Below, one piece after another: positions 1 to 64,000 of a DNA stretch of 64,000 bases. This DNA is from Acidobacteriota bacterium (GTDB taxonomy: Bacteria; Acidobacteriota; Thermoanaerobaculia; Gp7-AA8), in NCBI GenBank assembly GCA_019244185.1, contig JAFATB010000014.1:680637-744636 (forward strand), in the 5' to 3' direction. Each line of letters begins with the position of its first letter. Position 1 is the first letter of the stretch. The notes beneath the pieces were generated by a model. That model had not been told where the DNA came from. It searched no databases and saw only the letters and a program-made list of their open reading frames with translations. A program made the translations under genes and the position numbers.

Positions 1-766
1 GCGGTGAGAACAGCGCGTAGACGGAGAACTCCGGCCAGCCGCGGTCGCGCACGAGCGTCTTCTCGAGCAGGGCGTTGTAGACGTGATGTCCGGGATAGCC
101 TTCGTGACACGCGAGATCGATGGCGCGGTCGATGAAGATCGGCAGGTCGGTGTTGACCTGGATGAGGCTGCGGAAGTTGCCCTGGTACCAGTTGTAGCCG
201 CTCCACGCTTTGTCGTTCACGTATTCGACGGTGAACGTCTCGCCGACCGGCAGCGCGATCTCGTCGGCGGTGCGCGCGCGGCAGACGTCGATCGCGGCGC
301 GGAAGACGTCGTCGAGCTTTTCGCGCGGAATCACGAACTGCATGCGGAACGCTTCGACACGCTCGACGAGCGCGCCGTCGCCGGGGAGCTCGGCTTCGAT
401 CGCCGCATTCAGCGCGCGGAAGTAATCTTCGCCGTGCGTCGGCGCGACGGCGTCGTAGAGAGCGCGCGACTCGTCATCGAACCGCAGCGTCGCGCCCTGA
501 AGAATTTCCGCGCGCGCGATGAGCGCGTCGGTCTGACGGCGGAGATAATCGAGGCGCAGCGCTTCGACGTTGTGCTGTGGCCGCGCGATACCTTCGAGCG
601 TTCCGCGCAACGCGCGCGCATCGGCGAGGATCGCGTCGAGCGTGCGCTTCTCCGCACGCACTTCGTCGCGCCATTCCGCGGGACCGTAGAAGGCGTCGAC
701 ATAGTCGGAGTCGTGCTCGCCCATGGCCAGGACGAGCTTCACGTAGCGCTGCGCCGCATCGTTCAT
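1..766 (-). CDS. Conserved hypothetical protein with HEGYPGHH zincin-like motif (DUF885-related); runs off the left edge
   Basis: Manual translation from ATG 766: MNDAAQRYVKLVLAMGEHDSDYVDAFYGP...WSGYNWYQG...DLACHEGYPGHHVYN. It is missing from the ORF track because it has no stop in the window. A -10-like TAGATT lies 8 nt upstream of the ATG. Confidence 0.8.
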   Translation of the reverse strand, partial: MNDAAQRYVKLVLAMGEHDSDYVDAFYGPAEWRDEVRAEKRTLDAILADARALRGTLEGIARPQHNVEALRLDYLRRQTDALIARAEILQGATLRFDDESRALYDAVAPTHGEDYFRALNAAIEAELPGDGALVERVEAFRMQFVIPREKLDDVFRAAIDVCRARTADEIALPVGETFTVEYVNDKAWSGYNWYQGNFRSLIQVNTDLPIFIDRAIDLACHEGYPGHHVYNALLEKTLVRDRGWPEFSVYALFSP

Positions 767-825
767 GGCGCGGGAATCTAACATCCGCCCGCGCCGAGGG
801 CACGCTTTTCGCGTCGCGTGGCGGC

Positions 826-1608
826 ATGATCCATTGCGCAACCTGCGGCGCGCCGCTTCCGCCCGGCGCACAGTTCTGTCCGCGCTGCGGCGCTGTCGTG
901 GCTGCGCCGCCAGTGACGCCGTCTGCGCCGCCGCCCGTCACGCCCGCGCAGACGCCGCCCGTTCGCGCCGCGCGCGCGACGTGGTGGATCGTGCCGGCGA
1001 CGATCGTGGCGCTGCTGCTCATCGCGTGGCTGCTGCTGAAGGGGATGCCGTTCGGCGGCGGCGAGGATCGCGCGACGACGACGCGCGTCGCGACGGAGAC
1101 CATCGCCGAAGGCACGGCCACAACGGCGCCGCCGTCATCGACGCCGAGCGACTCCGGCACGGTCGTCGATCTCACCGAGACGCAATCGGAGACGACGCCG
1201 CCGAATGTCGCGACATCGGCGACGACTTCGACGGCAACGTCGACCGTACCGGTCACGCCACCGCCGCGGACCGCGATGGAGATCACGCCACCGCCTCCTG
1301 CACCGCGTGAAACGCCGCCGCCCGCCCCGCGTCCGGTGGAGACGACACCGCCTCCGTCGCCGTCCTCTTCAGCAGAGATCAGCGAGTCGGAGGCGGTGGC
1401 GGTGTTGCGCGGCTACGTCACCTCGCGCGACTACTACGGCATCGGCGCCGCGTGTACGAACATCACCAGTCACGGCTACCGCAACGTCGGCTACACGATG
1501 GAAGTCTTCGACTCGTGCAGCCATCGCATGCTCGGCCGCTGGCGTGTCGATGCGAAGACGCGCGAGGTGTTCCGGCAGCAGGACGACGGGCGCTATCTGC
1601 GGCCGTAG
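826..1608 (+). CDS. Zinc-ribbon membrane protein with Pro/Thr-rich extracytoplasmic linker
   Basis: MIHCATCG...FCPRCG double CxxC, one TM helix (WWIVPATIVALLLIAWLLL), Pro/Thr/Ser-rich linker, small C-terminal domain. Start trimmed from ORF 577. Confidence 0.8.
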   Translation: MIHCATCGAPLPPGAQFCPRCGAVVAAPPVTPSAPPPVTPAQTPPVRAARATWWIVPATIVALLLIAWLLLKGMPFGGGEDRATTTRVATETIAEGTATTAPPSSTPSDSGTVVDLTETQSETTPPNVATSATTSTATSTVPVTPPPRTAMEITPPPPAPRETPPPAPRPVETTPPPSPSSSAEISESEAVAVLRGYVTSRDYYGIGAACTNITSHGYRNVGYTMEVFDSCSHRMLGRWRVDAKTREVFRQQDDGRYLRP

Positions 1609-1621
1609 TCGATTCGCGCGA

Positions 1622-2143
1622 TCACTTCTGCCGCTTGCACGTCTCCTGTGACGTCTTGATCCACTTGCCGCCCTGCTCGATCGCGCCGGTGTGCATCATC
1701 TGCGACTCGCTCTCTTTCACGAACGTGTCGCGGCTCTGCACGGTCGTCCCGTTCATGTGCCACGGGCCGGTGAACGTGAGCGTGTTGCCCTGCCACGGGC
1801 CCGCCTCGATCGAGTAGCCGCCGATGCTGTCGACGCCGCCGAGGACGAACGCCTTCTGCTGCCGGTCGTAGCCCATGTAGCCGCTGATGGCGAACGGATG
1901 CGCGTTCTTCGGCGTGGCCGTTTCCATGTACGAGAACGCGACCCAATGTCCGTTCAGGGCCCACGTGCCGTTCACCGTTGCCGCCGTCGCGTGCTCCGGC
2001 ATGTCCTCCATCGCGAACGCGGTGCCGGTGCACTGCCATTTCCCGACGAAGTATCCGAGGGGAGCGACCGCTGGATCGGGGGCCGCGAATGCGGCCGTGG
2101 CCGCGAGGACGAGAAAAACCACTACCATCGCCTGTTTCATCAT
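1622..2143 (-). CDS. Secreted DUF1579-like beta-barrel protein
   Basis: Signal peptide; LGYFVGKW, GYMGYD...KAF and G.W.G..LTF pattern; GGAGG RBS. Confidence 0.7.
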   Translation of the reverse strand: MMKQAMVVVFLVLAATAAFAAPDPAVAPLGYFVGKWQCTGTAFAMEDMPEHATAATVNGTWALNGHWVAFSYMETATPKNAHPFAISGYMGYDRQQKAFVLGGVDSIGGYSIEAGPWQGNTLTFTGPWHMNGTTVQSRDTFVKESESQMMHTGAIEQGGKWIKTSQETCKRQK

Positions 2144-2232
2144 TCCTCCAAGTCGTTTCGTGTGACGCCGACTCTACGGACGGCGAACGCGGCTGGATTC
2201 GTGACGCGGAAATGCTCCTCGGCCGGCTACGG

Positions 2233-2261
2233 TTGACAGGAGGTCACCCCATCCGTATGGT
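2233..2261 (+). promoter_or_regulatory. Sigma70 promoter of the tRNA pair
   Basis: TTGACA (2233-2238), 17-nt spacer, TATGGT (2256-2261), then a GC-rich discriminator. Confidence 0.75.
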
Positions 2262-2305
2262 GACGCCTCGCGGGCGAACGCCCGCGCTTTGTTCGTTGAA
2301 GTCGC

Positions 2306-2380
2306 GGGCCCGTAGCTCAGTGGTAGAGCAGTTGGCTTTTAACCAATTGGTCGTAGGTTCGATCCCTACCGGGCTCACCA
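2306..2380 (+). tRNA. tRNA-Lys (anticodon TTT)
   Basis: GGGCCCG/CGGGCTC acceptor stem, TAGCTCAGTGGTAGAGC D-arm, GTTGG-CTTTTAA-CCAAT anticodon arm, GGTTCGATCC T-loop, encoded CCA. Confidence 0.97.
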
Positions 2381-2406
2381 CCCGGCCCGCCCCCCGCACC
2401 CCTCGA

Positions 2407-2482
2407 GTCCCCATCGTCTAGAGGCCTAGGACATCGCCCTTTCACGGCGACAACACGGGTTCGAATCCCGTTGGGGACGCCA
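2407..2482 (+). tRNA. tRNA-Glu (anticodon TTC)
   Basis: GTCCCCA/TGGGGAC acceptor stem, TCGCC-CTTTCAC-GGCGA anticodon arm, GGTTCGAATCC T-arm, encoded CCA. Confidence 0.97.
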
Positions 2483-2735
2483 TCCCATCTTTCGCGGTTC
2501 CCGTTGGGGGACCGGCATGCTTCGCAACGTTTTCTTGTGGCGGAGCTTTGTTCGCTGAGGCTTCTCCCGTCTCTGCGGCCTCTTGCCGTTTATCCCGACG
2601 GGAAGGTGTTGTGATTGGGGCCACACCGATGCTTGCGCCAAACGTCATTTGCGACCCGGCCGTCACGTTCATCGGCTGTTTATGTGATCGCGCGCATCTT
2701 GGAACTCTTGAAAGAGACACTCTAAAGGAGAGCCG

Positions 2736-3065
2736 ATGAAATACAGGACCATCGCAACACTCGTAGTGACTTTCGCGACGGCGATGCTGATGTTCGCCGC
2801 CGCGGGTGCGAAGCCGAAGATCACCATGAAGCAGGCGCGAGCCATCGCCCTGAAGAAAGCGCCGGGCAGAGTGCAGAGCGAGGAACTGGAGAACGAGCAT
2901 GGCAAATTGATCTACTCGTTCGACATCGCAACGTCAGCCAAGCACATCACCGAGGTGAACGTCGATGCTCTGAACGGGAGAATCGTCGCCGTACAGCAGG
3001 AGAACGCGGCGAAGGAAGCGGCGGAGAAGAAGCAGGAAGAACGAGAGAAAGCCGGCAAGCACTGA
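2736..3065 (+). CDS. PepSY domain secreted protein
   Basis: Signal peptide; ITMKQARAIALKKAPG..ELE.E.G.LIY.F.I...EV.VDA.NG.IV PepSY pattern; AAGGAG RBS. Confidence 0.9.
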   Translation: MKYRTIATLVVTFATAMLMFAAAGAKPKITMKQARAIALKKAPGRVQSEELENEHGKLIYSFDIATSAKHITEVNVDALNGRIVAVQQENAAKEAAEKKQEEREKAGKH

Positions 3066-3170
3066 CGCTCGCACGGAAATCCCAATTGGGAGAAATGGTG
3101 ATTGGCGTGCGGGCTGTCGCGTCCTCGTTATGACGGTCCCGCACGCCGCGTCGCTCATACGTTCGAGCGG

Positions 3171-4322
3171 TCAGGGATAGTCGAGAGTTCCTGGAAGCAG
3201 ACTCAGTCCGTCACCGCCGGAACACGAATAGTTGTTCACGGGCATCCAGATCCACATGCGATTCGCACTTCCGGAAAGACTGCCGAACCACAACCCCGTA
3301 CCCCAGGCATAAAGATTCGACGGTAGATTACCGATCGCGGTCGGCGAAGTCCAAACGCCGCTGGAAAGCGAGGACGAGGTCTGCCAGTAGACCGTTCCGC
3401 TCCAGTCCTGAACTCGCACCCACCAGCCCTGATTGTCGTCATGCTTCAGGTCGCCCGACCCAAACGCGTAATTGTTCATCGAGTTGTAGATTCCGATGAC
3501 ATGGTCGCCGTTCGCCAGCAGGGTGCCGTCGCTGCCGTATCCGTCGTCCGACCAGACGAACTGGCCCGAGTTGTTTTCCCAGGTTCCGTTATGAAAGACC
3601 TGGCGAACCGATGGCCCAAACCCATACGCATGCGCGCTGCTGTAATCAAAGCGATACACGACCGGAGAGAGCGTGCCGGAGTTGTAATGGTAGTAACTCA
3701 TGAAAACGTAGAAGTAGCCGTTCTCGTACGCGAGTTGGACCTGTCCGATTCCATTGGGGTGTTGTCCGTTCCCCACGCAGTCTCCCGCGTATTTACCGAA
3801 TAAGACCGGCGTCCACGTCTCGCCCGGAGGCGGATTGACGTTGTACACGGACCAGTTGATGCCGTCATTGGAGACCGCCCAATAGATCTTTCCGTCAAAG
3901 TAGTCGGCGTTTCCCCCGCTGAACGCCATGAAATACCGGCTATCGCCCGGTACCTGTACAACGGACGGGCTGGCGATGGGCCCGTGCACGGTGGACGAGT
4001 ACCCGCACCGCGTGTAGCCGCCCATGAATTCCGGGCAATTGGTTGCGCCCATCGCGCTCCATGCACCGCTGCTCTGATTCCGCGTCGTTCCGAAGAACGA
4101 GTCGATGTTGGTGCACGAGTTCATCGTGTTCCCTCCCTGCGTCAACAGATGGAGGTCGCCGGAAGGCAGCTTGTAGAGCGTGGGGTCGTACAGCGTTTGC
4201 CAGCTACATCCGCCGCTGCCCTGCGTGAGAGGCGTGTAAGTAGAGCCGACGTGATAGTTCTGACCGAATACGGTCAGCGATAGTGTTAGTTCTGCGAGAA
4301 GCAACCACTTCTGTACTTTCAT
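3171..4322 (-). CDS. Secreted hypothetical protein, possible beta-propeller glycoside-hydrolase-like fold
   Basis: Signal peptide; DP and SPSVV blade-like motifs; WAVSNDGINW (S-x-D-G-x-x-W); rich in aromatic residues, Gly and Asn; codon usage less GC-biased than its neighbours. Confidence 0.6.
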   Translation of the reverse strand: MKVQKWLLLAELTLSLTVFGQNYHVGSTYTPLTQGSGGCSWQTLYDPTLYKLPSGDLHLLTQGGNTMNSCTNIDSFFGTTRNQSSGAWSAMGATNCPEFMGGYTRCGYSSTVHGPIASPSVVQVPGDSRYFMAFSGGNADYFDGKIYWAVSNDGINWSVYNVNPPPGETWTPVLFGKYAGDCVGNGQHPNGIGQVQLAYENGYFYVFMSYYHYNSGTLSPVVYRFDYSSAHAYGFGPSVRQVFHNGTWENNSGQFVWSDDGYGSDGTLLANGDHVIGIYNSMNNYAFGSGDLKHDDNQGWWVRVQDWSGTVYWQTSSSLSSGVWTSPTAIGNLPSNLYAWGTGLWFGSLSGSANRMWIWMPVNNYSCSGGDGLSLLPGTLDYP

Positions 4323-4379
4323 CCGGATACCTTTCTTTCCGCAAATGCAGTGCAGTAGGTATGCCGTCCGTTTTAGTGC

Positions 4380-4418
4380 AAAAACGACAAAGCCCTCCGT
4401 CGCCGGAGGGCTTTCGTC
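4380..4418 (-). terminator. Intrinsic terminator after the PKD-repeat gene
   Basis: AAAGCCCTCCG-tcgc-CGGAGGGCTTT stem, followed on the minus strand by GTCGTTTTT. Confidence 0.8.
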
Positions 4419-4436
4419 AATTGCGATCTCTAGTAT

Positions 4437-7163
4437 TTACGGCGCGACGACCACGTTTCGTTCGCGTTCGATCGATGGCCGGCCCGGCTGTTCGATCTCG
4501 ACGCGGACCTTGTACGTGCCGGGAGCCGCGAACGTGAACGTGGCGGTCGTGCCGCGCGGTCGCGAGTCATCCGGCAGGCGCCATTTGAAGGAGGCGCCGG
4601 ACGGCGGCGGAACGTCGGACGTTGCGGTGAACGTGACCGGTGCGCCCGCGCGCGGCGACGACGGCGACCACGAGAAATCGACGCTCGTCACCGCCGTGCC
4701 GCCGCCCGTGTTCGTGCCGCCGCCGACGTTGATCACGTGCGTCGCGTGCAGCGTCGTGCTGCCTTCCTTCTCCTGCTCCAACTCCACTTCGAACGAGCCG
4801 GCGCTGGCGAACGTGAACGTCACGACGCTGCCGGTCTTGCGCACGCCGCCGGGGAACTGAAAGCGGAACACGCCACCGTTGCCGCCCGTCGCGGTGAACG
4901 TGACTTCCTGACCGGCCGCGGGACTGGCGGGCGACCACGCGAAGTCGACCGCACCGCCGCCGCCACCGTTCGGGCTGCCGCCGCCGACGTTGACGGTGTG
5001 TCTCGCGTGCAGCGTCGTGCTGCCTTGGTGCTCCTGTTCGAGCTCGACTTCGAACGAGCCGGCGCCGGCGAACGTGAACGTCACGACGCTGCCGCTCTTG
5101 CGCACGCCGCCCGGGAACTCGAAGCGGAACACGCCGCCGTTGCCGCCCGTCGCCGTGAACGTGACCGGTTCGCCGGCCGCGGGATTCGCGGGCGACCAGG
5201 TGAAGTCGATCGCCGACGGCGTGCCGGTCGACGGCGTGCCGCCGACGCTCACGACGTGCGTCACCTCGCCGCCGCCGTTGCCGTCATGCTCGAGCTCGAG
5301 CTCGACTTCGAACGAGCCGGTCGACGGGAACGTGAAGGTTGCCACGGAGCCGGTCTTGCGCACGTTGCCGGGGAACTTCCACTTGAAGGAGCCGCCCGCC
5401 GTCGTGCCGGTGGCGGTGAAGGTGACTTCCTGACCGGCGGCCGGTGCGACGGGCGACCAGGTGAAGTCGATCGGACCCGTGCTCGTGCCGCCGCCGCCGT
5501 TCGCGACGACGTGGACGTCTTCCTGATCGCGCACGATCGCGCCGCTCGCGAGCGTCACGACTGCCGTGACGGCGAACTCGCCCGCGCTCGCGTACGCGTG
5601 CGTCGTCGTCGCGCCGCTGCCGGTCGTACCGTCGCCGAACGTCCACTGCACGCTGGTGATGCCGGCGGCGTCGCCGATCGAGAAGCCGACCTGTGCGCCG
5701 ATGGCCGCCGTGCGCGGCGTGATGCGAATCTCGAGCTCGTGATGCCGCTCGTTCTCCTGTTCCGCCTCATGCACCGAGGTGTCGCCGGTGCGGTTGTCGA
5801 CGCTCGAGGCGACGGCGGTGACGGAGACGCCGTTGTGCGTCTCGACTTCGACTTCGCCCGAATGCACCTGCGCCGCGCCGCGGCTCAGCGAGATCTGCGT
5901 CATCGCCTCGGCCTCGACGTGGAACGGCTCGACCTCCACTTCCTGTCCGTTGTCATCGAAGAGACGCACCGTGCCGTCCGCCGCGCCGGAGTGGCCGGAG
6001 AGTGCGACGTTGAGGCGGTACGCATCGTCGCGGCGCACGCCCTGAATGCGCACCAGAGAACCGCGCACCGCGTTGTCCTGCGCGAGCAGCGCCGAGCCGT
6101 ACGTCGAGCCGTCGGTGAGCGTGTTGAAGACGCGCACGGCGGAGACGACGGGGACGGTGGCGGTGATGGTCAGCGCTCCCGAGCCGTTGCCCGCGCCGAC
6201 GAACGTGTTGACGTCTTCGGCCCGCACGGTGCCGCGCGCGGGAAGATCCGCGGTGGTCGTGACGAGCTGCCCGGTCGTGTTGTCGCGATATGCGAACGTC
6301 ACCGTTCCGGCGACATCGGCGCGCGAGCTCACCGCGGCCGACGTGCTCCAGAACGTCGACTGCGCGCCCGGCGTACGGCCGACGACAGGGAAGAAGAGCT
6401 CCGTCGCGCCGTTGACGGACGGGATGTTGGTCGGGTCGTTCGAGAGGTTGTCGACGACGCTGGCGAGCGCGTACAGCGGCGTCGTCGAGATCCATTCGAC
6501 GAGCCGGCGTGCGTCGTCCGTCGTCGAGGCGACGTCGCGTGCGAGCGCGATCTGCACGGTCGAATGCGCCGGCACCGCGAGCTGATCGGTCGCCAGCAGC
6601 GCGCCGCTCTCGTCGCGAACGGCATACGTGACGATCGCAAGGTCACCGGTGGCGTTCGCGTACGCGACGTTCGAGCGATAGCGGCGGCTCTGGATGAGGC
6701 CACTCATCGCGCCTTCGTTCGGCAGCACGGAGGGATCGAACGACTCGTACGCGCTGCCGTACGTGCCGCCCGCGGTCGCGCTCGTGTACGTGTGCGCCGA
6801 GGCACTGACGTTGCCGTCCGAGCGGACTTCGAGCTGGCCGCCCCAGCTGGTGGGATTCGCGCCCTGAAAACTGTCGGGACGCACGGCATCGGCGAGGAGC
6901 AGCGAGCCGTTCGCGGGAAGGGTCACGGTGCGCACGACGGCCGCGCGATCGTCCGGATGAAAGACGAGGTCGACCGAGCGCGCCACATTGTCGTTGTTCG
7001 TCAGGCTGACGTCGGTGGCCCACGACGTGCCGTTGGCGCCCGGCAGATGGCCGGCGATGGGGATGACTCGCGTACCGGCCTGCAGCGTGAACGCCGCGGC
7101 GAGCAGGACGAGGAACGCAACGATCCAGCTTCTCTTCATGATGATCTCCTGTTTGGCTTCCAT
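4437..7163 (-). CDS. Secreted protein with duplicated N-terminal beta-sandwich modules and five PKD repeats
   Basis: Signal peptide; two P..G..PGA..T.W.T modules; WTFGDGT...THAY.SAG PKD domain and four DF.WSP..P.AG..VTFTAT repeats. Confidence 0.85.
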   Translation of the reverse strand: MEAKQEIIMKRSWIVAFLVLLAAAFTLQAGTRVIPIAGHLPGANGTSWATDVSLTNNDNVARSVDLVFHPDDRAAVVRTVTLPANGSLLLADAVRPDSFQGANPTSWGGQLEVRSDGNVSASAHTYTSATAGGTYGSAYESFDPSVLPNEGAMSGLIQSRRYRSNVAYANATGDLAIVTYAVRDESGALLATDQLAVPAHSTVQIALARDVASTTDDARRLVEWISTTPLYALASVVDNLSNDPTNIPSVNGATELFFPVVGRTPGAQSTFWSTSAAVSSRADVAGTVTFAYRDNTTGQLVTTTADLPARGTVRAEDVNTFVGAGNGSGALTITATVPVVSAVRVFNTLTDGSTYGSALLAQDNAVRGSLVRIQGVRRDDAYRLNVALSGHSGAADGTVRLFDDNGQEVEVEPFHVEAEAMTQISLSRGAAQVHSGEVEVETHNGVSVTAVASSVDNRTGDTSVHEAEQENERHHELEIRITPRTAAIGAQVGFSIGDAAGITSVQWTFGDGTTGSGATTTHAYASAGEFAVTAVVTLASGAIVRDQEDVHVVANGGGGTSTGPIDFTWSPVAPAAGQEVTFTATGTTAGGSFKWKFPGNVRKTGSVATFTFPSTGSFEVELELEHDGNGGGEVTHVVSVGGTPSTGTPSAIDFTWSPANPAAGEPVTFTATGGNGGVFRFEFPGGVRKSGSVVTFTFAGAGSFEVELEQEHQGSTTLHARHTVNVGGGSPNGGGGGAVDFAWSPASPAAGQEVTFTATGGNGGVFRFQFPGGVRKTGSVVTFTFASAGSFEVELEQEKEGSTTLHATHVINVGGGTNTGGGTAVTSVDFSWSPSSPRAGAPVTFTATSDVPPPSGASFKWRLPDDSRPRGTTATFTFAAPGTYKVRVEIEQPGRPSIERERNVVVAP

Positions 7164-7223
7164 GGACAGACCTCCGGCGGACGTGCCCGTGAGGAACGCC
7201 GTTCGATTCGGTTTCGGTGGTGG

Positions 7224-8366
7224 TTAGCTTGGTGGCAGCGGCAGAACACTGCCGCCGGATGAGCGATCGGCCGTGAGGCCGAGGATGTGGAGAGGGGCGG
7301 AACTGCGGATGCGGATCCCGTACGGCGCGACGACCAGACCGAACGCCTCGGTGGCCTCGCGCACGACGGTTTGGTTGGGCTCGATGGTCAACGTGTTGAC
7401 TGCATACGGCTGGCCGGCGAAGTCGAGCAGCTCGACCGTCGCCGTGACCGCGGATGCATTGAGGTTCTGCACGGCGAAGCCGTACGTCTGATGTCCGGAG
7501 CCGCGCGCGGGACCGGCGGCCCGGCGTTTCGCCGGCGCGGGGCGCGGGAAGCGCAGCGTTGCGTCGGTGTACGTCACGGGCGCGAAGAGCGGCACCGCGC
7601 GGCGGAGGAGATCGTCGTTGCTCGGCGACGACGCGGTGCGCTGATACGCAAAGTACGTCGACTCGGCATTGCCGCTGCGCGCGCGGACGCGGATGCCGCG
7701 CATGTCGGTGGAGCGCGCGAGCACGACGTCGATGCGGCTGCTGCTGATGTAGCGCGTCTCCGCGACCTGCGACTCGGAGAGCTGGATGCGCGTGTCGGGA
7801 GTGAAGTTCACGCCGGAGATGTGCACGACGCCGCCCGCGGGGACGACCGTCTCGCCGGGCGAGACGTCGCCGATCGTGATGACGTTCGCCACGGTCAGCG
7901 TGCCGTTCTTCAGCTCGAGCGGATACTGCACGCCTGCCGGCGTGAGGAACTGCAGCGCGCCCGCGTCGAGCGTCTGCGGAAACGTCTGTCCGCTGTGCGC
8001 GTCGGGATCGACGACGCCGGCGATGGTGAGAATCGGATAGTCGGCCGCGGTGCCGAACAACGCGGTGGGCGAGTGGATGGCGAACGTCAGCTCGTCACCG
8101 TCGACGAGCGCGACCCCGTACGTCTGCGGGTCTTCGCTGCCGAGCGCGATGCCGTGCAGATTGCTGATGCCTTTGGTTTTCACTTTGCCCTTGCCGGTCG
8201 AGATCGGCTTCGGCTCGGTGACGTCGACTTTCACCTGCACGATGCTGCCGGCGGGCGCGGACTCGTCGCGGATGCGTAGCGAGAGACCGGCGAAGCCGTC
8301 GCCGAGTGCGGCGCCTGCGCCGAGGAGCGCGGCGGCGGCAAAGAGGTATCGGATGGAGCGGATCAT
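7224..8366 (-). CDS. Secreted protein with cohesin-like and IPT/TIG domains
   Basis: Signal peptide; IGDVSPG....AGGVVHISGVNF...YISSSRIDV IPT pattern. Confidence 0.7.
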   Translation of the reverse strand: MIRSIRYLFAAAALLGAGAALGDGFAGLSLRIRDESAPAGSIVQVKVDVTEPKPISTGKGKVKTKGISNLHGIALGSEDPQTYGVALVDGDELTFAIHSPTALFGTAADYPILTIAGVVDPDAHSGQTFPQTLDAGALQFLTPAGVQYPLELKNGTLTVANVITIGDVSPGETVVPAGGVVHISGVNFTPDTRIQLSESQVAETRYISSSRIDVVLARSTDMRGIRVRARSGNAESTYFAYQRTASSPSNDDLLRRAVPLFAPVTYTDATLRFPRPAPAKRRAAGPARGSGHQTYGFAVQNLNASAVTATVELLDFAGQPYAVNTLTIEPNQTVVREATEAFGLVVAPYGIRIRSSAPLHILGLTADRSSGGSVLPLPPS

Positions 8367-8371
8367 GGACG

Positions 8372-9058
8372 TTATCTCCCGGGCACCGGAACTGCGACTC
8401 GAAACCGCTGGACTCCGGAGGAGGCCAGCTCATCGGAGCCGCGGCGCGCCGCGACGTCCCACAGCAAGGTCTTGCCGGGCGCACACTGCGCCACGACGTT
8501 CGGCGGTAACACGATGCGCGTTGCTGATGTTTCCGAATGCCACAGCAGCGTGCGGTCGACTTCGGTGATCTCGACGGTGTACGCCGTCGCGCCCGCCACC
8601 GCGTTCCAGCGCAGCTCGCGCGGCGCCGCGGCGAGGTCGCCGAGCGGCGCGACCGCGTCGAGGCGTCCCGTGCGATAGACGTTCGTGACGCCGGCGTCGC
8701 CGAGCGACGGCTCGCGCTTTTCCATCCACAAGCCGGCGACGATGACGAACACCGCCGCGGCGGCCGCTGCCCAGGCAAACCGCGGCGCGCGCCGGCGCGG
8801 CTCGAACGCGGTCACGTTCGCCGCGCCGTCGAGCCGCCGGTGCAATTCTGCGGCGACCCATGCGCCTGCACGCGTCTCTTCCGGCGTCGCCTCATCGCTC
8901 GTGAAACTCTGGAAGAGCGCGAGCTCGGACTGGCAGCGCGCACAGGTGTCGAGATGCTCGCGCTCGGCGGCCGTCAATGGTTCGCCGAGGCGTTCGAGGG
9001 CGAGGCAGTCGGGTGTTGCGGCGAGCGCCTCGCGCCACGCATCCCGCGGATCGTTCAT
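8372..9058 (-). CDS. Transmembrane anti-sigma factor (ZAS-type) with extracytoplasmic Ig/FN3-like domain
   Basis: EHLDTCARC (HxxxCxxC), TM helix FAWAAAAAAVFVIVAGLW, LRWNAV.GA..Y.V.I FN3-like strands; ATGA overlap with the sigma gene. Confidence 0.85.
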   Translation of the reverse strand: MNDPRDAWREALAATPDCLALERLGEPLTAAEREHLDTCARCQSELALFQSFTSDEATPEETRAGAWVAAELHRRLDGAANVTAFEPRRRAPRFAWAAAAAAVFVIVAGLWMEKREPSLGDAGVTNVYRTGRLDAVAPLGDLAAAPRELRWNAVAGATAYTVEITEVDRTLLWHSETSATRIVLPPNVVAQCAPGKTLLWDVAARRGSDELASSGVQRFRVAVPVPGR

Positions 9059-9648
9059 GGCCGGTCTCCCCGCGCGAGGATTCGCTGCGCGGCGCGCGCG
9101 AGCTTCCGCTTCGCGCTGACGATGTACGCTTTCGCGCCGCTGCTGTTCTCGAGCCGCAGCAGGCGCGTGATCGCGTCGAGCGGCAGCTCGTCTCCGTAGT
9201 GCAGTGTGAACACGGTCCGCTCCTTCTCGTCGAGCGTCTGCGCGAGAAAGGTCTGCAGCCAGCGCGCGCGGCTGTTGCGTGCCGCGAGCTGCTCGGGATC
9301 CGGCTCCAGCGTCGCCACGTCGAGGAGCGCCTCCTCCGAATCGTCCATCGGCAGCGCGGCTCGTTTCGAGCGGTTGATCGCCTCGTTGCGCGCGATGCTG
9401 TACAGCCAGGTACCGAACTGCGAGTTGCCCTGAAACGAGTCGAGATGGCGATGCGCCTTGAGAAAGACGTCCTGCGCCAGATCGGCCGCCGATTCGCGCT
9501 CGCCCGTCAGCCGGAAGCACCAGCCGCCGACGCGCTCGTAGTAGCGCGCGAAGAGGCGATCCGCCGCCGCGCGCCTCTGCTCGGGCTTCGCGTGACGCCA
9601 GGCTGCGAACAGCTTCTCGTCCGTTTCGGGCGAGGGCGTCTGATCCAT
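9055..9648 (-). CDS. ECF RNA polymerase sigma factor
   Basis: LFARYYERV...AADLAQDVFLKA...SFQGNSQFGTWLYSIARN (region 2) and region 4 HTH. Perfect TATAAT (9656-9661) sits 7 nt upstream of ATG 9648; alternative start 9657. Confidence 0.93.
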   Translation of the reverse strand: MDQTPSPETDEKLFAAWRHAKPEQRRAAADRLFARYYERVGGWCFRLTGERESAADLAQDVFLKAHRHLDSFQGNSQFGTWLYSIARNEAINRSKRAALPMDDSEEALLDVATLEPDPEQLAARNSRARWLQTFLAQTLDEKERTVFTLHYGDELPLDAITRLLRLENSSGAKAYIVSAKRKLARAAQRILARGDRP

Positions 9649-9674
9649 CGGTTTCATTATAGTGAGCGCTTCGC

Positions 9675-12176
9675 ATGATTCCCGGTCTCGTTCCCTTGAG
9701 ACAACGCGCAGGTCTCCGGCGGAACAGAAATCTTTCGATGGTCGTGCTGCTCCTCGCGGGCTTCGCAGTGCGCGCACCGGCCGCGACCGTCGAAGAGACG
9801 CTCGCGCGGGCGCAGGCCGCGGTGAATGCGGGCGACACGGACGCGGCGCTGGCGACGTATCGCGCGCTCCTGCCGTCGCTGCCGCGGAACGCGCGGCAGC
9901 GGGCGGAGGTGCTCGATGAGCTCTCCGCGATCGAGACCGACGCGGGTGACTACGACGCCGCGGTGCGCGATGCGAAAGCGGCCGCCGACGTGTACGCGGC
10001 GCTGGGGGACGGACGCGGCCGCGCGTCATCGCTGAATCAGGCCGGGCTCGCGCAGATGTATGCGGGAAGTTACGCGATCGCGCGCGAGACGCTCGGTCGC
10101 GCGCTGCGCATTGCCACGCTCGCGGGCGATGCGGAAGGCCGCGTCGAGGAACTGATGAACCTCGCCAGCGTCGACTTCTACGTCGGCCGGTACACCGACG
10201 CCGCGGCCTCGTACGACCTCGCCGCGCGGATCCTCGACGAGCAGCGCGCCGCGCCGTGGACCGCGCGCCGCCGCCGCATCCTGCTCGCGAACCGCGCGAC
10301 GCTCGATCAGCGCCTCGGCCGCTATGACGAAGCGCTCGCGCAGTACCGCCTCGCGCTGGCGGACACCGCGAACCTGCGCCCCGCGGAGCACGCGCAGATG
10401 CTGGTGAACCTCGGCGTCGTCTATCGCCGTCTCGGCGATCCTTACAAGGCGCTCGCGGCGTACGACGAGGCGCTGCCGCTGTTCGCGCGCGACGAGCAGC
10501 TCGATGCGGAGCTGGGCGTGCTGAAGAATCGCGGCATCGTCCTCGCGCTCGACCTCGGCCGTCTCGTCGAGGCGCGGGCGACGTTCGCCGATGCCTTCGC
10601 GCGCGCGACGGCCTCGGGGAACGCGCGCGAAGCATTGCAGGCGCGGCTCTACGGCGCGGAAACCGAACTGCGTCTCCGCAATCTCACGGCGGCCGCGCGC
10701 GAGTTCCGCGCCGCGCTCGACGAAGCGCGGCGGCTGGAGACGGTCGAGGAACAGTGGAAGGCGCTGTACGGCCTCGCGCGGTGCGAGCTCGCGCTGCGCG
10801 ACGTCGATGCGGCCGAACAGCATCTGCGTGCCGCGCTCGACGTCATCGAAACGATTCGCGAGGGCATCCGCGTTCCGTCGCTCAAGTCGGACTTTTTCAA
10901 CGACAAGCGCGAGGTCTTCGACGCGTTCATCGCGCTGCGTCTGCAACGGAAGGCCGGCGCGCGCGAGTTGTTCGAGCTGATCGAGCGCGGGCGCTCGCGC
11001 GGCTGGCGCGATCGCCTCCGCCTTCCCGCGCACGTGGAGCTCGCGGCCGTGCAGCGCGCGCTGCCGGACGACGCGCTGCTCCTCGACTTCTGGACGTCGT
11101 CGTCAGGCTCCGCCGTCATCGCGATCGGCAGAACGAGCGCCGCGGTTCGCGCGATCTCCGTCGACACCGCCGCGGTCCGCGCGCTCGCCGATGCCTTGCC
11201 GCGCGGCGCGGCGTCCGCGTGGCGTGCGCCCGCGTCGACGATCGCGCGCGGACTGCTCCCGCCGCTGCCGGCCGCGGCGACGCATCTCGCAATCGTCACC
11301 GATGGCGCGCTCGCGTCGATTCCGTTCGAGCTCCTGCCGGAAGGTGAGCGCCTCCTGATCGAGCGCCACGACGTCACGTATCTGCCGACCGCCGCGCTGC
11401 TGCTCCGCGGCGCGACGCGCATTCGTCGTTTCGCCGCGCCGTGGTCGGTGCAGTTTCGCGGTTTCGCCGACCCGCTCTTCCGCTCGGCCGCGCTCGACGA
11501 TCCGCGCGATGTGCGCGCGCGCCTGGCCGGCTCCGCGCGCGAGGTGCGCGACGTCGCGTCGGAGCTCGGCGGCGCCTCGCGCCTCTACCTCGGCGCGAAC
11601 GATCGGAAGGCGTATCTCGACGAGCAGGACGCGCCGCCGCTCCTGCACATCGCCAGTCACGCCTTCGTCGATTCCGGCGCGATCGAGCAGTCGCGCATCC
11701 TCTTCTCACCGGCGAACGCCGCCGGTGCCGCCGATTACCTCTTCCTCAAGGAAGCGTACGACCTGCCGTTCGCGCAACTGGAGCTCGCGGTGCTCAGCGC
11801 CTGCGACACCGAGCGCGGTCGGGTGTTGGCAGGGGAGGGGATCGAGAGTTTCAGCCGTGCGTTCCTCGCGGCGGGCGCGAAGAGCACGGTCACGACGCTG
11901 TGGCGCGTTCCGGACGAGAGCACGGCCGCGTTCATGCGCGTCTTCTATCACCACCTGCAGCTCGGTGCGACGCGTGCGGAGGCGCTGCGCCGTGCGAAGT
12001 TGCGTTTCGCGCACAGCAACACCGCGCTCGCCGACCCGCACTATTGGGCCGCGTTCGTGCTGACGGGCGACGGCTTGCGTCCGGTGTCGACCGCGCTGCG
12101 CTGGCGGACGCTCGCGATCGCGCTGCTGCTGGTTGCCGCGGCGGCCGTCGCCGCGTGGATCGCGCGGCGCGGGTGA
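9675..12176 (+). CDS. TPR-CHAT (caspase-like C50/CHAT) protease, exported and C-terminally membrane-anchored
   Basis: N-terminal signal, TPR array, IERGRSR, LASIPFELL, LHIASHA, LSACDT, TTLWRVPD, HYWAAFVLTG, C-terminal TM plus RRG. Start could be 9738. Confidence 0.92.
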   Translation: MIPGLVPLRQRAGLRRNRNLSMVVLLLAGFAVRAPAATVEETLARAQAAVNAGDTDAALATYRALLPSLPRNARQRAEVLDELSAIETDAGDYDAAVRDAKAAADVYAALGDGRGRASSLNQAGLAQMYAGSYAIARETLGRALRIATLAGDAEGRVEELMNLASVDFYVGRYTDAAASYDLAARILDEQRAAPWTARRRRILLANRATLDQRLGRYDEALAQYRLALADTANLRPAEHAQMLVNLGVVYRRLGDPYKALAAYDEALPLFARDEQLDAELGVLKNRGIVLALDLGRLVEARATFADAFARATASGNAREALQARLYGAETELRLRNLTAAAREFRAALDEARRLETVEEQWKALYGLARCELALRDVDAAEQHLRAALDVIETIREGIRVPSLKSDFFNDKREVFDAFIALRLQRKAGARELFELIERGRSRGWRDRLRLPAHVELAAVQRALPDDALLLDFWTSSSGSAVIAIGRTSAAVRAISVDTAAVRALADALPRGAASAWRAPASTIARGLLPPLPAAATHLAIVTDGALASIPFELLPEGERLLIERHDVTYLPTAALLLRGATRIRRFAAPWSVQFRGFADPLFRSAALDDPRDVRARLAGSAREVRDVASELGGASRLYLGANDRKAYLDEQDAPPLLHIASHAFVDSGAIEQSRILFSPANAAGAADYLFLKEAYDLPFAQLELAVLSACDTERGRVLAGEGIESFSRAFLAAGAKSTVTTLWRVPDESTAAFMRVFYHHLQLGATRAEALRRAKLRFAHSNTALADPHYWAAFVLTGDGLRPVSTALRWRTLAIALLLVAAAAVAAWIARRG

Positions 12177-12303
12177 CGTAGCGGTGGTCCCGCATCGGAG
12201 TGTCGTCGCTCGGCCGCGTGCGCCGGTCAGTAGTGGCTTGTCGCGCGCGTCGTGAGTGGCCCTCGCGGCGCGCGAGCCACGCGGCATCATCGCGGGCGAT
12301 CGT

Positions 12304-13560
12304 ATGGACATCGTTCGCGTCGACGTTGCGCAGCGCAAACGGCAGAAGATTGCGCTGCAGGTTGCCTTCGTCTGCATTGCCGTCTCCGTCGCGGCGGTGG
12401 CGTGGTCGCGATTGCGGCCGGCGTCGCCGAAACTCAGCCGCTCGCAGGCGTGGATCGACACCGTGCGCCGCGGGCCGCTCGCCATTCAGGTGCATGCCTC
12501 CGGCGTTCTCGCGCCGGAAGACGTGCAGTGGATCGCGGCGGCGACGGACGGCCGCGTCGAGCGCGTGCTCGTGCTCGCGGGCACGGTGGTGCAGCCGGAG
12601 ACCGTGCTCGTCGAGATCCAGAATCCCGAGCTGCAGCAGGCCGCGACCGACGCGCAGTTGCAGTTGCGCGCCGCGGAAGCGGAACTGCAGAACCGCAGGA
12701 GCCAGGTGCAGAGTGCGCTCCTCGCGCAGCAGGCTGCCGCGGCGGCGGCGCGGGCCGACCACGAAGAGTCGCGTCTGCGCGCGGCGGCGGACGAGGACCT
12801 CGCGAAAGCGGGATTGATCTCGCCGCTGACGCTGCAGTTCTCGCGCGGGCGTGAAAAGCAGCTCGCCGTGCGCGCCGACGTGGAGGATCAGCGGTTGCGT
12901 CTCGCGCGCGCGAATGCCGGCGCCGACGTCGCGGCCGCCGTCGCGCGCGTCGACCAGATCCGCGCGCTGGTCGCGCTCAAGCGCCAGCAGTGCGATGCGC
13001 TTCGTGTTCGCGCGGGCCGCGCGGGCGTCGTGCAGGAAGTGCCGCTCGAAGCGGGACAGCGCGTCGCCGCGGGCGCGGTGCTCGCGCGCGTCGCCGCGCC
13101 CGAGCCGCTGAAAGCCGTCATTCAGGTTTCGGAAGTGCAGGCGTCGCAGATTGCGACGGGGCAGCAGGCGGAGATCGACACGCACAACGGCATCGTCACG
13201 GGCCGCGTCGTGCGCATCGATCCGGCGGTGCGCAACGGCAGCGTCACGATCGACGTCGCGCTGCCGCAATCGTTGCCGCCCGGCGCTCGTCCCGATCTGT
13301 CCGTCGACGCGACGATCGACGTCGCGCGCATCGCCGATGCGATCTATGTCGGACGGCCCGTGCAGGCCGCGCCGAACAGCAGCGTGGCGCTGTTCAAGTT
13401 GCTCCCCGACGGCGTGACCGCCGTCCGCACGAACGTCCGCGTCGGCCGCGCGTCGTTCAACGCGATCGAGATCACGGGAGGCCTCGCGCCCGGCGACCGC
13501 GTGGTGCTTTCGGACACGAGTGCCTTCGACCGCTTCGACCGCCTCACCATCGCCGATTAA
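12304..13560 (+). CDS. Efflux periplasmic adaptor (HlyD/MacA family)
   Basis: N-terminal TM, GRVERVLV..G..V lipoyl half-motif, alpha-hairpin, EITGGLAPGDRVVLSD. Start trimmed to ATG 12304. Confidence 0.92.
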   Translation: MDIVRVDVAQRKRQKIALQVAFVCIAVSVAAVAWSRLRPASPKLSRSQAWIDTVRRGPLAIQVHASGVLAPEDVQWIAAATDGRVERVLVLAGTVVQPETVLVEIQNPELQQAATDAQLQLRAAEAELQNRRSQVQSALLAQQAAAAAARADHEESRLRAAADEDLAKAGLISPLTLQFSRGREKQLAVRADVEDQRLRLARANAGADVAAAVARVDQIRALVALKRQQCDALRVRAGRAGVVQEVPLEAGQRVAAGAVLARVAAPEPLKAVIQVSEVQASQIATGQQAEIDTHNGIVTGRVVRIDPAVRNGSVTIDVALPQSLPPGARPDLSVDATIDVARIADAIYVGRPVQAAPNSSVALFKLLPDGVTAVRTNVRVGRASFNAIEITGGLAPGDRVVLSDTSAFDRFDRLTIAD

Positions 13561-13569
13561 GGAGACCGC

Positions 13570-14270
<701 letters not shown>

Positions 14271-14274
<4 letters not shown>

Positions 14275-16673
14275 AAGCGCTCCTTCTTCACGAGCTCCGC
14301 AGCGTGCTCGCCGCGTTCCGCCGGAGGCCGCTGGTGCCGTTCATCGCGACGTCGATGCTCGCCCTCGGCTTCGCCGCGAATGTCGCGGTGTTCACCGTCA
14401 TCAGCCGCACGCTGCTCCGGCCGCTGCCGTATGCGCGCGCCGAACGCATCGTGGTGCCGACGCTGACGTTCATCGGTCCCGGCCAGGCGGAAGATCCGGG
14501 GCCGGCCGGAAGCGTCGAGCTCGTGCAGTGGAAGTTGCGCAGCCGCGTGTTCACGGCCATCGAAGGCGTGCGCGACGTGTACATGACGCTGCGCGACCGC
14601 GGCGAACCCCAGGGCATCGCGGGGTCGACCGTGACCGGCGGCATCTTTCGCCTCTTCGGCGTACGGCCGATCGTCGGCCGCGACTTCGCGCCGGAGGATG
14701 ACGTGCCGAACGCGCGCGTCGTGATCCTCAGTCACGGCTGCTGGCAGCGACGGTTCGGAGGCGACGCGAACGCGATCGGCCGCACGATCTTTCTCGACGG
14801 CAAACCGATGGAGATCATCGGCGTCATGCCGCGCGGGTTCGAGATCGCCACCGTCGACCGGCAGCCGGAGATCTTCGTACCGGCGGGCTTCAGTCTGGCG
14901 AACATGCCGACGCCGACCTCGCGCGGCTATCACGTCTTCGGCCGTCTTCGCGACGGGGCGACGCTGCAGCAGGGTCGCGGCGAGCTTCGCCGCATCACAG
15001 CGGATCTCGGCCGCGAGTATCCGGCGACCGAGCAGCGGCTGAGCGCCGACGTGCAGGACCTGCGCGAGGCCGGATTCGGCAAGCAGCGGCACGCGCTTCT
15101 CGTGCTGTGGCTGATGGTCGCGGTCGTGTACGTGCTGGCGTGCGTCAACGTCGCGAGCCTCCTCTCCGCGCAGATCGCCGACGAGCGCGGCATCACCGCG
15201 TTGCGCCTCGTGTTCGGCGCGGGACGATGGGAGATCGTCCGCTATCGACTGCTGCAAACGCTGATCACCACGCTCGCGGGCGCGGTCGCGGGGTATGCGC
15301 TTGGCCGGCTCGTGCTGCGGGTCGTGCTCGCGAACGTCGCCGATCCGAAGCTCACCAATCCGGTCGAGCATGTCTGGGTCATGCCGCTCTTCCTCCTCGC
15401 GGTTTCGCTCGTCACCGGCATCGCGGTCGGTCTCGTTCCGGCGCTGCGCGAGACGCGCACGCGTCTCACGAGCGCGCTGAGCGAACAGAGCACGCGCATG
15501 TCGTCGAGCGTCCGCGCGACGCGGCTGCGCGAAGCGTTCATCGTCACGGAGGTCGCGCTCGCGGTGCCGCTGCTCCTCGCCACCGCGGCCACGATCCATC
15601 AGTTCCGGGCGCTGCAGCAGACGCCCCTCGGGTTCGACACGCGGAACGTGCTCATCTCGCAGATCGTCGTCTCGCCGAAATACGACAAGGTCGCACGCGC
15701 GCGTTTCGCGCGCGAGCTGATCCGGCGGATCGAGGCGATGCCCGGCGTCGAGACGGCATCGACCACGACCTGCTTTTTCACTCCCGGCAACACGATGACG
15801 ACGTCGGTGGGAAGCGATCGCCTGCCGGAGCCGATGTCGGTGAACCTGCGCCGCATCACGCCGCACTACTTCCGCGCGATGCGCATGCCGCTCGTCGCCG
15901 GACGCGCGTTCACGGACGGCGACGGCGTCGACGCACCGCCGGTGGTCATCATCAGCGCGTCGCTGGCGAAGCGCCTGTACCCGAACGAGAACGCGTTGGG
16001 CAAGCGCGTCCTGCGCGCGCCGCCCGCGGCGCCGGCGACGATCGTCGGCATCGCGCCGGACGTGTACGACGAAGGGGCGAGCGTCGAACTGCAGCCGACG
16101 TACTACTCGCCGTACCTGCAGACGAACAACATCTACATCACGATCGTCGTGAAGACGAAGGTCGATCCGCTGACGCTGCGCGAGCCGGTCCGGCGCGCGG
16201 TCTGGTCGCTCGACCGCGACGTGACGCCGTCGAACGAGGCCGCGCTCGCGGATCTGATGCACGACGCGATCGGCAATGAGCGGCTGCAGATGCAGATGCT
16301 CACCGGCTTCGGGCTCGTGGCTCTGCTCCTCGCGACGGTCGGGATCTACGGCATGACGTCGTATGCGGTCGCGAGCCGCACGCGCGAGATCGGCGTGCGC
16401 CTCGCGTTCGGCGCGACGCCGCGGGACGTCATCCGCGAAATCGTCGGCCGCGCCGTGCGCTCGGTGTCGATCGGCCTCCTCGCGGGAGCGCTGCTGTCGT
16501 TGGTCGTGCAACGTGTCGCGTCGGCGCTGATCTACGCGGGCGCGAAGCTCGAATGGCAGTCAGTCGTGGCGATCGGCGCGGTTCTCTTCGCCGCGGCGCT
16601 CGTCGCCGCCGCCGTTCCGTCGATGCGCACGCGCGCGGTGCAGCCGGTGTGGCTACTGCGGGAAGGCAACTGA
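14271..16673 (+). CDS. Duplicated MacB/FtsX ABC permease (ADOP family)
   Basis: About 800 aa; LLRPLPY, ACVNVASLL, LGFDTRNVL, GIYG...YAV..RTREIGVRLAFGA; ATGA overlap with the ATPase gene. Confidence 0.93.
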
Positions 16674-17480
16674 GCCGGCCGGTGCGAGCCGGCTGCTTCT
16701 GCGGAACTCCGCGGGCGTCATGCCGGTCTCGCGGCGGAAGACGCTGGTGAAGTGGCTCTGATCGTAAAAGCCCAGCGCGAGCGAGATGTCGGCGATCGGC
16801 TCGGAGGAGGCGAGGCGCCGCCTGGCCTCCTCGATGCGTCGCGCGCGCAACCACTGCACCGGCGAGCAGCCGGCATGCGCGCGGAACAGCTTGCGCAGAT
16901 ACGGCGCGTGCACTCCGGTGAGCGCGGCGAGCTCCGACATCGCGGGCGGCGTGGCGAGGTTGGCGCTGAGGAACTCGCACGCCATGCGGAACGCGCGCGC
17001 GTCGTGGGACGCGACGTGCGTGCGGCGTGAGGCGGTGGCGACGATCTCCAGCGCGAGACCCTCGAGCGCGAAACGCGACACGCGGTCGGCCGTGCGCAGC
17101 TCGCTCATGATGCCCGCGATGAGCGGCGTGAGCAGCGGCGTCGACTTCGCCCCGTCGAAAAGGGAGGACTCACTCGTCACCATCTCCAGCGCGGAGTCGT
17201 GCACGTCGATCGTGAGACAGACCGTCTCCGCGGCATAACGATCGGTGTGGCTGATGTCCGGCGGCTTGATGAGGAGCGTGCGGCCCGTGCACTCGAACGC
17301 TTTGTTCGTGAACGTCTCGGTGTAGGCGCCGCGAAGAACGGTGGACATCTTCGCGCGCTGATGACGATGGGCCGGGAGGGCCACGCCGCCGAAATACTCC
17401 GTGACGCGGAACTCGAAGGCGCCCGCCGCGGCGACGAAGATGTCATGGCCTTGCGTGGATCCGACGAGGGGAGCGACCAC
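16653..17480 (-). CDS. AraC family transcriptional regulator
   Basis: Cupin-like LPAHRH N-domain; C-terminal IADISLALGFYDQSHFTSVFRRETGMTPAEFR. GTG 17480 lies 6 nt below an extended -10 (TGgTACCCT). Confidence 0.9.
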   Translation of the reverse strand: MVAPLVGSTQGHDIFVAAAGAFEFRVTEYFGGVALPAHRHQRAKMSTVLRGAYTETFTNKAFECTGRTLLIKPPDISHTDRYAAETVCLTIDVHDSALEMVTSESSLFDGAKSTPLLTPLIAGIMSELRTADRVSRFALEGLALEIVATASRRTHVASHDARAFRMACEFLSANLATPPAMSELAALTGVHAPYLRKLFRAHAGCSPVQWLRARRIEEARRRLASSEPIADISLALGFYDQSHFTSVFRRETGMTPAEFRRSSRLAPAGSVAFPQ

Positions 17481-17578
17481 GTCAGCAGGGTACCACGCGG
17501 CCCTGCGCGGTTTGTTTCTTCCCACGAATCGCCCTGTTTTCCAAGAACGGGCGCGCTCCTGCACGCGACACTGCGTGC

Positions 17579-18748
17579 ATGCGGCGTGGCGCTCTCCTGT
17601 CGAGCATCGCGGCGTTGCGGTGGAGCGGAAACGTACGCACCACGCTCTACCGCGAGCTGCGCTGTCTGATCACCGGCGGTCATCTGCGCGCCGGCTCGCG
17701 CCTTCCGTCCACGCGCATGCTGGCCCGCGACCTCGGCATCTCGCGCAATTCCGTGCTCGCCGCCTTCGAGCGCCTGACCGCGGAGGGCCTCATCGTGTCG
17801 CGGCACGGAAGCGGTTCGTTCGTGAGCCGCTTCGCCGCCGGAAAGAAACCGCATCGCGCCGCGATCGAACACGATCCGCACCTGCGCGTCGCGCGCCGCA
17901 GAGAGACGTCCGAGCCGCGCGACGTCCGTCCGGCAGCCGAGCACTTCCCGCTCGACGCGTGGCAGCGATGCATGCGAGCCGTCGCCAACAGCCTCGTCGC
18001 CGGCGATCTGCACCACGACGTCGCGCCGGCGCTGCAATGCGCGATCGCCGAGCATCTCGCCGCGACGCGCGGCGTGCGCTGCGATGCGCGACAGGTCGCG
18101 GTCTTCAACACGAAGCGCGAGGCGATCGAATTCGCGATGCGCGTCGCGACTGATCGCGGCGACGCGGTCGCGTCGACCGATCCCGACGACCTCGTCGAAC
18201 TCGCGACCGTCCTCGGCGTGCGTGTCGTCGATCGCGACGCGACGCCTCAGCTGATGCATTGCACCTCGTTCGCGGAGTCGAGGCGCGACGTCCTCGCGAT
18301 CGCGTCGCGCGCACACGCGTGGGTGCTCGAGGACGATGCGTACGGTCATTTCGCCACCGACCCGACGCTGTACTCCGGCGACCGGCACGGCCGCGTGCTT
18401 TACCTCGGCACGTTCGCCGACGTCCTGCATCCCGTCGAGATCGCGTTCCTCGTGCTGCCGGAGCGCCTCGCGACGAGCGTGCGTAGCGGCGTATCCGTCT
18501 TCGACCAGCACGTGCTCGCGGCGTTCATCGCCGGCGGATATCTCGCCGCCCACATGCGCCGCCTTCGCGCGATGATCGCCGCGCGCCGGGAAGCCTTGCT
18601 GCGCGATCTATGTGCGACCGGCTGCGAGATCATCGTGCGGCCCCTCCACATCGAATTGCGCGGTGACCGCGACACGACGCGCATCCCTCTCGCCGATCTC
18701 TTCCCGCCGAACGCGGACGCGATCACCGGCAGCCGGCGCATCGCGTGA
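17579..18748 (+). CDS. GntR/MocR-type regulator with a shortened aminotransferase-like domain
   Basis: GSRLPSTRMLARDLGISRNSV...EGLI.SRHGSGSFV wHTH; WVLEDDAY and RVLYLGTF motifs. Confidence 0.8.
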   Translation: MRRGALLSSIAALRWSGNVRTTLYRELRCLITGGHLRAGSRLPSTRMLARDLGISRNSVLAAFERLTAEGLIVSRHGSGSFVSRFAAGKKPHRAAIEHDPHLRVARRRETSEPRDVRPAAEHFPLDAWQRCMRAVANSLVAGDLHHDVAPALQCAIAEHLAATRGVRCDARQVAVFNTKREAIEFAMRVATDRGDAVASTDPDDLVELATVLGVRVVDRDATPQLMHCTSFAESRRDVLAIASRAHAWVLEDDAYGHFATDPTLYSGDRHGRVLYLGTFADVLHPVEIAFLVLPERLATSVRSGVSVFDQHVLAAFIAGGYLAAHMRRLRAMIAARREALLRDLCATGCEIIVRPLHIELRGDRDTTRIPLADLFPPNADAITGSRRIA

Positions 18749-18779
18749 GCGTGATCATCCGTGTGGCCGGTGGATCGCG

Positions 18780-19523
18780 TCACCGCGCCCATTGGCTGGT
18801 ACTGCGGAAGCGGCCGTGTTCTTTCGCGAAGACGAGATAGCGGTGAGCGAGTGCGTTGTCGTACGGTCGATTGCGTCCGTCGACGACGTCGTAGACGACG
18901 TAGGTCCGCGCCTTCATGAAGGTCACGACGTCATGGAAGTCGGGGAATCCTGGCCGGAAGTGGAAGAAGGATGTCTCGATGATCACGATTTCACACGATG
19001 CGAGCAGCTCGCGCGCGCCTTCCAGTACATCGAGCTCGGCACCTTGTGCGTTGATTTTCAGCAGCACGTCTCCCCGTATGTCGAGCTCGCGCGCGACATC
19101 GTCGAGGCGGACGACGGGAACCTGGCGGATTTCGCCCTGCACCTCACCCGCGAGAAATGAGCTGCCGCCCGGATCTTCATCGACGTAGAGAGGGAACGTG
19201 CCTGCAATTCTGCCGGCGCCCGCGATGACGCACGCGCCGCCGCGTCGTCCGGTCCGCTCACGTAGTGCCTGCTCGTGTTCCCTCAACGGCTCGATGCACA
19301 GCAGCCGGCTACGATCGAAGACGTCGAGCGCGGGCGTGCCCTGCGCCGCGCCGACATCGACCACCCACGATGGCGCGTAGCCCAGCCTCGCGAGATGCGA
19401 GAGCGCGTCGTGCATCGATTGGCGAACCGGCGTGACGGCGTCCGGGTCGAGGCGCGGAATCCGTCGGACTTCGACCCCGAGCAGGGCGAGCCCGCGTCGT
19501 ACCCAGGACTTGATCGTTCTCAT
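18780..19523 (-). CDS. FkbM family methyltransferase
   Basis: VVDVGAAQG, CIEP, VRLDD, LLKINAQGAELDVLEGA. Confidence 0.9.
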   Translation of the reverse strand: MRTIKSWVRRGLALLGVEVRRIPRLDPDAVTPVRQSMHDALSHLARLGYAPSWVVDVGAAQGTPALDVFDRSRLLCIEPLREHEQALRERTGRRGGACVIAGAGRIAGTFPLYVDEDPGGSSFLAGEVQGEIRQVPVVRLDDVARELDIRGDVLLKINAQGAELDVLEGARELLASCEIVIIETSFFHFRPGFPDFHDVVTFMKARTYVVYDVVDGRNRPYDNALAHRYLVFAKEHGRFRSTSQWAR

Positions 19524-19657
19524 CGTTTCCGTGACTCGCGCGAGCCGAGTTCGTTTGCGAGAGGGCTGGAACGCTCGATGTTAACGTACGTCTCCCTTCG
19601 CGAGACGCCGCTCTGCGATGGCGGCTGCGCGGCGCCGCTTCACGTGCAATCCACGGA

Positions 19658-19701
19658 CGCAAGGATGCGGGGCCCGTGTCCGCGGGCCCCGCATCCTTGC
19701 G
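19658..19701. terminator. Perfect 19-bp inverted repeat downstream of the SBBP gene
   Basis: CGCAAGGATGCGGGGCCCG-tgtccg-CGGGCCCCGCATCCTTGCG; no U-tract. Confidence 0.6.
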
Positions 19702-19702
19702 C

Positions 19703-21790
19703 TCAGGGGTTCGTGATCTTCGTGACGAACGCGTCGACGTCGCCGCCGCCGTACGTGTTCTGGATGGAACTGCCGGAGGTGCCGGGGAAGCTCGTGGAGC
19801 TCGTCCAGCCGGTGAGATACGCGGCGCCGGAGCCGTCGACCGCGATGCGCACACCGAAGTCGTCGCCCGTGTCGCCGAGGAACGTCGACTGCACGATCGC
19901 CGAGCCAGCGGCATTGAGCTCGGTGAAGAACGCGTCGATGCCTCCCGCGTTGGCGGACTGGATCGAACCGCCGCTCACGCCGGGAAACGACGTGGAGAGC
20001 GTCGAGCCGACGATGTAGACGTTGCCCGAGCCATCGACGCCGACGCAGCCGACGAACGTCGCGTCGATGTCGGCGTCGCCGAGGAACGTCGACCAGGAGA
20101 TCGCCGAGCCGGCCGCATTCAGCTTCGTGACGAAGATGTCGAGCGAGCCTGCGTTGGCCGGTTGCAGCGAGCCGCCGCTCACGCCCGGGAACGACGTGGA
20201 GTCCGTGTTGCCGACGACGACGGCGTTGCCGGAGCCGTCCACGGCGATGCCGTTGCCGACGTCCATGCCGCTGTCGCCGAGGAAAGTGGAGTAGACGATG
20301 GAGGAGCCGGCGGCGTTGATCTTCGTGACGAATGCGTCGAGCCCGCCGCCGTTTGCGCTCTGGATCGAGCCGCCGCTGACGCCGGGAAAGCTCGTGGAAT
20401 CCGTCTGTCCGGTGACGTACGCATTGCCCGAGCCGTCGACGGCGACCATGTTGGCGACTTCGTCGCCGCTGTCGCCGAGGTAGGTCGCCCAGGCGACGGT
20501 GCCGGTGGAGCCGACTCTCGCCACGAACGCGTCGCCGTTGCCGCCGATGCTCGACTGCACGGCATTGAGCACGGGGAAGTCGCTCGAGGCTGTCGAGCCG
20601 GCGACGTACGCATCGCCGCTGCTCGTCACGGCCAGCTCCTGCGCGACGTCGTCCGCGCTGCCGCCGAGGTACGTCGACCAGAGGATGGACGAGCCGGTGG
20701 AGTCGAGCGCGGTGAGGAACGCGTCGCGCGTGCCGCCGCCGTACGACGGCTGATAGGAGCCGCCGCTGACGCCGGGGAACGAACCGGTCGTGCCGCCCGC
20801 GACGTACGCGTTGCCGGAGCCGTCGACACCGATGCCCTGGCCATAGTCGGTGCCGCTGCCGCCGAGGAACGTCGAGTAGACGATGGCGGTGCCCGCGGCG
20901 TTGATCTTGGTCACGAACGCGTCGTAGTCGCCGCCGTTCGCCGGCTGGAGCGAGCCGCCGCTCACACCGGTGAACGACGTCGATTCGACGAGGCCGGTCA
21001 GGTACGCGTTGCCGTCTCCATCGACGGCGATGGACAGGCCTTCGTCCGCGGCGCTGTCGCCGAGGTACGTCGAGTACGCGATCGTCGGATCGATGACGAG
21101 CGGCTGGTTGCGATCATGACGTCCGATGGCGAAGCCGACCTGCCGATGAGCGTCGAGCGTGTAGCGCCCATCGATCCGCCGCCGATGGCCGTCGATGTCC
21201 TGATAGACGTCCGGCCGCGGCTGCACGAGATCGCCGGCCGCGGTCTGCAGCACGAGATCGCCGTTGGGCGCGAGGTGGAGGGCCCGCGCGCCGTCGAACG
21301 CCATGCGGATCTGCCGCGCGTTCGCGCCCGGCGCGAGAACGAAGTCGTACTCAAGGCGCTGCCGGTTGCCGTGATAGAGGAGATCGATGCCGGGATAGAC
21401 ACTCTCGTAGCGCACCCTCCCGTAATTCGGGACGCCTGTATGCCACTGCGAGGCGTCGTTGCCGTGGAAGTAGTTCGTTTTCGTCGCGAGCGGCTCTTCG
21501 CCCGCAATCCGCGGCGTCGCGTTCGCGCCGCTGAGACGCCAGCGGACGGCCGCGCCGTCGAGCTTCACGATCGCTTCGCGCTGCGTGAAGAAGACGCTGT
21601 AACCCTGGCCGCGGCTGAGGAAGCGGACCTCCGGATCCGCCTGCCCGCGATTCGCCTCGAAGACGAGCGGCAATTTTCCGTACGCACCCGCGATCCGGGC
21701 GTGCTCCACCGCGCGCGGCGCGCCCAGGGCGGCCGTGGCGAGCAACGCGCTCGCCGTCAGTACCGAGAGTGACTGCAGAGAAAGACGCAT
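19703..21790 (-). CDS. Secreted SBBP (seven-bladed beta-propeller) repeat protein
   Basis: LPLVFEANRGQ...YPGIDL...LEYDF...LVIDP N-domain, then about 7 STYLG.S..D....IAVDGSGNAYV.G.T.S..FP...DAFVTK repeats; AAGGAGG RBS. Confidence 0.92.
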   Translation of the reverse strand: MRLSLQSLSVLTASALLATAALGAPRAVEHARIAGAYGKLPLVFEANRGQADPEVRFLSRGQGYSVFFTQREAIVKLDGAAVRWRLSGANATPRIAGEEPLATKTNYFHGNDASQWHTGVPNYGRVRYESVYPGIDLLYHGNRQRLEYDFVLAPGANARQIRMAFDGARALHLAPNGDLVLQTAAGDLVQPRPDVYQDIDGHRRRIDGRYTLDAHRQVGFAIGRHDRNQPLVIDPTIAYSTYLGDSAADEGLSIAVDGDGNAYLTGLVESTSFTGVSGGSLQPANGGDYDAFVTKINAAGTAIVYSTFLGGSGTDYGQGIGVDGSGNAYVAGGTTGSFPGVSGGSYQPSYGGGTRDAFLTALDSTGSSILWSTYLGGSADDVAQELAVTSSGDAYVAGSTASSDFPVLNAVQSSIGGNGDAFVARVGSTGTVAWATYLGDSGDEVANMVAVDGSGNAYVTGQTDSTSFPGVSGGSIQSANGGGLDAFVTKINAAGSSIVYSTFLGDSGMDVGNGIAVDGSGNAVVVGNTDSTSFPGVSGGSLQPANAGSLDIFVTKLNAAGSAISWSTFLGDADIDATFVGCVGVDGSGNVYIVGSTLSTSFPGVSGGSIQSANAGGIDAFFTELNAAGSAIVQSTFLGDTGDDFGVRIAVDGSGAAYLTGWTSSTSFPGTSGSSIQNTYGGGDVDAFVTKITNP

Positions 21791-21926
21791 GAACCCTCCT
21801 TTTTTAGAACCGATGGAAGGGCCAACGGTGTATGGCCATGCGTCATTCCGGCCTTATTTCTTTTTGTGATGCGGTGGCTCGATGCTGCCTCGCGCGTTCC
21901 CATTCGACCCGCGCCGCATCCAACGT

Positions 21927-21960
21927 CGTGGCGCAGACGCCGAACAGCGTCTGCGCCACG
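21927..21960. terminator. 14-bp inverted repeat after the FG-GAP peptidase gene
   Basis: CGTGGCGCAGACGC-cgaaca-GCGTCTGCGCCACG. Confidence 0.55.
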
Positions 21961-21971
21961 GTTCAATCACA

Positions 21972-23684
21972 TCAGGGGAAGCAGTCGCCTTCGTCGCCGG
22001 CGTCGTTGGCCCAGATCGAGAAGTCGCTGAAGCTCGTGCCGAGCGACGACCGGCCGAACCAGCGGACCAGCGTGAGGTCGGGGGTGGCGGTGAGGCTGGC
22101 CATGCCGAGCGGCCGTCCGTACAGCAGGTCGAGCTTTCCGTCGCCGGTCGTGTCGCCGAGGCGGAACAGGTCGCCGGCGTCACCGGCGTCGTTGGCCCAC
22201 GTCGTCACGTTGCCGAACGACGAGCCGGTCGACGGGCGGAAGAACCACGTCACGCCGAAGCTCGAGTTCACGCGGCCGTAGACCAGGTCGGCCTTGCCGT
22301 CGCCGTTCGCATCGCCGACGTACAGCAGGTCGCCGTCGTTGCCGGCGTCGGTGTTCCACGTCTCGAGCTTGCCGAACTTGGTGCCGTCGGAGCGGCGGAC
22401 GAACCACGTCACTTCCGTCGGCGAGACCGCGCGCGCGTACACGAGGTCGGCTTTCTTGTCTTTGTCGACGTCGGCGACGAAGAACAGATCGCCGACGTCG
22501 CCCGCATCCTCGGCCCACGTGGTGAAGTTGCCGAAGCTGCTGCCGTTCGACTTGCGCACGAACCAGCGCACCGTGTTCTCGTCGAGCGGACGTCCGTAGA
22601 CGAGATCCGCGCGGCCGTCGTTGTTGACGTCGGCGAGGCGGAAGATGTCGCCCGAGTCGCCGGCGTCTTCGGCCCACGTGGTGAAGTCGCCGAAGCCGCT
22701 GCCGTTCGAGAGGCGCACGAACCACGTCACCTGATTCGTCGCTTCGATGCGGCCGTAGACGAGGTCCGCGCGGCCGTCGTTGTTGACGTCGCCGGTGAGG
22801 AAGATGTCGCCCGCGTTTCCGGCGTCAGGGGCCCAGGTGGTGAAGTTGCCGAACGCCGAGCCGCTCGAGTTGCGCTCGAACCACTGCATGACGTTCGGCG
22901 ACGAGAGGCGGCCGTACGTGAGATCGGCTTTCTTCCCGGCGTCTCCGTCGAGATTGGCGAGCGGCGCGAAGTGATTGCGCAGCTGCACGGCGCTCTCGAG
23001 AACGCGCCGTTCCGAGTGCACGCTGAAGAAACGGTCGCGCGTGGCGCGCTGAGGCATGGTGAGACCCCACGACGCGCCGCTGGACATCGTGTGGAAGTTC
23101 ACGTTCATGTCTTTGGTGTCGGTGAAGGCGTCGTCGCAGCCGATCGTGATCGCGTCGTCCGCGGCGTTGCAGTGGTCGAGGCCGAGGACGTGTCCGAGCT
23201 CGTGGCTGGCGGTGTGCGAGATGCCGTTGGCGATGCGCGCCGTGGTCGCATTCGAACCGGTGAAGTTCCCGTCGTCGGCGAAGCTGCCGGAGTACACCTC
23301 CAGCGCGCTCTCCATCATCTCGTTGAAGCTGCCGATGCCGGTGCAATCACCTTTCTCGCAGCAGCTTCCGCCCGCGCATCCGAAGGAGTTGCCGCCGTCG
23401 GAGTCCATGCTGAGGACTTTGACGCGCGTGAACCGCCCGTTCGCGGGCTTCGCGGTCGTGATGACGACGTCGAACGTCGCGTAGTCCTCGGTCATGTTGG
23501 CGATGACCTGCCGTTTGATCGCCGCGAGATCCGAGGCCTGCGGCGGCTTGTTGCCGTTCACCGAGGACCACTTGTTGAGGTTGAAGCCGGAGAAGTCGAC
23601 CCAGACGACGTGTCCCGCCCACGCATGGGCCGTGGACAGCATGCAGATCAGGAAAGACAGAATGAGAAATCGTTTGTTTTTCAT
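21972..23684 (-). CDS. Secreted metzincin metallopeptidase with FG-GAP/VCBS-like repeats
   Basis: Signal peptide; HELGHVLGLDH, Met-turn HTMSS; about six ~51-aa repeats D.N.DG.ADLVYGR...V.WFVR.S.G..FG.FTTW..DAG. Confidence 0.88.
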   Translation of the reverse strand: MKNKRFLILSFLICMLSTAHAWAGHVVWVDFSGFNLNKWSSVNGNKPPQASDLAAIKRQVIANMTEDYATFDVVITTAKPANGRFTRVKVLSMDSDGGNSFGCAGGSCCEKGDCTGIGSFNEMMESALEVYSGSFADDGNFTGSNATTARIANGISHTASHELGHVLGLDHCNAADDAITIGCDDAFTDTKDMNVNFHTMSSGASWGLTMPQRATRDRFFSVHSERRVLESAVQLRNHFAPLANLDGDAGKKADLTYGRLSSPNVMQWFERNSSGSAFGNFTTWAPDAGNAGDIFLTGDVNNDGRADLVYGRIEATNQVTWFVRLSNGSGFGDFTTWAEDAGDSGDIFRLADVNNDGRADLVYGRPLDENTVRWFVRKSNGSSFGNFTTWAEDAGDVGDLFFVADVDKDKKADLVYARAVSPTEVTWFVRRSDGTKFGKLETWNTDAGNDGDLLYVGDANGDGKADLVYGRVNSSFGVTWFFRPSTGSSFGNVTTWANDAGDAGDLFRLGDTTGDGKLDLLYGRPLGMASLTATPDLTLVRWFGRSSLGTSFSDFSIWANDAGDEGDCFP

Positions 23685-23699
23685 GGCGTTCTCTCTTGC

Positions 23700-24914
23700 T
23701 TAGCGGTTCGCCTGCAGGCGCGCGAGCGTCTGGCTGGCCAGCTCGCGAACGAGCTCGTTCGGATGCGTTCTGCTGATGGAGGACAACGGATCGACGACCG
23801 AGTCGCCGCCGATCATTCCGAGCGCGACGACGACGGTCGAGTGGAGCGAGAGGTCGTCGCCTTCGCTGGCGACGCGGAACAGATCGCGCACGGCCGCGGG
23901 ATCTCCGATCTTCCCGAGCGCGAGCACCGCGGCGTCGGAAAGGCCGGCATCGGATCGACGGCTCTGCGCGTCGTCGGTCGGAACGCTATCCGGCTCGACG
24001 TCGCCGTCGGGAAGAGTGGACGGCGTGCCCGGACGCTCGTCGTCGACGGTTGCCTGGCCACCGCGCTCGTCGGGATCGGCGACCGGCGACGAATCGTCTT
24101 CCGGATCGCTGGCGGGACGGACTTCGGGCAGATCCTCATCGCCCCGCGCGCTGATCTGCTGACCGGGCAGCGGCGCGATGAGCGTCAGCAGCACGGGCAC
24201 GCTTTCGGACATCCGCAGATCGCCGAGGGCGGTCGTGGCCGCGATGCGCGTCGCGCGGTTCGACGGGTCTTTGACGAGCGATTCGAGACACGGACGCGCG
24301 GCGGCGACCTGCAGCTGCCCCGACTCTCCGATGGCCCAGAGCTGCACGGCCGGCATGACGCTGCCGTCGCACGCGAAGCGCGCCAGTTGCTCGCCGTCGG
24401 CGGACGGCGTCACGTGCGCGCTCAGCTCTTCGAGGAGCGATGCGAGCAGCACCGGCGGCGTTTCGCGCGCCGTGAAATACGGCGTCACGTCGCGGAGCTG
24501 CAGGTCGGCGCCCTTCGCGAGCTCCGTTCGCACGATCGCGCTCACGACGCGAACCGCGTCGTCGCCGGAGAGGGTCTGCACGCCGTGCTCGCCCGCCACC
24601 GGCTGGAGCGTGCGCGCGTCGAGAAACGTGAGGATCCGCATTCCCGCGGACAGCGGGCGGACGTCCGTCGGATCGACGGAACTGGCGACGATCTGGACGC
24701 TTTCCTGCGGCGTCCCTTTGAGCGTCTGCTCGACCGCGACGGACATCAGGTACGTGCCGCCGTCGACCTGCCGCGTCGCGGTGACGTGTCCGATCAGAAT
24801 CGTCCCCGCGCGCGCCGCCAGCTGTCCGAGCGGGATGATTCCCTGGTCCGCATGCAGCGGAACGTTGATGAGTAGCGCGAGAGCCGCGCCGGCCAACCAC
24901 TTCATTCTCTTCAT
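23700..24914 (-). CDS. Secreted protein with N-terminal TIMP/NTR-like OB-fold and HEAT repeats
   Basis: Signal peptide; LGQLAARAGTILIGHV...V.VEQTLKG...G.RILTFL; HEAT motifs AA..ALG.L, ALGKIGDP, VRELA..L; AAGGAGG RBS. Confidence 0.7.
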   Translation of the reverse strand: MKRMKWLAGAALALLINVPLHADQGIIPLGQLAARAGTILIGHVTATRQVDGGTYLMSVAVEQTLKGTPQESVQIVASSVDPTDVRPLSAGMRILTFLDARTLQPVAGEHGVQTLSGDDAVRVVSAIVRTELAKGADLQLRDVTPYFTARETPPVLLASLLEELSAHVTPSADGEQLARFACDGSVMPAVQLWAIGESGQLQVAAARPCLESLVKDPSNRATRIAATTALGDLRMSESVPVLLTLIAPLPGQQISARGDEDLPEVRPASDPEDDSSPVADPDERGGQATVDDERPGTPSTLPDGDVEPDSVPTDDAQSRRSDAGLSDAAVLALGKIGDPAAVRDLFRVASEGDDLSLHSTVVVALGMIGGDSVVDPLSSISRTHPNELVRELASQTLARLQANR

Positions 24915-25107
24915 GAATCCCTCCTTGTTTGGATGCGGAGGAATCTAAGAATTCGGCGCGTGCCGGTCGGGACGGACTGGTCACGGTTTGGTGACCCGGC
25001 GGAACTGCTTTTGTGACGGCCGGTGGCGCGGTGCGCGCCTGCGGATCTAATTAAAGATAGAAATTAATCTGAATTTGCCCTACGATGCTCCGCGAGAGGA
25101 GTCAGCG

Positions 25108-25764
25108 ATGACCGTGATGGAGTCCATTTTCACGCTCCCCGGATGCACCTTTTCCGAGCCGGACGACCAGTGGTGTCCGCCGCTCGCGGAGAACCTCGGC
25201 GATTCCGTTGGAGAGCCGCGGCCCGGCCACTTCGGCACGCCCGAACGATTCTTTCAATGGTTGAAGACGATCTGGGCGTTCCCGGTCGACGCGGACGCGA
25301 GCTTTCCGCCCACCGACTTCACGCGGAACTGCCTGCTCATGGATTCGTTCGCCACCGTCTGCGGCGCGCTGCACGGATCGCTCTACTTCCGGCTGATCTT
25401 CGCGTTCTTCCCGAACCTCAGCGGTCCTCACTTCGACTTCGCCGCCAACGAAAGGATCTTCATCACCAACTGGGCGTTCGAGACCACCAACGGAAAGCAG
25501 GACATTCTCGTCCCGGCGATCGACATCTTCGGCTTCCGCAAAGGCTACGTGAACTACCGGCTGGCGACGTTCGACGTGCCGACGCTCGTGCGCGCGTTGC
25601 TCATCGCGTATGGCGGCACGCTGCATCCGAACTTCGAGGGCAACATGGAAGAACGCATCAAGCGGTGGGCGACCGATTTCGAGTTTGCGGAGCGGGAGTA
25701 TGCCGCGGTGAAGGCGATGGGTCCGGTCGCCGCCAGCGCGGTGCCTGCCCGTATCGTCTCGTAA
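25108..25764 (+). CDS. Hypothetical protein, SnoaL/NTF2-like fold
   Basis: YFRLIFAFFPNL...ITNW...VPAIDIFGFRKGYV.YR...FD pattern; GAGGAG RBS; candidate promoter TAGAAA-N17-TACGAT (25058-25086). Confidence 0.6.
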   Translation: MTVMESIFTLPGCTFSEPDDQWCPPLAENLGDSVGEPRPGHFGTPERFFQWLKTIWAFPVDADASFPPTDFTRNCLLMDSFATVCGALHGSLYFRLIFAFFPNLSGPHFDFAANERIFITNWAFETTNGKQDILVPAIDIFGFRKGYVNYRLATFDVPTLVRALLIAYGGTLHPNFEGNMEERIKRWATDFEFAEREYAAVKAMGPVAASAVPARIVS

Positions 25765-25800
25765 CGCCGCGCCACGGACGGCGTCGAGGGAGATGCCGTC

Positions 25801-25829
25801 TTGACACGCCCTGCGCGCGCAACCACCAT
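25801..25829 (+). promoter_or_regulatory. Sigma70 promoter of the ABC importer operon
   Basis: TTGACA (25801), 17-nt spacer, CACCAT; GTG start 11 nt downstream. Confidence 0.55.
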
Positions 25830-25840
25830 ACGCGCCGTCC

Positions 25841-26878
25841 GTGGTCGAGTCCGTTCGCAGGGTTTTGCTCGGTGTTGGCGTCGTCGTCGCGGCGTCGATG
25901 ATCCTGTTGCTTTCCGATCTGCAGCACCGCGAGCGCGGTGCGCGGAAGGCGCTCGCGCAGAAGCACGCGTGGAAAATCTGCTTCGTGCAGTACAACGACG
26001 TCGTCGACGTGAAGGACGCGGAGCGCGGCGTCCTGGACGGCCTGCGCGAATCGGGACTCGAGGACGGCCGCGACTTCGAGGTGAAGATCCTCAACGCGCA
26101 GGGCGACATGGCCACGGTGTCGGCGCTGATCGACACGGCCGTCACCGGCGGCGCGGATCTGCTGATCACGTTCTCGACGCCGACGCTGCAGGCCGCGCTG
26201 CGGCGCGCGCAGAACGTGCCCGTCGTCTACAACTACGTCGCCTCGGGGCTGAAGGCGGGAGCGGGGAAGTCGAACACCGATCACGCGCCGAACGTCACCG
26301 GCGTCAGTCTCCTGCCCGCGAACGATGAAGCGCTGACGCTGCTGCGCACGTACTTTCCGTCGATCCACCGCATCGGCGCGCTGTACTGTCCCGCGGAGAC
26401 GAACATGGTCTACGCGAAAGCGTCGCTCGATGACGCGGCGAAGCGCGCCGGCTTCGAGGTCGTCTACGTTCCCGCCGAGACCGCGACGGACGTGCCGGAC
26501 GCCGCGGCAGCGCTGATGTCGCGCGACATCGACGCGGTGCTGCAGATCCCGGGAAACCTCACCGCGTCGGCCTTCGGCAGCATCGGCGAGGCCGCGCGAC
26601 GCGCGCACGTGCCGGTGTTCGCGTTCCAGAAATCGCAGGCCGTCGGCGGCGCGATGGTGGTCGTGGCGCGCGACTACGAAGACAGCGGCCGCCACGCCGC
26701 GCGTCTCGCCGTGCGCATCATGCGCGGCGAGAATCCGAAGAAGATTCCGCTCGAGGATTTCAGCAAGACGAATCTCATCGTGAACCTCGACGCCGCGCGC
26801 GCCCTCGGCATCCCCATGCCTCCGGCGCTCGTGCGCTCGGCGAAAGAAGTCCTCGGAGACGCGCATGGAAATCGTTAA
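25841..26878 (+). CDS. ABC transporter substrate-binding protein (putative Trp/Tyr type, ABC_sub_bind)
   Basis: NAQGD, STPTLQA, NVTGV, IGALY.PAE.N, A.RI.RGE.P..IP, L.VN..AA..LGI motifs. Confidence 0.88.
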   Translation: MVESVRRVLLGVGVVVAASMILLLSDLQHRERGARKALAQKHAWKICFVQYNDVVDVKDAERGVLDGLRESGLEDGRDFEVKILNAQGDMATVSALIDTAVTGGADLLITFSTPTLQAALRRAQNVPVVYNYVASGLKAGAGKSNTDHAPNVTGVSLLPANDEALTLLRTYFPSIHRIGALYCPAETNMVYAKASLDDAAKRAGFEVVYVPAETATDVPDAAAALMSRDIDAVLQIPGNLTASAFGSIGEAARRAHVPVFAFQKSQAVGGAMVVVARDYEDSGRHAARLAVRIMRGENPKKIPLEDFSKTNLIVNLDAARALGIPMPPALVRSAKEVLGDAHGNR

Positions 26879-28067
26879 GGAACGCGCCGGCAACGCCGTG
26901 CACCTGCGCCTCTCCGGACGCCTCGACAACCATTGGTCGCAGTCGCTCGACGAGGCGCTGCACGAGGTCGCACGCGAAGGCGCGCGCCACGTGCGCCTCG
27001 ATTGCTCCGGCGTCACGTATCTCAGCTCTGCCGCCGCGGCGGTGCTGCTGAAGCATCATCGCGACGCGGCGGCGCTCCACGGCTCGCTCGAGATCTCCGC
27101 GGCATCCGAACGCGCGCGCAACACGCTGCGGCTCATGGGATTCGTCGAGCTGCTGCTGGCGGGATCGGGGAGCGGTGCGGCGCGGCGCAAAACGCTGTCG
27201 ATTCCGCTGCCGCTCGAGTCGGAGCGCGCGACGTACGAGAGCCGCATCCTCGACGGACGCAAATCGGAGCTGTCGGTGATCGGCGATCCCGAGCTGAAGT
27301 CGTCGTCGTCCGCGCTCTCGATCTACCGCGACGTCTTCGCCCTCGGCGTCGGCGCGCTCGGCGCGAACCACGACGACTGCCGCGAGCGTTTCGGCGAGTT
27401 CGTGGCCGCCGCCGGCGGCGCCGCGTTCATGCCGACGGACGGCACCGCCACTCCCGATTACATGGTCAGCGCGGTCGGACTCGTACCGACGGTGCACGCG
27501 CTGTCCGCGATCACGTTTCGCGGCGCGCCGAGCCATCAGCTGCGCTTCGAATCGAACACCGCGGATGCGGGCGTGCCGCTGAGCGACGTCGTCCGCGCGA
27601 GCGCGTCGCTCGCGGCCACGCCTACGTTCGGCATCGTCATGGCGGCCGACATCGCCGGCCTCGTTTGCACGCGCCTCCGCCGCTCGCCCGCGCGCGAAGG
27701 CATTCAGTTCGATTTTCCCGCCGTGCGCGACTGGCTCTCGTTCACGAGCGAGCGCGAGTTCGCGCGCTTCAGCTGTCTCGTCGTCGGCGTCGCCTCCGCG
27801 TCGCCGTCCGCCGCGCTCGCGCCCTTCGTGCGACCGATGAGCGACGAGCATCACGGTCACTTCCACGCGGTCGTGTCGGCCTTCCGCTCGCTGCCGCGCG
27901 GCAAGCTGCAGGTCGGGGACATCGTCACCGCGTGGCTGCAGCCGCGCAGTCTCGTCTCGGTCGTGCACCTGCTGCGCGACGCACGGACGCCGGAAGGCGG
28001 TAGCGAGAGCGAGTTCCAGCGCGGCGCATGCTGGGTCTTCCCGATCGCGGAGGGGAGCGCGTCATGA
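26865..28067 (+). CDS. STAS (anti-anti-sigma) domain fused to an unknown C-terminal domain
   Basis: LRLSGRLD...LDCSGVTYLSSA...L.LMGF STAS domain, then ~280 aa containing HHGHFHA; overlaps both neighbours. Confidence 0.8.
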   Translation: MEIVKERAGNAVHLRLSGRLDNHWSQSLDEALHEVAREGARHVRLDCSGVTYLSSAAAAVLLKHHRDAAALHGSLEISAASERARNTLRLMGFVELLLAGSGSGAARRKTLSIPLPLESERATYESRILDGRKSELSVIGDPELKSSSSALSIYRDVFALGVGALGANHDDCRERFGEFVAAAGGAAFMPTDGTATPDYMVSAVGLVPTVHALSAITFRGAPSHQLRFESNTADAGVPLSDVVRASASLAATPTFGIVMAADIAGLVCTRLRRSPAREGIQFDFPAVRDWLSFTSEREFARFSCLVVGVASASPSAALAPFVRPMSDEHHGHFHAVVSAFRSLPRGKLQVGDIVTAWLQPRSLVSVVHLLRDARTPEGGSESEFQRGACWVFPIAEGSAS

Positions 28068-28990
28068 CGCTGCTGCTCTCCGCATGGACGATCGGCTTGA
28101 TTCTGTCGCTGCTGGCGCTCGGCATCTACATCAGCTACCGCGTCTTCAAGTTCGCCGACATCACGGCCGACGGCTCGATCACGTTCGGCGCGGCGGTGGC
28201 GGCGGCGATGCTGACGCGCGGCGTGCATCCGGTCACCGCGAGCGTGACCGCATTCTTCGCCGGATGTCTCGCCGGACTCTGCACCGGCGTGCTGCACACG
28301 CGCTTCAAGATCAATCAACTGCTGTCCGGCATCCTGGTGATGACCGCGCTCTATTCGATCAACCTGCATGTGATGGGCTCGAGCAACATCCCGCTGCTCT
28401 CTGTCACGACCATTACCACGTACGCGCAGAGCCTCGGCCGCTGGATCACCGGCCACGACTCGGCGACACTCCTCGGCTGGCCGGTGAATGCGCGCGACGT
28501 CGGCTCGCTGCTGCTCGTCGGCGCGATCGTGTTCGTCATCGCCCTCCTCGCCTGGCTGTTCTTCCGCACGAACCTCGGCAGCGCCATGCGCGCGTCCGGC
28601 GACAACGAGCAGATGATCCGCGCGCTCGGCGTGAGCGTGGAGAACATGATCGTCCTCGGCCTCTGCGTCGCGAACGGCCTGGTCGCATTCGCCGGGGCGC
28701 TGCTCGCGCAGTACCAGGGCTTCGCGGACGTGCAGATGGGCATCGGCATGATCGTCTGGGGCCTCGCGAGCGTGATCATCGGACGCGCGCTGATCGGCAC
28801 CGACAGCGTCGGCGCCGCGCTCATCGGCACGATCATGGGCTCGGTGTTGTTTCGTCTGATCGTCGCGCTCGCGCTGCGCTGGGGCCTCAATCCGAACGAC
28901 CTCAAGCTCGTCACCGCGCTGTTCGTGTTCGGCGCGCTCGTGCTGCCCACGCTCATGCAGAGAGTGAAACGCCATGCTCCAGCTACGTGA
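28064..28990 (+). CDS. ABC transporter permease
   Basis: ADITADGS...GAA, LSGIL.MTALYSINL..MG, G.AMRASGDN, QYQGFADV.MG.G...GLASVIIG. Confidence 0.93.
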   Translation: MTLLLSAWTIGLILSLLALGIYISYRVFKFADITADGSITFGAAVAAAMLTRGVHPVTASVTAFFAGCLAGLCTGVLHTRFKINQLLSGILVMTALYSINLHVMGSSNIPLLSVTTITTYAQSLGRWITGHDSATLLGWPVNARDVGSLLLVGAIVFVIALLAWLFFRTNLGSAMRASGDNEQMIRALGVSVENMIVLGLCVANGLVAFAGALLAQYQGFADVQMGIGMIVWGLASVIIGRALIGTDSVGAALIGTIMGSVLFRLIVALALRWGLNPNDLKLVTALFVFGALVLPTLMQRVKRHAPAT

Positions 28991-29786
28991 GTTGCAGAAG
29001 ACGTTCTTCGCGGGCACGCCGAACGAAGTGCGTGCGTTGCGCGGCGTGTCGCTGCAGATCGAGGACGGCTCGTTCGTCATCGTCATCGGCACGAACGGCT
29101 CGGGGAAGTCGACGCTGCTGAACGCGGTCGCGGGCAGTTTCTTCGTCGATCGCGGCGCGATTCAGATCGCGGGGAAGGACGTCACGCGCTGGCCGGAGCA
29201 TCGCCGCGCGTCGATGATCGGACGCGTCTTTCAGAATCCCTTCAGCGGCACCGCGCCGACGATGACGGTCGCCGAGAACCTCGCGCTCGCGGCGCGGCGC
29301 GGTCAGCCGCGCGGGCTGGGGCGGCTGCTGCCGGCGCGGATCCAGAAAGAGCTGCGCGACCGCGTGGCCTCGCTGAACATGCAGCTCGAGACGCGCATGC
29401 ACAATCCGATCGGCACGCTCTCCGGCGGCCAGCGCCAGGCGCTGACGCTGCTGATGGCGACGTGGCGGCGCCCCGATCTGCTGCTGCTCGACGAGCACAC
29501 CGCGGCGCTCGATCCGAAGAGCGCCGATCAGATCGTGCGGCTCACCGAGGAGATCGTGTCCGAGCATCGGCTGACGACGCTGATGGTGACGCACTCGATG
29601 CAGCAGGCGGCGACGCTCGGCGACCGCATCGTGATGATGAATCAGGGCAACGTGCACGCCGACTACGCCGGCGCGCACCGCCGCCACCTCCGCGCCGACG
29701 ATCTCGTCCGCCGCTTCGACGAGATCCGCCGCGAGGAACGCCTCGACGCCTCCGCGGCGCAGCTGTTGCGCGAGACCTACGTCTGA
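28974..29786 (+). CDS. ABC transporter ATP-binding protein
   Basis: GTNGSGKST, RVFQNP, LSGGQRQAL, LLLDEHTAALDP, MVTH. Confidence 0.95.
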   Translation: MLQLRELQKTFFAGTPNEVRALRGVSLQIEDGSFVIVIGTNGSGKSTLLNAVAGSFFVDRGAIQIAGKDVTRWPEHRRASMIGRVFQNPFSGTAPTMTVAENLALAARRGQPRGLGRLLPARIQKELRDRVASLNMQLETRMHNPIGTLSGGQRQALTLLMATWRRPDLLLLDEHTAALDPKSADQIVRLTEEIVSEHRLTTLMVTHSMQQAATLGDRIVMMNQGNVHADYAGAHRRHLRADDLVRRFDEIRREERLDASAAQLLRETYV

Positions 29787-29836
29787 CGCGCGGCCCGTCC
29801 TGTACGACCCATATCGTGTTTGTTGTTGAACGGCGC

Positions 29837-30640
29837 TCATTCGCGCACGATCTGGTACGCGATGAGAATGACACCGACGACAAACAATGCACATGCCGCG
29901 GCGACTGAGGGGATCTCCGGCGGCCGATGGCCTTTGACAATTTCGTACAAGCTCGAAAAGGCCCCGCTCAGGAATGCGCCGCCGAGCATGCCGCAGAGGG
30001 CGTGCAACTTACGGCGTCGTTGCCGCGCGATGTTCTTCACCGCCATCGTTACGTAAAAACCCGAGATCGCAGGCGCGTCGTGCCGACGCATCACGCCGAC
30101 GCATTCCATGAGGAGGTCGTGAATGTACCGGTCGACAGAATCATGAAAGGCGCTGAGGCCGTCCGGTGCAAACGGCGAAACCGGAAGATTGCGCAGCTGC
30201 TTACGCGCCGCTTCGGTGATCGTGGGATTCGTGATGCCAAGAGTCATGTCCCTGCTTCCTTCCTGTGCGAGACCCGCCGCTCCGATTGCGCGCCGGTAGA
30301 CGTCTTTCGTCTGCCGCTCCAGTGCTTTCAGCATGGTCGAAGCGCTTCGTCCAGGCGTGTTCGCGAGCAACCGCGCGACCGCCGTGATGAAGCCGGCGAG
30401 AATGGCGATGAGGCTCACGGTGAGCTCGCGTTCGAATGTGAGGGCGAACATGCCAGCGACCGAGACCGCCCCGGTAAGTGCGGTGGCGATGGTGACCGTT
30501 ACGCTCAGGACGAACCGTGACGCCGACGAATCACTCTCAATCATTTTCTCGACGCGGCGATAGACCTCAGCAGCACTGAGATTGTTCGCGCGCAGACGAC
30601 GAAGCTGCTCCAGGAGCTCTTCCAGCGTTTTTCTGTTCAC
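29837..30640 (-). CDS. Membrane protein: N-terminal 2-TM module, candidate histone fold, 2 C-terminal TM helices (possibly two genes; internal ATG 30247)
   Basis: GTG 30640 overlaps the upstream stop (GTGA). PFAPDGLSAFHDSVDRYIHDLLMECVGVMRRHDAPAISGFYVTMAVKNI fits histone alpha2-L2-alpha3, followed by GMLGGAFLSG and ALFVVGVILIAY TMs. Confidence 0.65.
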   Translation of the reverse strand: MNRKTLEELLEQLRRLRANNLSAAEVYRRVEKMIESDSSASRFVLSVTVTIATALTGAVSVAGMFALTFERELTVSLIAILAGFITAVARLLANTPGRSASTMLKALERQTKDVYRRAIGAAGLAQEGSRDMTLGITNPTITEAARKQLRNLPVSPFAPDGLSAFHDSVDRYIHDLLMECVGVMRRHDAPAISGFYVTMAVKNIARQRRRKLHALCGMLGGAFLSGAFSSLYEIVKGHRPPEIPSVAAACALFVVGVILIAYQIVRE

Positions 30641-31488
30641 ACGCGTCCCTCGAGAGATTCCTGGTCGGCCTTGTAGTCGAGCAGCCGCTGCGGGACCGTG
30701 GTTCCGAAGCGATAGTTGGACGGGTTGTCGCCGCAACGATCGAGTACGGCACGCCAGAAGGTCTTCAATTCATGGACAGGTGGACGAGCCACGCGCTGTC
30801 CCGACGTCGGCACTGTCGGCAGAATCGCAGTGACACTTGCACCGTTTAGTTGCAGCAACGATACGGGCGGGAGCGCGCGGGCCGCGGCGATTTCGCGTTC
30901 GATGGAGGTCTTCTGCAACTTCACCGGCTTGTGCAGCAGCGAATCGCCGCAGTCTTCGAGCATGTCGCTGACCACCACGATCTCGGCAGCGGTGCCTGGT
31001 TCCGTAATTTCTTCCGCTTTGCGGAATGCGCCTGAGACGCATGTGTGATTCCGGCCGTCGGCCGGCCCGGCAAGTAATGTTCTCAGTTTGTCCGCGACGT
31101 CCCGGCTCCATTTCGCGCGCGCCATATCGACGGCTACGGCATCGCTCGTAGTCTGAATCTGCGGCAGTTGGTCATTGAAGACGGCTCCGGCGCGCTGCAC
31201 GTCTTCAAGCAGGGGAAACACGTACAAGTGAGCGCCTGTCGGTAGGAGACCGATGATCGTTTGTACGTTGGCAATGACCGACGCCTGTTCCTGCGGCGTA
31301 AGACTGCGGGTGACGTCTGCAAAGACGATGAACAGACGCGGTGATGCCGGTGTTTCGACCGATCCGGCCGAGGAGGACGCGGACGGTGCCATCGCTGCGT
31401 TGCTGCCGGTTGATGTCGTCGGCTGCTTACCGCCGCAAGCGATGACGACGGCGACGACGACGAGGCTCAGCGCGGATCGCCGAATCAC
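30637..31488 (-). CDS. Lipoprotein with vWA-like domain
   Basis: Lipobox VIAC; FIVFADVTRS (DxTxS), HTCV and IVVVSDMLED MIDAS-like elements. Confidence 0.7.
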   Translation of the reverse strand: MIRRSALSLVVVAVVIACGGKQPTTSTGSNAAMAPSASSSAGSVETPASPRLFIVFADVTRSLTPQEQASVIANVQTIIGLLPTGAHLYVFPLLEDVQRAGAVFNDQLPQIQTTSDAVAVDMARAKWSRDVADKLRTLLAGPADGRNHTCVSGAFRKAEEITEPGTAAEIVVVSDMLEDCGDSLLHKPVKLQKTSIEREIAAARALPPVSLLQLNGASVTAILPTVPTSGQRVARPPVHELKTFWRAVLDRCGDNPSNYRFGTTVPQRLLDYKADQESLEGRV

Positions 31489-32708
31489 GATGACGTTCTC
31501 TCCTGGACTGGTGCTGCAGTTTCGCTGAAGTGACGTTCGGCGACGCCGAGCCTACGTTTCAATGCGACCTGAATGCGCTCGTGCAACCGTCGCCCGTCAT
31601 GCAACGTCTCCGGGACGAGAACGCCTCTCAGGAATCCTTGTTCGTAAAGGCTCATGGCTACGGCCTCAACGCGTCCTGCGTCGAGTTGAGCTGCCGCGGC
31701 AGCCTCGTTTTCGGCGCTTTTCACGAGGGCCTCGGTCTTCCGCGCTTCGGCCATCAGCTCGTCCGCAGCGGATCGCGTCTCTCGACAGCTCTTTCTCAGG
31801 ACGCGATACCGATTGATGTTCTGAATGCGACTCCAGCCGACGGACGCACAGATGCCGCCGATGATCGGCAGCGTCAGCGTCAGCAGCACGAACGACATTC
31901 CGGCGTCTCTCTGCATCTTTGCGGTAAGGCCGACGACGTCGGCGGCCATGCCGTTCGTATCGGTTGCCGTCGCGCGCCGCGCTTCCTGCAGCGATTTAAC
32001 GCCGGTGCGCAGTTCCGCGAGGTAGTAGAGATTCCACGTGACGAGCGTAATGAGCCCGACGACCATGACGCCGGACACGATGCGCATCCAGAGCTTGTGC
32101 TGTAACGCCGGCTTGAAGAAGAAGTCCGCGACGAATTTGAAGAAGAGACCCAGCGCCGCGATGCCGATCGCGAAGGCGAGCGGTTCCCACATGGATCTCC
32201 AGTCCAGCCGGATCGAGTCGAGGTTTGCGAGTTTCGCGTAGTTCGTTTTGATCTCGAGACCATCGGCGGCGAGAAGCGAAAGCGGCAGATCTGCAATCCA
32301 AAGGATTGCCGCTACGACGCAGTAAACGACACCCAGAGGCCAGGAAAAACTTGCCGGACTGTCGAGACGGTGGCGCTCGAGCGCGATGAATCCCTCTTCG
32401 ATCCGTACGGCGTCGCCGCGCGCCCGGTCGGCACGCTCGACGGCCGTGTGCATATCGGCTTTCGCCAGTTCGACGCGATGCGTCGTCGCTGCGCGTACTG
32501 CAGCGCACCACTGCTCGGCGCGATGACGGTAGACCGCTGAAATCTGCGGTGCGCGAACGCCGAGGCGACCGTCCGTCCAGCCCCGACGGTACTCCGCTTC
32601 ACCGTACGAAGTCGGTAGCGGTTCACCCGAACTGTCATCGAAGCGTTCGTTGGTGTCGTTGCCTGCCAGTGGCCATGCGGAAACTTCATGTACTGTGTTG
32701 TCCGTCAT
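31485..32708 (-). CDS. Multi-pass membrane protein flanked by coiled coils
   Basis: About four TM helices with helical, charged flanks; YRRGW and YEQGF motifs near the two ends; ATGA overlaps. Confidence 0.75.
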   Translation of the reverse strand: MTDNTVHEVSAWPLAGNDTNERFDDSSGEPLPTSYGEAEYRRGWTDGRLGVRAPQISAVYRHRAEQWCAAVRAATTHRVELAKADMHTAVERADRARGDAVRIEEGFIALERHRLDSPASFSWPLGVVYCVVAAILWIADLPLSLLAADGLEIKTNYAKLANLDSIRLDWRSMWEPLAFAIGIAALGLFFKFVADFFFKPALQHKLWMRIVSGVMVVGLITLVTWNLYYLAELRTGVKSLQEARRATATDTNGMAADVVGLTAKMQRDAGMSFVLLTLTLPIIGGICASVGWSRIQNINRYRVLRKSCRETRSAADELMAEARKTEALVKSAENEAAAAAQLDAGRVEAVAMSLYEQGFLRGVLVPETLHDGRRLHERIQVALKRRLGVAERHFSETAAPVQERTSS

Positions 32709-34678
32709 TTTTTCGTCCCTTCTGGGAGCGGAGGGGGAAGGGGTATCGCAAACCGGAGCGAGCGTGTGGCCGCCTCCTGAGAGAGAATCAGGAGCCGCAG
32801 TTCGTTCGCTCCTTTTCCCGCCCGCGCGATCAGTTCGGCGTCCTCGGCGGTGGACTCATCGACCCGTCCTTGCGTCTCTGCCAGTTCGCGGCGAAGTTCC
32901 TTTCGCCGTTCGAGTGAGGTCTCCCGTTCGATCTCTTCGATCTTGTTCGCGATTCGTTGTTTGCTCTCCTCCAGGCGCGAAATTTGACGTGACAGCTTCG
33001 TGATGGCCTCGAACAATTCGGGCGGCAAACCAGCGTCGAACGCCGCGAACTCGAAAGACGCAGTGAGCTGGGAAGTCTTCTTCCGCGATAACGGCCATAG
33101 GCTCACGGTGTACCAGTGTTTCTTTCCTGAGTTGCCGTTCGACATGCCATACCCGTTGCCGAGGCTTAGCGCGCGTTGAAACTTTTCAATACGCAAACGC
33201 TCGCGCGCGTAATCGGCGTCGATCTGGATCTGCCGTTGCAGCGCACGGCGGGAAAGCTGTGGTTGCTCGGGGCCGTACGTGTAGAAGCGGGTGTCAGCTT
33301 CAATTTCGCGCAAGCGCTCCTGCGTTTTGTCCACGTCCTTGTAAACACCTTTGTAGACGAGACCGTAGGCCAGCGACAGAGAGCCGAGAAGCATGAAAAG
33401 CATCCAGAGACCCCACCGCGCATCGCGCGCGAGGTACGCTGCCAACGTCACTGCGGCGATCAGGGCCAGCGGCGCGACCGCGAATTCCCATGAACTGCTG
33501 AAACTGCGGCCATCGTTCCGCGGCTCGATGATTTTGATCGCATACATCATTGTGACCGCGGCGGTGAGCATTGCGATCGTGCTTCCGATCGCCGTGTTGG
33601 TGAGGGTCGACAGTAAGTGACGGAAAACGCCCTGCTCCGTGCGGCCTGCGGCAACGAATGCTACGATCATGCATCCCGCGAGAACGTAGGGTAGCGACGC
33701 GATCAGCCTGATGTATGAATGGCGCGTGATGTCGGCCTGGCCGAAATGCAGGCCTGGAATGGACGTCGAGCGCCGTTCGAGTTTTTTCCATGAGTCGTAG
33801 AAACGGTGCATCAGCCAGTCGACACCGATCGTTGCGAATAGGAGTAAAAGGACGCATGCGAAAAGCAGCGTGAAAGGCGTCTCAAATCGTGACAGCGACT
33901 GGTTCGGTAAGTCCGCGAATGATCGGGCTGTCGTCAGCACCCAGTCGATGGTGAAGTCGTCATCGATCAATTGAGCAAATACTGCTCCGATTGCCGGAAC
34001 GGAGGCGTATCCGACCCACGCCAGGAATCCTGCGAGAGTGCGGGTGATGAGGGCCGCGCTCAAGCGAGACGATCGCTGCTCGACTTCCTCTGCTAGTGTG
34101 CGCAGTTTCTCCGTCCGCGCTTTGAGCTCTTCGAGCTTTCGGGCACGACTCTCCGCCGCTGCCTCCCACGACTTTTTCCGCTCCTGAAATTCTCTGAGCG
34201 CGTCGCCATGGAGCCTGTCGCGAGCTTCCTGGCGCTGAATGTCGAGCTGCTGGATTTGAGCTGCAACTAGGGCCTGTGCGTTGGCCAACCGTTTCTCGTT
34301 GAGCTCTCGTTGGGCCCCGTCGAGTTGCGCCTGAAGGCCATCGAGCTCGCTGTCAATCCGCGCCGCCTCCGCGGAGTGCTCGCGGAGTTCCTCGGCGAGC
34401 GGCGTATGGACGGCCAGTTCTTCGTGAATGCGAGCCGCGTTTTGTAGAAGTTGTGAGCGTTCCCGATCCCCTCGAGCGATAATTGCAGCGCGTACGTTTC
34501 CCTCGATCGTCCTGACCCATACATCCATTTCGCGTCCATCCGACCCGCCATCGGGGAATGCCGCGCGGACGGTCGCTGCGTCGAGGACATCGTCGACCGT
34601 TACGAGGCCGGACGCCGGCCGTAGCAAGAGCACGGGCGTGCTTGCCGCGTCTTCTTTTGCGTCATCGTCAATGTCCAT
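32705..34678 (-). CDS. Coiled-coil, multi-TM membrane protein
   Basis: Long N- and C-terminal coiled coils around ~6 TM helices; ATG 34678 preceded by GGAGGAGAGG. Confidence 0.75.
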   Translation of the reverse strand: MDIDDDAKEDAASTPVLLLRPASGLVTVDDVLDAATVRAAFPDGGSDGREMDVWVRTIEGNVRAAIIARGDRERSQLLQNAARIHEELAVHTPLAEELREHSAEAARIDSELDGLQAQLDGAQRELNEKRLANAQALVAAQIQQLDIQRQEARDRLHGDALREFQERKKSWEAAAESRARKLEELKARTEKLRTLAEEVEQRSSRLSAALITRTLAGFLAWVGYASVPAIGAVFAQLIDDDFTIDWVLTTARSFADLPNQSLSRFETPFTLLFACVLLLLFATIGVDWLMHRFYDSWKKLERRSTSIPGLHFGQADITRHSYIRLIASLPYVLAGCMIVAFVAAGRTEQGVFRHLLSTLTNTAIGSTIAMLTAAVTMMYAIKIIEPRNDGRSFSSSWEFAVAPLALIAAVTLAAYLARDARWGLWMLFMLLGSLSLAYGLVYKGVYKDVDKTQERLREIEADTRFYTYGPEQPQLSRRALQRQIQIDADYARERLRIEKFQRALSLGNGYGMSNGNSGKKHWYTVSLWPLSRKKTSQLTASFEFAAFDAGLPPELFEAITKLSRQISRLEESKQRIANKIEEIERETSLERRKELRRELAETQGRVDESTAEDAELIARAGKGANELRLLILSQEAATRSLRFAIPLPPPLPEGTKK

Positions 34679-34753
34679 CCTCTCCTCCGCCGGACGGCAC
34701 TCTCTGCCTGCTACGGACACCAGCCATTTCGCGAATGTGAGATGAACGCTGAC

Positions 34754-36502
34754 TCATGTTCGTGGACGGCGCGTGAGTCCTCGCACGAGCAGGCAGGCAG
34801 CGGCCGCGGATATGAAGATCGCAATCGCGATCCACGTCACTGGCGGCGTTTGTTCGAATGCGACATCCGCCGGCGTAAAGCAGACGTTGTAGGTCTCAGG
34901 GAGCAATGCGCGCTCCGCCGAGAGATGTAGGCGATAGCGTCCGGGTGCCGCCGCGCCCTCGATGTGCGCCTCCAACACGCCGTTGCGCACATGGAACGCG
35001 GCGCGGTTCGGAGTCAGGTGATCCTCACGATAGACCGCAAGACGGAGCCACTGCGGCGCCGGTCCCGTATCCAGTGAGTACCAGTCCACGCGGCGGCGCG
35101 CTTCGTCACGGCAATCGATCGCGATCCGCGTGGGCCATGTCCACATGCCCATGGCGACGGTGCTGGTGCGGAAGGCACGGACGCGACAGTCGATCCGCTC
35201 GGCAGGTGTAACGGTAAAGCCCGACCAGTGGTCGTGAAAGATCGCTAGTTCGCGGCCGTTGATATTCCGCGTGGTGATCCGGACATCGGTCCAGTAGCGG
35301 CCGGCGCGATGACAGGCGATGGAATGTGCAACGATGAACGTAGCCGGTGCGGACGCACGCACTCGCACCATGGCCGTGGGAACATGCGCGCCTGCTGGCG
35401 TCACCAGCATTAGCGACAGAGAAAGAGGGTATTCCGGCAGCTCGAGCATCGGCGTGCCATTGCTGTCGACGAGTCGGTACGCGATACCGACCTCGTCATG
35501 CTGCCGCGGAGCGGTGCCGACGGACGGATACAGAAGCATCCCGCGCGCGAAGAACTGTTGAGAGAAGATCTTCACGTGCAGGCGCCCGGCGGGTACGCGG
35601 AACAACCATTGGCCCGGCGCCGGACGATGGACGGTCACCGCGACGAGTGTGTCTCCCAGATGTACGCGTTCGACGCCCGCACTACTGTCGTTCAGCGGCC
35701 ACAACGTGTCGGGCGCGTAGATGTCGACCCGTCCCGTGGGCTTGGATCGCGAGACGATGTCGAACACAACCACATCAAGATAGGGCGCTACAACCAGCAC
35801 CTCGGCCGATTCCGATGCGGCAGTCGTCGTATCGCTTTCGCGCGACGGAGCGCCGAGGATCGTTGTGAAGACGGAGTGGATTGCCCGCACCGCGGTGATG
35901 CGGTTGCGCTGTAAGGCGTGTACACGGTTGTGAGAAACGGATTGCCATAAACCTCGAGGCACACCGCCATGGATGCCATTGAGCAAGAAAACATCGATCG
36001 TCGCCGGCCCGAGATCGGCGGCCGTCATGCGCAGCAACTCACATGAGACACATCGTCCGCCGGCGGGACGACCGTTGGGAATGCCATCTGTCACCAGTAC
36101 AACTGCGCGGCGCCTTAGCGGGTCGTCCGGCAATGACGCCAGCAAGTCGCGTGACGTTTCGAACGCGCCGACGAGGTTTGTCCGTCCGAGGTGCGTTCGA
36201 GCGGTCGCATCAATGACGCGCCGGATCCCTTCGTGGTCTCGAGCGACGACCGTGAAGGGGAGGTCGATGCGTACGGTCGTACCGAAACTGACCAATGCGA
36301 GCCGGTGCATGAGGTGCGATGTCGTCGCGCTGTGTGCGAGCAACTCGGCGGCGACGATGCTGACCGTGGAGGAAATACCTGCAGAGTCCCTCGTGCTCGC
36401 TGACCGATCGATGAGCACGAGCAGATCGACACCGGCATCCGCGTACACGGCCCGACTGACCAGGATCAGCGCGAGCAGTGTCGGGACGACGAACCTGGAC
36501 AC
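34754..36502 (-). CDS. Exported vWA domain protein with C-terminal TM anchor
   Basis: Signal peptide; DLLVLIDRSAS, GRTNL, VLVTDG MIDAS; beta-rich region; terminal TM plus basic tail. Confidence 0.85.
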   Translation of the reverse strand: MSRFVVPTLLALILVSRAVYADAGVDLLVLIDRSASTRDSAGISSTVSIVAAELLAHSATTSHLMHRLALVSFGTTVRIDLPFTVVARDHEGIRRVIDATARTHLGRTNLVGAFETSRDLLASLPDDPLRRRAVVLVTDGIPNGRPAGGRCVSCELLRMTAADLGPATIDVFLLNGIHGGVPRGLWQSVSHNRVHALQRNRITAVRAIHSVFTTILGAPSRESDTTTAASESAEVLVVAPYLDVVVFDIVSRSKPTGRVDIYAPDTLWPLNDSSAGVERVHLGDTLVAVTVHRPAPGQWLFRVPAGRLHVKIFSQQFFARGMLLYPSVGTAPRQHDEVGIAYRLVDSNGTPMLELPEYPLSLSLMLVTPAGAHVPTAMVRVRASAPATFIVAHSIACHRAGRYWTDVRITTRNINGRELAIFHDHWSGFTVTPAERIDCRVRAFRTSTVAMGMWTWPTRIAIDCRDEARRRVDWYSLDTGPAPQWLRLAVYREDHLTPNRAAFHVRNGVLEAHIEGAAAPGRYRLHLSAERALLPETYNVCFTPADVAFEQTPPVTWIAIAIFISAAAACLLVRGLTRRPRT

Positions 36503-36511
36503 GCTGAGTCC

Positions 36512-39484
36512 TCACGACTGCCGGGGATTTTCGTCTGGCGCTGGTTCGTTCTGATTGCGATAGCGCCGGCGGTCGTACAGACGTGCGAGTGCCCGATATC
36601 TGCCGTTCGCGAAGAGCGCTTCCGCTTTGTCCGGCTGGCGCAGGAGATACCGCAACAACAGCTCGATCAACTCGATCTGGCAGTTTGTGTTCGGCGACGC
36701 CGTTTCATTCCAAGGCCGGATACGTAGCCGGATGCCGCCGTGCGCGTCCCATACCTGGTGTGCCGCGTCGACGACTTCCGTGACGAGCGTTTGGTGCGTT
36801 TGCGTATCGAGTGGCGAATGGGGCTCGTCGAACTTTTCGGGCGCCTCACGAAAGATGTGCATCGGGTAACGGTCAGGCGCTTTGTTGCGTTCCTGATCGC
36901 CGATGTGCGCCGCGTATTGCGCGAACAGTTCGTGCATGCCGTCCAGCGCGTTCGGAGGAATGCCGTAAATAAAGCTGACCACCCCCAGTTGCAGAGGGTC
37001 CGTTGAAACGAGCCGGTTCATTCGGCCGAGGGTTCGGCCGAACACGTCCGGCAGGATCAGGGATGGCGGGGCGAGGAGGTAACTCTGCAACTGCTGGCCG
37101 ACCGCGGCGCGCGAAAAGCTGACGAGCGGTTCGGCGCCCTCGTCGAGCGCTTCGGCTGCCGACCCGTGCAACTCTCGGGCGACTTGCGGCAGCATCCAGC
37201 CGTTGTCGAGAAACGTGAGTGCACCGGCGGTCATCGCCTTTACGTGCTGAAAGAGGATTTCAATCGTCGTAGAACGATCGAGCGATGACAGCGTTTTCGA
37301 AGTCAGGCGATGGCAGTCCCGCGCAAGGCCGTTGCCGTGCAGCGGCGTGAGCACCACGTCCTCGGCGCTCACCTTCGCGACGTGTTCACCGAGCTCTTTG
37401 AGGAGCGTGTCGCTTGCAATGAGCCGTGTCGTGTACGCTTCCCACCGGCCGCGTGCATTGCTGCCTCGATATTTGCGCAACGCGACGCGGGCCAGGCGCC
37501 AATTATTATTCGCGAGAGTAGACGCGTTTTCCGCAGCCGTGATGGCGGGAGCAAGCACCTCATCGCGCCACCTCTTCAATTCGGTTGCAGCGATGACCCA
37601 GGCCCGTGGCGCCAGCGCATTGGCGACGTATGCGGTGCGGTGCGCGATCAATTGCTTGCGCAAGCTCTCCAGATCGCGTGCGATGCCGCTGAGTGTCTGG
37701 GTGAAAGCGCCACTGTGCGGAGATGGTGCGATCTTGAGATGAACGAGCAGACTGCGCCCCATCGCACGCCAGCCACGCTGTTCCAGTCGTTGTTTCTGCA
37801 TCAACCCGCCGAGCCGGCTCTCGGCCGCATTGACCGCGTCTGCCAGGCTCGTCATCGAGGGGCGTTTGCTCGTTGCCGCCGCCTGATCCTCGAGTACTCT
37901 GGCGGCACGACTGAGAAGATCGTTCAGGAAGTGAAGGCCACGGCCCGTAGCCGGCTCCCAGGCCAAATCCCATAGACGTGCCGCGATCGCGCCGCCGTCG
38001 CGCAGGCCTTCATCCCAAACCGATTGCCAGCCCGGAAGCGCGTTGGCGAGCAATGTGGCAGCCGAGACGATGGTTCCGCTGTCTGCTGCCCGCGGTGCGA
38101 CCAGAGAGGCGTCACGTTTCAAATCATCAATCGTGGCACGCGCCGCCTCCAAAAACTTCTTCGCGAGATCCACGGCGCGGTCGGGAAGCGTGGATGGGCC
38201 AGGCGCGGGCGGAAGACCTTTGCCCGGATCAGCGTCAGACTGCACGCGCGAGAGAAGGTCATCCCGCACGAGACCAAGTTCCGCCAGCAGACCATCCGGC
38301 TGAATGGCGCCATCCGAGAAGCCGAGGATCGTGTCGAATTCGTCGACCGGCTGTTGCTCGCGCCGGCGTGGCTTTCCATTGAGGGCGTGTTCAAGGGCCT
38401 CGCGAACCCAACCCCACCGGAACCAGTCTTTGATTTCTTCCGCCGGAAAACGGACGTTTCGAACTCCGAAGCTGGCGAGAAACGTTTTACGCGAGCCGGT
38501 CTCCAGGCGTTTGCGCGTGTCCTCGGACAGGAGATCTTTGTTGTCGGCGTGAATGAATTCGGAAGCGTAACCGCGAACGCGCTCTTCGCGCTGGTTCGGC
38601 AGTAATTCGGAAATTTTCCTTCCCACTTCCGTCACGCAGAGATGCAGTTGTGCCTCGGCGATCGTCCACGCGACTTCGGCGAGGCTCCGCGTGGAGCCGC
38701 CCGCGGATTCCGGCCGGCCATCGATGTAGTAAACCCAATCGAAGAGCCGGTCGTCATCGCGCGTGTTGCCGATCGAGATGACCTGGTCGCGCAGGCGATA
38801 GGCGCTTCGAAACTCGTGGTCCGCCGCGAAATGGTGTAATTCCTTCACCAGCGCATACGTCGATGCGCGCATCCGGTCGCGCTGGTCCTGACGCAGCGGC
38901 ACCGATGGATCGTCGAGATAGACCGTCGGTCCGACGAGAAAGAAGAAAATCCGCGGACTCTCGCCTCGTTCGCGAAAGTAATGGCGCAGCAGCGCGGCCG
39001 CATCGAGAATCATCCCGGCGCCCGTACCACCGCACGCGCTCGCCGTCAGGAATACTTGGAGCGGCTGGGTCGGCGACGTGCGCCGTTCGCGCAGACGCGC
39101 GCAGGCCTGCTCGACGAGGCTGGAAAAATCATCGCGACAATTTACGAGGCTGGCGGCGCCGAAAATCCGGGTGATGCCGCAGCCCTGGGACGAGTCGACC
39201 ACCGGATGGTCGCCAATGTTCTCCGGGAAGCGGTGTTCGTGGAACTCTTTGAAGATGGGTTGTTCGAACTGATAAACATTGCGATAGCAATAATGGCGCG
39301 CGCGTTCGTGATCCTCGACGGCCGGTTCCTGGGAATCGATGAAAAACGGCTCGATCAGCTGTCGTTCGTCGGGTTTTAAGTTCTCTATGAGCGTCAGCAG
39401 AGATTTACCGGCGGCGATTCCGCTACCGCCGAGATACAGCGACAGCGTCGGTTGAAGCGTGGAGATCTCAGTCCTGGTCAGCAT
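36512..39484 (-). CDS. Tubulin/FtsZ-like GTPase (Tubulin_2 / FtsZl1 type) with long C-terminal helical region
   Basis: PTLSLYLGGSG (T1), GCG..R.FG, ASACGGTGAG (T4 signature), YALVKEL and FDWVYYID motifs; 990 aa. Confidence 0.88.
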   Translation of the reverse strand: MLTRTEISTLQPTLSLYLGGSGIAAGKSLLTLIENLKPDERQLIEPFFIDSQEPAVEDHERARHYCYRNVYQFEQPIFKEFHEHRFPENIGDHPVVDSSQGCGITRIFGAASLVNCRDDFSSLVEQACARLRERRTSPTQPLQVFLTASACGGTGAGMILDAAALLRHYFRERGESPRIFFFLVGPTVYLDDPSVPLRQDQRDRMRASTYALVKELHHFAADHEFRSAYRLRDQVISIGNTRDDDRLFDWVYYIDGRPESAGGSTRSLAEVAWTIAEAQLHLCVTEVGRKISELLPNQREERVRGYASEFIHADNKDLLSEDTRKRLETGSRKTFLASFGVRNVRFPAEEIKDWFRWGWVREALEHALNGKPRRREQQPVDEFDTILGFSDGAIQPDGLLAELGLVRDDLLSRVQSDADPGKGLPPAPGPSTLPDRAVDLAKKFLEAARATIDDLKRDASLVAPRAADSGTIVSAATLLANALPGWQSVWDEGLRDGGAIAARLWDLAWEPATGRGLHFLNDLLSRAARVLEDQAAATSKRPSMTSLADAVNAAESRLGGLMQKQRLEQRGWRAMGRSLLVHLKIAPSPHSGAFTQTLSGIARDLESLRKQLIAHRTAYVANALAPRAWVIAATELKRWRDEVLAPAITAAENASTLANNNWRLARVALRKYRGSNARGRWEAYTTRLIASDTLLKELGEHVAKVSAEDVVLTPLHGNGLARDCHRLTSKTLSSLDRSTTIEILFQHVKAMTAGALTFLDNGWMLPQVARELHGSAAEALDEGAEPLVSFSRAAVGQQLQSYLLAPPSLILPDVFGRTLGRMNRLVSTDPLQLGVVSFIYGIPPNALDGMHELFAQYAAHIGDQERNKAPDRYPMHIFREAPEKFDEPHSPLDTQTHQTLVTEVVDAAHQVWDAHGGIRLRIRPWNETASPNTNCQIELIELLLRYLLRQPDKAEALFANGRYRALARLYDRRRYRNQNEPAPDENPRQS

Positions 39485-39489
39485 TCAGA

Positions 39490-42117
39490 TCATCTCGTGT
39501 AAAGCCAATCGAACGGCATGTAGTACGCGAGGTGCGACGCGAAATCCGTGTGCAATGCGGCATGCAACGCCCAAAGAATCAGCGCGCTGACGGCGAGGTT
39601 CTTGAGCAGGCGTCCGAGGGACCAGCCGGGGCTCGTTTGCACGACCACCTCACCGCTGGTGGCGGGGTCGTACTGAACGTATTCGAACTCCCAGACACTC
39701 CTGTCGATGTCGGCGGGATCGAGGATGCGGATTACGTCGCCTGGCGCGAGTTTCGATTGCGGCGGCGTAAGATAGCCGGAGGTGTCGTTCAAGTACTGTT
39801 GATGACCGGCGCGAGTTACCGTGCCCACGGTCGTGTCATCGAGTTCGGATCCGTGCTTCGGCAACAGCAGCGCGCCGGCGGCGTCGCCGTCCCCGATCGC
39901 GATGGGGCCGAAACCGAGCGGCACGAAACGGCCTGTCTGGAATCGCCAGAAGCGTTTCACGAGATTGGACTGCCCCCAAGTCCGGAGCGCGACGACCAAC
40001 GACCCGAGAAGCAGAAACATCGCACTGGCGACGATGACGCCGTGCAAGGTGAGCTTTCCCAGAAGCGGCAGCGTCAGCGGTCTGGGATTGTGGAACACCG
40101 GTTTCGGCTCGAGGGTCATACCGAGGTCCGACGCGATGTGAATCTGCAACTCGCGCCGGATCGGATGGGTCGACCAGCCGCTGTTCGGGTCCGGCGTAAC
40201 GACGAGGTCGAGATGCGCGCCTCCTCCAGGGGGGAGATCGACTGGGCCGTAACGAAGTTTTCCAGACTCGAACGGTTCTCCTTCCAGGGATTCGCCATTC
40301 ACGTTCAGCGCGAGGTCGGCAATCTTTCCCGTCAAAGGATCGGTGATCGCCTCGGGGATCGTGACGGTGAACTGGCTCGCAGCGCTGAGATTCGTCTGCA
40401 GAGTACCCAAACGGACTGACCGCGTTTTGGATGGGTCCCACCACAGTGCGAACGATTTTCGCTCGTGTGCGAGGACGAACTTCGGAACGCTGACTTCGAC
40501 GGTGAAGGGGATGGTGAGGCTCGGCGCGTCGTTCGTGCTGACGATGATGGACCCTGGGTATTTCCCTGGCTTCGGCAGCGGCCGTGATGGATCCATCGTC
40601 AGGCGGAGATGCAGTTCGAGCCCGCCCGGTGGAATCGTGTATCGCGCGGGTGCCGGCCGGATCTCGCTGCCGTTTGCCGTGAGTTTGCCGATCCCCGCTG
40701 GCACGCTCCAGGTGAACGAGGCTGCCTCCGGTCGGGAAGGCGTACCTTGGGCAAACTCTGCGAAGACTTTGAAAGACTCTTCAACGTCGGGATGCGCAGC
40801 GCTCAACGGGGGATCGAAGGCGAAGTTTTCCGGCGACGCGCGGAGGATCGGAGGTGGCTCTTGCACGGCCAGATACTCGATGCGCGCCTCGGCGCGGTTC
40901 ATCAACGCCGGCAGTTCGACGTGCACGATGACTTTGTGCTTACCCGGAGTAGCAGGGACATTAAACGTGCCGCGGAAATTGTTGAATGCGATTGCCGTCG
41001 ACCCACCTGCCGCGGTTTGTACCTCGCCGCTGACCTTCGCATCCGTAGCCGCAACCGGTCCGCTCGCCGTGACGGCGACGACGTCGATCGCGACTTGCTG
41101 ATTGAAGAGATATTGCGGTTGCTCCGGCGCTGCTTTGATCGCCACGCGGAGATTCGACAGTGCCTCCATGAAAAATCGCAGCCCGAGGTGCCCTTGCGCG
41201 CCCGGCCTGGTGACACGAATCTGCAGCCGATAGTGGCCGGGTGCGCTAAAAAATGCCGTCCACGCCGCGATGCGCGGTACTCCTTCCGGCTCGACCGTGT
41301 ACCGCTGCTCGCTGAACGTGGAACCGGTGAGCGAAAAGTCGATCTCTCCAGGCGCGAACTCCGTCGGATGATCGAGGATGAGCGTCAATCGCGCGCGATC
41401 GACGCCCGGCGGCACGGTGAACTCATGTTCCGTGACGTTTGACGCGAGCGTCCCGCCATCCAGAGGATAGATATTGTCGAGATTACCGACCAGTTCTTTC
41501 GCCTTTTGCAGCAATTCTTGATGCTGTTTGGCGATGAGCGTCCTGCCGCCGGTCGGAAGCGTGAGAGTGTCGAGGAATCTCTGATCGATATTGGTCGTCA
41601 CGCCCAGGGCGAAGATCTGAATACCGGCCGCTACAGCGTGAGGGACGATTGCCGAAGTGATCGGCGTCGAAGTCGTCGGCATGCCGTCTGAGATCAGCAC
41701 GATGCGACGTAGCGATGCCTTCGAGGTCGCAAGAATCGTGAGTGCATCGTCAAGCCCGGCCGCCATGTTCGTACCGCCCGCTGCGACCGGCAAACGTCCG
41801 GCCTGAAGTCTTCTACGGATTTCGTCTGGCGGGTGCAGTCGGCCGTCGGTTGTCGTGCCGTCAGAAAAAAACACGACACCTGCCTGCACATCCGACGCGA
41901 GCTCCACGGCGTCGAGGATCAGACTGGCGGCGACTCCGCGCAGCGACAGTGGATCGGAGCCGGTCGGCCCGCCCATGGAACTCGAATTGTCGATGACGAA
42001 CACGATGTCCTGCTTCGACAGCGGCGGCAGCGCCGACTGCGCGAACGCCGTCGCAGTCATCATCGGAAGTACGCACAGGACGGCGAACAGCGTCACGCAA
42101 CGTGCTGGAGTAGGCAT
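39490..42117 (-). CDS. Exported vWA protein with Ig-like stalk, TM helix and cytoplasmic domain
   Basis: Signal peptide; DIVFVIDNSSSM...SDP..LR, GGTN, IVLISDG; TM VIVASAMFLLLGSLVVAL; second hydrophobic helix near the C-terminus. Start trimmed from 42270. Confidence 0.85.
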   Translation of the reverse strand: MPTPARCVTLFAVLCVLPMMTATAFAQSALPPLSKQDIVFVIDNSSSMGGPTGSDPLSLRGVAASLILDAVELASDVQAGVVFFSDGTTTDGRLHPPDEIRRRLQAGRLPVAAGGTNMAAGLDDALTILATSKASLRRIVLISDGMPTTSTPITSAIVPHAVAAGIQIFALGVTTNIDQRFLDTLTLPTGGRTLIAKQHQELLQKAKELVGNLDNIYPLDGGTLASNVTEHEFTVPPGVDRARLTLILDHPTEFAPGEIDFSLTGSTFSEQRYTVEPEGVPRIAAWTAFFSAPGHYRLQIRVTRPGAQGHLGLRFFMEALSNLRVAIKAAPEQPQYLFNQQVAIDVVAVTASGPVAATDAKVSGEVQTAAGGSTAIAFNNFRGTFNVPATPGKHKVIVHVELPALMNRAEARIEYLAVQEPPPILRASPENFAFDPPLSAAHPDVEESFKVFAEFAQGTPSRPEAASFTWSVPAGIGKLTANGSEIRPAPARYTIPPGGLELHLRLTMDPSRPLPKPGKYPGSIIVSTNDAPSLTIPFTVEVSVPKFVLAHERKSFALWWDPSKTRSVRLGTLQTNLSAASQFTVTIPEAITDPLTGKIADLALNVNGESLEGEPFESGKLRYGPVDLPPGGGAHLDLVVTPDPNSGWSTHPIRRELQIHIASDLGMTLEPKPVFHNPRPLTLPLLGKLTLHGVIVASAMFLLLGSLVVALRTWGQSNLVKRFWRFQTGRFVPLGFGPIAIGDGDAAGALLLPKHGSELDDTTVGTVTRAGHQQYLNDTSGYLTPPQSKLAPGDVIRILDPADIDRSVWEFEYVQYDPATSGEVVVQTSPGWSLGRLLKNLAVSALILWALHAALHTDFASHLAYYMPFDWLYTR

Positions 42118-42173
42118 GGTCGATTGGCTCCCGTGCATCTTGGACACGTCGGACCAGACAGATGTGAGACGCG

Positions 42174-45100
42174 TCAGTGCGCCGTCCAACGGCCTTGCGG
42201 ATCGCCGGTCAGGGTGAAGGCTGCCCAGGCGGCCGGGCTGCGGAAGCGTGGATTCTTCAGCATCTCGCACTGTGCATCACGCAATGCCTCCGCGGCAGTG
42301 GCTCCGTGCAGGAGATGCTCGTAGAAGATCTTCATCAACGCTTCGGCGGCGTCATCGCCGATGTCCCACAGCGACGCGATGACTCCGGGTGTACCGCCAT
42401 AGAGGAACGCTCGGGTAAGGCCGGTGATCTCATCGCCGCCGCTGCGGACGCCTGCCCCGGTGCTGCACGCAGACAGGACGACCAGATTGACGCCCGTGAG
42501 ATCGACGTCAGAGAGGATCTCGTGAACTTCGAGATTCCCGTCCCGCGTCTTTGTCGGTGCGAGGGCGATACGGCTGAAGAGCGGATTTCGTGCGTCGTAT
42601 TCACCGTGGGCGGCGATGTGTACCAGATCGTATTTGCCGGCCAATCCGTAGAGAAGTTCCTCAGTGGCCTCTTTGCCGAGGACCGGCTTCACGCCGAGAG
42701 CGCGAGCGATGTCTTCCGCTTCACGCTCTGCGCCCGGTAGCCGCTGCCGCTCCGATCCCGCGTCCGGATCTCCGAGGACGAGCGCGTGGCCCGTGACGGG
42801 GGACTCCTTCTGGCGAAGGAAGGCAATCGCGCTCGCGCTCGGCGCGTAAGTCAGGGTGTAATCCTGAACGAGATAGCGTTCGTTCTGAGGATTCTGGAGC
42901 GCGCCAAACGGCACATAATGCAAGACGCCGTGCGGGACGATCCAGACGCGTGTCGTACGGATGTACGGCCGCACCGGCGCAAAGATCTTTGTGTAAAGTT
43001 CTCGAGCGTCAGCAGGCGGCGCGCATGGTGATAGCGGTGTTCCGCTGCGGCTTGCGGCCAGCACATTTGACCAGCAAAGCGCGCGCTGCTGATCGTTCCG
43101 ATCGAACGGCAGTTTCACGTGCGTTACGTGGTCGCGATCGACGATCCATGCGTACGAGCCGAACGGCGAGAGGAAATAGCTGACCAGCGTCGTGCCGGGG
43201 TCGAGCTGGTGCTGAACGTCACGTGTCGTCAGCGGTTCTACTTTAACCGTGGACGTGTACTCGGGATTTGCGGCTTTGAGACGGGTGAGCAATGCGCGAT
43301 ACCTGTCGCGGCCTTCCTGCAGATCCTTGTCGAGTTTGACGCTCGGCTGGCTGGCCCGCTGCTGTTCCCAGCGAGCGATGTTCAGGCGCAACGCTTCGGC
43401 CTCGGCAGCGAGAGGATCACGGCCGTGAGCCGGCTGGATTCGCGTATTGCCGATGACCTGCAGAAACGCACGGGCGCGAGCTCGCTCGGAGTACGCAAAT
43501 GCCTCGTCTGAACGGCCGGCGCGGAGTAGTTGCTCGATGATCAGGTCAAAGTAAATTCCGCGGCCGCTGCCGAGATATCCGGCGAGCAATTCCTCGACCC
43601 GTACGTCATAAATTGTGCCTTCAATGGCCTTCGCGGCACGCTCGAGGTGTTCAATCGCGCCGCCTGCGTCTTGCTCCTTCCAATACGTGACGCCAAGGAG
43701 CGCCTCGTAGGAGGCCAGCAGATCGCCGTTCCCGCTTGCCTGGATTGCCTTTTGTAGCAGCTCTCGCGCAGCTTTCGTCTGATTTGTTTCCAGCAACACC
43801 TTGACGCGCGCCACGTAGGAGAGCGATGCGACGTTGGGAAGGGGAGCGGAACTGTCGAGTGGGCCGCTGGAACCCGGCATGCCACCGCGCATCCCGATGA
43901 TGGCGAGCATCGCTTGCTCGGTATTCGTATCGAACATCAAGCCCTCGGCTTCCGCGGTGCGGAAAGCGTTGGCGAGTGTCTGCTCGGCGGCTGCCGCGCT
44001 TCCTTTGCCGGCCATGAAGGCCTTCACGGCCGCGATCGATTCGAGTACATCGCACGCGAGCGTGAAGCCGCTGCGATTCGCCAGTTCAATCCCGCGCGCC
44101 AACGCCTCGTTCGCGCTGTCGTCAGCGTCCATCAGCATGTAAACGTCGGCCAATATGCTCCAGGCAGAGGCCTCGAGATAAGGCAGCTTCGAGTTTTGAA
44201 ACAGCCGGATGGACGTTTCCAGTTGGTTGGCGGCGGTGCCATAGTGGCCGCGCATCATGTTCAAGGAACCGAGATCCACGTAGACTGTTGCCTGGTCGCT
44301 GAGATTGTTCGCGGTGGTGGCCAGTTGCAGCGCTTCCTCCAGCGTCGTTTCCGTGTCCGTAAAACGGCTGAAACGCAGGTATAGGTCTGCTCGGTCGGTC
44401 AGAACGTCGACCACGCGGTGGGCGTCGTTCGATGGCCGAACGATTTCCAGTGCCTTGTCGTTCCAGGCCAGCGCGTCATCGAGGTGCCCCCCCAGCACTT
44501 CCAACTCGGCGAGTTTGCCGTAGATGTGGACACGGGTGAGTTCATCGAGATTTCCGATACGCGGTAAGCCCGGCACGGCGTTCAGCGCCTTCTTGTATTC
44601 CGTCCGGGCATCGTCGAATCGCCACTGCCTCCTGCGGAGATCGCCAAAATGCTGTGCGATCGAACTGTCGAGAACCCCGCCGAACATCTGCTGTAACGTC
44701 GTGGCCTTCGTCAATTCGCGTTCCGCTTCATCCAACTTGCCGCACTCGAGCAAAGCGGAGCCGTATGCGTCCCGGGTCACCGCTTCGGCAAACATGAGCA
44801 AAATCGGTTTGAAGACTTCTGTAGATTCGTCGCCGAGTGAAGACAGCATGTTGGCCTGCTGACCGAACGCCGCGGCCAGTGCCTGAAGTGACGTCGTGGA
44901 GAATGGCTTGTCGGGCGCCGCGGCATCGGCCAGGTGCTTCAGCGCCCGCTCGGCTGCTGACGCGGCAGCGTCGTAACGACCTTCGTGGCTTTCGAGCGAC
45001 GCGCGCATCCAAAGGGCGACCCAGGCGCCGAACGAATCGCCGATGGTATCGAAGGTCGTGATCGCTTCTTCCAGGTTCAGCCGTGCTGATGGCGCGTCGT

Positions 45101-45314
45101 TCATCGCCATGTCGGTGATGGCGAGCATGAGCGAAGCGACAGCTTCGTTGGGTCGATCGGCCTGCGCTCGATAAGCCTGCTGCGCGGCGATGATTTTGTC
45201 GCGCGCGGCGGCGGTTTGCCCGGCCACGATCATCGGGCCAATATTCGCGAGCCTGTCGTCGTTGGCCGCCGCAGGCGATGCCAGTAGCATGAAAACCACG
45301 AGGAGTCGTTTCAT
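42174..45314 (-). CDS. Exported TPR-CHAT protease
   Basis: Signal MKRLLVVFMLLASPAAA; TPRs; SERARARAF, VPHGVLHYVPF, VHIAAHG, VLSACSTG, ASLWDIGD, WAAFTLTG. Confidence 0.93.
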   Translation of the reverse strand: MKRLLVVFMLLASPAAANDDRLANIGPMIVAGQTAAARDKIIAAQQAYRAQADRPNEAVASLMLAITDMAMNDAPSARLNLEEAITTFDTIGDSFGAWVALWMRASLESHEGRYDAAASAAERALKHLADAAAPDKPFSTTSLQALAAAFGQQANMLSSLGDESTEVFKPILLMFAEAVTRDAYGSALLECGKLDEAERELTKATTLQQMFGGVLDSSIAQHFGDLRRRQWRFDDARTEYKKALNAVPGLPRIGNLDELTRVHIYGKLAELEVLGGHLDDALAWNDKALEIVRPSNDAHRVVDVLTDRADLYLRFSRFTDTETTLEEALQLATTANNLSDQATVYVDLGSLNMMRGHYGTAANQLETSIRLFQNSKLPYLEASAWSILADVYMLMDADDSANEALARGIELANRSGFTLACDVLESIAAVKAFMAGKGSAAAAEQTLANAFRTAEAEGLMFDTNTEQAMLAIIGMRGGMPGSSGPLDSSAPLPNVASLSYVARVKVLLETNQTKAARELLQKAIQASGNGDLLASYEALLGVTYWKEQDAGGAIEHLERAAKAIEGTIYDVRVEELLAGYLGSGRGIYFDLIIEQLLRAGRSDEAFAYSERARARAFLQVIGNTRIQPAHGRDPLAAEAEALRLNIARWEQQRASQPSVKLDKDLQEGRDRYRALLTRLKAANPEYTSTVKVEPLTTRDVQHQLDPGTTLVSYFLSPFGSYAWIVDRDHVTHVKLPFDRNDQQRALCWSNVLAASRSGTPLSPCAPPADARELYTKIFAPVRPYIRTTRVWIVPHGVLHYVPFGALQNPQNERYLVQDYTLTYAPSASAIAFLRQKESPVTGHALVLGDPDAGSERQRLPGAEREAEDIARALGVKPVLGKEATEELLYGLAGKYDLVHIAAHGEYDARNPLFSRIALAPTKTRDGNLEVHEILSDVDLTGVNLVVLSACSTGAGVRSGGDEITGLTRAFLYGGTPGVIASLWDIGDDAAEALMKIFYEHLLHGATAAEALRDAQCEMLKNPRFRSPAAWAAFTLTGDPQGRWTAH

Positions 45315-45328
45315 AATCGCGCCTCACC

Positions 45329-47590
45329 TCAGTGGGACGGCAGCGACTCGACGATGAGCCGGTCGAGCGACCAGCCGCGCGTCTTGATGCGTTGACCGGA
45401 GCGTTTCTGCCCCACCGACGACAGCAATGTCTCGAGCGGTGACGCCGTGTCCCGCGTGCGCGTCTGAACGCCGTTCCATTCCAGCACCCAGGGATTTGGC
45501 AACGGTTCATCCGTCGACAGGAGAAAGTAGGTGTCCACTCCCCACGGCGGGGAAGCGACGAACGATGCTGGCAGCGCGATTTCAGAAGGCGGTGCGGCAG
45601 CGTCCAACGGAAAGCGGTTTTCGACAGAGCTGGCCGGGTAGAGCAAAATACCGCGGCCCCAGCTATCGATCAGAAAGGCATAAACGTAGCGGCGCGCGAC
45701 AGTGGGCGATGGCGTCGCGCGTGCGCGCAGGCACAGACGATAATTCTCCCCTTCATGCAATAAACTGTCTTCGACCCATGCACCATCGCGCAAACGGCGT
45801 ACTGCCATGACGTACGGAAATGCAGAGTCCGGCGGTGCGTCCATCGTTTGCCATCCGTGGATGCGTGCGAGACGCAGCAGGTCGTCGTAAAAGAGGGCAC
45901 CGGAATCTTCAGCCGCGGTTTTCCACGTGGTCCGTAGCGGCAAAACGCTGCGCCGCGCGTCATCAACGGCCAGCCCGGGCCGCACCCACGCGTATTCGAC
46001 GGAATCCTCGGCGAATCGACCGGCGAGCACGTAATCGGCGACATCGGGATCGCTGACGAAAGTGATATTGCCGCCGCTCTCCTCGTGCTCGTGTTCGATC
46101 TCGCTCACCGTCGTGCCTGAAAGGGGCACCTGCACGAACAATCTCGCATTTCGTGGCAGCGCTGCGATGATCGTTGCGGCATCCGTCTCTTTGGAGAATC
46201 TCGAACGCTGTCGGTCATCCGTCACGAGTTCCCATCCGGCATCGCGATAGCGCAACAGATGCGTGGGAGAGACGGAGGTTGGATCCTCCGTCCATCGCAC
46301 GCCAGTGCGCACGGCGATCTCCTTCAACTGGCGGACGAACGGTTCGAGCGCCGTTGCCGTGGCCGGTAGCGCCACACGCAGAGGTGGTGACGGTGGGGCT
46401 GCCCATGTACGCATTTCGAAGAGATCGCCGGAGTGGACGGCCTTCGACGCAAGCCGCTCCGGGTTTCCATTCAGCCGCGCTTCGCAGGCTCCGTAGCCGA
46501 TCAGCGCGGTTACGATCAGCTCCAAAGAGGGATCGGAAGCCGATCGTAGTTCGCTGCCTTCGGTGATGCCGTTGATCCAGCCTCCTTGCAAGACGATGCG
46601 ATCGCCATCGACAGCGCGGACGGCGACGGCATTGTGGTGCGGCGCCGCGTCGTTGTTGCCAGCAAGGAACGGCCGGACGCGATCATTCGGTGCGGCGGCG
46701 AGGACTGGATCCTGGTCGGCGCGCTCCGCGCGCAAGCGAGCTTGCGCGCGGAGAAATGTGTCGATTGTGGTCTCGTTCGGCGTCGCATCGCGCATGGCCC
46801 GGGCGAGCGCCCATGAAAATGCGCCATGCATCTTTCCTTCGGCGTCCAGCGTTTCCCACGCGAGATCGAAATCCTGTGCCGCCGCCAGAATCACCGCGCC
46901 GCGATCCTCCGGCCGCGGGCCGGCGCCCGCGCCGTCAATCACGGCGCGCGAATCCGGCCTGACGCCGCGTACGGGCAGGCCACTCGGCATCCCTCGGCCG
47001 GCGGAGCCGCTGTGGCAACTGTCGAGAACGACCGTTAGCTGGGCTCCGCGATCGAGAATGGCATTGAAAAGCCGGCGCAGTTCCTTGTCACGGATGTCTG
47101 CCGCTCCAAGAATCGCGTCGGCCGGCACGATCGTCTCATCGCGTCGATCGGGCTCTGTTGATTGGGGATTGAAAACCTGGGAGCCGTGGCCGGAGTAGTA
47201 AAAGAGAATGACGTCGTGCGCGGTGGCCTTCGACGCGAGCGCGCCCAAGGCCTGGAGAATGGCTGTGCGCGTGGCCTGCTGATCCTTCAATGTGATGATG
47301 TTCGATGCCGTGAACCCGTATCGGCCGGCGAGGAGCGTTGCCGCGGTTTCGACATCCATGACGGCACCGCGAAGATTGTTAATGCCGCGCGGATTGCGGA
47401 TCGCGCTCCGTGCGATCGTCGACGCGCTGTAGTCGTTGATCCCCACGAGTAGCGCCCGCTTCACCACCGCTGGGCGTGTGGCTGCTGCCGGTCCGGCTTG
47501 GATGCCGAACGAAGTTGCGGCCGTGGCTTGATGAACGAGACACAGAACGACACACGACGCCCAGCAGGCGTTCCAATACGGACTCCTCAA
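45329..47590 (-). CDS. Exported caspase-family (peptidase C14) protein with DUF4384-like C-terminus
   Basis: TTG start with GGAGG RBS; signal peptide; KRALLVGINDY, LRGAVMD, YYSGHGSQ, LDSCHSG, HGAFSWAL, QDP; C-terminal YVYAFLIDS.G...LLYP. Confidence 0.92.
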   Translation of the reverse strand: MRSPYWNACWASCVVLCLVHQATAATSFGIQAGPAAATRPAVVKRALLVGINDYSASTIARSAIRNPRGINNLRGAVMDVETAATLLAGRYGFTASNIITLKDQQATRTAILQALGALASKATAHDVILFYYSGHGSQVFNPQSTEPDRRDETIVPADAILGAADIRDKELRRLFNAILDRGAQLTVVLDSCHSGSAGRGMPSGLPVRGVRPDSRAVIDGAGAGPRPEDRGAVILAAAQDFDLAWETLDAEGKMHGAFSWALARAMRDATPNETTIDTFLRAQARLRAERADQDPVLAAAPNDRVRPFLAGNNDAAPHHNAVAVRAVDGDRIVLQGGWINGITEGSELRSASDPSLELIVTALIGYGACEARLNGNPERLASKAVHSGDLFEMRTWAAPPSPPLRVALPATATALEPFVRQLKEIAVRTGVRWTEDPTSVSPTHLLRYRDAGWELVTDDRQRSRFSKETDAATIIAALPRNARLFVQVPLSGTTVSEIEHEHEESGGNITFVSDPDVADYVLAGRFAEDSVEYAWVRPGLAVDDARRSVLPLRTTWKTAAEDSGALFYDDLLRLARIHGWQTMDAPPDSAFPYVMAVRRLRDGAWVEDSLLHEGENYRLCLRARATPSPTVARRYVYAFLIDSWGRGILLYPASSVENRFPLDAAAPPSEIALPASFVASPPWGVDTYFLLSTDEPLPNPWVLEWNGVQTRTRDTASPLETLLSSVGQKRSGQRIKTRGWSLDRLIVESLPSH

Positions 47591-47648
47591 GAGACACCTC
47601 CGTCAGGCGGAAGAGCGGATTGTTGGGGAAAGTGGCGGGTAGGCGCGC

Positions 47649-48698
47649 CTAATACTGGATCATCGGGCAGAGCGTGCGGTCGTAGATGCCGCGGCCCGGC
47701 TCGATGCGCAGCCGCGTCAGTAATTCCGACCGCAGCGTTCCATCGGGATCCAGCGTTCGCCACTCGACTGCCGGCTCGTCGCTGCTCGTTCCGGCGTGCG
47801 GAATAGGACGCGTCGCCGGAGGTGTCTGCGCGAGCTGGTAATACTCCTCGAAATGCGTCCCGGGCCCGGGCGTCGGCGGAATCTCGCCAGCGGTTGCGAC
47901 CTCGAACGATGGAATGTTCAACACTGCCACTTCCACGACGCCATCGAGGGGTGTCAGGTGCATGGTGCGCGTCGCGCCGCCGGCGAAGTCCTTGGATATC
48001 AGTTCCACCGCGTCGCCGGGGACGCGGATCTCCGCCATCACCCAGTTGGCGCCCGCCTGCGCGTAAGGGCCGTTTTCCGTAGCGCCGAGGGCGCGGAAGT
48101 ACAGCGGCTTCACTTTGCCGTCGATCCGCACGAGCGAATACGTGGAGATCTTTCCGCGATCGAGTTTCAGACGTGCGGCCACGATGCTCGGAGGCTGCGC
48201 GGAAAGCACGGAGGCATTCAGAGGACCGAGCGTAGGCGATACTTGGTCGAGCGATGTGACCCAGCTGAAATCGGACAATTCGCGCCCGTTCGATGGAACC
48301 GGTCGCAGCCCATTTGCGTCCGCGCCACGCGTTCCGCTCTGCAGCCAGAGCGGCGGATGCAGGCAGCCGTCGCTGGCATCGGGTTTGTGAACCGAGATGT
48401 CGCTGCCGGCGAGTTGCCATGCGGCGCCGCCGGCGAGCGCCTCCTCCAGCGCGTCGAGCGCCTGAGATTCCGATTTGTCGCTGTAGAAAAACGTTGCGAC
48501 GGCAGGATCGCGGCGTTCACAACTCCCGGTGCAGCTTTGCGCGCGCGCCAGCAGGAACGGTTGGTGATGCGGAAGAGTCGTGCCGTCCGACGTTTGATAT
48601 CCATGCGTATTCAATAGAACGACATTGAGCTCTTTCTGGTCGGCGCTCGGAATGAACGCGATCATCCCACTAAAGAGAATGCGGAGAACGAAATCCAT
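47649..48698 (-). CDS. Hypothetical beta-rich protein between the CHAT and caspase genes
   Basis: ATG 48698 overlaps the CHAT stop (TGATG) and has an AGGAG RBS; MDFVLRILFSGMIAFIP...HFEEYY.L...LCPMIQY. Confidence 0.8.
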   Translation of the reverse strand: MDFVLRILFSGMIAFIPSADQKELNVVLLNTHGYQTSDGTTLPHHQPFLLARAQSCTGSCERRDPAVATFFYSDKSESQALDALEEALAGGAAWQLAGSDISVHKPDASDGCLHPPLWLQSGTRGADANGLRPVPSNGRELSDFSWVTSLDQVSPTLGPLNASVLSAQPPSIVAARLKLDRGKISTYSLVRIDGKVKPLYFRALGATENGPYAQAGANWVMAEIRVPGDAVELISKDFAGGATRTMHLTPLDGVVEVAVLNIPSFEVATAGEIPPTPGPGTHFEEYYQLAQTPPATRPIPHAGTSSDEPAVEWRTLDPDGTLRSELLTRLRIEPGRGIYDRTLCPMIQY

Positions 48699-51600
48699 CA
48701 GTTTTCTCCTGTATGGTTGGGCCGAAACGGAGATGAAGCCTGCCCCACGATTTGGTATGGAGCCCACGCGAACACCCAGTGAAATCCGGCGTCGTCGTGC
48801 TTTCGTATCTGGATCTGCGCCAGCCGCAGCGCATCGTCGGCGTCGAGTCCGTCTCGGTAATATTGATGGAAGGCGACGAGCAACTCCTCGGACGGAGCAT
48901 CGCCGACGTCCCACAGACTGCCGACGACGGCTGGGACGCCGGCGGTAATGAACGGTCGCACCAACGGCGCGAGGCCTTCCGGGCCGATCGGTACACCTCC
49001 CGTGCTGCTGCATGCGGACAGCACGACAAGGCGTGTATGACCGGTCCGGAACCGGGTGAGTAATTCCTGCGCGTCGATCGTGCTGAGGTGATCGTGCGAA
49101 GGCGCCAGCAGCATCAGCGAACGGAACGGCATTTCGGGCCGAGCGACCGCGTGAGCTGCGACGTGAACGATGGCCGCGTCGGGTGCCAGGTCGAAGAAAC
49201 GTGGTGCGGTCGCGTCCTTGTCGACCAGGACTTGAACCGCGGGGGCATACAAAGGAGCGATACGGCGGACCTCACTACGGCCGCGCGGCAGCCGATCAAG
49301 ACCGCGCGTGGCGTTGGACGGCACGAAAGCTGGGTCACCGATGAGTATCGCGGAACGGCGCCCGTCAACGGCGAGCTCACGGTCCCGTAATATCGAATAG
49401 ATGTAAAGCGTTCCGCTTGCCGCGATCGAGAGCCGATGATTTTCAATCAGGTACGGGCTGTCGCCGTCGGATCGCAGGGCGGCGAACGGCAGCCCATGCA
49501 TCGGGCCATCGGGACTGAACACGAGGCGGGCGTCAGCGGTGTGGGGAATGCTGGCCAACACTTCCAGCGGGCCGCTGACCAAGGCGTGGTGTACATCGCA
49601 GAGTGTCGTTTCGAAACCGTCGATGTTCTGTTCGCGGGCGTCCGCGCGCAGCTTGTCGTTCCACGATTCGATCGCCTTTTTGTGCACCGGCAGCGTCAGC
49701 ATCTCGAAGGTGCGCCGGGAGACGATCCATACATAGGTGCGATCGTCGAGAACGGAGTACTCCAACAGGAACGTATCTGCTGGAAGGCTCGATTGGATTT
49801 CTTCGAGCGCCAGCGACCGGCCGTCGTGTGTCCAACGACGAAATGCCTGCGTGGTCAGGGTGTCGAGTTGCAGAACGAGATGGAGCGGCTCGTAAGCGCG
49901 CGCCTGTTCGGCGAACGTGAATGCTTCCTGTTTCCGGTTGTCATCCGCGAGAAGACGGATCAGTCGTTGATACGTTTCTTGGGAACGGGAGAAGTACGCG
50001 CTCCAGAATTCTTCGCTGCTTCCTCGCCGGCGGCGATCCAGCAGGCCATCCTCTTCGGCACGCAATTCGGCAATCGCGGCTCGGAGATCGCGTTCGGAGT
50101 CGGCGCGACGATTCTCGTGACGAAATGCTTCCGCCCGTCCCATCAGCAGTTCCGCGCGAAACGTCCGAAAGGGCGTTTCGGACGCCAGCCGGAACGCATC
50201 GGTGAATGCGGTGACGGCCTGTCCGAACCTCTCTTCGCCGAGTGCCGCGTCCCCCTCGACTCCTTTGATGCGCGCCAGTAGCGCCTGGCGGACGCCCTGG
50301 TCGTCCTTCGCCGTGCCTTCGCTGATGAAACGGAACGCTTCGGACAGATCGCGGTCCGCTTGGCGGTAATCATTCAACCGGATGTGAACGGCTGCCATAC
50401 CTCGCAGCGCGATGCCGAGATTGCGGTGCAAGGCGACGATGCGGTCGGAGTCGGTGGAAGGCGTTTCTGCGAGCCGATCCTGAAAAAGCTGAACTGCTGC
50501 TGTCTGGTAGAGCAGGGCGATCTTCGGACAGTCCAGAGCCGTTGCAGCTTCCGCGGTTTCGCCGAGGAATTCATGACGCGATGGCGCTTCGACGAAACGC
50601 GCCTGATCGCGGCTTGCGAGAAACGACTCGGTCCATGCTTGTTCGGGATCGCCGAGAGTTCGAAGGATGCCGATCTTTCGCGTGTGCGCATTCGCCACGT
50701 TTTCGGCGTCGCCCATCCGGGCGAAGGCTTCGATCGCCGCGTCATACCGATCGAGTGCCTCGATGAAGCGGCTTTGGTAGGTATAGAGATACGCCTGATT
50801 GGAACGCGCGCGACCGAGGACGTACCAATAGTCGTTCGCATGTGCATGCGCTTCCACGGGCTCGAGTAAAGCCATCGCCTCGGCGAACTGGTTCCGAAAC
50901 GAGAGCGCAATCGCACGGGCCATCGTGGCGCTGCACGCCAGTTCGCTTTTCGCGTCTGTGAGGAGTTGCTGCGCTCGCGCGAACGTACGTTCCGCTCGCT
51001 CCGCACCGATTGCGCGTTCGGTTCGTCTCGCATCCCCGTACGCCGCGTGACCGCGCCGGAGTCGACCGAGCATCACTTCGTCCTTTGCGCGCTCGACCTC
51101 GTGAATGCGCTCGACGATCCTCAACAGATAACGGTCGCCCGTCCCGATAGTGAGGGTCTGCGCAATCGCGTCTGCGATCGCCAGTTGACGTTGCGCGGTA
51201 CCAGCATCACCGGACGCGGCTGCCGCCGCCCACGCCGGCAAAACCTCTTCCTCGACGTAACGGTGCGCCGCGCCGCGGAAGGGGTCGATGAGACTTGCGA
51301 GCGCCTTGCGGTCTCCCGCCGCGACGACGGCTTCGATGCGCTCTTGATTGCGCGGCCACTGCGAGGCTGCGGCTCTCGATGCATCTCGTCTCAGCGCGCT
51401 CCAGTGCTCGTCTGCCTCACGCGTCCAACCGGACCGAGAGCCGCGGCGCAACTGGTCCCATTGCTCCTCTGCTTCCTTCGGTAGACCGACTTGTTCGAGG
51501 GCGAGCGCACGGTTGAATCGCGCTTCGGTCAGTTGCGGGTCCCGCGCAATCGCCGCCTCTGCCGCATCGAGCGAGCGAAGAAGATCCGACGGCCGGTCGT

Positions 51601-52030
51601 CGCGTTCCGCGCGCAGTGCATAAGCGGCAGCGAGGTCGCTCCAGAGGCGTCCGGCCTGTGGCTGTTGTTCGGCGAGCGTTCGTAGCCGCCGGATTGCTGC
51701 ATCGGTGCAACGTGGTGCAGCAACGAGTGTGCGAAGTGTTTCCTCGTGATTGCCGATCATGTCGTCGCAGTCTTTGCCGCCAACAGACACGGGTGCATTG
51801 GCAATGTGAGACGCGCAGGCCGCTTCCTGGACGATATGCCCGGGCCGGAGCGAAACAGTGCAGGGCGACCATTCCGGCGCATCGGTCAGCCGTGCCAGAG
51901 TGCGCCGCGCAGCGACCGGACGCCGTGGCGCGTTGGACGATACGTTCGTCTCGCGGCCGCACGAAGCGGCGACACACAGAACGAAGACGGTGGCGACTCT
52001 CGCCACGGTGGAACGCGACTTTTCGAGCAT
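48698..52030 (-). CDS. TPR-CHAT protease, probable lipoprotein
   Basis: Lipobox-like VAASC; EARFNRALALE; TPRs; AEQARA, SPDGPMHGLPFAAL, VHVAAHA, VLSACSS, GSLWDVGD, WAPYQIVG. Confidence 0.92.
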   Translation of the reverse strand: MLEKSRSTVARVATVFVLCVAASCGRETNVSSNAPRRPVAARRTLARLTDAPEWSPCTVSLRPGHIVQEAACASHIANAPVSVGGKDCDDMIGNHEETLRTLVAAPRCTDAAIRRLRTLAEQQPQAGRLWSDLAAAYALRAERDDRPSDLLRSLDAAEAAIARDPQLTEARFNRALALEQVGLPKEAEEQWDQLRRGSRSGWTREADEHWSALRRDASRAAASQWPRNQERIEAVVAAGDRKALASLIDPFRGAAHRYVEEEVLPAWAAAAASGDAGTAQRQLAIADAIAQTLTIGTGDRYLLRIVERIHEVERAKDEVMLGRLRRGHAAYGDARRTERAIGAERAERTFARAQQLLTDAKSELACSATMARAIALSFRNQFAEAMALLEPVEAHAHANDYWYVLGRARSNQAYLYTYQSRFIEALDRYDAAIEAFARMGDAENVANAHTRKIGILRTLGDPEQAWTESFLASRDQARFVEAPSRHEFLGETAEAATALDCPKIALLYQTAAVQLFQDRLAETPSTDSDRIVALHRNLGIALRGMAAVHIRLNDYRQADRDLSEAFRFISEGTAKDDQGVRQALLARIKGVEGDAALGEERFGQAVTAFTDAFRLASETPFRTFRAELLMGRAEAFRHENRRADSERDLRAAIAELRAEEDGLLDRRRRGSSEEFWSAYFSRSQETYQRLIRLLADDNRKQEAFTFAEQARAYEPLHLVLQLDTLTTQAFRRWTHDGRSLALEEIQSSLPADTFLLEYSVLDDRTYVWIVSRRTFEMLTLPVHKKAIESWNDKLRADAREQNIDGFETTLCDVHHALVSGPLEVLASIPHTADARLVFSPDGPMHGLPFAALRSDGDSPYLIENHRLSIAASGTLYIYSILRDRELAVDGRRSAILIGDPAFVPSNATRGLDRLPRGRSEVRRIAPLYAPAVQVLVDKDATAPRFFDLAPDAAIVHVAAHAVARPEMPFRSLMLLAPSHDHLSTIDAQELLTRFRTGHTRLVVLSACSSTGGVPIGPEGLAPLVRPFITAGVPAVVGSLWDVGDAPSEELLVAFHQYYRDGLDADDALRLAQIQIRKHDDAGFHWVFAWAPYQIVGQASSPFRPNHTGEN

Positions 52031-52107
52031 CAGAACTCCCTGCGGATGGACCCTTGCCTCACGGCCGTCTTTACTGAGAGAAGGAGTTCGCTAATGATAT
52101 TCGACGA

Positions 52108-52680
52108 ATGCACATCGGCGGCTGGAGTGCGGGCGGACGGATCCCTTCCTTCGAGGACTTGTATCAGCGGTACTACCGTCGCGTCGTGTCGTACGTGATG
52201 AACTGCAGATTCTCACGCGACGATGCGCAGGAACTCACACAAGAGATCTTCATCCGTGTCTTAACCCACATGGATACGTATCGGGGCGACTCCGAGTGGA
52301 ACTTCATCCAGACCACGGCCCGCCGCCACGTATCCAACGAGATCCGGCGCCTCCACGCGAAGAAGCGCGAAGCCGTCATGTCTGCGGTTCACGAGCTGGC
52401 CCACGACCTCGAAGACAAGGCGCTTCCCGCGGATTTGAAGATCGAGCGGCATGAAGCGATGGCGGATCGGCAACGGAAGTTGCGAGCAGCGATCGCGCAG
52501 CTACCGCCAGGGAGCAGACATGCGTTTATCCTGCGGATGAAGGGGAAAACCTATAAAGAGATCGCGCACATTTGCGGGATCACGGACGTTGCGGCTCGGG
52601 CACGTTTCCACGAGGCTCGCGTCCGACTGAAGGCACAAGTCGGCGAGGACCCGCCGGGAGGCGACGATGACAAAGAATGA
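52108..52680 (+). CDS. ECF RNA polymerase sigma factor (start uncertain)
   Basis: FEDLYQRYYRRV...DAQELTQEIFIRV...YRGDS (region 2); AIAQLP..SR.AF.LR..G..Y.EIA (region 4). Confidence 0.88.
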   Translation: MHIGGWSAGGRIPSFEDLYQRYYRRVVSYVMNCRFSRDDAQELTQEIFIRVLTHMDTYRGDSEWNFIQTTARRHVSNEIRRLHAKKREAVMSAVHELAHDLEDKALPADLKIERHEAMADRQRKLRAAIAQLPPGSRHAFILRMKGKTYKEIAHICGITDVAARARFHEARVRLKAQVGEDPPGGDDDKE

Positions 52681-53413
52681 TTGGCACGAGGCGGTGCAGG
52701 CGGTCTCGGATGCAGAACTGGCGTCCCTGGGTGAGCCGCCAACCGATGAGGAGGTGCTCGCCTTTTCGCGCGGAGAACTGACCGGTGTAGCGGAGGCGCG
52801 CGTTCGCGAGTACCTCGTCCATGTTCCTGAACTACTCGACGCGTTGACGGCGCCGTTCCCTCCCGAGGATGCTCCGTCTGTCCTAACGGACGCGGAGGTT
52901 GCAGGGGATTGGAAGCGGATACGTGCGCCGATCAAGCCGGCCCGCCCGTGGTACATCCGAAAAGGATGGGCGATCGCAGCATCCGTGACGGCACTCGCTC
53001 TGGGAGGCTTGCTCATGGAATCGCATCAGACGAATCGCAGACTCGAGCACGAGTTGGCGGAACCTCGCACGAATCTGGACAACCGTCTGCTCCTGCCCGA
53101 TGGTGAGCGCGGCCTCGGCGAAGACCGAGCGGCGACGCTGCCGGGCGGCAACGCCGATTTCGTGTTTGCCGCAGCTCTCATCAACGCGCCACGGTACGAC
53201 GCCTATGCCGTCGCGTTGCTGGATCTCGCGACCACGCCGTCACGGCTGCTGTACAGCGCCAATGGGTTGCGGCGCCATACGGACAACACCTTGACCATCT
53301 TCGTTCCGCGTGCCTTTCTCCCGGCCGGCCGCTATAGACTCGTGATTTACGGCCTCCAAGAGTCGCGCCGCGACGTCCTCGCTACCTACACGCTGCGAGT
53401 ACCGCGCAACTGA
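52667..53413 (+). CDS. Transmembrane anti-sigma factor-like protein
   Basis: Overlaps the sigma stop; P..EE..AF..GEL....ARVREYL (degenerate ZAS), TM WAIAASVTALALGGLL, L.P.GERG, beta-sandwich ending LPAGRYRLVIYG...TYTLRV. Confidence 0.8.
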   Translation: MTKNDWHEAVQAVSDAELASLGEPPTDEEVLAFSRGELTGVAEARVREYLVHVPELLDALTAPFPPEDAPSVLTDAEVAGDWKRIRAPIKPARPWYIRKGWAIAASVTALALGGLLMESHQTNRRLEHELAEPRTNLDNRLLLPDGERGLGEDRAATLPGGNADFVFAAALINAPRYDAYAVALLDLATTPSRLLYSANGLRRHTDNTLTIFVPRAFLPAGRYRLVIYGLQESRRDVLATYTLRVPRN

Positions 53414-53417
53414 GGCG

Positions 53418-53449
53418 GCGCCGGGTCGCCGAGTGACGGCGCCCGGCGC
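53418..53449. terminator. GC-rich hairpin between convergent genes
   Basis: GCGCCGGG(T)CGCCG-agtga-CGGCGCCCGGCGC. Confidence 0.4.
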
Positions 53450-53454
53450 ATCGG

Positions 53455-54156
53455 TCAGTTGAAGAAGCGGATGAATGGATCGTCGCTCAAAAGCCACCCA
53501 CCTACCACGCGTGTCGCCCAGATTGCTGCGAGCAGCATGACGGCGATGACCGTTGGGGCGAAACGCTGCGGAATGTGCGCGAGCTGCGTGCAGCCCGTGA
53601 ACAGAATCGACAGCATGTACGTCCATGCGAAGAGGCTCACCAGCGCCACCGTCTGGAAGTTCGCAATGCCCAGCAGCGCCGCGATGATGAACACGATACT
53701 GAATGGTTGAAGGGCCACCCCGCACGACAGCAGATCTGCTCCGAACGCGCCGTCGGCGCGGAACGCCTTTCGAGCTCCGGCGCTGACGCCCGCCATCGCG
53801 GCAAACGGCACGAGTCCGACGACCGTCATGCCGAGCAGCAGCTTGGCGATGCCGTTGAACCCGATGTGCGACGCGGTGATCGCGCTCGCGATCCCGACGG
53901 CTAGCGCAAATGCGACGCCGAGAGCGATGCCCGCCGCGCGGGCCCGCTCCTCGCCGAGCGTCGCGTACGACCTCGTCAAGCCGCCGATCGGATCCGAGGT
54001 GATCTGGCGAATCGCCGTGAATGCATCACCGGACGCCGACTGAATGATTCGCCGCGCATCGGCCGCTGAAAACACCGGCTGATTGGATTTGCCACAGTGC
54101 ACGCATGCGGCCAGTGTGCTGCCTTCGTTCGCCATCCCACAATTTACACAGAACAT
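53455..54156 (-). CDS. Zinc-ribbon plus five-TM (Yip1-like) membrane protein
   Basis: MFCVNCG...CVHCG followed by ~5 TM helices; GAGGAGG RBS. Confidence 0.75.
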   Translation of the reverse strand: MFCVNCGMANEGSTLAACVHCGKSNQPVFSAADARRIIQSASGDAFTAIRQITSDPIGGLTRSYATLGEERARAAGIALGVAFALAVGIASAITASHIGFNGIAKLLLGMTVVGLVPFAAMAGVSAGARKAFRADGAFGADLLSCGVALQPFSIVFIIAALLGIANFQTVALVSLFAWTYMLSILFTGCTQLAHIPQRFAPTVIAVMLLAAIWATRVVGGWLLSDDPFIRFFN

Positions 54157-54166
54157 TGTTTCCTCC

Positions 54167-54862
54167 TCAGATTTGTGCCGCGGGTGCCCCTGTGCCACAA
54201 TCCGCACAGAATCGGGCACCACGGACGAGTGGTGCATGACAGGTTGCGCAGGCGGGCCGTGAATCGGCTCCATGCTTCCGGCGCGCGATCAGAAGCGCCA
54301 ATCCGGCGATCGTCGCCACGATGATCAGAGTGCTTGCCGCGCGTGAAAACGGAATGGCGTAGCCCCCTGCGGTGATATGGATTGAGCCGCCGGTCGTCGC
54401 ATCCCAGCGCACTCGTGAGCCGTCGATCTCGCCGTGGTCGCTGGCGCTGATCTTTCCCGGCATCGTCACGGCAATATGCCGTTTGAACGAGCCGTAGCCG
54501 ACCGGCTGCAGCGTTGCATCCAGCCGGTATTCGCGTCTCAGCCATCCCATTTTGGTGATCGTCAGTGCAAATCGGCTATTGCTGTCGTTGAGAGCCGTGA
54601 CGTCGGTAAAGTCTTTGCGGAGAATGGCGAAGCGATCTTTCCCTGCTCGTCCTTCTTCCACGACCGTAAAGCCTTCTTTTGCGGCATCCGTCCGGACGGT
54701 TCCCAAGTCGCTGGCGAGATCCTCCGGGATCGTGATCTTCAATCGGTAGGTGCCGGAGCCGTCGGCATTGATACGCAGGTCCTCATCGATCGCGCACGCG
54801 AAGAAGAGGAGAGAAAGCAAAGCGGCGAATGCTGCGACGCGTGACGGTCTCGCATGGTTCAT
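54167..54862 (-). CDS. LppM/DUF3153-like lipoprotein with TM and C-terminal zinc ribbon
   Basis: Lipobox FFAC; L.INADGSG, VTMPGKI...G....V.W; TM; CATC...FCADCG. Confidence 0.75.
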   Translation of the reverse strand: MNHARPSRVAAFAALLSLLFFACAIDEDLRINADGSGTYRLKITIPEDLASDLGTVRTDAAKEGFTVVEEGRAGKDRFAILRKDFTDVTALNDSNSRFALTITKMGWLRREYRLDATLQPVGYGSFKRHIAVTMPGKISASDHGEIDGSRVRWDATTGGSIHITAGGYAIPFSRAASTLIIVATIAGLALLIARRKHGADSRPACATCHAPLVRGARFCADCGTGAPAAQI

Positions 54863-55012
54863 TTGCGTCTCCGAATTGAGGTGTTCGTCCGCTACAGACA
54901 CGGTCTTCCGTCACTTGTTAGGGAACTGAATCCAACATTCGCGATCGAGGTGTGTCTATCGCCTCCAAAGCCCGGAAATCACAGGGAAACGCCTCAACGG
55001 GTCGGAGGAGGC

Positions 55013-56815
55013 ATGCTCGGTCGCCGTATCGGTAGTTGGATTCTCGAAAAGGAGATTGGCCGCGGCGGAATGGGCGCGGTCTACAAGGCCCGGCACTTCT
55101 CGTTGAGCACGGAAGCCGCGGTGAAAGTGTTGTCGCCGGGGTTGGAATCCGCCGAAGGATTCCGGCAGCGCTTCCGGCGGGAAGCCGAACTGCAATCGCA
55201 ACTCCGCCATCCGAACATCGCGCGAGTGCTCGATTACCTCGAGCAAGACGGTCATTGGTACCTGGTGATCGAGTATCTGGAGCGAGGCAGCTTGTCGGAT
55301 CGGCTGGCCGACGGGGAGGTCATCCCGCGAGCCCAAGCTATCGCTTGGATGCGAGAAGCGCTGGCCGGCCTCGGACACGCACACGAACGCGGGATCGTTC
55401 ATCGCGACATCAAGCCCGCGAATCTGATGTTCAACGCGCGAAATGAGATCGTAGTCGTCGATTTCGGGATCGCGCGGGGCGATGCGGCGCCCGGGCTGAC
55501 GGCCACCGGAGTCACGGTGGGAACTCCGGCCTACATGAGTCCCGAGCAGATTGTGACGCCGAACCAGGTTGATGGCCGCGCCGACATCTATTCGCTTGGG
55601 ATCGTACTGTACGAACTGCTCGCGCACCGGCGGCCGTTTGCCTCTGATTCCGATTTCGCGATCCTGCAGGCTCACGTCACACAACCGCCGCCGCCGCTGC
55701 GTTCTGTCGATCCGTCGATCGGACCGGATCTCGAGGCAATCGTCGCGTGTGCGTTAGCGAAGAAGCCCAGCGATCGTTTTCCGAATTGTGAATCGTTTTC
55801 CGCGGCCCTCGCGTCGGCCGACCTTCGGGCCTCCGCGGGAACAGTTTCCATGTCAGCGCCGATCGCGGGCGGCACTGTGCATCAATCGCGCTTCTTCGTT
55901 GCTCCGACGGACGCCTCTCGAGGACTCTCTCCCGCGGAAATGCGCGATCGGAAGCGGCGCTCCCTTCAGCGCCGGCTCGTCGCAGGAGGAGCGTGCACGC
56001 TCGCCGTTGCGGGGATCTTCGCGGTACGGCAGGCAGAGTGGAAAGCGGAACAGCGACAAGAGCCAGTCCTGGGTACGGTGACAACCGTCGGCACGCCGGC
56101 GAGCAACGAAACAAACTCGACGGCCGCTAGCGCGCCGGCAAAGTACGAAGCAACCTCGATCGCCGTAAAGCCGGCGGCTCCCACACATCCCTACGGTGCT
56201 GTGTCGCGGCCAGACATTCATCTCCAGCAGGTGATGGCCCCGCCACCGTTCACTCCGGACTCACCGACGCAATCGCGGCCGAACATACCGCCGGTTCCAG
56301 TGGCGCCGCACGTGGAGCCGCTGCCGGAACGGCCACGGATCGCCGTCATCGGAGCCGGCGGTGACGCCGTGATGGCGGCCGCGCTGGAGCAGGAGTTCGA
56401 GCGCCGCCTGTCCGCTTATGACGTTGCGGACGAGCACGGCGATCCGGCGGTCGAGGAGCTCCTTGGCCGCAAGAACGTCGCGGCCAACGCGCTTGGCGCA
56501 CAACTTCTCAGTAGCGGCTTTCACGTACTGGTTCTCATTCGCGTTGAAGAGGGCGACCATCGCAGCCTCAGTCTCGAAGGCCAGTCGTTGTCGATGAAGG
56601 CGGCGCGCCTGCGCCTCAATGCCTATCTCCTTCCGGTGAACCGCCCCCTCGGCTCGGGATGGACGGAAGGCGTTGAATATTCCGAACTGTCGACTTCAGA
56701 GAAAGCGCGACAAGCGTTTATTGGAGCCACGGCGGATCTCCGACAGGCGATCGACCAGAACTGGAGCCAATTGCGTGCGGCAAATGCATCCCGCAATGCT
56801 GGAGCCGTGAGATGA
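55013..56815 (+). CDS. Transmembrane Hanks-type Ser/Thr protein kinase
   Basis: IGRGGMGAVY, AVK, HRDIKPAN, DFG, GTPAYMSPE, DIYSLG; TM helix; Pro-rich linker; C-terminal alpha/beta domain; GGAGGAGG RBS. Confidence 0.95.
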   Translation: MLGRRIGSWILEKEIGRGGMGAVYKARHFSLSTEAAVKVLSPGLESAEGFRQRFRREAELQSQLRHPNIARVLDYLEQDGHWYLVIEYLERGSLSDRLADGEVIPRAQAIAWMREALAGLGHAHERGIVHRDIKPANLMFNARNEIVVVDFGIARGDAAPGLTATGVTVGTPAYMSPEQIVTPNQVDGRADIYSLGIVLYELLAHRRPFASDSDFAILQAHVTQPPPPLRSVDPSIGPDLEAIVACALAKKPSDRFPNCESFSAALASADLRASAGTVSMSAPIAGGTVHQSRFFVAPTDASRGLSPAEMRDRKRRSLQRRLVAGGACTLAVAGIFAVRQAEWKAEQRQEPVLGTVTTVGTPASNETNSTAASAPAKYEATSIAVKPAAPTHPYGAVSRPDIHLQQVMAPPPFTPDSPTQSRPNIPPVPVAPHVEPLPERPRIAVIGAGGDAVMAAALEQEFERRLSAYDVADEHGDPAVEELLGRKNVAANALGAQLLSSGFHVLVLIRVEEGDHRSLSLEGQSLSMKAARLRLNAYLLPVNRPLGSGWTEGVEYSELSTSEKARQAFIGATADLRQAIDQNWSQLRAANASRNAGAVR

Positions 56816-58836
56816 CCGTCACGAATATCGACGTTCGCGGCGACGCCACTCTGCTCGTGGGACGGACGCCCGACAACGACATCGTCATCAATCATCCGCT
56901 GATGTCGCGCAACCATGCGCGTATCGCGCGCACTGCATCGCGGTGGAGCGTTACGGATCTCCGCTCGACCAACGGCACATTCGTCAATGGCCGCAGAGTG
57001 CAGGCAACGGCCGCGCTGGCCGTCGGCGATGTCATTGATCTCGGTGCCAGTCGCATCGTGTTGCTCGATGACCAGCGCCTGGAGCGACGCGACTATCGCG
57101 GCAACACGCGCATCGAGGCGAGTAACGTCGCGATTCGCGCTGGCAGGCGGGTACTGATGGAGGGCGTCTCACTGACGCTCTTACCGTCCGAACTGGTGGC
57201 CCTGATGGGCCCGAGCGGAGCCGGCAAGACGACGCTCATGACGGCACTCAATGGGTATCAACCGCCAAGCAGCGGCCGCGTGCTCTTCAACGGGCAGGAT
57301 CTTTATGCGAATTTCGATCGATTCCGTCTCGGCATCGGCTACGTGCCGCAGGACGACATCCTCCACGGCGAGCTTACCGTCGGAGAGGCGTTGTATTTCA
57401 CCGCCCGCCTTCGCCTCCCGAACGATACGAGCCGCGGGGAGATTGCGCGATGCATAGACGCGGTTCTTCAACAGCTGGGGATTGCTCACATCCGCGATTC
57501 GATCATCGGCACGCCTACGCGGAAGGTGGTGAGCGGTGGGGAACGCAAGCGCGTCAACGTCGCCATGGAGCTATTGAGCGACCCGCCCGTGCTGTTCCTC
57601 GATGAGCCGACGTCCGGCCTTTCGTCGGAAGACGCCCTGTCGCTGATGCAGCGGTTACGGGAACTGGCGCGGGAGGGGCGCACAATTCTCCTCACCATTC
57701 ATCAGCCGAGCCGCGAAGTTTTCCGGCTTCTCGACAATCTTGCGGTTGTTTCGCGCGATGTTTCGAGCGCCGCGCCCGCGCGCCTCGTGTATTACGGTTC
57801 TGCTTATCCGGAGGCAATTCGCTTTTTCAATCCCGGCCGTGAGGTCGGAGACGAACCATCACCGGATGGCGTCCTGCGTGGTTTAACAGCACGGTCCACG
57901 GATGAATGGCTGGAGTCGTACCAACGGTCCGCGATCAAAACCCACTATGTGGATGATCGGGCGGGGCGAACGGCGGCCCAAAATCCGGCACAGACGGAGG
58001 CGCCACGCCGGCCCTCGGCGTTGAGACAGGCACTGATGTTATTGCGCCGCGGCTTCACGCTGAAGGCACGCGACGGTTGGAACAGCGCGATTCTCTTTGC
58101 GCAAGCGCCGATCATTGCCTTTCTGCTCGTAGCCGTATTTGGCGGAGCCAGTCGCGCTTCGGACGCGGGTTCTGCAATTCGTGCAGGGACAGCGACAACG
58201 ACGCTCCTCTTTTTGATGAACATCGCCGCGATGTGGTTCGGCTGTTCGAACGCCGCGCGCGAGATCGTCGCCGAATGGGCGGTGTTCAGCCGCGAGCGCG
58301 TCATCGGTTTGCGTCTCGCGGCCTACGTCACCGCAAAGCTCGGCCTACTGAGCGTGCTCGGACTCGCACAATGTCTGCTTCTCCTGACAATTGTCCATCA
58401 CGGCTGCCGGATCGATACTTCCGCGACACATCTTCTCCTGTGCCTCTTTCTGAGTACCTTGATTGGTACGTCACTGGGTCTGCTCATCTCGGCGGTGGCG
58501 CGGAGTTCAGAAGTCGCGATCTCCCTGGTGCCGCTGGCAATTCTTCCGATGGTCGTTCTGGGCGGGATGATGCAGCCGCCGCACGCGATGGAGCAACCTG
58601 CGCGGACGCTGGCGCAACTCGTTCCCTCCCGCTGGGCATTCGAGCTGGCCATTGGGCTCGAAGCGAAACAGAGGCTCGCGCGGGCCGATCACGCCGGGAC
58701 GGATCTGGCCGAACCTTATTTCCCGACCGCCGGCCGCTCGTCCGCTTCGGCCGACGCCACTGTCCTGCTGACGAATGCGGTGGTGCTGTTGGCCGGGACG
58801 CTTGCGGTGCTGCGATCGCGGGATGTCCATCCTTGA
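56812..58836 (+). CDS. FHA-ABC ATPase-ABC2 membrane fusion transporter (Rv1747-like)
   Basis: GR...SRNHA...DLRSTNGTFVNG FHA; GPSGAGKT, VSGGERKR, FLDEPTSG, TIHQP; about 6 TM helices; ATGA overlap with the kinase. Confidence 0.93.
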   Translation: MTVTNIDVRGDATLLVGRTPDNDIVINHPLMSRNHARIARTASRWSVTDLRSTNGTFVNGRRVQATAALAVGDVIDLGASRIVLLDDQRLERRDYRGNTRIEASNVAIRAGRRVLMEGVSLTLLPSELVALMGPSGAGKTTLMTALNGYQPPSSGRVLFNGQDLYANFDRFRLGIGYVPQDDILHGELTVGEALYFTARLRLPNDTSRGEIARCIDAVLQQLGIAHIRDSIIGTPTRKVVSGGERKRVNVAMELLSDPPVLFLDEPTSGLSSEDALSLMQRLRELAREGRTILLTIHQPSREVFRLLDNLAVVSRDVSSAAPARLVYYGSAYPEAIRFFNPGREVGDEPSPDGVLRGLTARSTDEWLESYQRSAIKTHYVDDRAGRTAAQNPAQTEAPRRPSALRQALMLLRRGFTLKARDGWNSAILFAQAPIIAFLLVAVFGGASRASDAGSAIRAGTATTTLLFLMNIAAMWFGCSNAAREIVAEWAVFSRERVIGLRLAAYVTAKLGLLSVLGLAQCLLLLTIVHHGCRIDTSATHLLLCLFLSTLIGTSLGLLISAVARSSEVAISLVPLAILPMVVLGGMMQPPHAMEQPARTLAQLVPSRWAFELAIGLEAKQRLARADHAGTDLAEPYFPTAGRSSASADATVLLTNAVVLLAGTLAVLRSRDVHP

Positions 58837-58861
58837 CACAAGACGCCATACGGAAGGAAAG

Positions 58862-59791
58862 ATGATGACGATCAACGGTTTTCGGCTCCTCTCTGCAGGT
58901 TTTTGTTTCGCACTGTTCCTCGTTGTGGGCTCCTCGTTCGCCGAGGCGCCGCGAGGGAGTCTTCGCTACAGCGTGGTCGTTGCGAAGTTTGAGAACAAGA
59001 CCAGCAGCGAACGTTCATTGGGTGACGAATGGGCAACACTGTTGACCACTAAACTCTATGAAAGTGGTCATTTCATCGTCGTATCGCAGACGGAGACGCA
59101 GTTGCAGGCATTGAAGGAACAACTGCGCGTCGGCTCCGGAATCACCGCCCAAGGCAAGAAATCGGCTGTACGTGGCCAAATGACGCCCGCCCAGCTGCTC
59201 GTCGAAGGGATCATCACGGACTTCAAGGAAGCGGCCGCCGATCAGGGTGGCGGCGTGGGCATCGGAAAGTTCCGCGTCAACGCGGGACGCAAGACGACCG
59301 AGATCCGGGCCACGATGCAGATCGTGGACACCTCCACGGGAGCGGTGGTTGCGGCGCACAACTTCGTCGGCGTTGCGCAGGCACGGTCTTTCTCCGTTGC
59401 CCAGTCCGACCGCGGAAACGCCGTGAGCATGGGACGCGATGACAACGTGCAGGCGGCATTTGAGAAAGCGATCGAGGAAGCGATCCCTTGGATGGTGAAT
59501 CAACTCCCGTCCATCCGCTGGCGCGGATCCGTCGTGAAAGTGGACAAAGACCGGATCATCGTAAACCGAGGATCGCGTGAAGGTGTGAGCGCAGGTGATG
59601 AATTCATCGTCGGCGAGTCTGAAATTCTGCGCGATCCCGATACGGGCGAAGTGCTCGACGAGGTCGTGCACGAACGCGCGCGCATCAAAGTTATTCAGGT
59701 CAATGAACGTACGGCGGTTTGTACGGTCGTGACCGGAACGGCGAACCAGATCGTCGAACGAATGGGCATCCTGTACAGCAACGAGAGTTGA
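58862..59791 (+). CDS. CsgG/HfaB-like exported protein with FlgT-C-like beta domain
   Basis: Signal; VVAKFENKT, L..SG.F.VV, AQLLVEG.ITDF, IVD.STG.V, NRGS..GV..GD.F.V...DPDTGEVL. Confidence 0.82.
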   Translation: MMTINGFRLLSAGFCFALFLVVGSSFAEAPRGSLRYSVVVAKFENKTSSERSLGDEWATLLTTKLYESGHFIVVSQTETQLQALKEQLRVGSGITAQGKKSAVRGQMTPAQLLVEGIITDFKEAAADQGGGVGIGKFRVNAGRKTTEIRATMQIVDTSTGAVVAAHNFVGVAQARSFSVAQSDRGNAVSMGRDDNVQAAFEKAIEEAIPWMVNQLPSIRWRGSVVKVDKDRIIVNRGSREGVSAGDEFIVGESEILRDPDTGEVLDEVVHERARIKVIQVNERTAVCTVVTGTANQIVERMGILYSNES

Positions 59792-59793
59792 TC

Positions 59794-62511
59794 ATGCCCA
59801 ACCTGAAGGCATTATCGCTCGTCGCCTTGGTGACGTGTCTCGCCCTCGAAGCCCGTGCGGACTGGCTTCCTCAGCCGGATTCTGCGCCAATGCAGAAGAT
59901 GGGCGGCCTCGTGTCGATTCCAGGCGCGCCGCTGCCTCCAGTCTCTCCAGATGTGGTGCGCATGACGATCCGGTGGTTTGAGCCGGTGCTGGCGGGTCTG
60001 CGATTGTTCGGCGACACGCCGGCCGTCGGGCGCGGTTGCGGGTATCTCGCAACCTTGTATGCCGCGGTTGGCGACGATGCGAAAGCGGAGCAGCTTTTCG
60101 ACGAAGCGGAAGCCATTCTGAACAAGAGCGGTGCTGCGCCGCTGTATCGGGCATGGGTCGAGAACAATCGCGGGATGTGGCACAACCAGTCCGGCCGGCA
60201 CGACAAGGCGATCAAGTGTTTTCGCAATGCTGTGGAGCTTCTGCATCCGGAGAAAGAGGAGACTCGCGAACCGCGGCTCATCATGCTGCAGAACCTGGGC
60301 ACCGCGTATTGGCTTTTGGGCGACGTGGACCATGCAGAGCTGACCTTCGGTGAAGCGATCGATTCACTTCGACCCGCCGGAATGGAGCACAGCCGCACCG
60401 CACAGATTCTGCGCGCCGATGTCGAAATGCTCGATGCCTCGATTGGGGATTTCGTTTCGGCGCGGTCGGTCGGCGAGAAACTCCTGGAGGAGCCGAATCT
60501 CGACCGGACGGTTCGTTTCCAGGTGCTCATGTCTCTCGGTTACACACTCGCCTCGCTTCGGAACTTCGATCAGGCAGTGAGTCGCCTTACGGAGGCACGT
60601 TCGCTCACAGCGGATCGATCGGCGGAGCGCCTGATGGTCTTGATGAACCTGGCGACGGTGTACGCCACCGCCGAGGACTATGACCATACAGACCCGCTCG
60701 CGCAGGAGACGCTGGTGCTTGCCCAGAAGCTCAACGGTGAGAACTCCCGCATGGCTGCTGCTGCCATGACGCTTTGCGCACTGACCGCGCTCAGCCGGAA
60801 TGAACTAGTCGCAGCGGATCGATTGCTGACGCGCGCCATCGCCATTCTCCAGCCGCAGCCCGGCGATGATGAACTTCGCATTCGTGCGATCCGTGAACTG
60901 GCGCTCGTCGCCCAATTTCGCGGTCAGACGGAGCGCGCGACCACATTGGGCCGGCAGGCGCACGAGCAGACCAAGCAACAACTGCAGCGCATCCTGGCCT
61001 TCGGTTCCGAGATGCAGCGACTCGCTTATCGAGCGCAGGCCGCTCCGTTCGATCAACTGGCGAATCTCGGCGATCCATCACTGCTCGCCGATGCGGCGCT
61101 CACCATGAAAGGTGTCGTCCTCGACTCGCTGCTGGCGGATCGCGCGCTGGCGCGCAGGAGCAATTCGCCGGAAGACCGCGATCAACTCGACCGCATCAGC
61201 GAACTGAAGGTCCGGCTGATGGAGGAGACCTCCCGCAGCAGCGCCGCCCCCGAGTCACTGCAACGCGAGCTGGTCAGAGAAGAGACTGCATTGGCACGCC
61301 GTCTGTCGCGCGAAGCCCCGCAGCATCAGGTGCCCATCAGTCTTCCGGCCGTGCAGCGCACGCTCGGCCCACAGGCGGTGCTTGTCGAGATCATCCGCTA
61401 TCAGCGATATACGAGCCGTGCGAAAGCGGTGTGGGCATATGGCGGCGTGGTCATTCCCCAATCCGGCTCCGCATCATGGGTGCCGCTCAGCGATGCGGAG
61501 CCGATCGACGCCGCGATCAGCAAACTAACTCGCCGGGTTCAGGGCCAGTCACGAAGTGCGACGTCCCAGGAGGTCAACGACGCGCTCGCTGCCTCTGATG
61601 AAGAGATGCGAAGCACGCTACGCTCCTTGTATCAGTCGCTTTGGGCGCCGCTGGTCCGTGCGTTGCCAGAGGGTACGCAACAGGTGTTCCTCAGCCCGGA
61701 CGGTGCCACGTCGTTTCTCCCGTGGGCAGTCCTGCTGGACGAGAAAGACCGTTTCGTTCTCGAAACCTGGCAGCTGACGCAAGTCGGCTCCGGCCGAGAC
61801 CTGCTGCGACCGGCGCCGCCGTCGTTCGCTCACACGGTCGTTGCGTTCGCCGACGGCAGAGGAGACCTGATCTACAGCCGTCGTGAGGTGGAGGCCATTG
61901 CGAAGATCAGCGAGTCGCACGGCTGGGCCGCCACGATACTAGCCGGCGAAGTCGCGACCGAGCATGAATTGGTACGACAACGTAATCCGGGCGTTCTGCA
62001 CTTTGCGACGCATGGCGGTCAGCTCGACGACGATGCCTCGCAGGCGATCGCCAATCGGCTCAACCGTAATCCGATGTACCGCGGCTTCATCCTGCTGGCC
62101 GAAGGTGGCGAGACTCTGAAGCGTTGGAGCCGCGGAGAGACGGTCCCGGCTGCGGACGATGGCATTCTGACCGCCGAAGAAGCGAGCGGGCTCGATCTCA
62201 GCCACACGTGGTTGACGGTTCTTGCCGCGTGCGACACCGGCGCCGGCGACGTCAGTGTCGGCGAGGGTATCCTTGGCCTCCGCCGCGGCTTCGCGCTCGC
62301 AGGAACGCAGTACCTCCTTTTTTCGCTTTGGCCGATCGACGACGCGGCGACCGCCGCGTTCATGCGAGCCTTCTATGCACGACTCTTCGCCACCGGCGAC
62401 GCCGCGGCCGCATTCCATGAGACGCAACGAGACGAGCTTCTCCGCTGGAAAGCGTCCGGCCAATTAACGCGAACAGTTGAGATGGCAGGAGCCTTCGTAT
62501 TGACCAAGTGA
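59794..62511 (+). CDS. Exported TPR-CHAT protease
   Basis: Signal peptide; TPRs; KG..LD, SPDG....LPW, LHFATHG, DGILTAEE, LAACDTG, GLRRGF..AG, SLWPIDD, GAFV. Confidence 0.92.
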   Translation: MPNLKALSLVALVTCLALEARADWLPQPDSAPMQKMGGLVSIPGAPLPPVSPDVVRMTIRWFEPVLAGLRLFGDTPAVGRGCGYLATLYAAVGDDAKAEQLFDEAEAILNKSGAAPLYRAWVENNRGMWHNQSGRHDKAIKCFRNAVELLHPEKEETREPRLIMLQNLGTAYWLLGDVDHAELTFGEAIDSLRPAGMEHSRTAQILRADVEMLDASIGDFVSARSVGEKLLEEPNLDRTVRFQVLMSLGYTLASLRNFDQAVSRLTEARSLTADRSAERLMVLMNLATVYATAEDYDHTDPLAQETLVLAQKLNGENSRMAAAAMTLCALTALSRNELVAADRLLTRAIAILQPQPGDDELRIRAIRELALVAQFRGQTERATTLGRQAHEQTKQQLQRILAFGSEMQRLAYRAQAAPFDQLANLGDPSLLADAALTMKGVVLDSLLADRALARRSNSPEDRDQLDRISELKVRLMEETSRSSAAPESLQRELVREETALARRLSREAPQHQVPISLPAVQRTLGPQAVLVEIIRYQRYTSRAKAVWAYGGVVIPQSGSASWVPLSDAEPIDAAISKLTRRVQGQSRSATSQEVNDALAASDEEMRSTLRSLYQSLWAPLVRALPEGTQQVFLSPDGATSFLPWAVLLDEKDRFVLETWQLTQVGSGRDLLRPAPPSFAHTVVAFADGRGDLIYSRREVEAIAKISESHGWAATILAGEVATEHELVRQRNPGVLHFATHGGQLDDDASQAIANRLNRNPMYRGFILLAEGGETLKRWSRGETVPAADDGILTAEEASGLDLSHTWLTVLAACDTGAGDVSVGEGILGLRRGFALAGTQYLLFSLWPIDDAATAAFMRAFYARLFATGDAAAAFHETQRDELLRWKASGQLTRTVEMAGAFVLTK

Positions 62512-62691
62512 GTAACCTGCTCCGTCAACTCGCTCGCCGTGTTGAGGAGTGCGGACGTCGTCTCGACTTACAACGCATAGAGACGTGAGGAACCTCGAGG
62601 CGCGGAGGCACGAGCTCATCGACGCCGAGAACGACGTCTACTTCCCGCGGTGGCGCTGGAGCACTGGAGCGGACGCGCGGCTCTGCGCGAA

Positions 62692-62719
62692 GTGATCGCG
62701 CGCTTCCGCGCGCGATCAC
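62692..62719. terminator. Perfect 12-bp inverted repeat between convergent genes
   Basis: GTGATCGCGCGC-ttcc-GCGCGCGATCAC. Confidence 0.5.
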
Positions 62720-62733
62720 CTCAGAGGAAGGCA

Positions 62734-64000
62734 TCAGCCACGCGTCAGCCGCAGCGCGCCGATCGCGGCGAGGAGCAGCGCCACCAGCATGAGCATCGTC
62801 TCGGACAACGTCGGAACCGGGGCCGCGACCTGCACGACGGCAGACGCCGCGTTGTTCGTGGTGTTGGGATCGGACTGATCCGAAGTCACGGTGGCGGTGT
62901 TCGAAACGGTCGCGCTGGACGGTGGCGCGTCGACGATGATGGTGATCGTCGCGCTCGCGCCGCTGTTCAGCGTACCGAGCGAGCAGACGACGGTCGTGGT
63001 GCCGGAACAGGTGCCCTGCGATGCCGTGGCCGAGTCGTAGGTCACCTGCGGCGGGAGGTTGTCGGTGACGACGACGTTCGTCGCGGCGTCGGGACCGCTG
63101 TTCGCGACGGTGATCGTGTACGAGAACGACGTTCCCGGCTGCACGCTCGTGACCGCCGACTTGGTGATGGAGAGATTGGCGACGCCGGTGCCGTTGTCGA
63201 CGATCGTCAGCGTCGCCTGCGACGGCGCCGCGAGCTGCGCGCCGGTCGGGTTGCTGAGCACGAGCTGCAGCGTCTCGTCGCCTTCGGTCAGCGTGTCGTT
63301 CGTGATGCCGACGCTGAAGGTCTTGAACGTTTCGCCGGGGGCGAACGTGAGCGTGTTCGGCGCGAGCGTAAAGTCCGAGGCGTCCGCGAAACCGGGGCCG
63401 GAACCGGTGACGGCCGCGTAGTTCACGGTCGCGCTGCCGCTCGTGTCGCCTTCGCGGATGACGGTGATGTTGACGCTGCCCTGCGTTTCCGCGGCGGCGA
63501 AGTTGTCGGCGACGAAACGGATCAGCGACGCGGGCTGCGCCGCGGTCGCGCGCAGCACGCCGAAGAGGCCGTGGGTTTCGTCGGCGATGCCAGCGGTGAA
63601 GTAGAGCGCGTTGACGTCGCCGCCATTGCCGCCGTTGCCGAACTGCAGCGCCCACAGCTGATCGATCTCGATCGGCGCACCGCTAGGATCCTGCAGCGTA
63701 CCGATGAAGGCGCCCGTCGTCGCGTTGTACGCATGCAGCTGGCCTGCATCCGAGAAGTTGCCGACGATCAGATCGCCGCTGAAGATGCCGAACGATGCGG
63801 GTGCGACGGCGACACCCCACGGCGCATCGAGCGCACCGTTGTTGATGGCGAAGGTGAGATCGCGCACGCCGTCCGTGTTGAACTTGCGCACGTAGCCGTT
63901 GCCGGGCCCGTTCTCCTCCTCGCCGTCCATGCCGACCTTCGCGTACGTGACATAGAGGGAGCCGCCGAGGTTCTGGATGTTGAAGGGGGCGTAGCCGGCG
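62734..64000 (-). CDS. TIGR03118-like surface protein with Calx-beta, DUF11 and IPTL-CTERM; 5' end outside the window
   Basis: GYAPFNIQNLGG.LYVTYA...LDAPWG...LWALQFGNG...LYFTAG...HGLFG; LTFAPGET.K...ND...EGDET Calx-beta; NLSITK...YTITV.NSGP..A.NVVVTD.LP DUF11; VPTLSE + TM + basic tail. Confidence 0.9.
   Translation of the reverse strand, partial: AGYAPFNIQNLGGSLYVTYAKVGMDGEEENGPGNGYVRKFNTDGVRDLTFAINNGALDAPWGVAVAPASFGIFSGDLIVGNFSDAGQLHAYNATTGAFIGTLQDPSGAPIEIDQLWALQFGNGGNGGDVNALYFTAGIADETHGLFGVLRATAAQPASLIRFVADNFAAAETQGSVNITVIREGDTSGSATVNYAAVTGSGPGFADASDFTLAPNTLTFAPGETFKTFSVGITNDTLTEGDETLQLVLSNPTGAQLAAPSQATLTIVDNGTGVANLSITKSAVTSVQPGTSFSYTITVANSGPDAATNVVVTDNLPPQVTYDSATASQGTCSGTTTVVCSLGTLNSGASATITIIVDAPPSSATVSNTATVTSDQSDPNTTNNAASAVVQVAAPVPTLSETMLMLVALLLAAIGALRLTRG

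Follow-up and report, generated by a model that had tools for sequence, protein, structure and literature searches.

A probably foreign island joining CHAT and caspase-type proteases, an ECF sigma factor and a tubulin-vWA block in an Acidobacteriota genome

We analyzed a 64,000-nucleotide stretch of the genome of an Acidobacteriota bacterium (contig JAFATB010000014.1, positions 680,637 to 744,636), here called the window. An open reading frame reading of the island at 29837-62511 gave 19 genes in total. The earlier gene list had named 17 of these, overlooking two on the minus strand, x and y. In the list below and throughout, Pfam matches are above cut-off unless stated otherwise, and signal peptides were called by eye and hydropathy only.

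29837-30640, minus: g11, 3-TM protein, last gene of its run
30637-31488, minus: g10, predicted lipoprotein with a VIAC lipobox; no Pfam, NCBIfam or PDB sequence match
31485-32708, minus: g9, protein with 4 TM helices and helical regions in the cytoplasm by hydropathy; no Pfam or NCBIfam match
32705-34720, minus: g8, 5-6 TM helices flanked on either side by cytoplasmic coiled coils, by hydropathy; no Pfam match over cut-off
34754-36502, minus: vWA7 (VWA_2, 39.0 bits)
36512-39484, minus: Tubulin_2/FtsZl1-type GTPase, 990 aa, predicted cytoplasmic (PF13809, 85.3 bits)
39490-42138 (ORF to 42270), minus: vWA5 (PF00092, 46.7 bits)
42174-45314, minus: TPR-CHAT2, putatively exported protease (CHAT 241.5 bits, TPR_12 80 bits)
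45329-47590, minus: caspase (Peptidase_C14, PF00656, 81.5 bits), putatively exported
47649-48698, minus: g2, beta-rich protein, 349 aa
48698-52030, minus: CHAT1, putative exported protease, 1110 aa (PF12770, 175.7 bits)
52108-52680, plus: ECF sigma factor (Sigma70_r2 43.8 bits, r4_2 47.3 bits, TIGR02937 82.6 bits)
52667-53413, plus: single-pass anti-sigma candidate, named from position, topology and sub-threshold matches
53455-54156, minus: x, N-terminal zinc ribbon and 5 TM helices; no Pfam match
54167-54862, minus: y, LppM-domain lipoprotein (PF21946, 31.2 bits versus a cut-off of 27) with a TM helix and C-terminal zinc ribbon
55013-56815 (ORF opens at 54854), plus: membrane Ser/Thr kinase (Pkinase, 175 bits)
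56812-58836, plus: FHA-ABC-2 transporter fusion (FHA 76.4, ABC_tran 109.9, ABC2_membrane 94.1 bits)
58862-59791, plus: CsgG/HfaB-like protein, putatively exported (CsgG 69.3, FlgT_C 33.1 bits)
59794-62511, plus: TPR-CHAT3, putatively exported protease (CHAT 168.9 bits, plus TPR), last gene of the island

The original prediction had described an uninterrupted minus-strand run of 11 genes, and the sequence bore out the run, its junctions and its strands. The run opens with CHAT1, which joins g2 at a TGATG junction. Gaps of 58 nt (g2-caspase), 14 nt (caspase-TPR-CHAT2), 35 nt (TPR-CHAT2-vWA5, using the ATG at 42138), 5 nt (vWA5-Tubulin_2), 9 nt (Tubulin_2-vWA7) and 33-75 nt (vWA7-g8) follow, after which g8 and g9 overlap by ATGA, and g9/g10 and g10/g11 by GTGA. 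Terminator-like sites were not enriched (18 observed versus 15.9 +/- 4.1 in shuffled sequence). Of the 11 domain labels in the run, 8 were borne out. A 77-bp spacer separates the divergent ECF and CHAT1 genes. Contrary to the earlier description, x and y intervene between the anti-sigma candidate and the kinase, so that the kinase operon is not immediately downstream of the sigma pair.

Codon-position-3 GC was 0.69-0.77 across the island versus 0.88-0.92 in four flanking genes. Congener homology of the flank broke off at 29789-29792, and a tubulin query matched none of five congeners. These three observations point to a foreign origin. The island is best read as a horizontally acquired composite of nested modules. 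Core A comprises the ECF sigma/anti-sigma pair, CHAT1 with g2, the caspase, TPR-CHAT2 and the vWA-Tubulin_2-vWA genes, and is found as rearranged copies in other genomes. Module B (kinase, FHA-ABC, CsgG-like and CHAT3) is an autonomous operon also found standing alone, and g8-g11 are accessory. The GC offset of the whole island and the recurrence of the core gene set in other genomes indicate that the arrangement is beyond chance.

To describe this recurrence, we refer to other genomes and loci by G and L numbers. The predicted co-occurrence of the protease and tubulin-vWA blocks was found in every related lineage with a long enough flank (the window, G401/G402, G403, G404 and L004). In G401 and G402, the window's nine core genes are present with one block inverted: CHAT1 and g2 read one way, and ECF, anti-sigma, caspase, CHAT2, vWA, tubulin and vWA read the other. 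The sigma pair travels with both blocks in these genomes, in a different orientation. The order was CHAT2-vWA-vWA-tubulin in L005/L082, CHAT-caspase-caspase-vWA-tubulin in L085, and vWA-tubulin-vWA followed by CHAT3 in L004. By tblastn, CHAT or caspase matches lay beside Tubulin_2 in 6 of 160 loci, all 6 among the 10 close ones (8 distinct sequences, as L005=L082 and L006=L007) and none among the remaining 150; such neighbors are limited to this Tubulin_2 subfamily. The subfamily is rare, with 0/400, 0/299 and 0/5 in other genome sets. Genomes with linked loci carry 9-20 CHAT genes each, and by a rough estimate, chance CHAT adjacency within 3 kb would arise in ~2% per genome.

CHAT1 has a C-terminal CHAT domain preceded by 800 aa with no Pfam match, and the His/Cys dyad is intact in all four CHAT domains of the window, including those of CHAT1, TPR-CHAT2 and TPR-CHAT3. 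Its lipoprotein-type signal, together with the LAGC lipobox of the G401/G402 orthologs (1110 and 1104 aa), suggests that CHAT1 is exported. The boundaries of g2 were corrected to those listed, and its G401 ortholog is likewise 349 aa. A signal peptide considered for g2 was rejected: the hydrophobic N terminus forms a conserved beta-hairpin in the AF2 model (pLDDT 94.7, pTM 0.93). Lacking a signal peptide, g2 may reside in a different compartment from CHAT1, which looks exported. Of 23 g2-family genes, 22 lay directly downstream of a CHAT gene (12/12 in five genomes and 10/11 in eight further genomes), and we read the CHAT1-type protease and g2 as a two-gene cassette in which g2 is an obligate partner. 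The novelty lies in this g2 family, which is tied to CHAT genes and comprises 302 representative clusters at E<=1e-3; none of 65 members searched matched Pfam, leaving the family without a Pfam model. Comparison of the g2 model with solved structures gave no Foldseek match at E<=1e-3, and in the wide VIA comparison none of 48161 chains reached Z>=2; the best Z in pdb_via was 2.2. Around distant CHAT-g2 cassettes, home-made profiles of limited reach, built from 3-4 sequences, detected ECF or caspase genes in 0 of 9 loci within ~9 kb, save one ECF gene 9 kb off.

Orthologs of the ECF gene adjoin CHAT1 in G401/G402 and in a native paralogous locus of the same genome. There, CHAT1, g2 and caspase run in one direction and ECF, anti-sigma, vWA and kinase in the other, without tubulin; this locus is kept in G040 and G070. 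The anti-sigma candidate has ~95 cytoplasmic residues, a TM helix (100-118) and ~130 periplasmic residues. Its NCBIfam anti-sigma matches are weak (20.7 bits versus a cut-off of 100), and in G401, G402 and G000:C4 an ortholog (36-39%) comes after the ECF gene. The CHAT1-ECF spacers (40-77 bp) had no shared ECF-type promoter motif; three contain a TAAAAT-like box. In G000:C3, another CHAT1-type protein carries an N-terminal fusion of an HxxxCxxC anti-sigma motif and a TM helix, a combination like that in Myxococcus DdvA, and we read the window's CHAT1-g2 beside ECF/anti-sigma as a split version of the DdvS/DdvA switch. A passage in PMC10028731 describes the TPR-CHAT protease Csx29 cutting Csx30, upon which an ECF-like sigma factor is released.

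The caspase carries SGHG and DSCHSG motifs (the catalytic dyad) and an N-terminal signal-like stretch; its C-terminal half (~450 aa) had no Pfam match. Its G401/G402 orthologs are 46-48% identical. TPR-CHAT2 orthologs (42-47% identity) lie directly upstream of vWA/tubulin genes in L005/L082, L083 and L084, and L085 has a 35% CHAT2-like gene upstream of vWA5, with two caspase genes in between.

In the Tubulin_2 protein, the GGSG and CGGTGAG signatures are invariant in 26/26 aligned relatives and GNxxDDD is conserved. Its C-terminal 595 aa had no Pfam match, and a sequence search of PDB gave no match. Polymerization is putative only, because the T6-H7 elements are not identifiable in FtsZl1 (Makarova & Koonin 2010). 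That paper had been given as the source for FHA in FtsZl1 loci, a citation that did not hold: FHA, CHAT and caspase each have 0 occurrences in it. A 46%-identical tubulin relative adjoins a TIR_2 gene (59.2 bits). By sequence and hydropathy, vWA5 has a signal peptide, a vWA domain with a DNSSS MIDAS, a beta-rich ectodomain, and a single TM helix at about residue 700 that leads into a ~160-aa cytoplasmic tail. It is co-linear with tubulin in 8-9 of the 10 close loci (8/10 by seg-filtered tblastn; L006/L007 are without vWA5) and in two distant full-length loci. vWA7 has a signal peptide, a vWA domain with a DRSAS MIDAS, an ectodomain, a C-terminal TM helix and a short tail, with orthologs in L002, L004, L005/L082, L083 and L084. 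PMC7159879, in a passage on predicted conflict systems, reports tubulin together with two vWA proteins that have extracellular vWA domains.

Module B begins with the kinase, whose domain is followed by a hydrophobic stretch and then ~250 aa; identity to its orthologs is 59% for G508 and 53% for G404. The FHA-ABC-2 fusion has the only true Walker A motif of the island, and the CsgG-like protein has 1066 relatives at E<=1e-10. TPR-CHAT3 has 46-51% orthologs behind the CsgG-like gene of G404 and of G508, and a further one convergent to vWA7 in L004. The island had been proposed to be a single system; as an indivisible unit this was not borne out: the four genes form an operon on their own in G508, no CsgG-like ortholog was found in G401, G402 or G403 at E<=1e-10, and g8-g11 appear to be shared only with the closest relative. 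The original interpretation is partly supported: it holds for block co-occurrence and sigma pair linkage, and not for an indivisible system or the 2010 precedent with FHA.

The island looks related to partly described systems, and, as predicted, no publication on this combination was found in the literature searched. Our tentative reading, with a probability of about 0.4, is an envelope-spanning composite of nested modules that combines signaling and effector functions. The sequence data establish gene content, topology features, conserved linkage, rarity, foreign composition and the intactness of the motifs for catalysis and metal binding; we infer every biochemical step and the biological role, including proteolytic sigma activation, an apparatus driven by GTP, and defense or cell death. 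A periplasmic cue would lead a CHAT protease to clip the anti-sigma ectodomain (site-1 cut), and intramembrane proteolysis would then free the sigma factor, whose output would be the caspase-TPR-CHAT2-vWA-Tubulin_2-vWA operon. The two vWA proteins, each spanning the membrane once, would act as integrin-like receptors and expose metal-binding ectodomains to the periplasm; the exported caspase and CHAT2 would process these receptors or their ligands. The change would cross the membrane to reach the tubulin-like GTPase in the cytoplasm. By assembling at the inner membrane in a GTP-dependent manner, this protein might remodel or damage that membrane, ending in growth arrest, vesiculation or death upon attack. 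This model leaves g2 without explanation. A housekeeping role in envelope signaling, instead of defense, fits as well: PADLOC matched no system, as expected from the original prediction, and returned only generic kinase, caspase and ABC matches; the G401 neighbors are ordinary genes; and the paralogous locus, itself native, is conserved across the family.

In the composite system, module B and g8-g11 would be add-on modules outside the core. One of the 11 relatives of g8 is on a contig of length 40683, a length shared with the contig that carries the closest tubulin relative, and from this match g8-g11 appear to be common only to the window and that relative. Of the label "vWA lipoprotein" for g10, the lipoprotein-type signal was confirmed, and vWA, which had no match at E<=0.01, is at most a putative assignment. 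For g11, an AF2 single-sequence model (pLDDT 47.9) was too low for use. Its description as histone-like is a lead from an Atlas model (pLDDT 0.56) whose structural neighbors include TAF/histone-fold clusters (TM by row, 0.5-0.8), and residues ~131-210 may adopt a histone-like fold.

Open reading frame (ORF) mapping and Pfam analysis bore out the layout proposed for the island (window 29837 to 62511, 19 genes), including the order of the minus-strand genes from position 52030 down to 29837. We refer to the ECF sigma/anti-sigma pair and the seven genes from CHAT1 to vWA7 as core A and to the kinase, FHA-ABC, CsgG-like, and TPR-CHAT3 genes as module B.

Features of the island (coordinates, strand, description)
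First gene of the run from 52030, minus strand: CHAT1 (PF12770, 175.7 bits)
47649-48698, minus strand: g2, 349 aa, no Pfam model matches
Minus strand: caspase (PF00656, 81.5 bits)
Minus strand: TPR-CHAT2 (CHAT, 241.5 bits)
Minus strand: vWA5 (vWA, 46.7 bits)
Minus strand: Tubulin_2 protein (PF13809, 85.3 bits versus a cutoff of 27)
Minus strand: vWA7, second vWA protein (39.0 bits)
End of the run at 29837, minus strand: g8 to g11, four genes without a Pfam match
Plus strand: ECF sigma factor and candidate anti-sigma
53455-54862, minus strand: x and y, between the sigma pair and the kinase operon
Plus strand: Ser/Thr kinase (175 bits)
Plus strand: FHA-ABC-2 fusion
Plus strand: CsgG-like protein (69.3 bits)
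Plus strand: TPR-CHAT3 (CHAT, 168.9 bits)

The overlapping junctions described in the original prediction are present in the sequence (TGATG at CHAT1/g2, ATGA at g8/g9, and GTGA at g9/g10 and g10/g11), and the remaining gaps in the minus-strand run are 5 to about 75 nt. The probable starts of vWA5, the kinase, the CsgG-like gene, and CHAT3 are internal to the longest ORFs. The kinase does come after the sigma pair, as had been proposed, but not in direct succession, since two intervening minus-strand genes had been missed. The first, x, encodes a zinc-ribbon protein with five transmembrane (TM) segments, whose N-terminal zinc ribbon is predicted to be cytoplasmic. The second, y, encodes an LppM lipoprotein (31.2 bits) that has a TM helix and, at its C terminus, a zinc ribbon predicted to lie on the cytoplasmic side. 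No homologs of x or y were found in related loci. The description of g10 as a vWA protein was not upheld, as it had no match in Pfam, NCBIfam, or PDB sequence searches. For g11, the ESM Atlas offers no more than a lead toward a histone fold: the neighbors of residues 131 to 267 include TAF/histone clusters, and the AF2 single-sequence model of g11 itself is poor (pLDDT 47.9). Schwab et al. (2024) mention, as a minor category, proteins that join a histone fold to TM domains (PMC11390915).

The island differs in composition from its surroundings, with GC3 values of 0.69 to 0.77 in its genes versus 0.88 to 0.92 in four flanking genes, and a fall in bulk GC from 0.66 to 0.70 to 0.59 to 0.64. Left-flank homology in two congeners (G707 and G708) stops at window 29789 to 29792, just past the stop codon of an ABC ATPase gene. 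The site is variable, because the next 8 kb beyond this flank in G707 has no match in the genome of the window. The tubulin query matched none of five congeners; an unpublished genome (G706) was left out of every claim. Judged by composition and flank comparison, the island is of foreign origin and occupies a variable site, which is a new finding. No direct repeat of ≥11 nt, tRNA, or integrase was found at its borders. Genes for tRNA-Lys(ttt) and tRNA-Glu(ttc) at window 2306 to 2482 (plus strand), 27 kb from the left border, are unassociated with the island. At the other end of the window, where contig C4 also ends, the 46 bases at 63955 to 64000 recur without change as the opening 46 bases of another contig of this assembly, C7, and the two contigs probably abut.

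The tubulin is rare. At least 37 relatives were found in a 5.8-billion-cluster collection (8000 candidates sharing most words were scored), and there were none in 400 other genomes sampled from the phylum of the window or in 299 other genomes of the class of G401, a Thermoanaerobaculia metagenome-assembled genome (MAG). A one-genome-per-species scan returned four close loci (L082 to L085) and two distant full-length ones, the first in Hoeflea and the second in a gammaproteobacterial MAG. When the proteins of the window were used as tblastn queries, G401 and a second Thermoanaerobaculia MAG, G402 (87% identical to each other in DNA), proved to carry the same nine core genes as the window with one block inverted: CHAT1 and then g2 run in one direction, and ECF, anti-sigma, caspase, CHAT2, vWA5, tubulin, and vWA7 run in the other. 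In G401, vWA7 is directly followed by a second exported caspase (L083, about 14900 to 16476, plus strand; Peptidase_C14, 30.7 bits) and a small secreted protein, beyond which lie a dienelactone-hydrolase-like gene and an ABC-2 transporter. Other arrangements are CHAT2-vWA7-vWA5-tubulin (L005, 99.99% identical to L082), CHAT-caspase-caspase-vWA5-tubulin (L085), and vWA5-tubulin-vWA7 followed by a convergent CHAT3 ortholog that is 46% identical (L004). The protease and tubulin-vWA blocks, whose failure to co-occur elsewhere had been named as grounds for abandoning the original prediction, are thus found together, rearranged, in G401, G402, and other loci.

Among 160 fetched Tubulin_2-like loci, CHAT/caspase matches were obtained by tblastn in 6, all of them within the 10 loci nearest to the window's tubulin (8 distinct sequences), and in 0 of the remaining 150. 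No CHAT gene was seen in three close sequences: L002 and L003 (no upstream flank), and L006 (the same as L007; 5 kb, no vWA or CHAT). The genomes of the core loci hold 9 to 20 CHAT genes each, and by a rough estimate the chance adjacency of a CHAT gene within 3 kb is about 2% per genome. On the strength of conserved gene order, core A is most likely one linked system.

One alternative is that the genes are neighbors, not partners. The island would then be a mosaic of independent units in a variable site without functional cross talk: ECF/anti-sigma/CHAT1/g2, an FtsZl1-vWA operon with its own proteases, module B, and orphan membrane genes. We regard this as somewhat unlikely. The unmatched 8 kb in G707 is in keeping with it, as is the retention of only the vWA-tubulin pair, without proteases, in the Hoeflea and gammaproteobacterial outgroups. 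The persistence of the nine core genes together in G401 and G402 despite the inversion argues against it, and in these genomes the ECF and anti-sigma genes are on the same strand as, and directly upstream of, caspase-CHAT2-vWA-tubulin-vWA. Furthermore, it is CHAT2 orthologs (42 to 47% identical), not just any CHAT, that abut the vWA/tubulin genes in three distinct lineages; in a fourth lineage, a 35% identical CHAT2-like gene lies two genes upstream.

Module B, too, provides points in favor of a mosaic. It forms a free-standing operon in G508 (59, 71, 62, and 51% identity), where the 9.6 kb upstream and the 3 kb downstream contain no related genes, and no CsgG-like ortholog was found at an E value of ≤1e-10 in G401, G402, or G403. 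Against independence, module B or CHAT3 recurs beside core genes: in G404, module B follows CHAT1-g2 on the same strand; in L004, the CHAT3 ortholog adjoins the tubulin-vWA genes; and three metagenomic contigs of matching size (16015, 13921, and 266561) occur among both the tubulin and the CsgG-like matches, which suggests further colocation of tubulin and module B. The autonomy of module B, and the picture of nested modules, is new. Broader CsgG-like relatives (41 to 46% identical) are single copy and occur in 72/300 genomes of the class of G401. They were considered as markers of module B and rejected: FHA-ABC and CHAT genes adjoin only 1 of the 30 loci fetched (62 to 66% identical) and are not found alongside the relatives of 41 to 46%. 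As for the accessory genes, g8 has 11 relatives, one on a contig sized 40683, which matches in size the contig carrying the closest tubulin relative (72% identical); g8 to g11 had no match in any fetched locus.

The partner of CHAT1, g2, belongs to a family of 302 representative clusters at an E value of ≤1e-3 (124 at ≤1e-10), and none of 65 members had a Pfam match. The AF2 model of g2 has a pLDDT of 94.7 and a pTM of 0.93, and its hydrophobic N terminus is modeled as two conserved strands. Searches with the whole model, which leave room for a known subfold within single domains, gave 0 PDB matches at an E value of ≤1e-3 with Foldseek, 0 of 48161 chains with a Z score of ≥2 in the VIA wide search, and a best Z score of 2.2 with pdb_via. 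The family is present in 9/401 genomes of the phylum sample. Its gene immediately follows a CHAT gene, both being on one strand, in all 12 cases in the genome of the window and G401 to G404, and in 10 of 11 cases in eight further phylum-sample genomes, the eleventh being two genes away. The partnered CHAT proteins resemble CHAT1 over most of their length. The g2 family is new: an obligate CHAT partner that, as modeled, has no known fold.

CHAT1-g2 matches the pattern of gasdermin-protease and staphopain-staphostatin pairs, in which the gene for a caspase-family or cysteine protease is coupled to a small partner gene whose product is the substrate/effector or the inhibitor of the protease. Bacterial gasdermin operons pair a caspase-like or CHAT protease with a partner gene, and staphopain and staphostatin are a secreted cysteine protease and its cytoplasmic inhibitor. 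By analogy, g2 could either inhibit the protease from the cytoplasm or be an effector that proteolysis activates. The whole model of the 349-aa protein has no PDB neighbor, and PADLOC gave no gasdermin match, although a missing match does not prove absence. g2 also lacks a signal peptide, though it is paired with the apparently exported CHAT1. The place of g2, a seemingly obligate partner of an exported protease yet without a signal of its own, is the weakest point of our reading of core A.

In the window, G401, and G402 alike, the ECF/anti-sigma pair lies divergently beside CHAT1-g2. A single NCBIfam model exceeded its cutoff, namely TIGR02937 for the ECF sigma superfamily (82.6 bits versus a cutoff of 42.9). 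The candidate anti-sigma gene overlaps the sigma gene by 14 nt, and its product has a single TM helix, subthreshold matches (20.7 bits versus a cutoff of 100), and no HxxxCxxC zinc motif. This arrangement is reminiscent of DdvS/DdvA of Myxococcus xanthus, with which it shares an ECF sigma factor with a single-pass anti-sigma (a candidate here) and a periplasmic CHAT protease with an intact His-Cys dyad (PMC11506125). The periplasmic TPR-CHAT domain of DdvA has been proposed to be its own site 1 protease ahead of RseP, initiating the RseP-dependent liberation of the sigma factor (PMC11506125). Unlike in DdvA, the protease and anti-sigma here are separate polypeptides, the anti-sigma lacks HxxxCxxC, and g2 is a constant additional partner; the neighboring genes are those of the caspase, vWA, and tubulin proteins and not CBASS or CRISPR. 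As the genes are separate and the motif is absent, we class the island switch as a split analogue of DdvA and not as a member. A fused, DdvA-like form exists elsewhere in the genome of the window (G000:C3), where a CHAT1-type protein (L168 1530 to 4877, minus strand) has the architecture of DdvA, with a TM helix and, at its N terminus, the HxxxCxxC anti-sigma motif, and is followed by a distant g2-family gene (L168 401 to 1351, minus strand).

The same genome also carries a paralogous locus (G000:C4, about 106 to 123 kb; L175 6027 to 19404 and L176 3440 to 6754) with native GC3 (0.8 to 0.9) and no tubulin, although its logic is that of the island core. Here CHAT1, g2, caspase, and DUF4236 genes run in one direction, and ECF, anti-sigma, vWA, and kinase-TPR genes run in the other; the vWA protein (863 aa) combines thioredoxin-like and vWA domains. 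This type of locus is conserved in G040 and G070, and the occurrence of ECF/anti-sigma/CHAT1/g2/caspase without tubulin in all three genomes is a further point for a mosaic. No ECF or caspase gene was found near distant CHAT-g2 cassettes with small homemade profiles.

The active-site motifs of the encoded proteins are intact. The His and Cys of the dyad are kept in 4/4 CHAT domains of the window; this pair is the caspase-type catalytic dyad. The caspase carries SGHG and DSCHSG, and the two vWA domains have the MIDAS motifs DNSSS and DRSAS. The GGSG and CGGTGAG loops of the tubulin are invariant in 26/26 aligned relatives, and about 85 residues beyond them lies a conserved GNxxDDD motif, which we presume could be the equivalent of FtsZ T7. 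Makarova and Koonin were unable to identify T6-H7 in the FtsZl1 family (PMC2875224). The only true Walker A motif of the island is that of the ABC transporter. None of the tubulin, g2, g10, and g11 proteins had a match when the PDB was searched by sequence. The fourth CHAT domain is encoded outside the island, in a TPR-CHAT gene at window 9675 to 12176 (plus strand; CHAT, 195.5 bits; dyad intact) of native composition (GC3 of 0.88), followed by HlyD-like and ABC ATPase genes (12256 to 13560 and 13570 to 14274); the genome contains 10 CHAT genes in total.

Topology and signals were assigned by hydropathy and inspection only. N-terminal signals were predicted in this way for CHAT1, caspase, CHAT2, CHAT3, both vWA proteins, g10, y, and the CsgG-like protein. 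Both vWA proteins are predicted to be single pass, vWA5 having a cytoplasmic tail of about 160 aa, and the tubulin, the sigma factor, and the kinase domain are predicted to be cytoplasmic.

Among the closest known counterparts of the tubulin-vWA genes are the FtsZl1-vWA operons, which were proposed by Makarova and Koonin in 2010 to remodel membranes (PMC2875224). Common to both is a divergent tubulin/FtsZ-like protein of about 1000 aa beside MIDAS-bearing vWA proteins with signal peptides or TM segments; a nearby protein kinase and many membrane proteins are further likenesses (PMC2875224). In the island, the PF13809 GTPase domain (85.3 bits) has GGxG/GGTG-type loops, and both flanking vWA genes encode an intact MIDAS DxSxS. 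A P-loop GTPase, an OmpA-like protein, and a protein kinase are frequent but not obligatory partners of FtsZl1 (PMC2875224). The island has the kinase, in a separable operon; no GTPase or OmpA match and no extra Walker A motif was found. It differs from these operons in that an ECF switch and three or four caspase-family proteases, predicted to be exported, surround the tubulin-vWA genes; the text of the 2010 paper contains no mention of CHAT, caspase, or FHA, and its supplements may list such loci (PMC2875224).

Kaur et al. (2020) describe a tubulin with two vWA proteins in predicted conflict systems centered on GAP1-N2 GTPases and treat "peptidase cascades" and caspase-like effectors as regulatory themes (PMC7159879). 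As in those systems, where one vWA domain is outside the cell, the island has a membrane-proximal tubulin with two vWA proteins (PMC7159879); here both vWA domains appear to be extracellular, a topology called by hydropathy only. In contrast to them, the island has no GAP1-type TRAFAC GTPase with N-terminal zinc ribbons in Pfam or NCBIfam searches and no GAP1-like P-loop; x and y have zinc ribbons and no P-loop. GAP1-N2 systems were reported from Firmicutes and Actinobacteria, and "sigma factor" occurs 0 times in the text of that paper (PMC7159879). In type III-E craspase, Csx29 (TPR-CHAT) cleaves Csx30 and thereby relieves the inhibition of an ECF-like sigma factor (PMC10028731). That system is cytoplasmic and RNA guided by Cas7-11 (PMC10028731), whereas the island encodes no Cas protein detected by Pfam or PADLOC, and CHAT2 scored 45.1 bits against the Csx29 model (cutoff, 300).

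Our likeliest reading of core A, taken with these precedents, has three parts, and in it we infer every biochemical step. ECF, anti-sigma, and CHAT1 (with or without g2) would form a split DdvS/DdvA switch, in which the exported CHAT protease would control whether the sigma factor is set free. Caspase-CHAT2-vWA-tubulin-vWA would be the output or partner of this switch. The two integrin-like vWA receptors would couple periplasmic proteolysis to the cytoplasmic tubulin-like GTPase. A bolder reading, to which we give a probability of roughly 0.2, is that of an outside-in signaling machine armed by the split switch. In it, a caspase-family cascade in the periplasm would switch the vWA receptors, which would pass the signal through the inner membrane to the tubulin, whose GTP-driven assembly would execute membrane remodeling or cell suicide. 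The new-fold g2 would act as a cytoplasmic keeper or protease-activated effector of CHAT. If true, caspases, integrin-type receptors, and a tubulin cytoskeleton would be joined in one prokaryotic pathway. The biological role may be defense or conflict, envelope stress response, or surface biogenesis.

The last of these roles is the basis of a different explanation, in which the island builds an envelope or surface structure and is not a sensing or death switch. The vWA proteins would be adhesins or matrix anchors, and the exported caspase and CHAT proteins would be maturation or sorting proteases; the CsgG-like protein and FHA-ABC would export a polymer under kinase control, and the tubulin would be a cytoplasmic scaffold positioning the apparatus. 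The CsgG/HfaB family and LpoB/FlgT-like domains are represented, an ABC-2 exporter with an FHA domain adjoins the membrane kinase, and the vWA ectodomains are large and beta rich. The CsgG-like relatives are common, and the membrane remodeling proposed for FtsZl1 operons (PMC2875224) fits as well. The CsgG domain, however, is accompanied by no CsgA/B/E/F, and by no other curli or holdfast subunit gene, among the island's Pfam matches, and in G401 and G402 the core occurs without module B. Three to four predicted active-looking caspase-family proteases per locus exceed the needs of simple maturation, and a very rare system on foreign DNA would be unusual for a structural envelope function. We consider this explanation quite improbable, even with known defense genes absent near the G401 locus.

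A third explanation, in line with the defense or programmed death raised in the original prediction, is antiphage abortive infection, in which the periplasmic proteases sense phage and the tubulin-vWA apparatus or a protease-activated g2 kills or arrests the cell. We find this unlikely. PADLOC, whose use had been proposed as a check, returned generic matches and no system-level match. Neither the island nor the surroundings of the G401 locus, where the neighbors are ordinary genes, showed any restriction, CBASS, CRISPR, or toxin gene, and the paralogous locus is a native one that is passed on within the family. The whole model of g2 is unlike any solved structure, pore formers included. In favor of defense are the sporadic distribution on a foreign island, the defense links of CHAT proteases and ECF sigma factors in DdvA/DdvS (PMC11506125) and craspase (PMC10028731), and the classification of tubulin-vWA-GTPase neighborhoods as conflict systems by Kaur et al. 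(PMC7159879). A TIR_2 gene (L006 4549 to 5013, plus strand; 59.2 bits) also lies about 550 bp downstream of a full-length tubulin relative that is 46% identical, but this link is a single case. If core A does prove to be a death or defense pathway, caspase-like proteases would gain a wider range of known functions at the envelope of bacteria.

We know of no experimental function for Tubulin_2/FtsZl1 proteins since their description in 2010. The linkage of one Tubulin_2 subfamily by conserved synteny to caspase-family proteases, an ECF switch, and MIDAS receptors provides testable activities, and these partners offer a practical way of finding out what a divergent prokaryotic tubulin does. The idea embodied in DdvA, that a CHAT protease gates an ECF sigma factor, would also seem to exist in a split form with an obligate, structurally unprecedented partner. 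The g2 family, with about 300 sequence clusters, is a good target for structural and biochemical work in its own right. Full-text literature searches found no description of the combination, as had been anticipated; supplementary tables of the 2010 and 2020 papers may list such loci. In Santana-Molina et al. (2023), Tubulin_2 proteins are used only as a divergent outgroup (PMC9871819).

The noncoding sequences were also inspected for regulatory sites. Terminator-like sites in the island (18 versus 15.9 ± 4.1 in shuffles) and sigma-70-like sites were not above shuffled sequence, and inspection of the CHAT1-ECF spacers from five loci revealed no ECF-type promoter motif common to them. In the 40- to 150-bp spacers of G401, G402, and G040 (L162, L164, and L177), a TAAAAT-like box lies just upstream of the ECF start, where the window has TAATGAT. 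This box may be the −10 element for a short-leader transcript.
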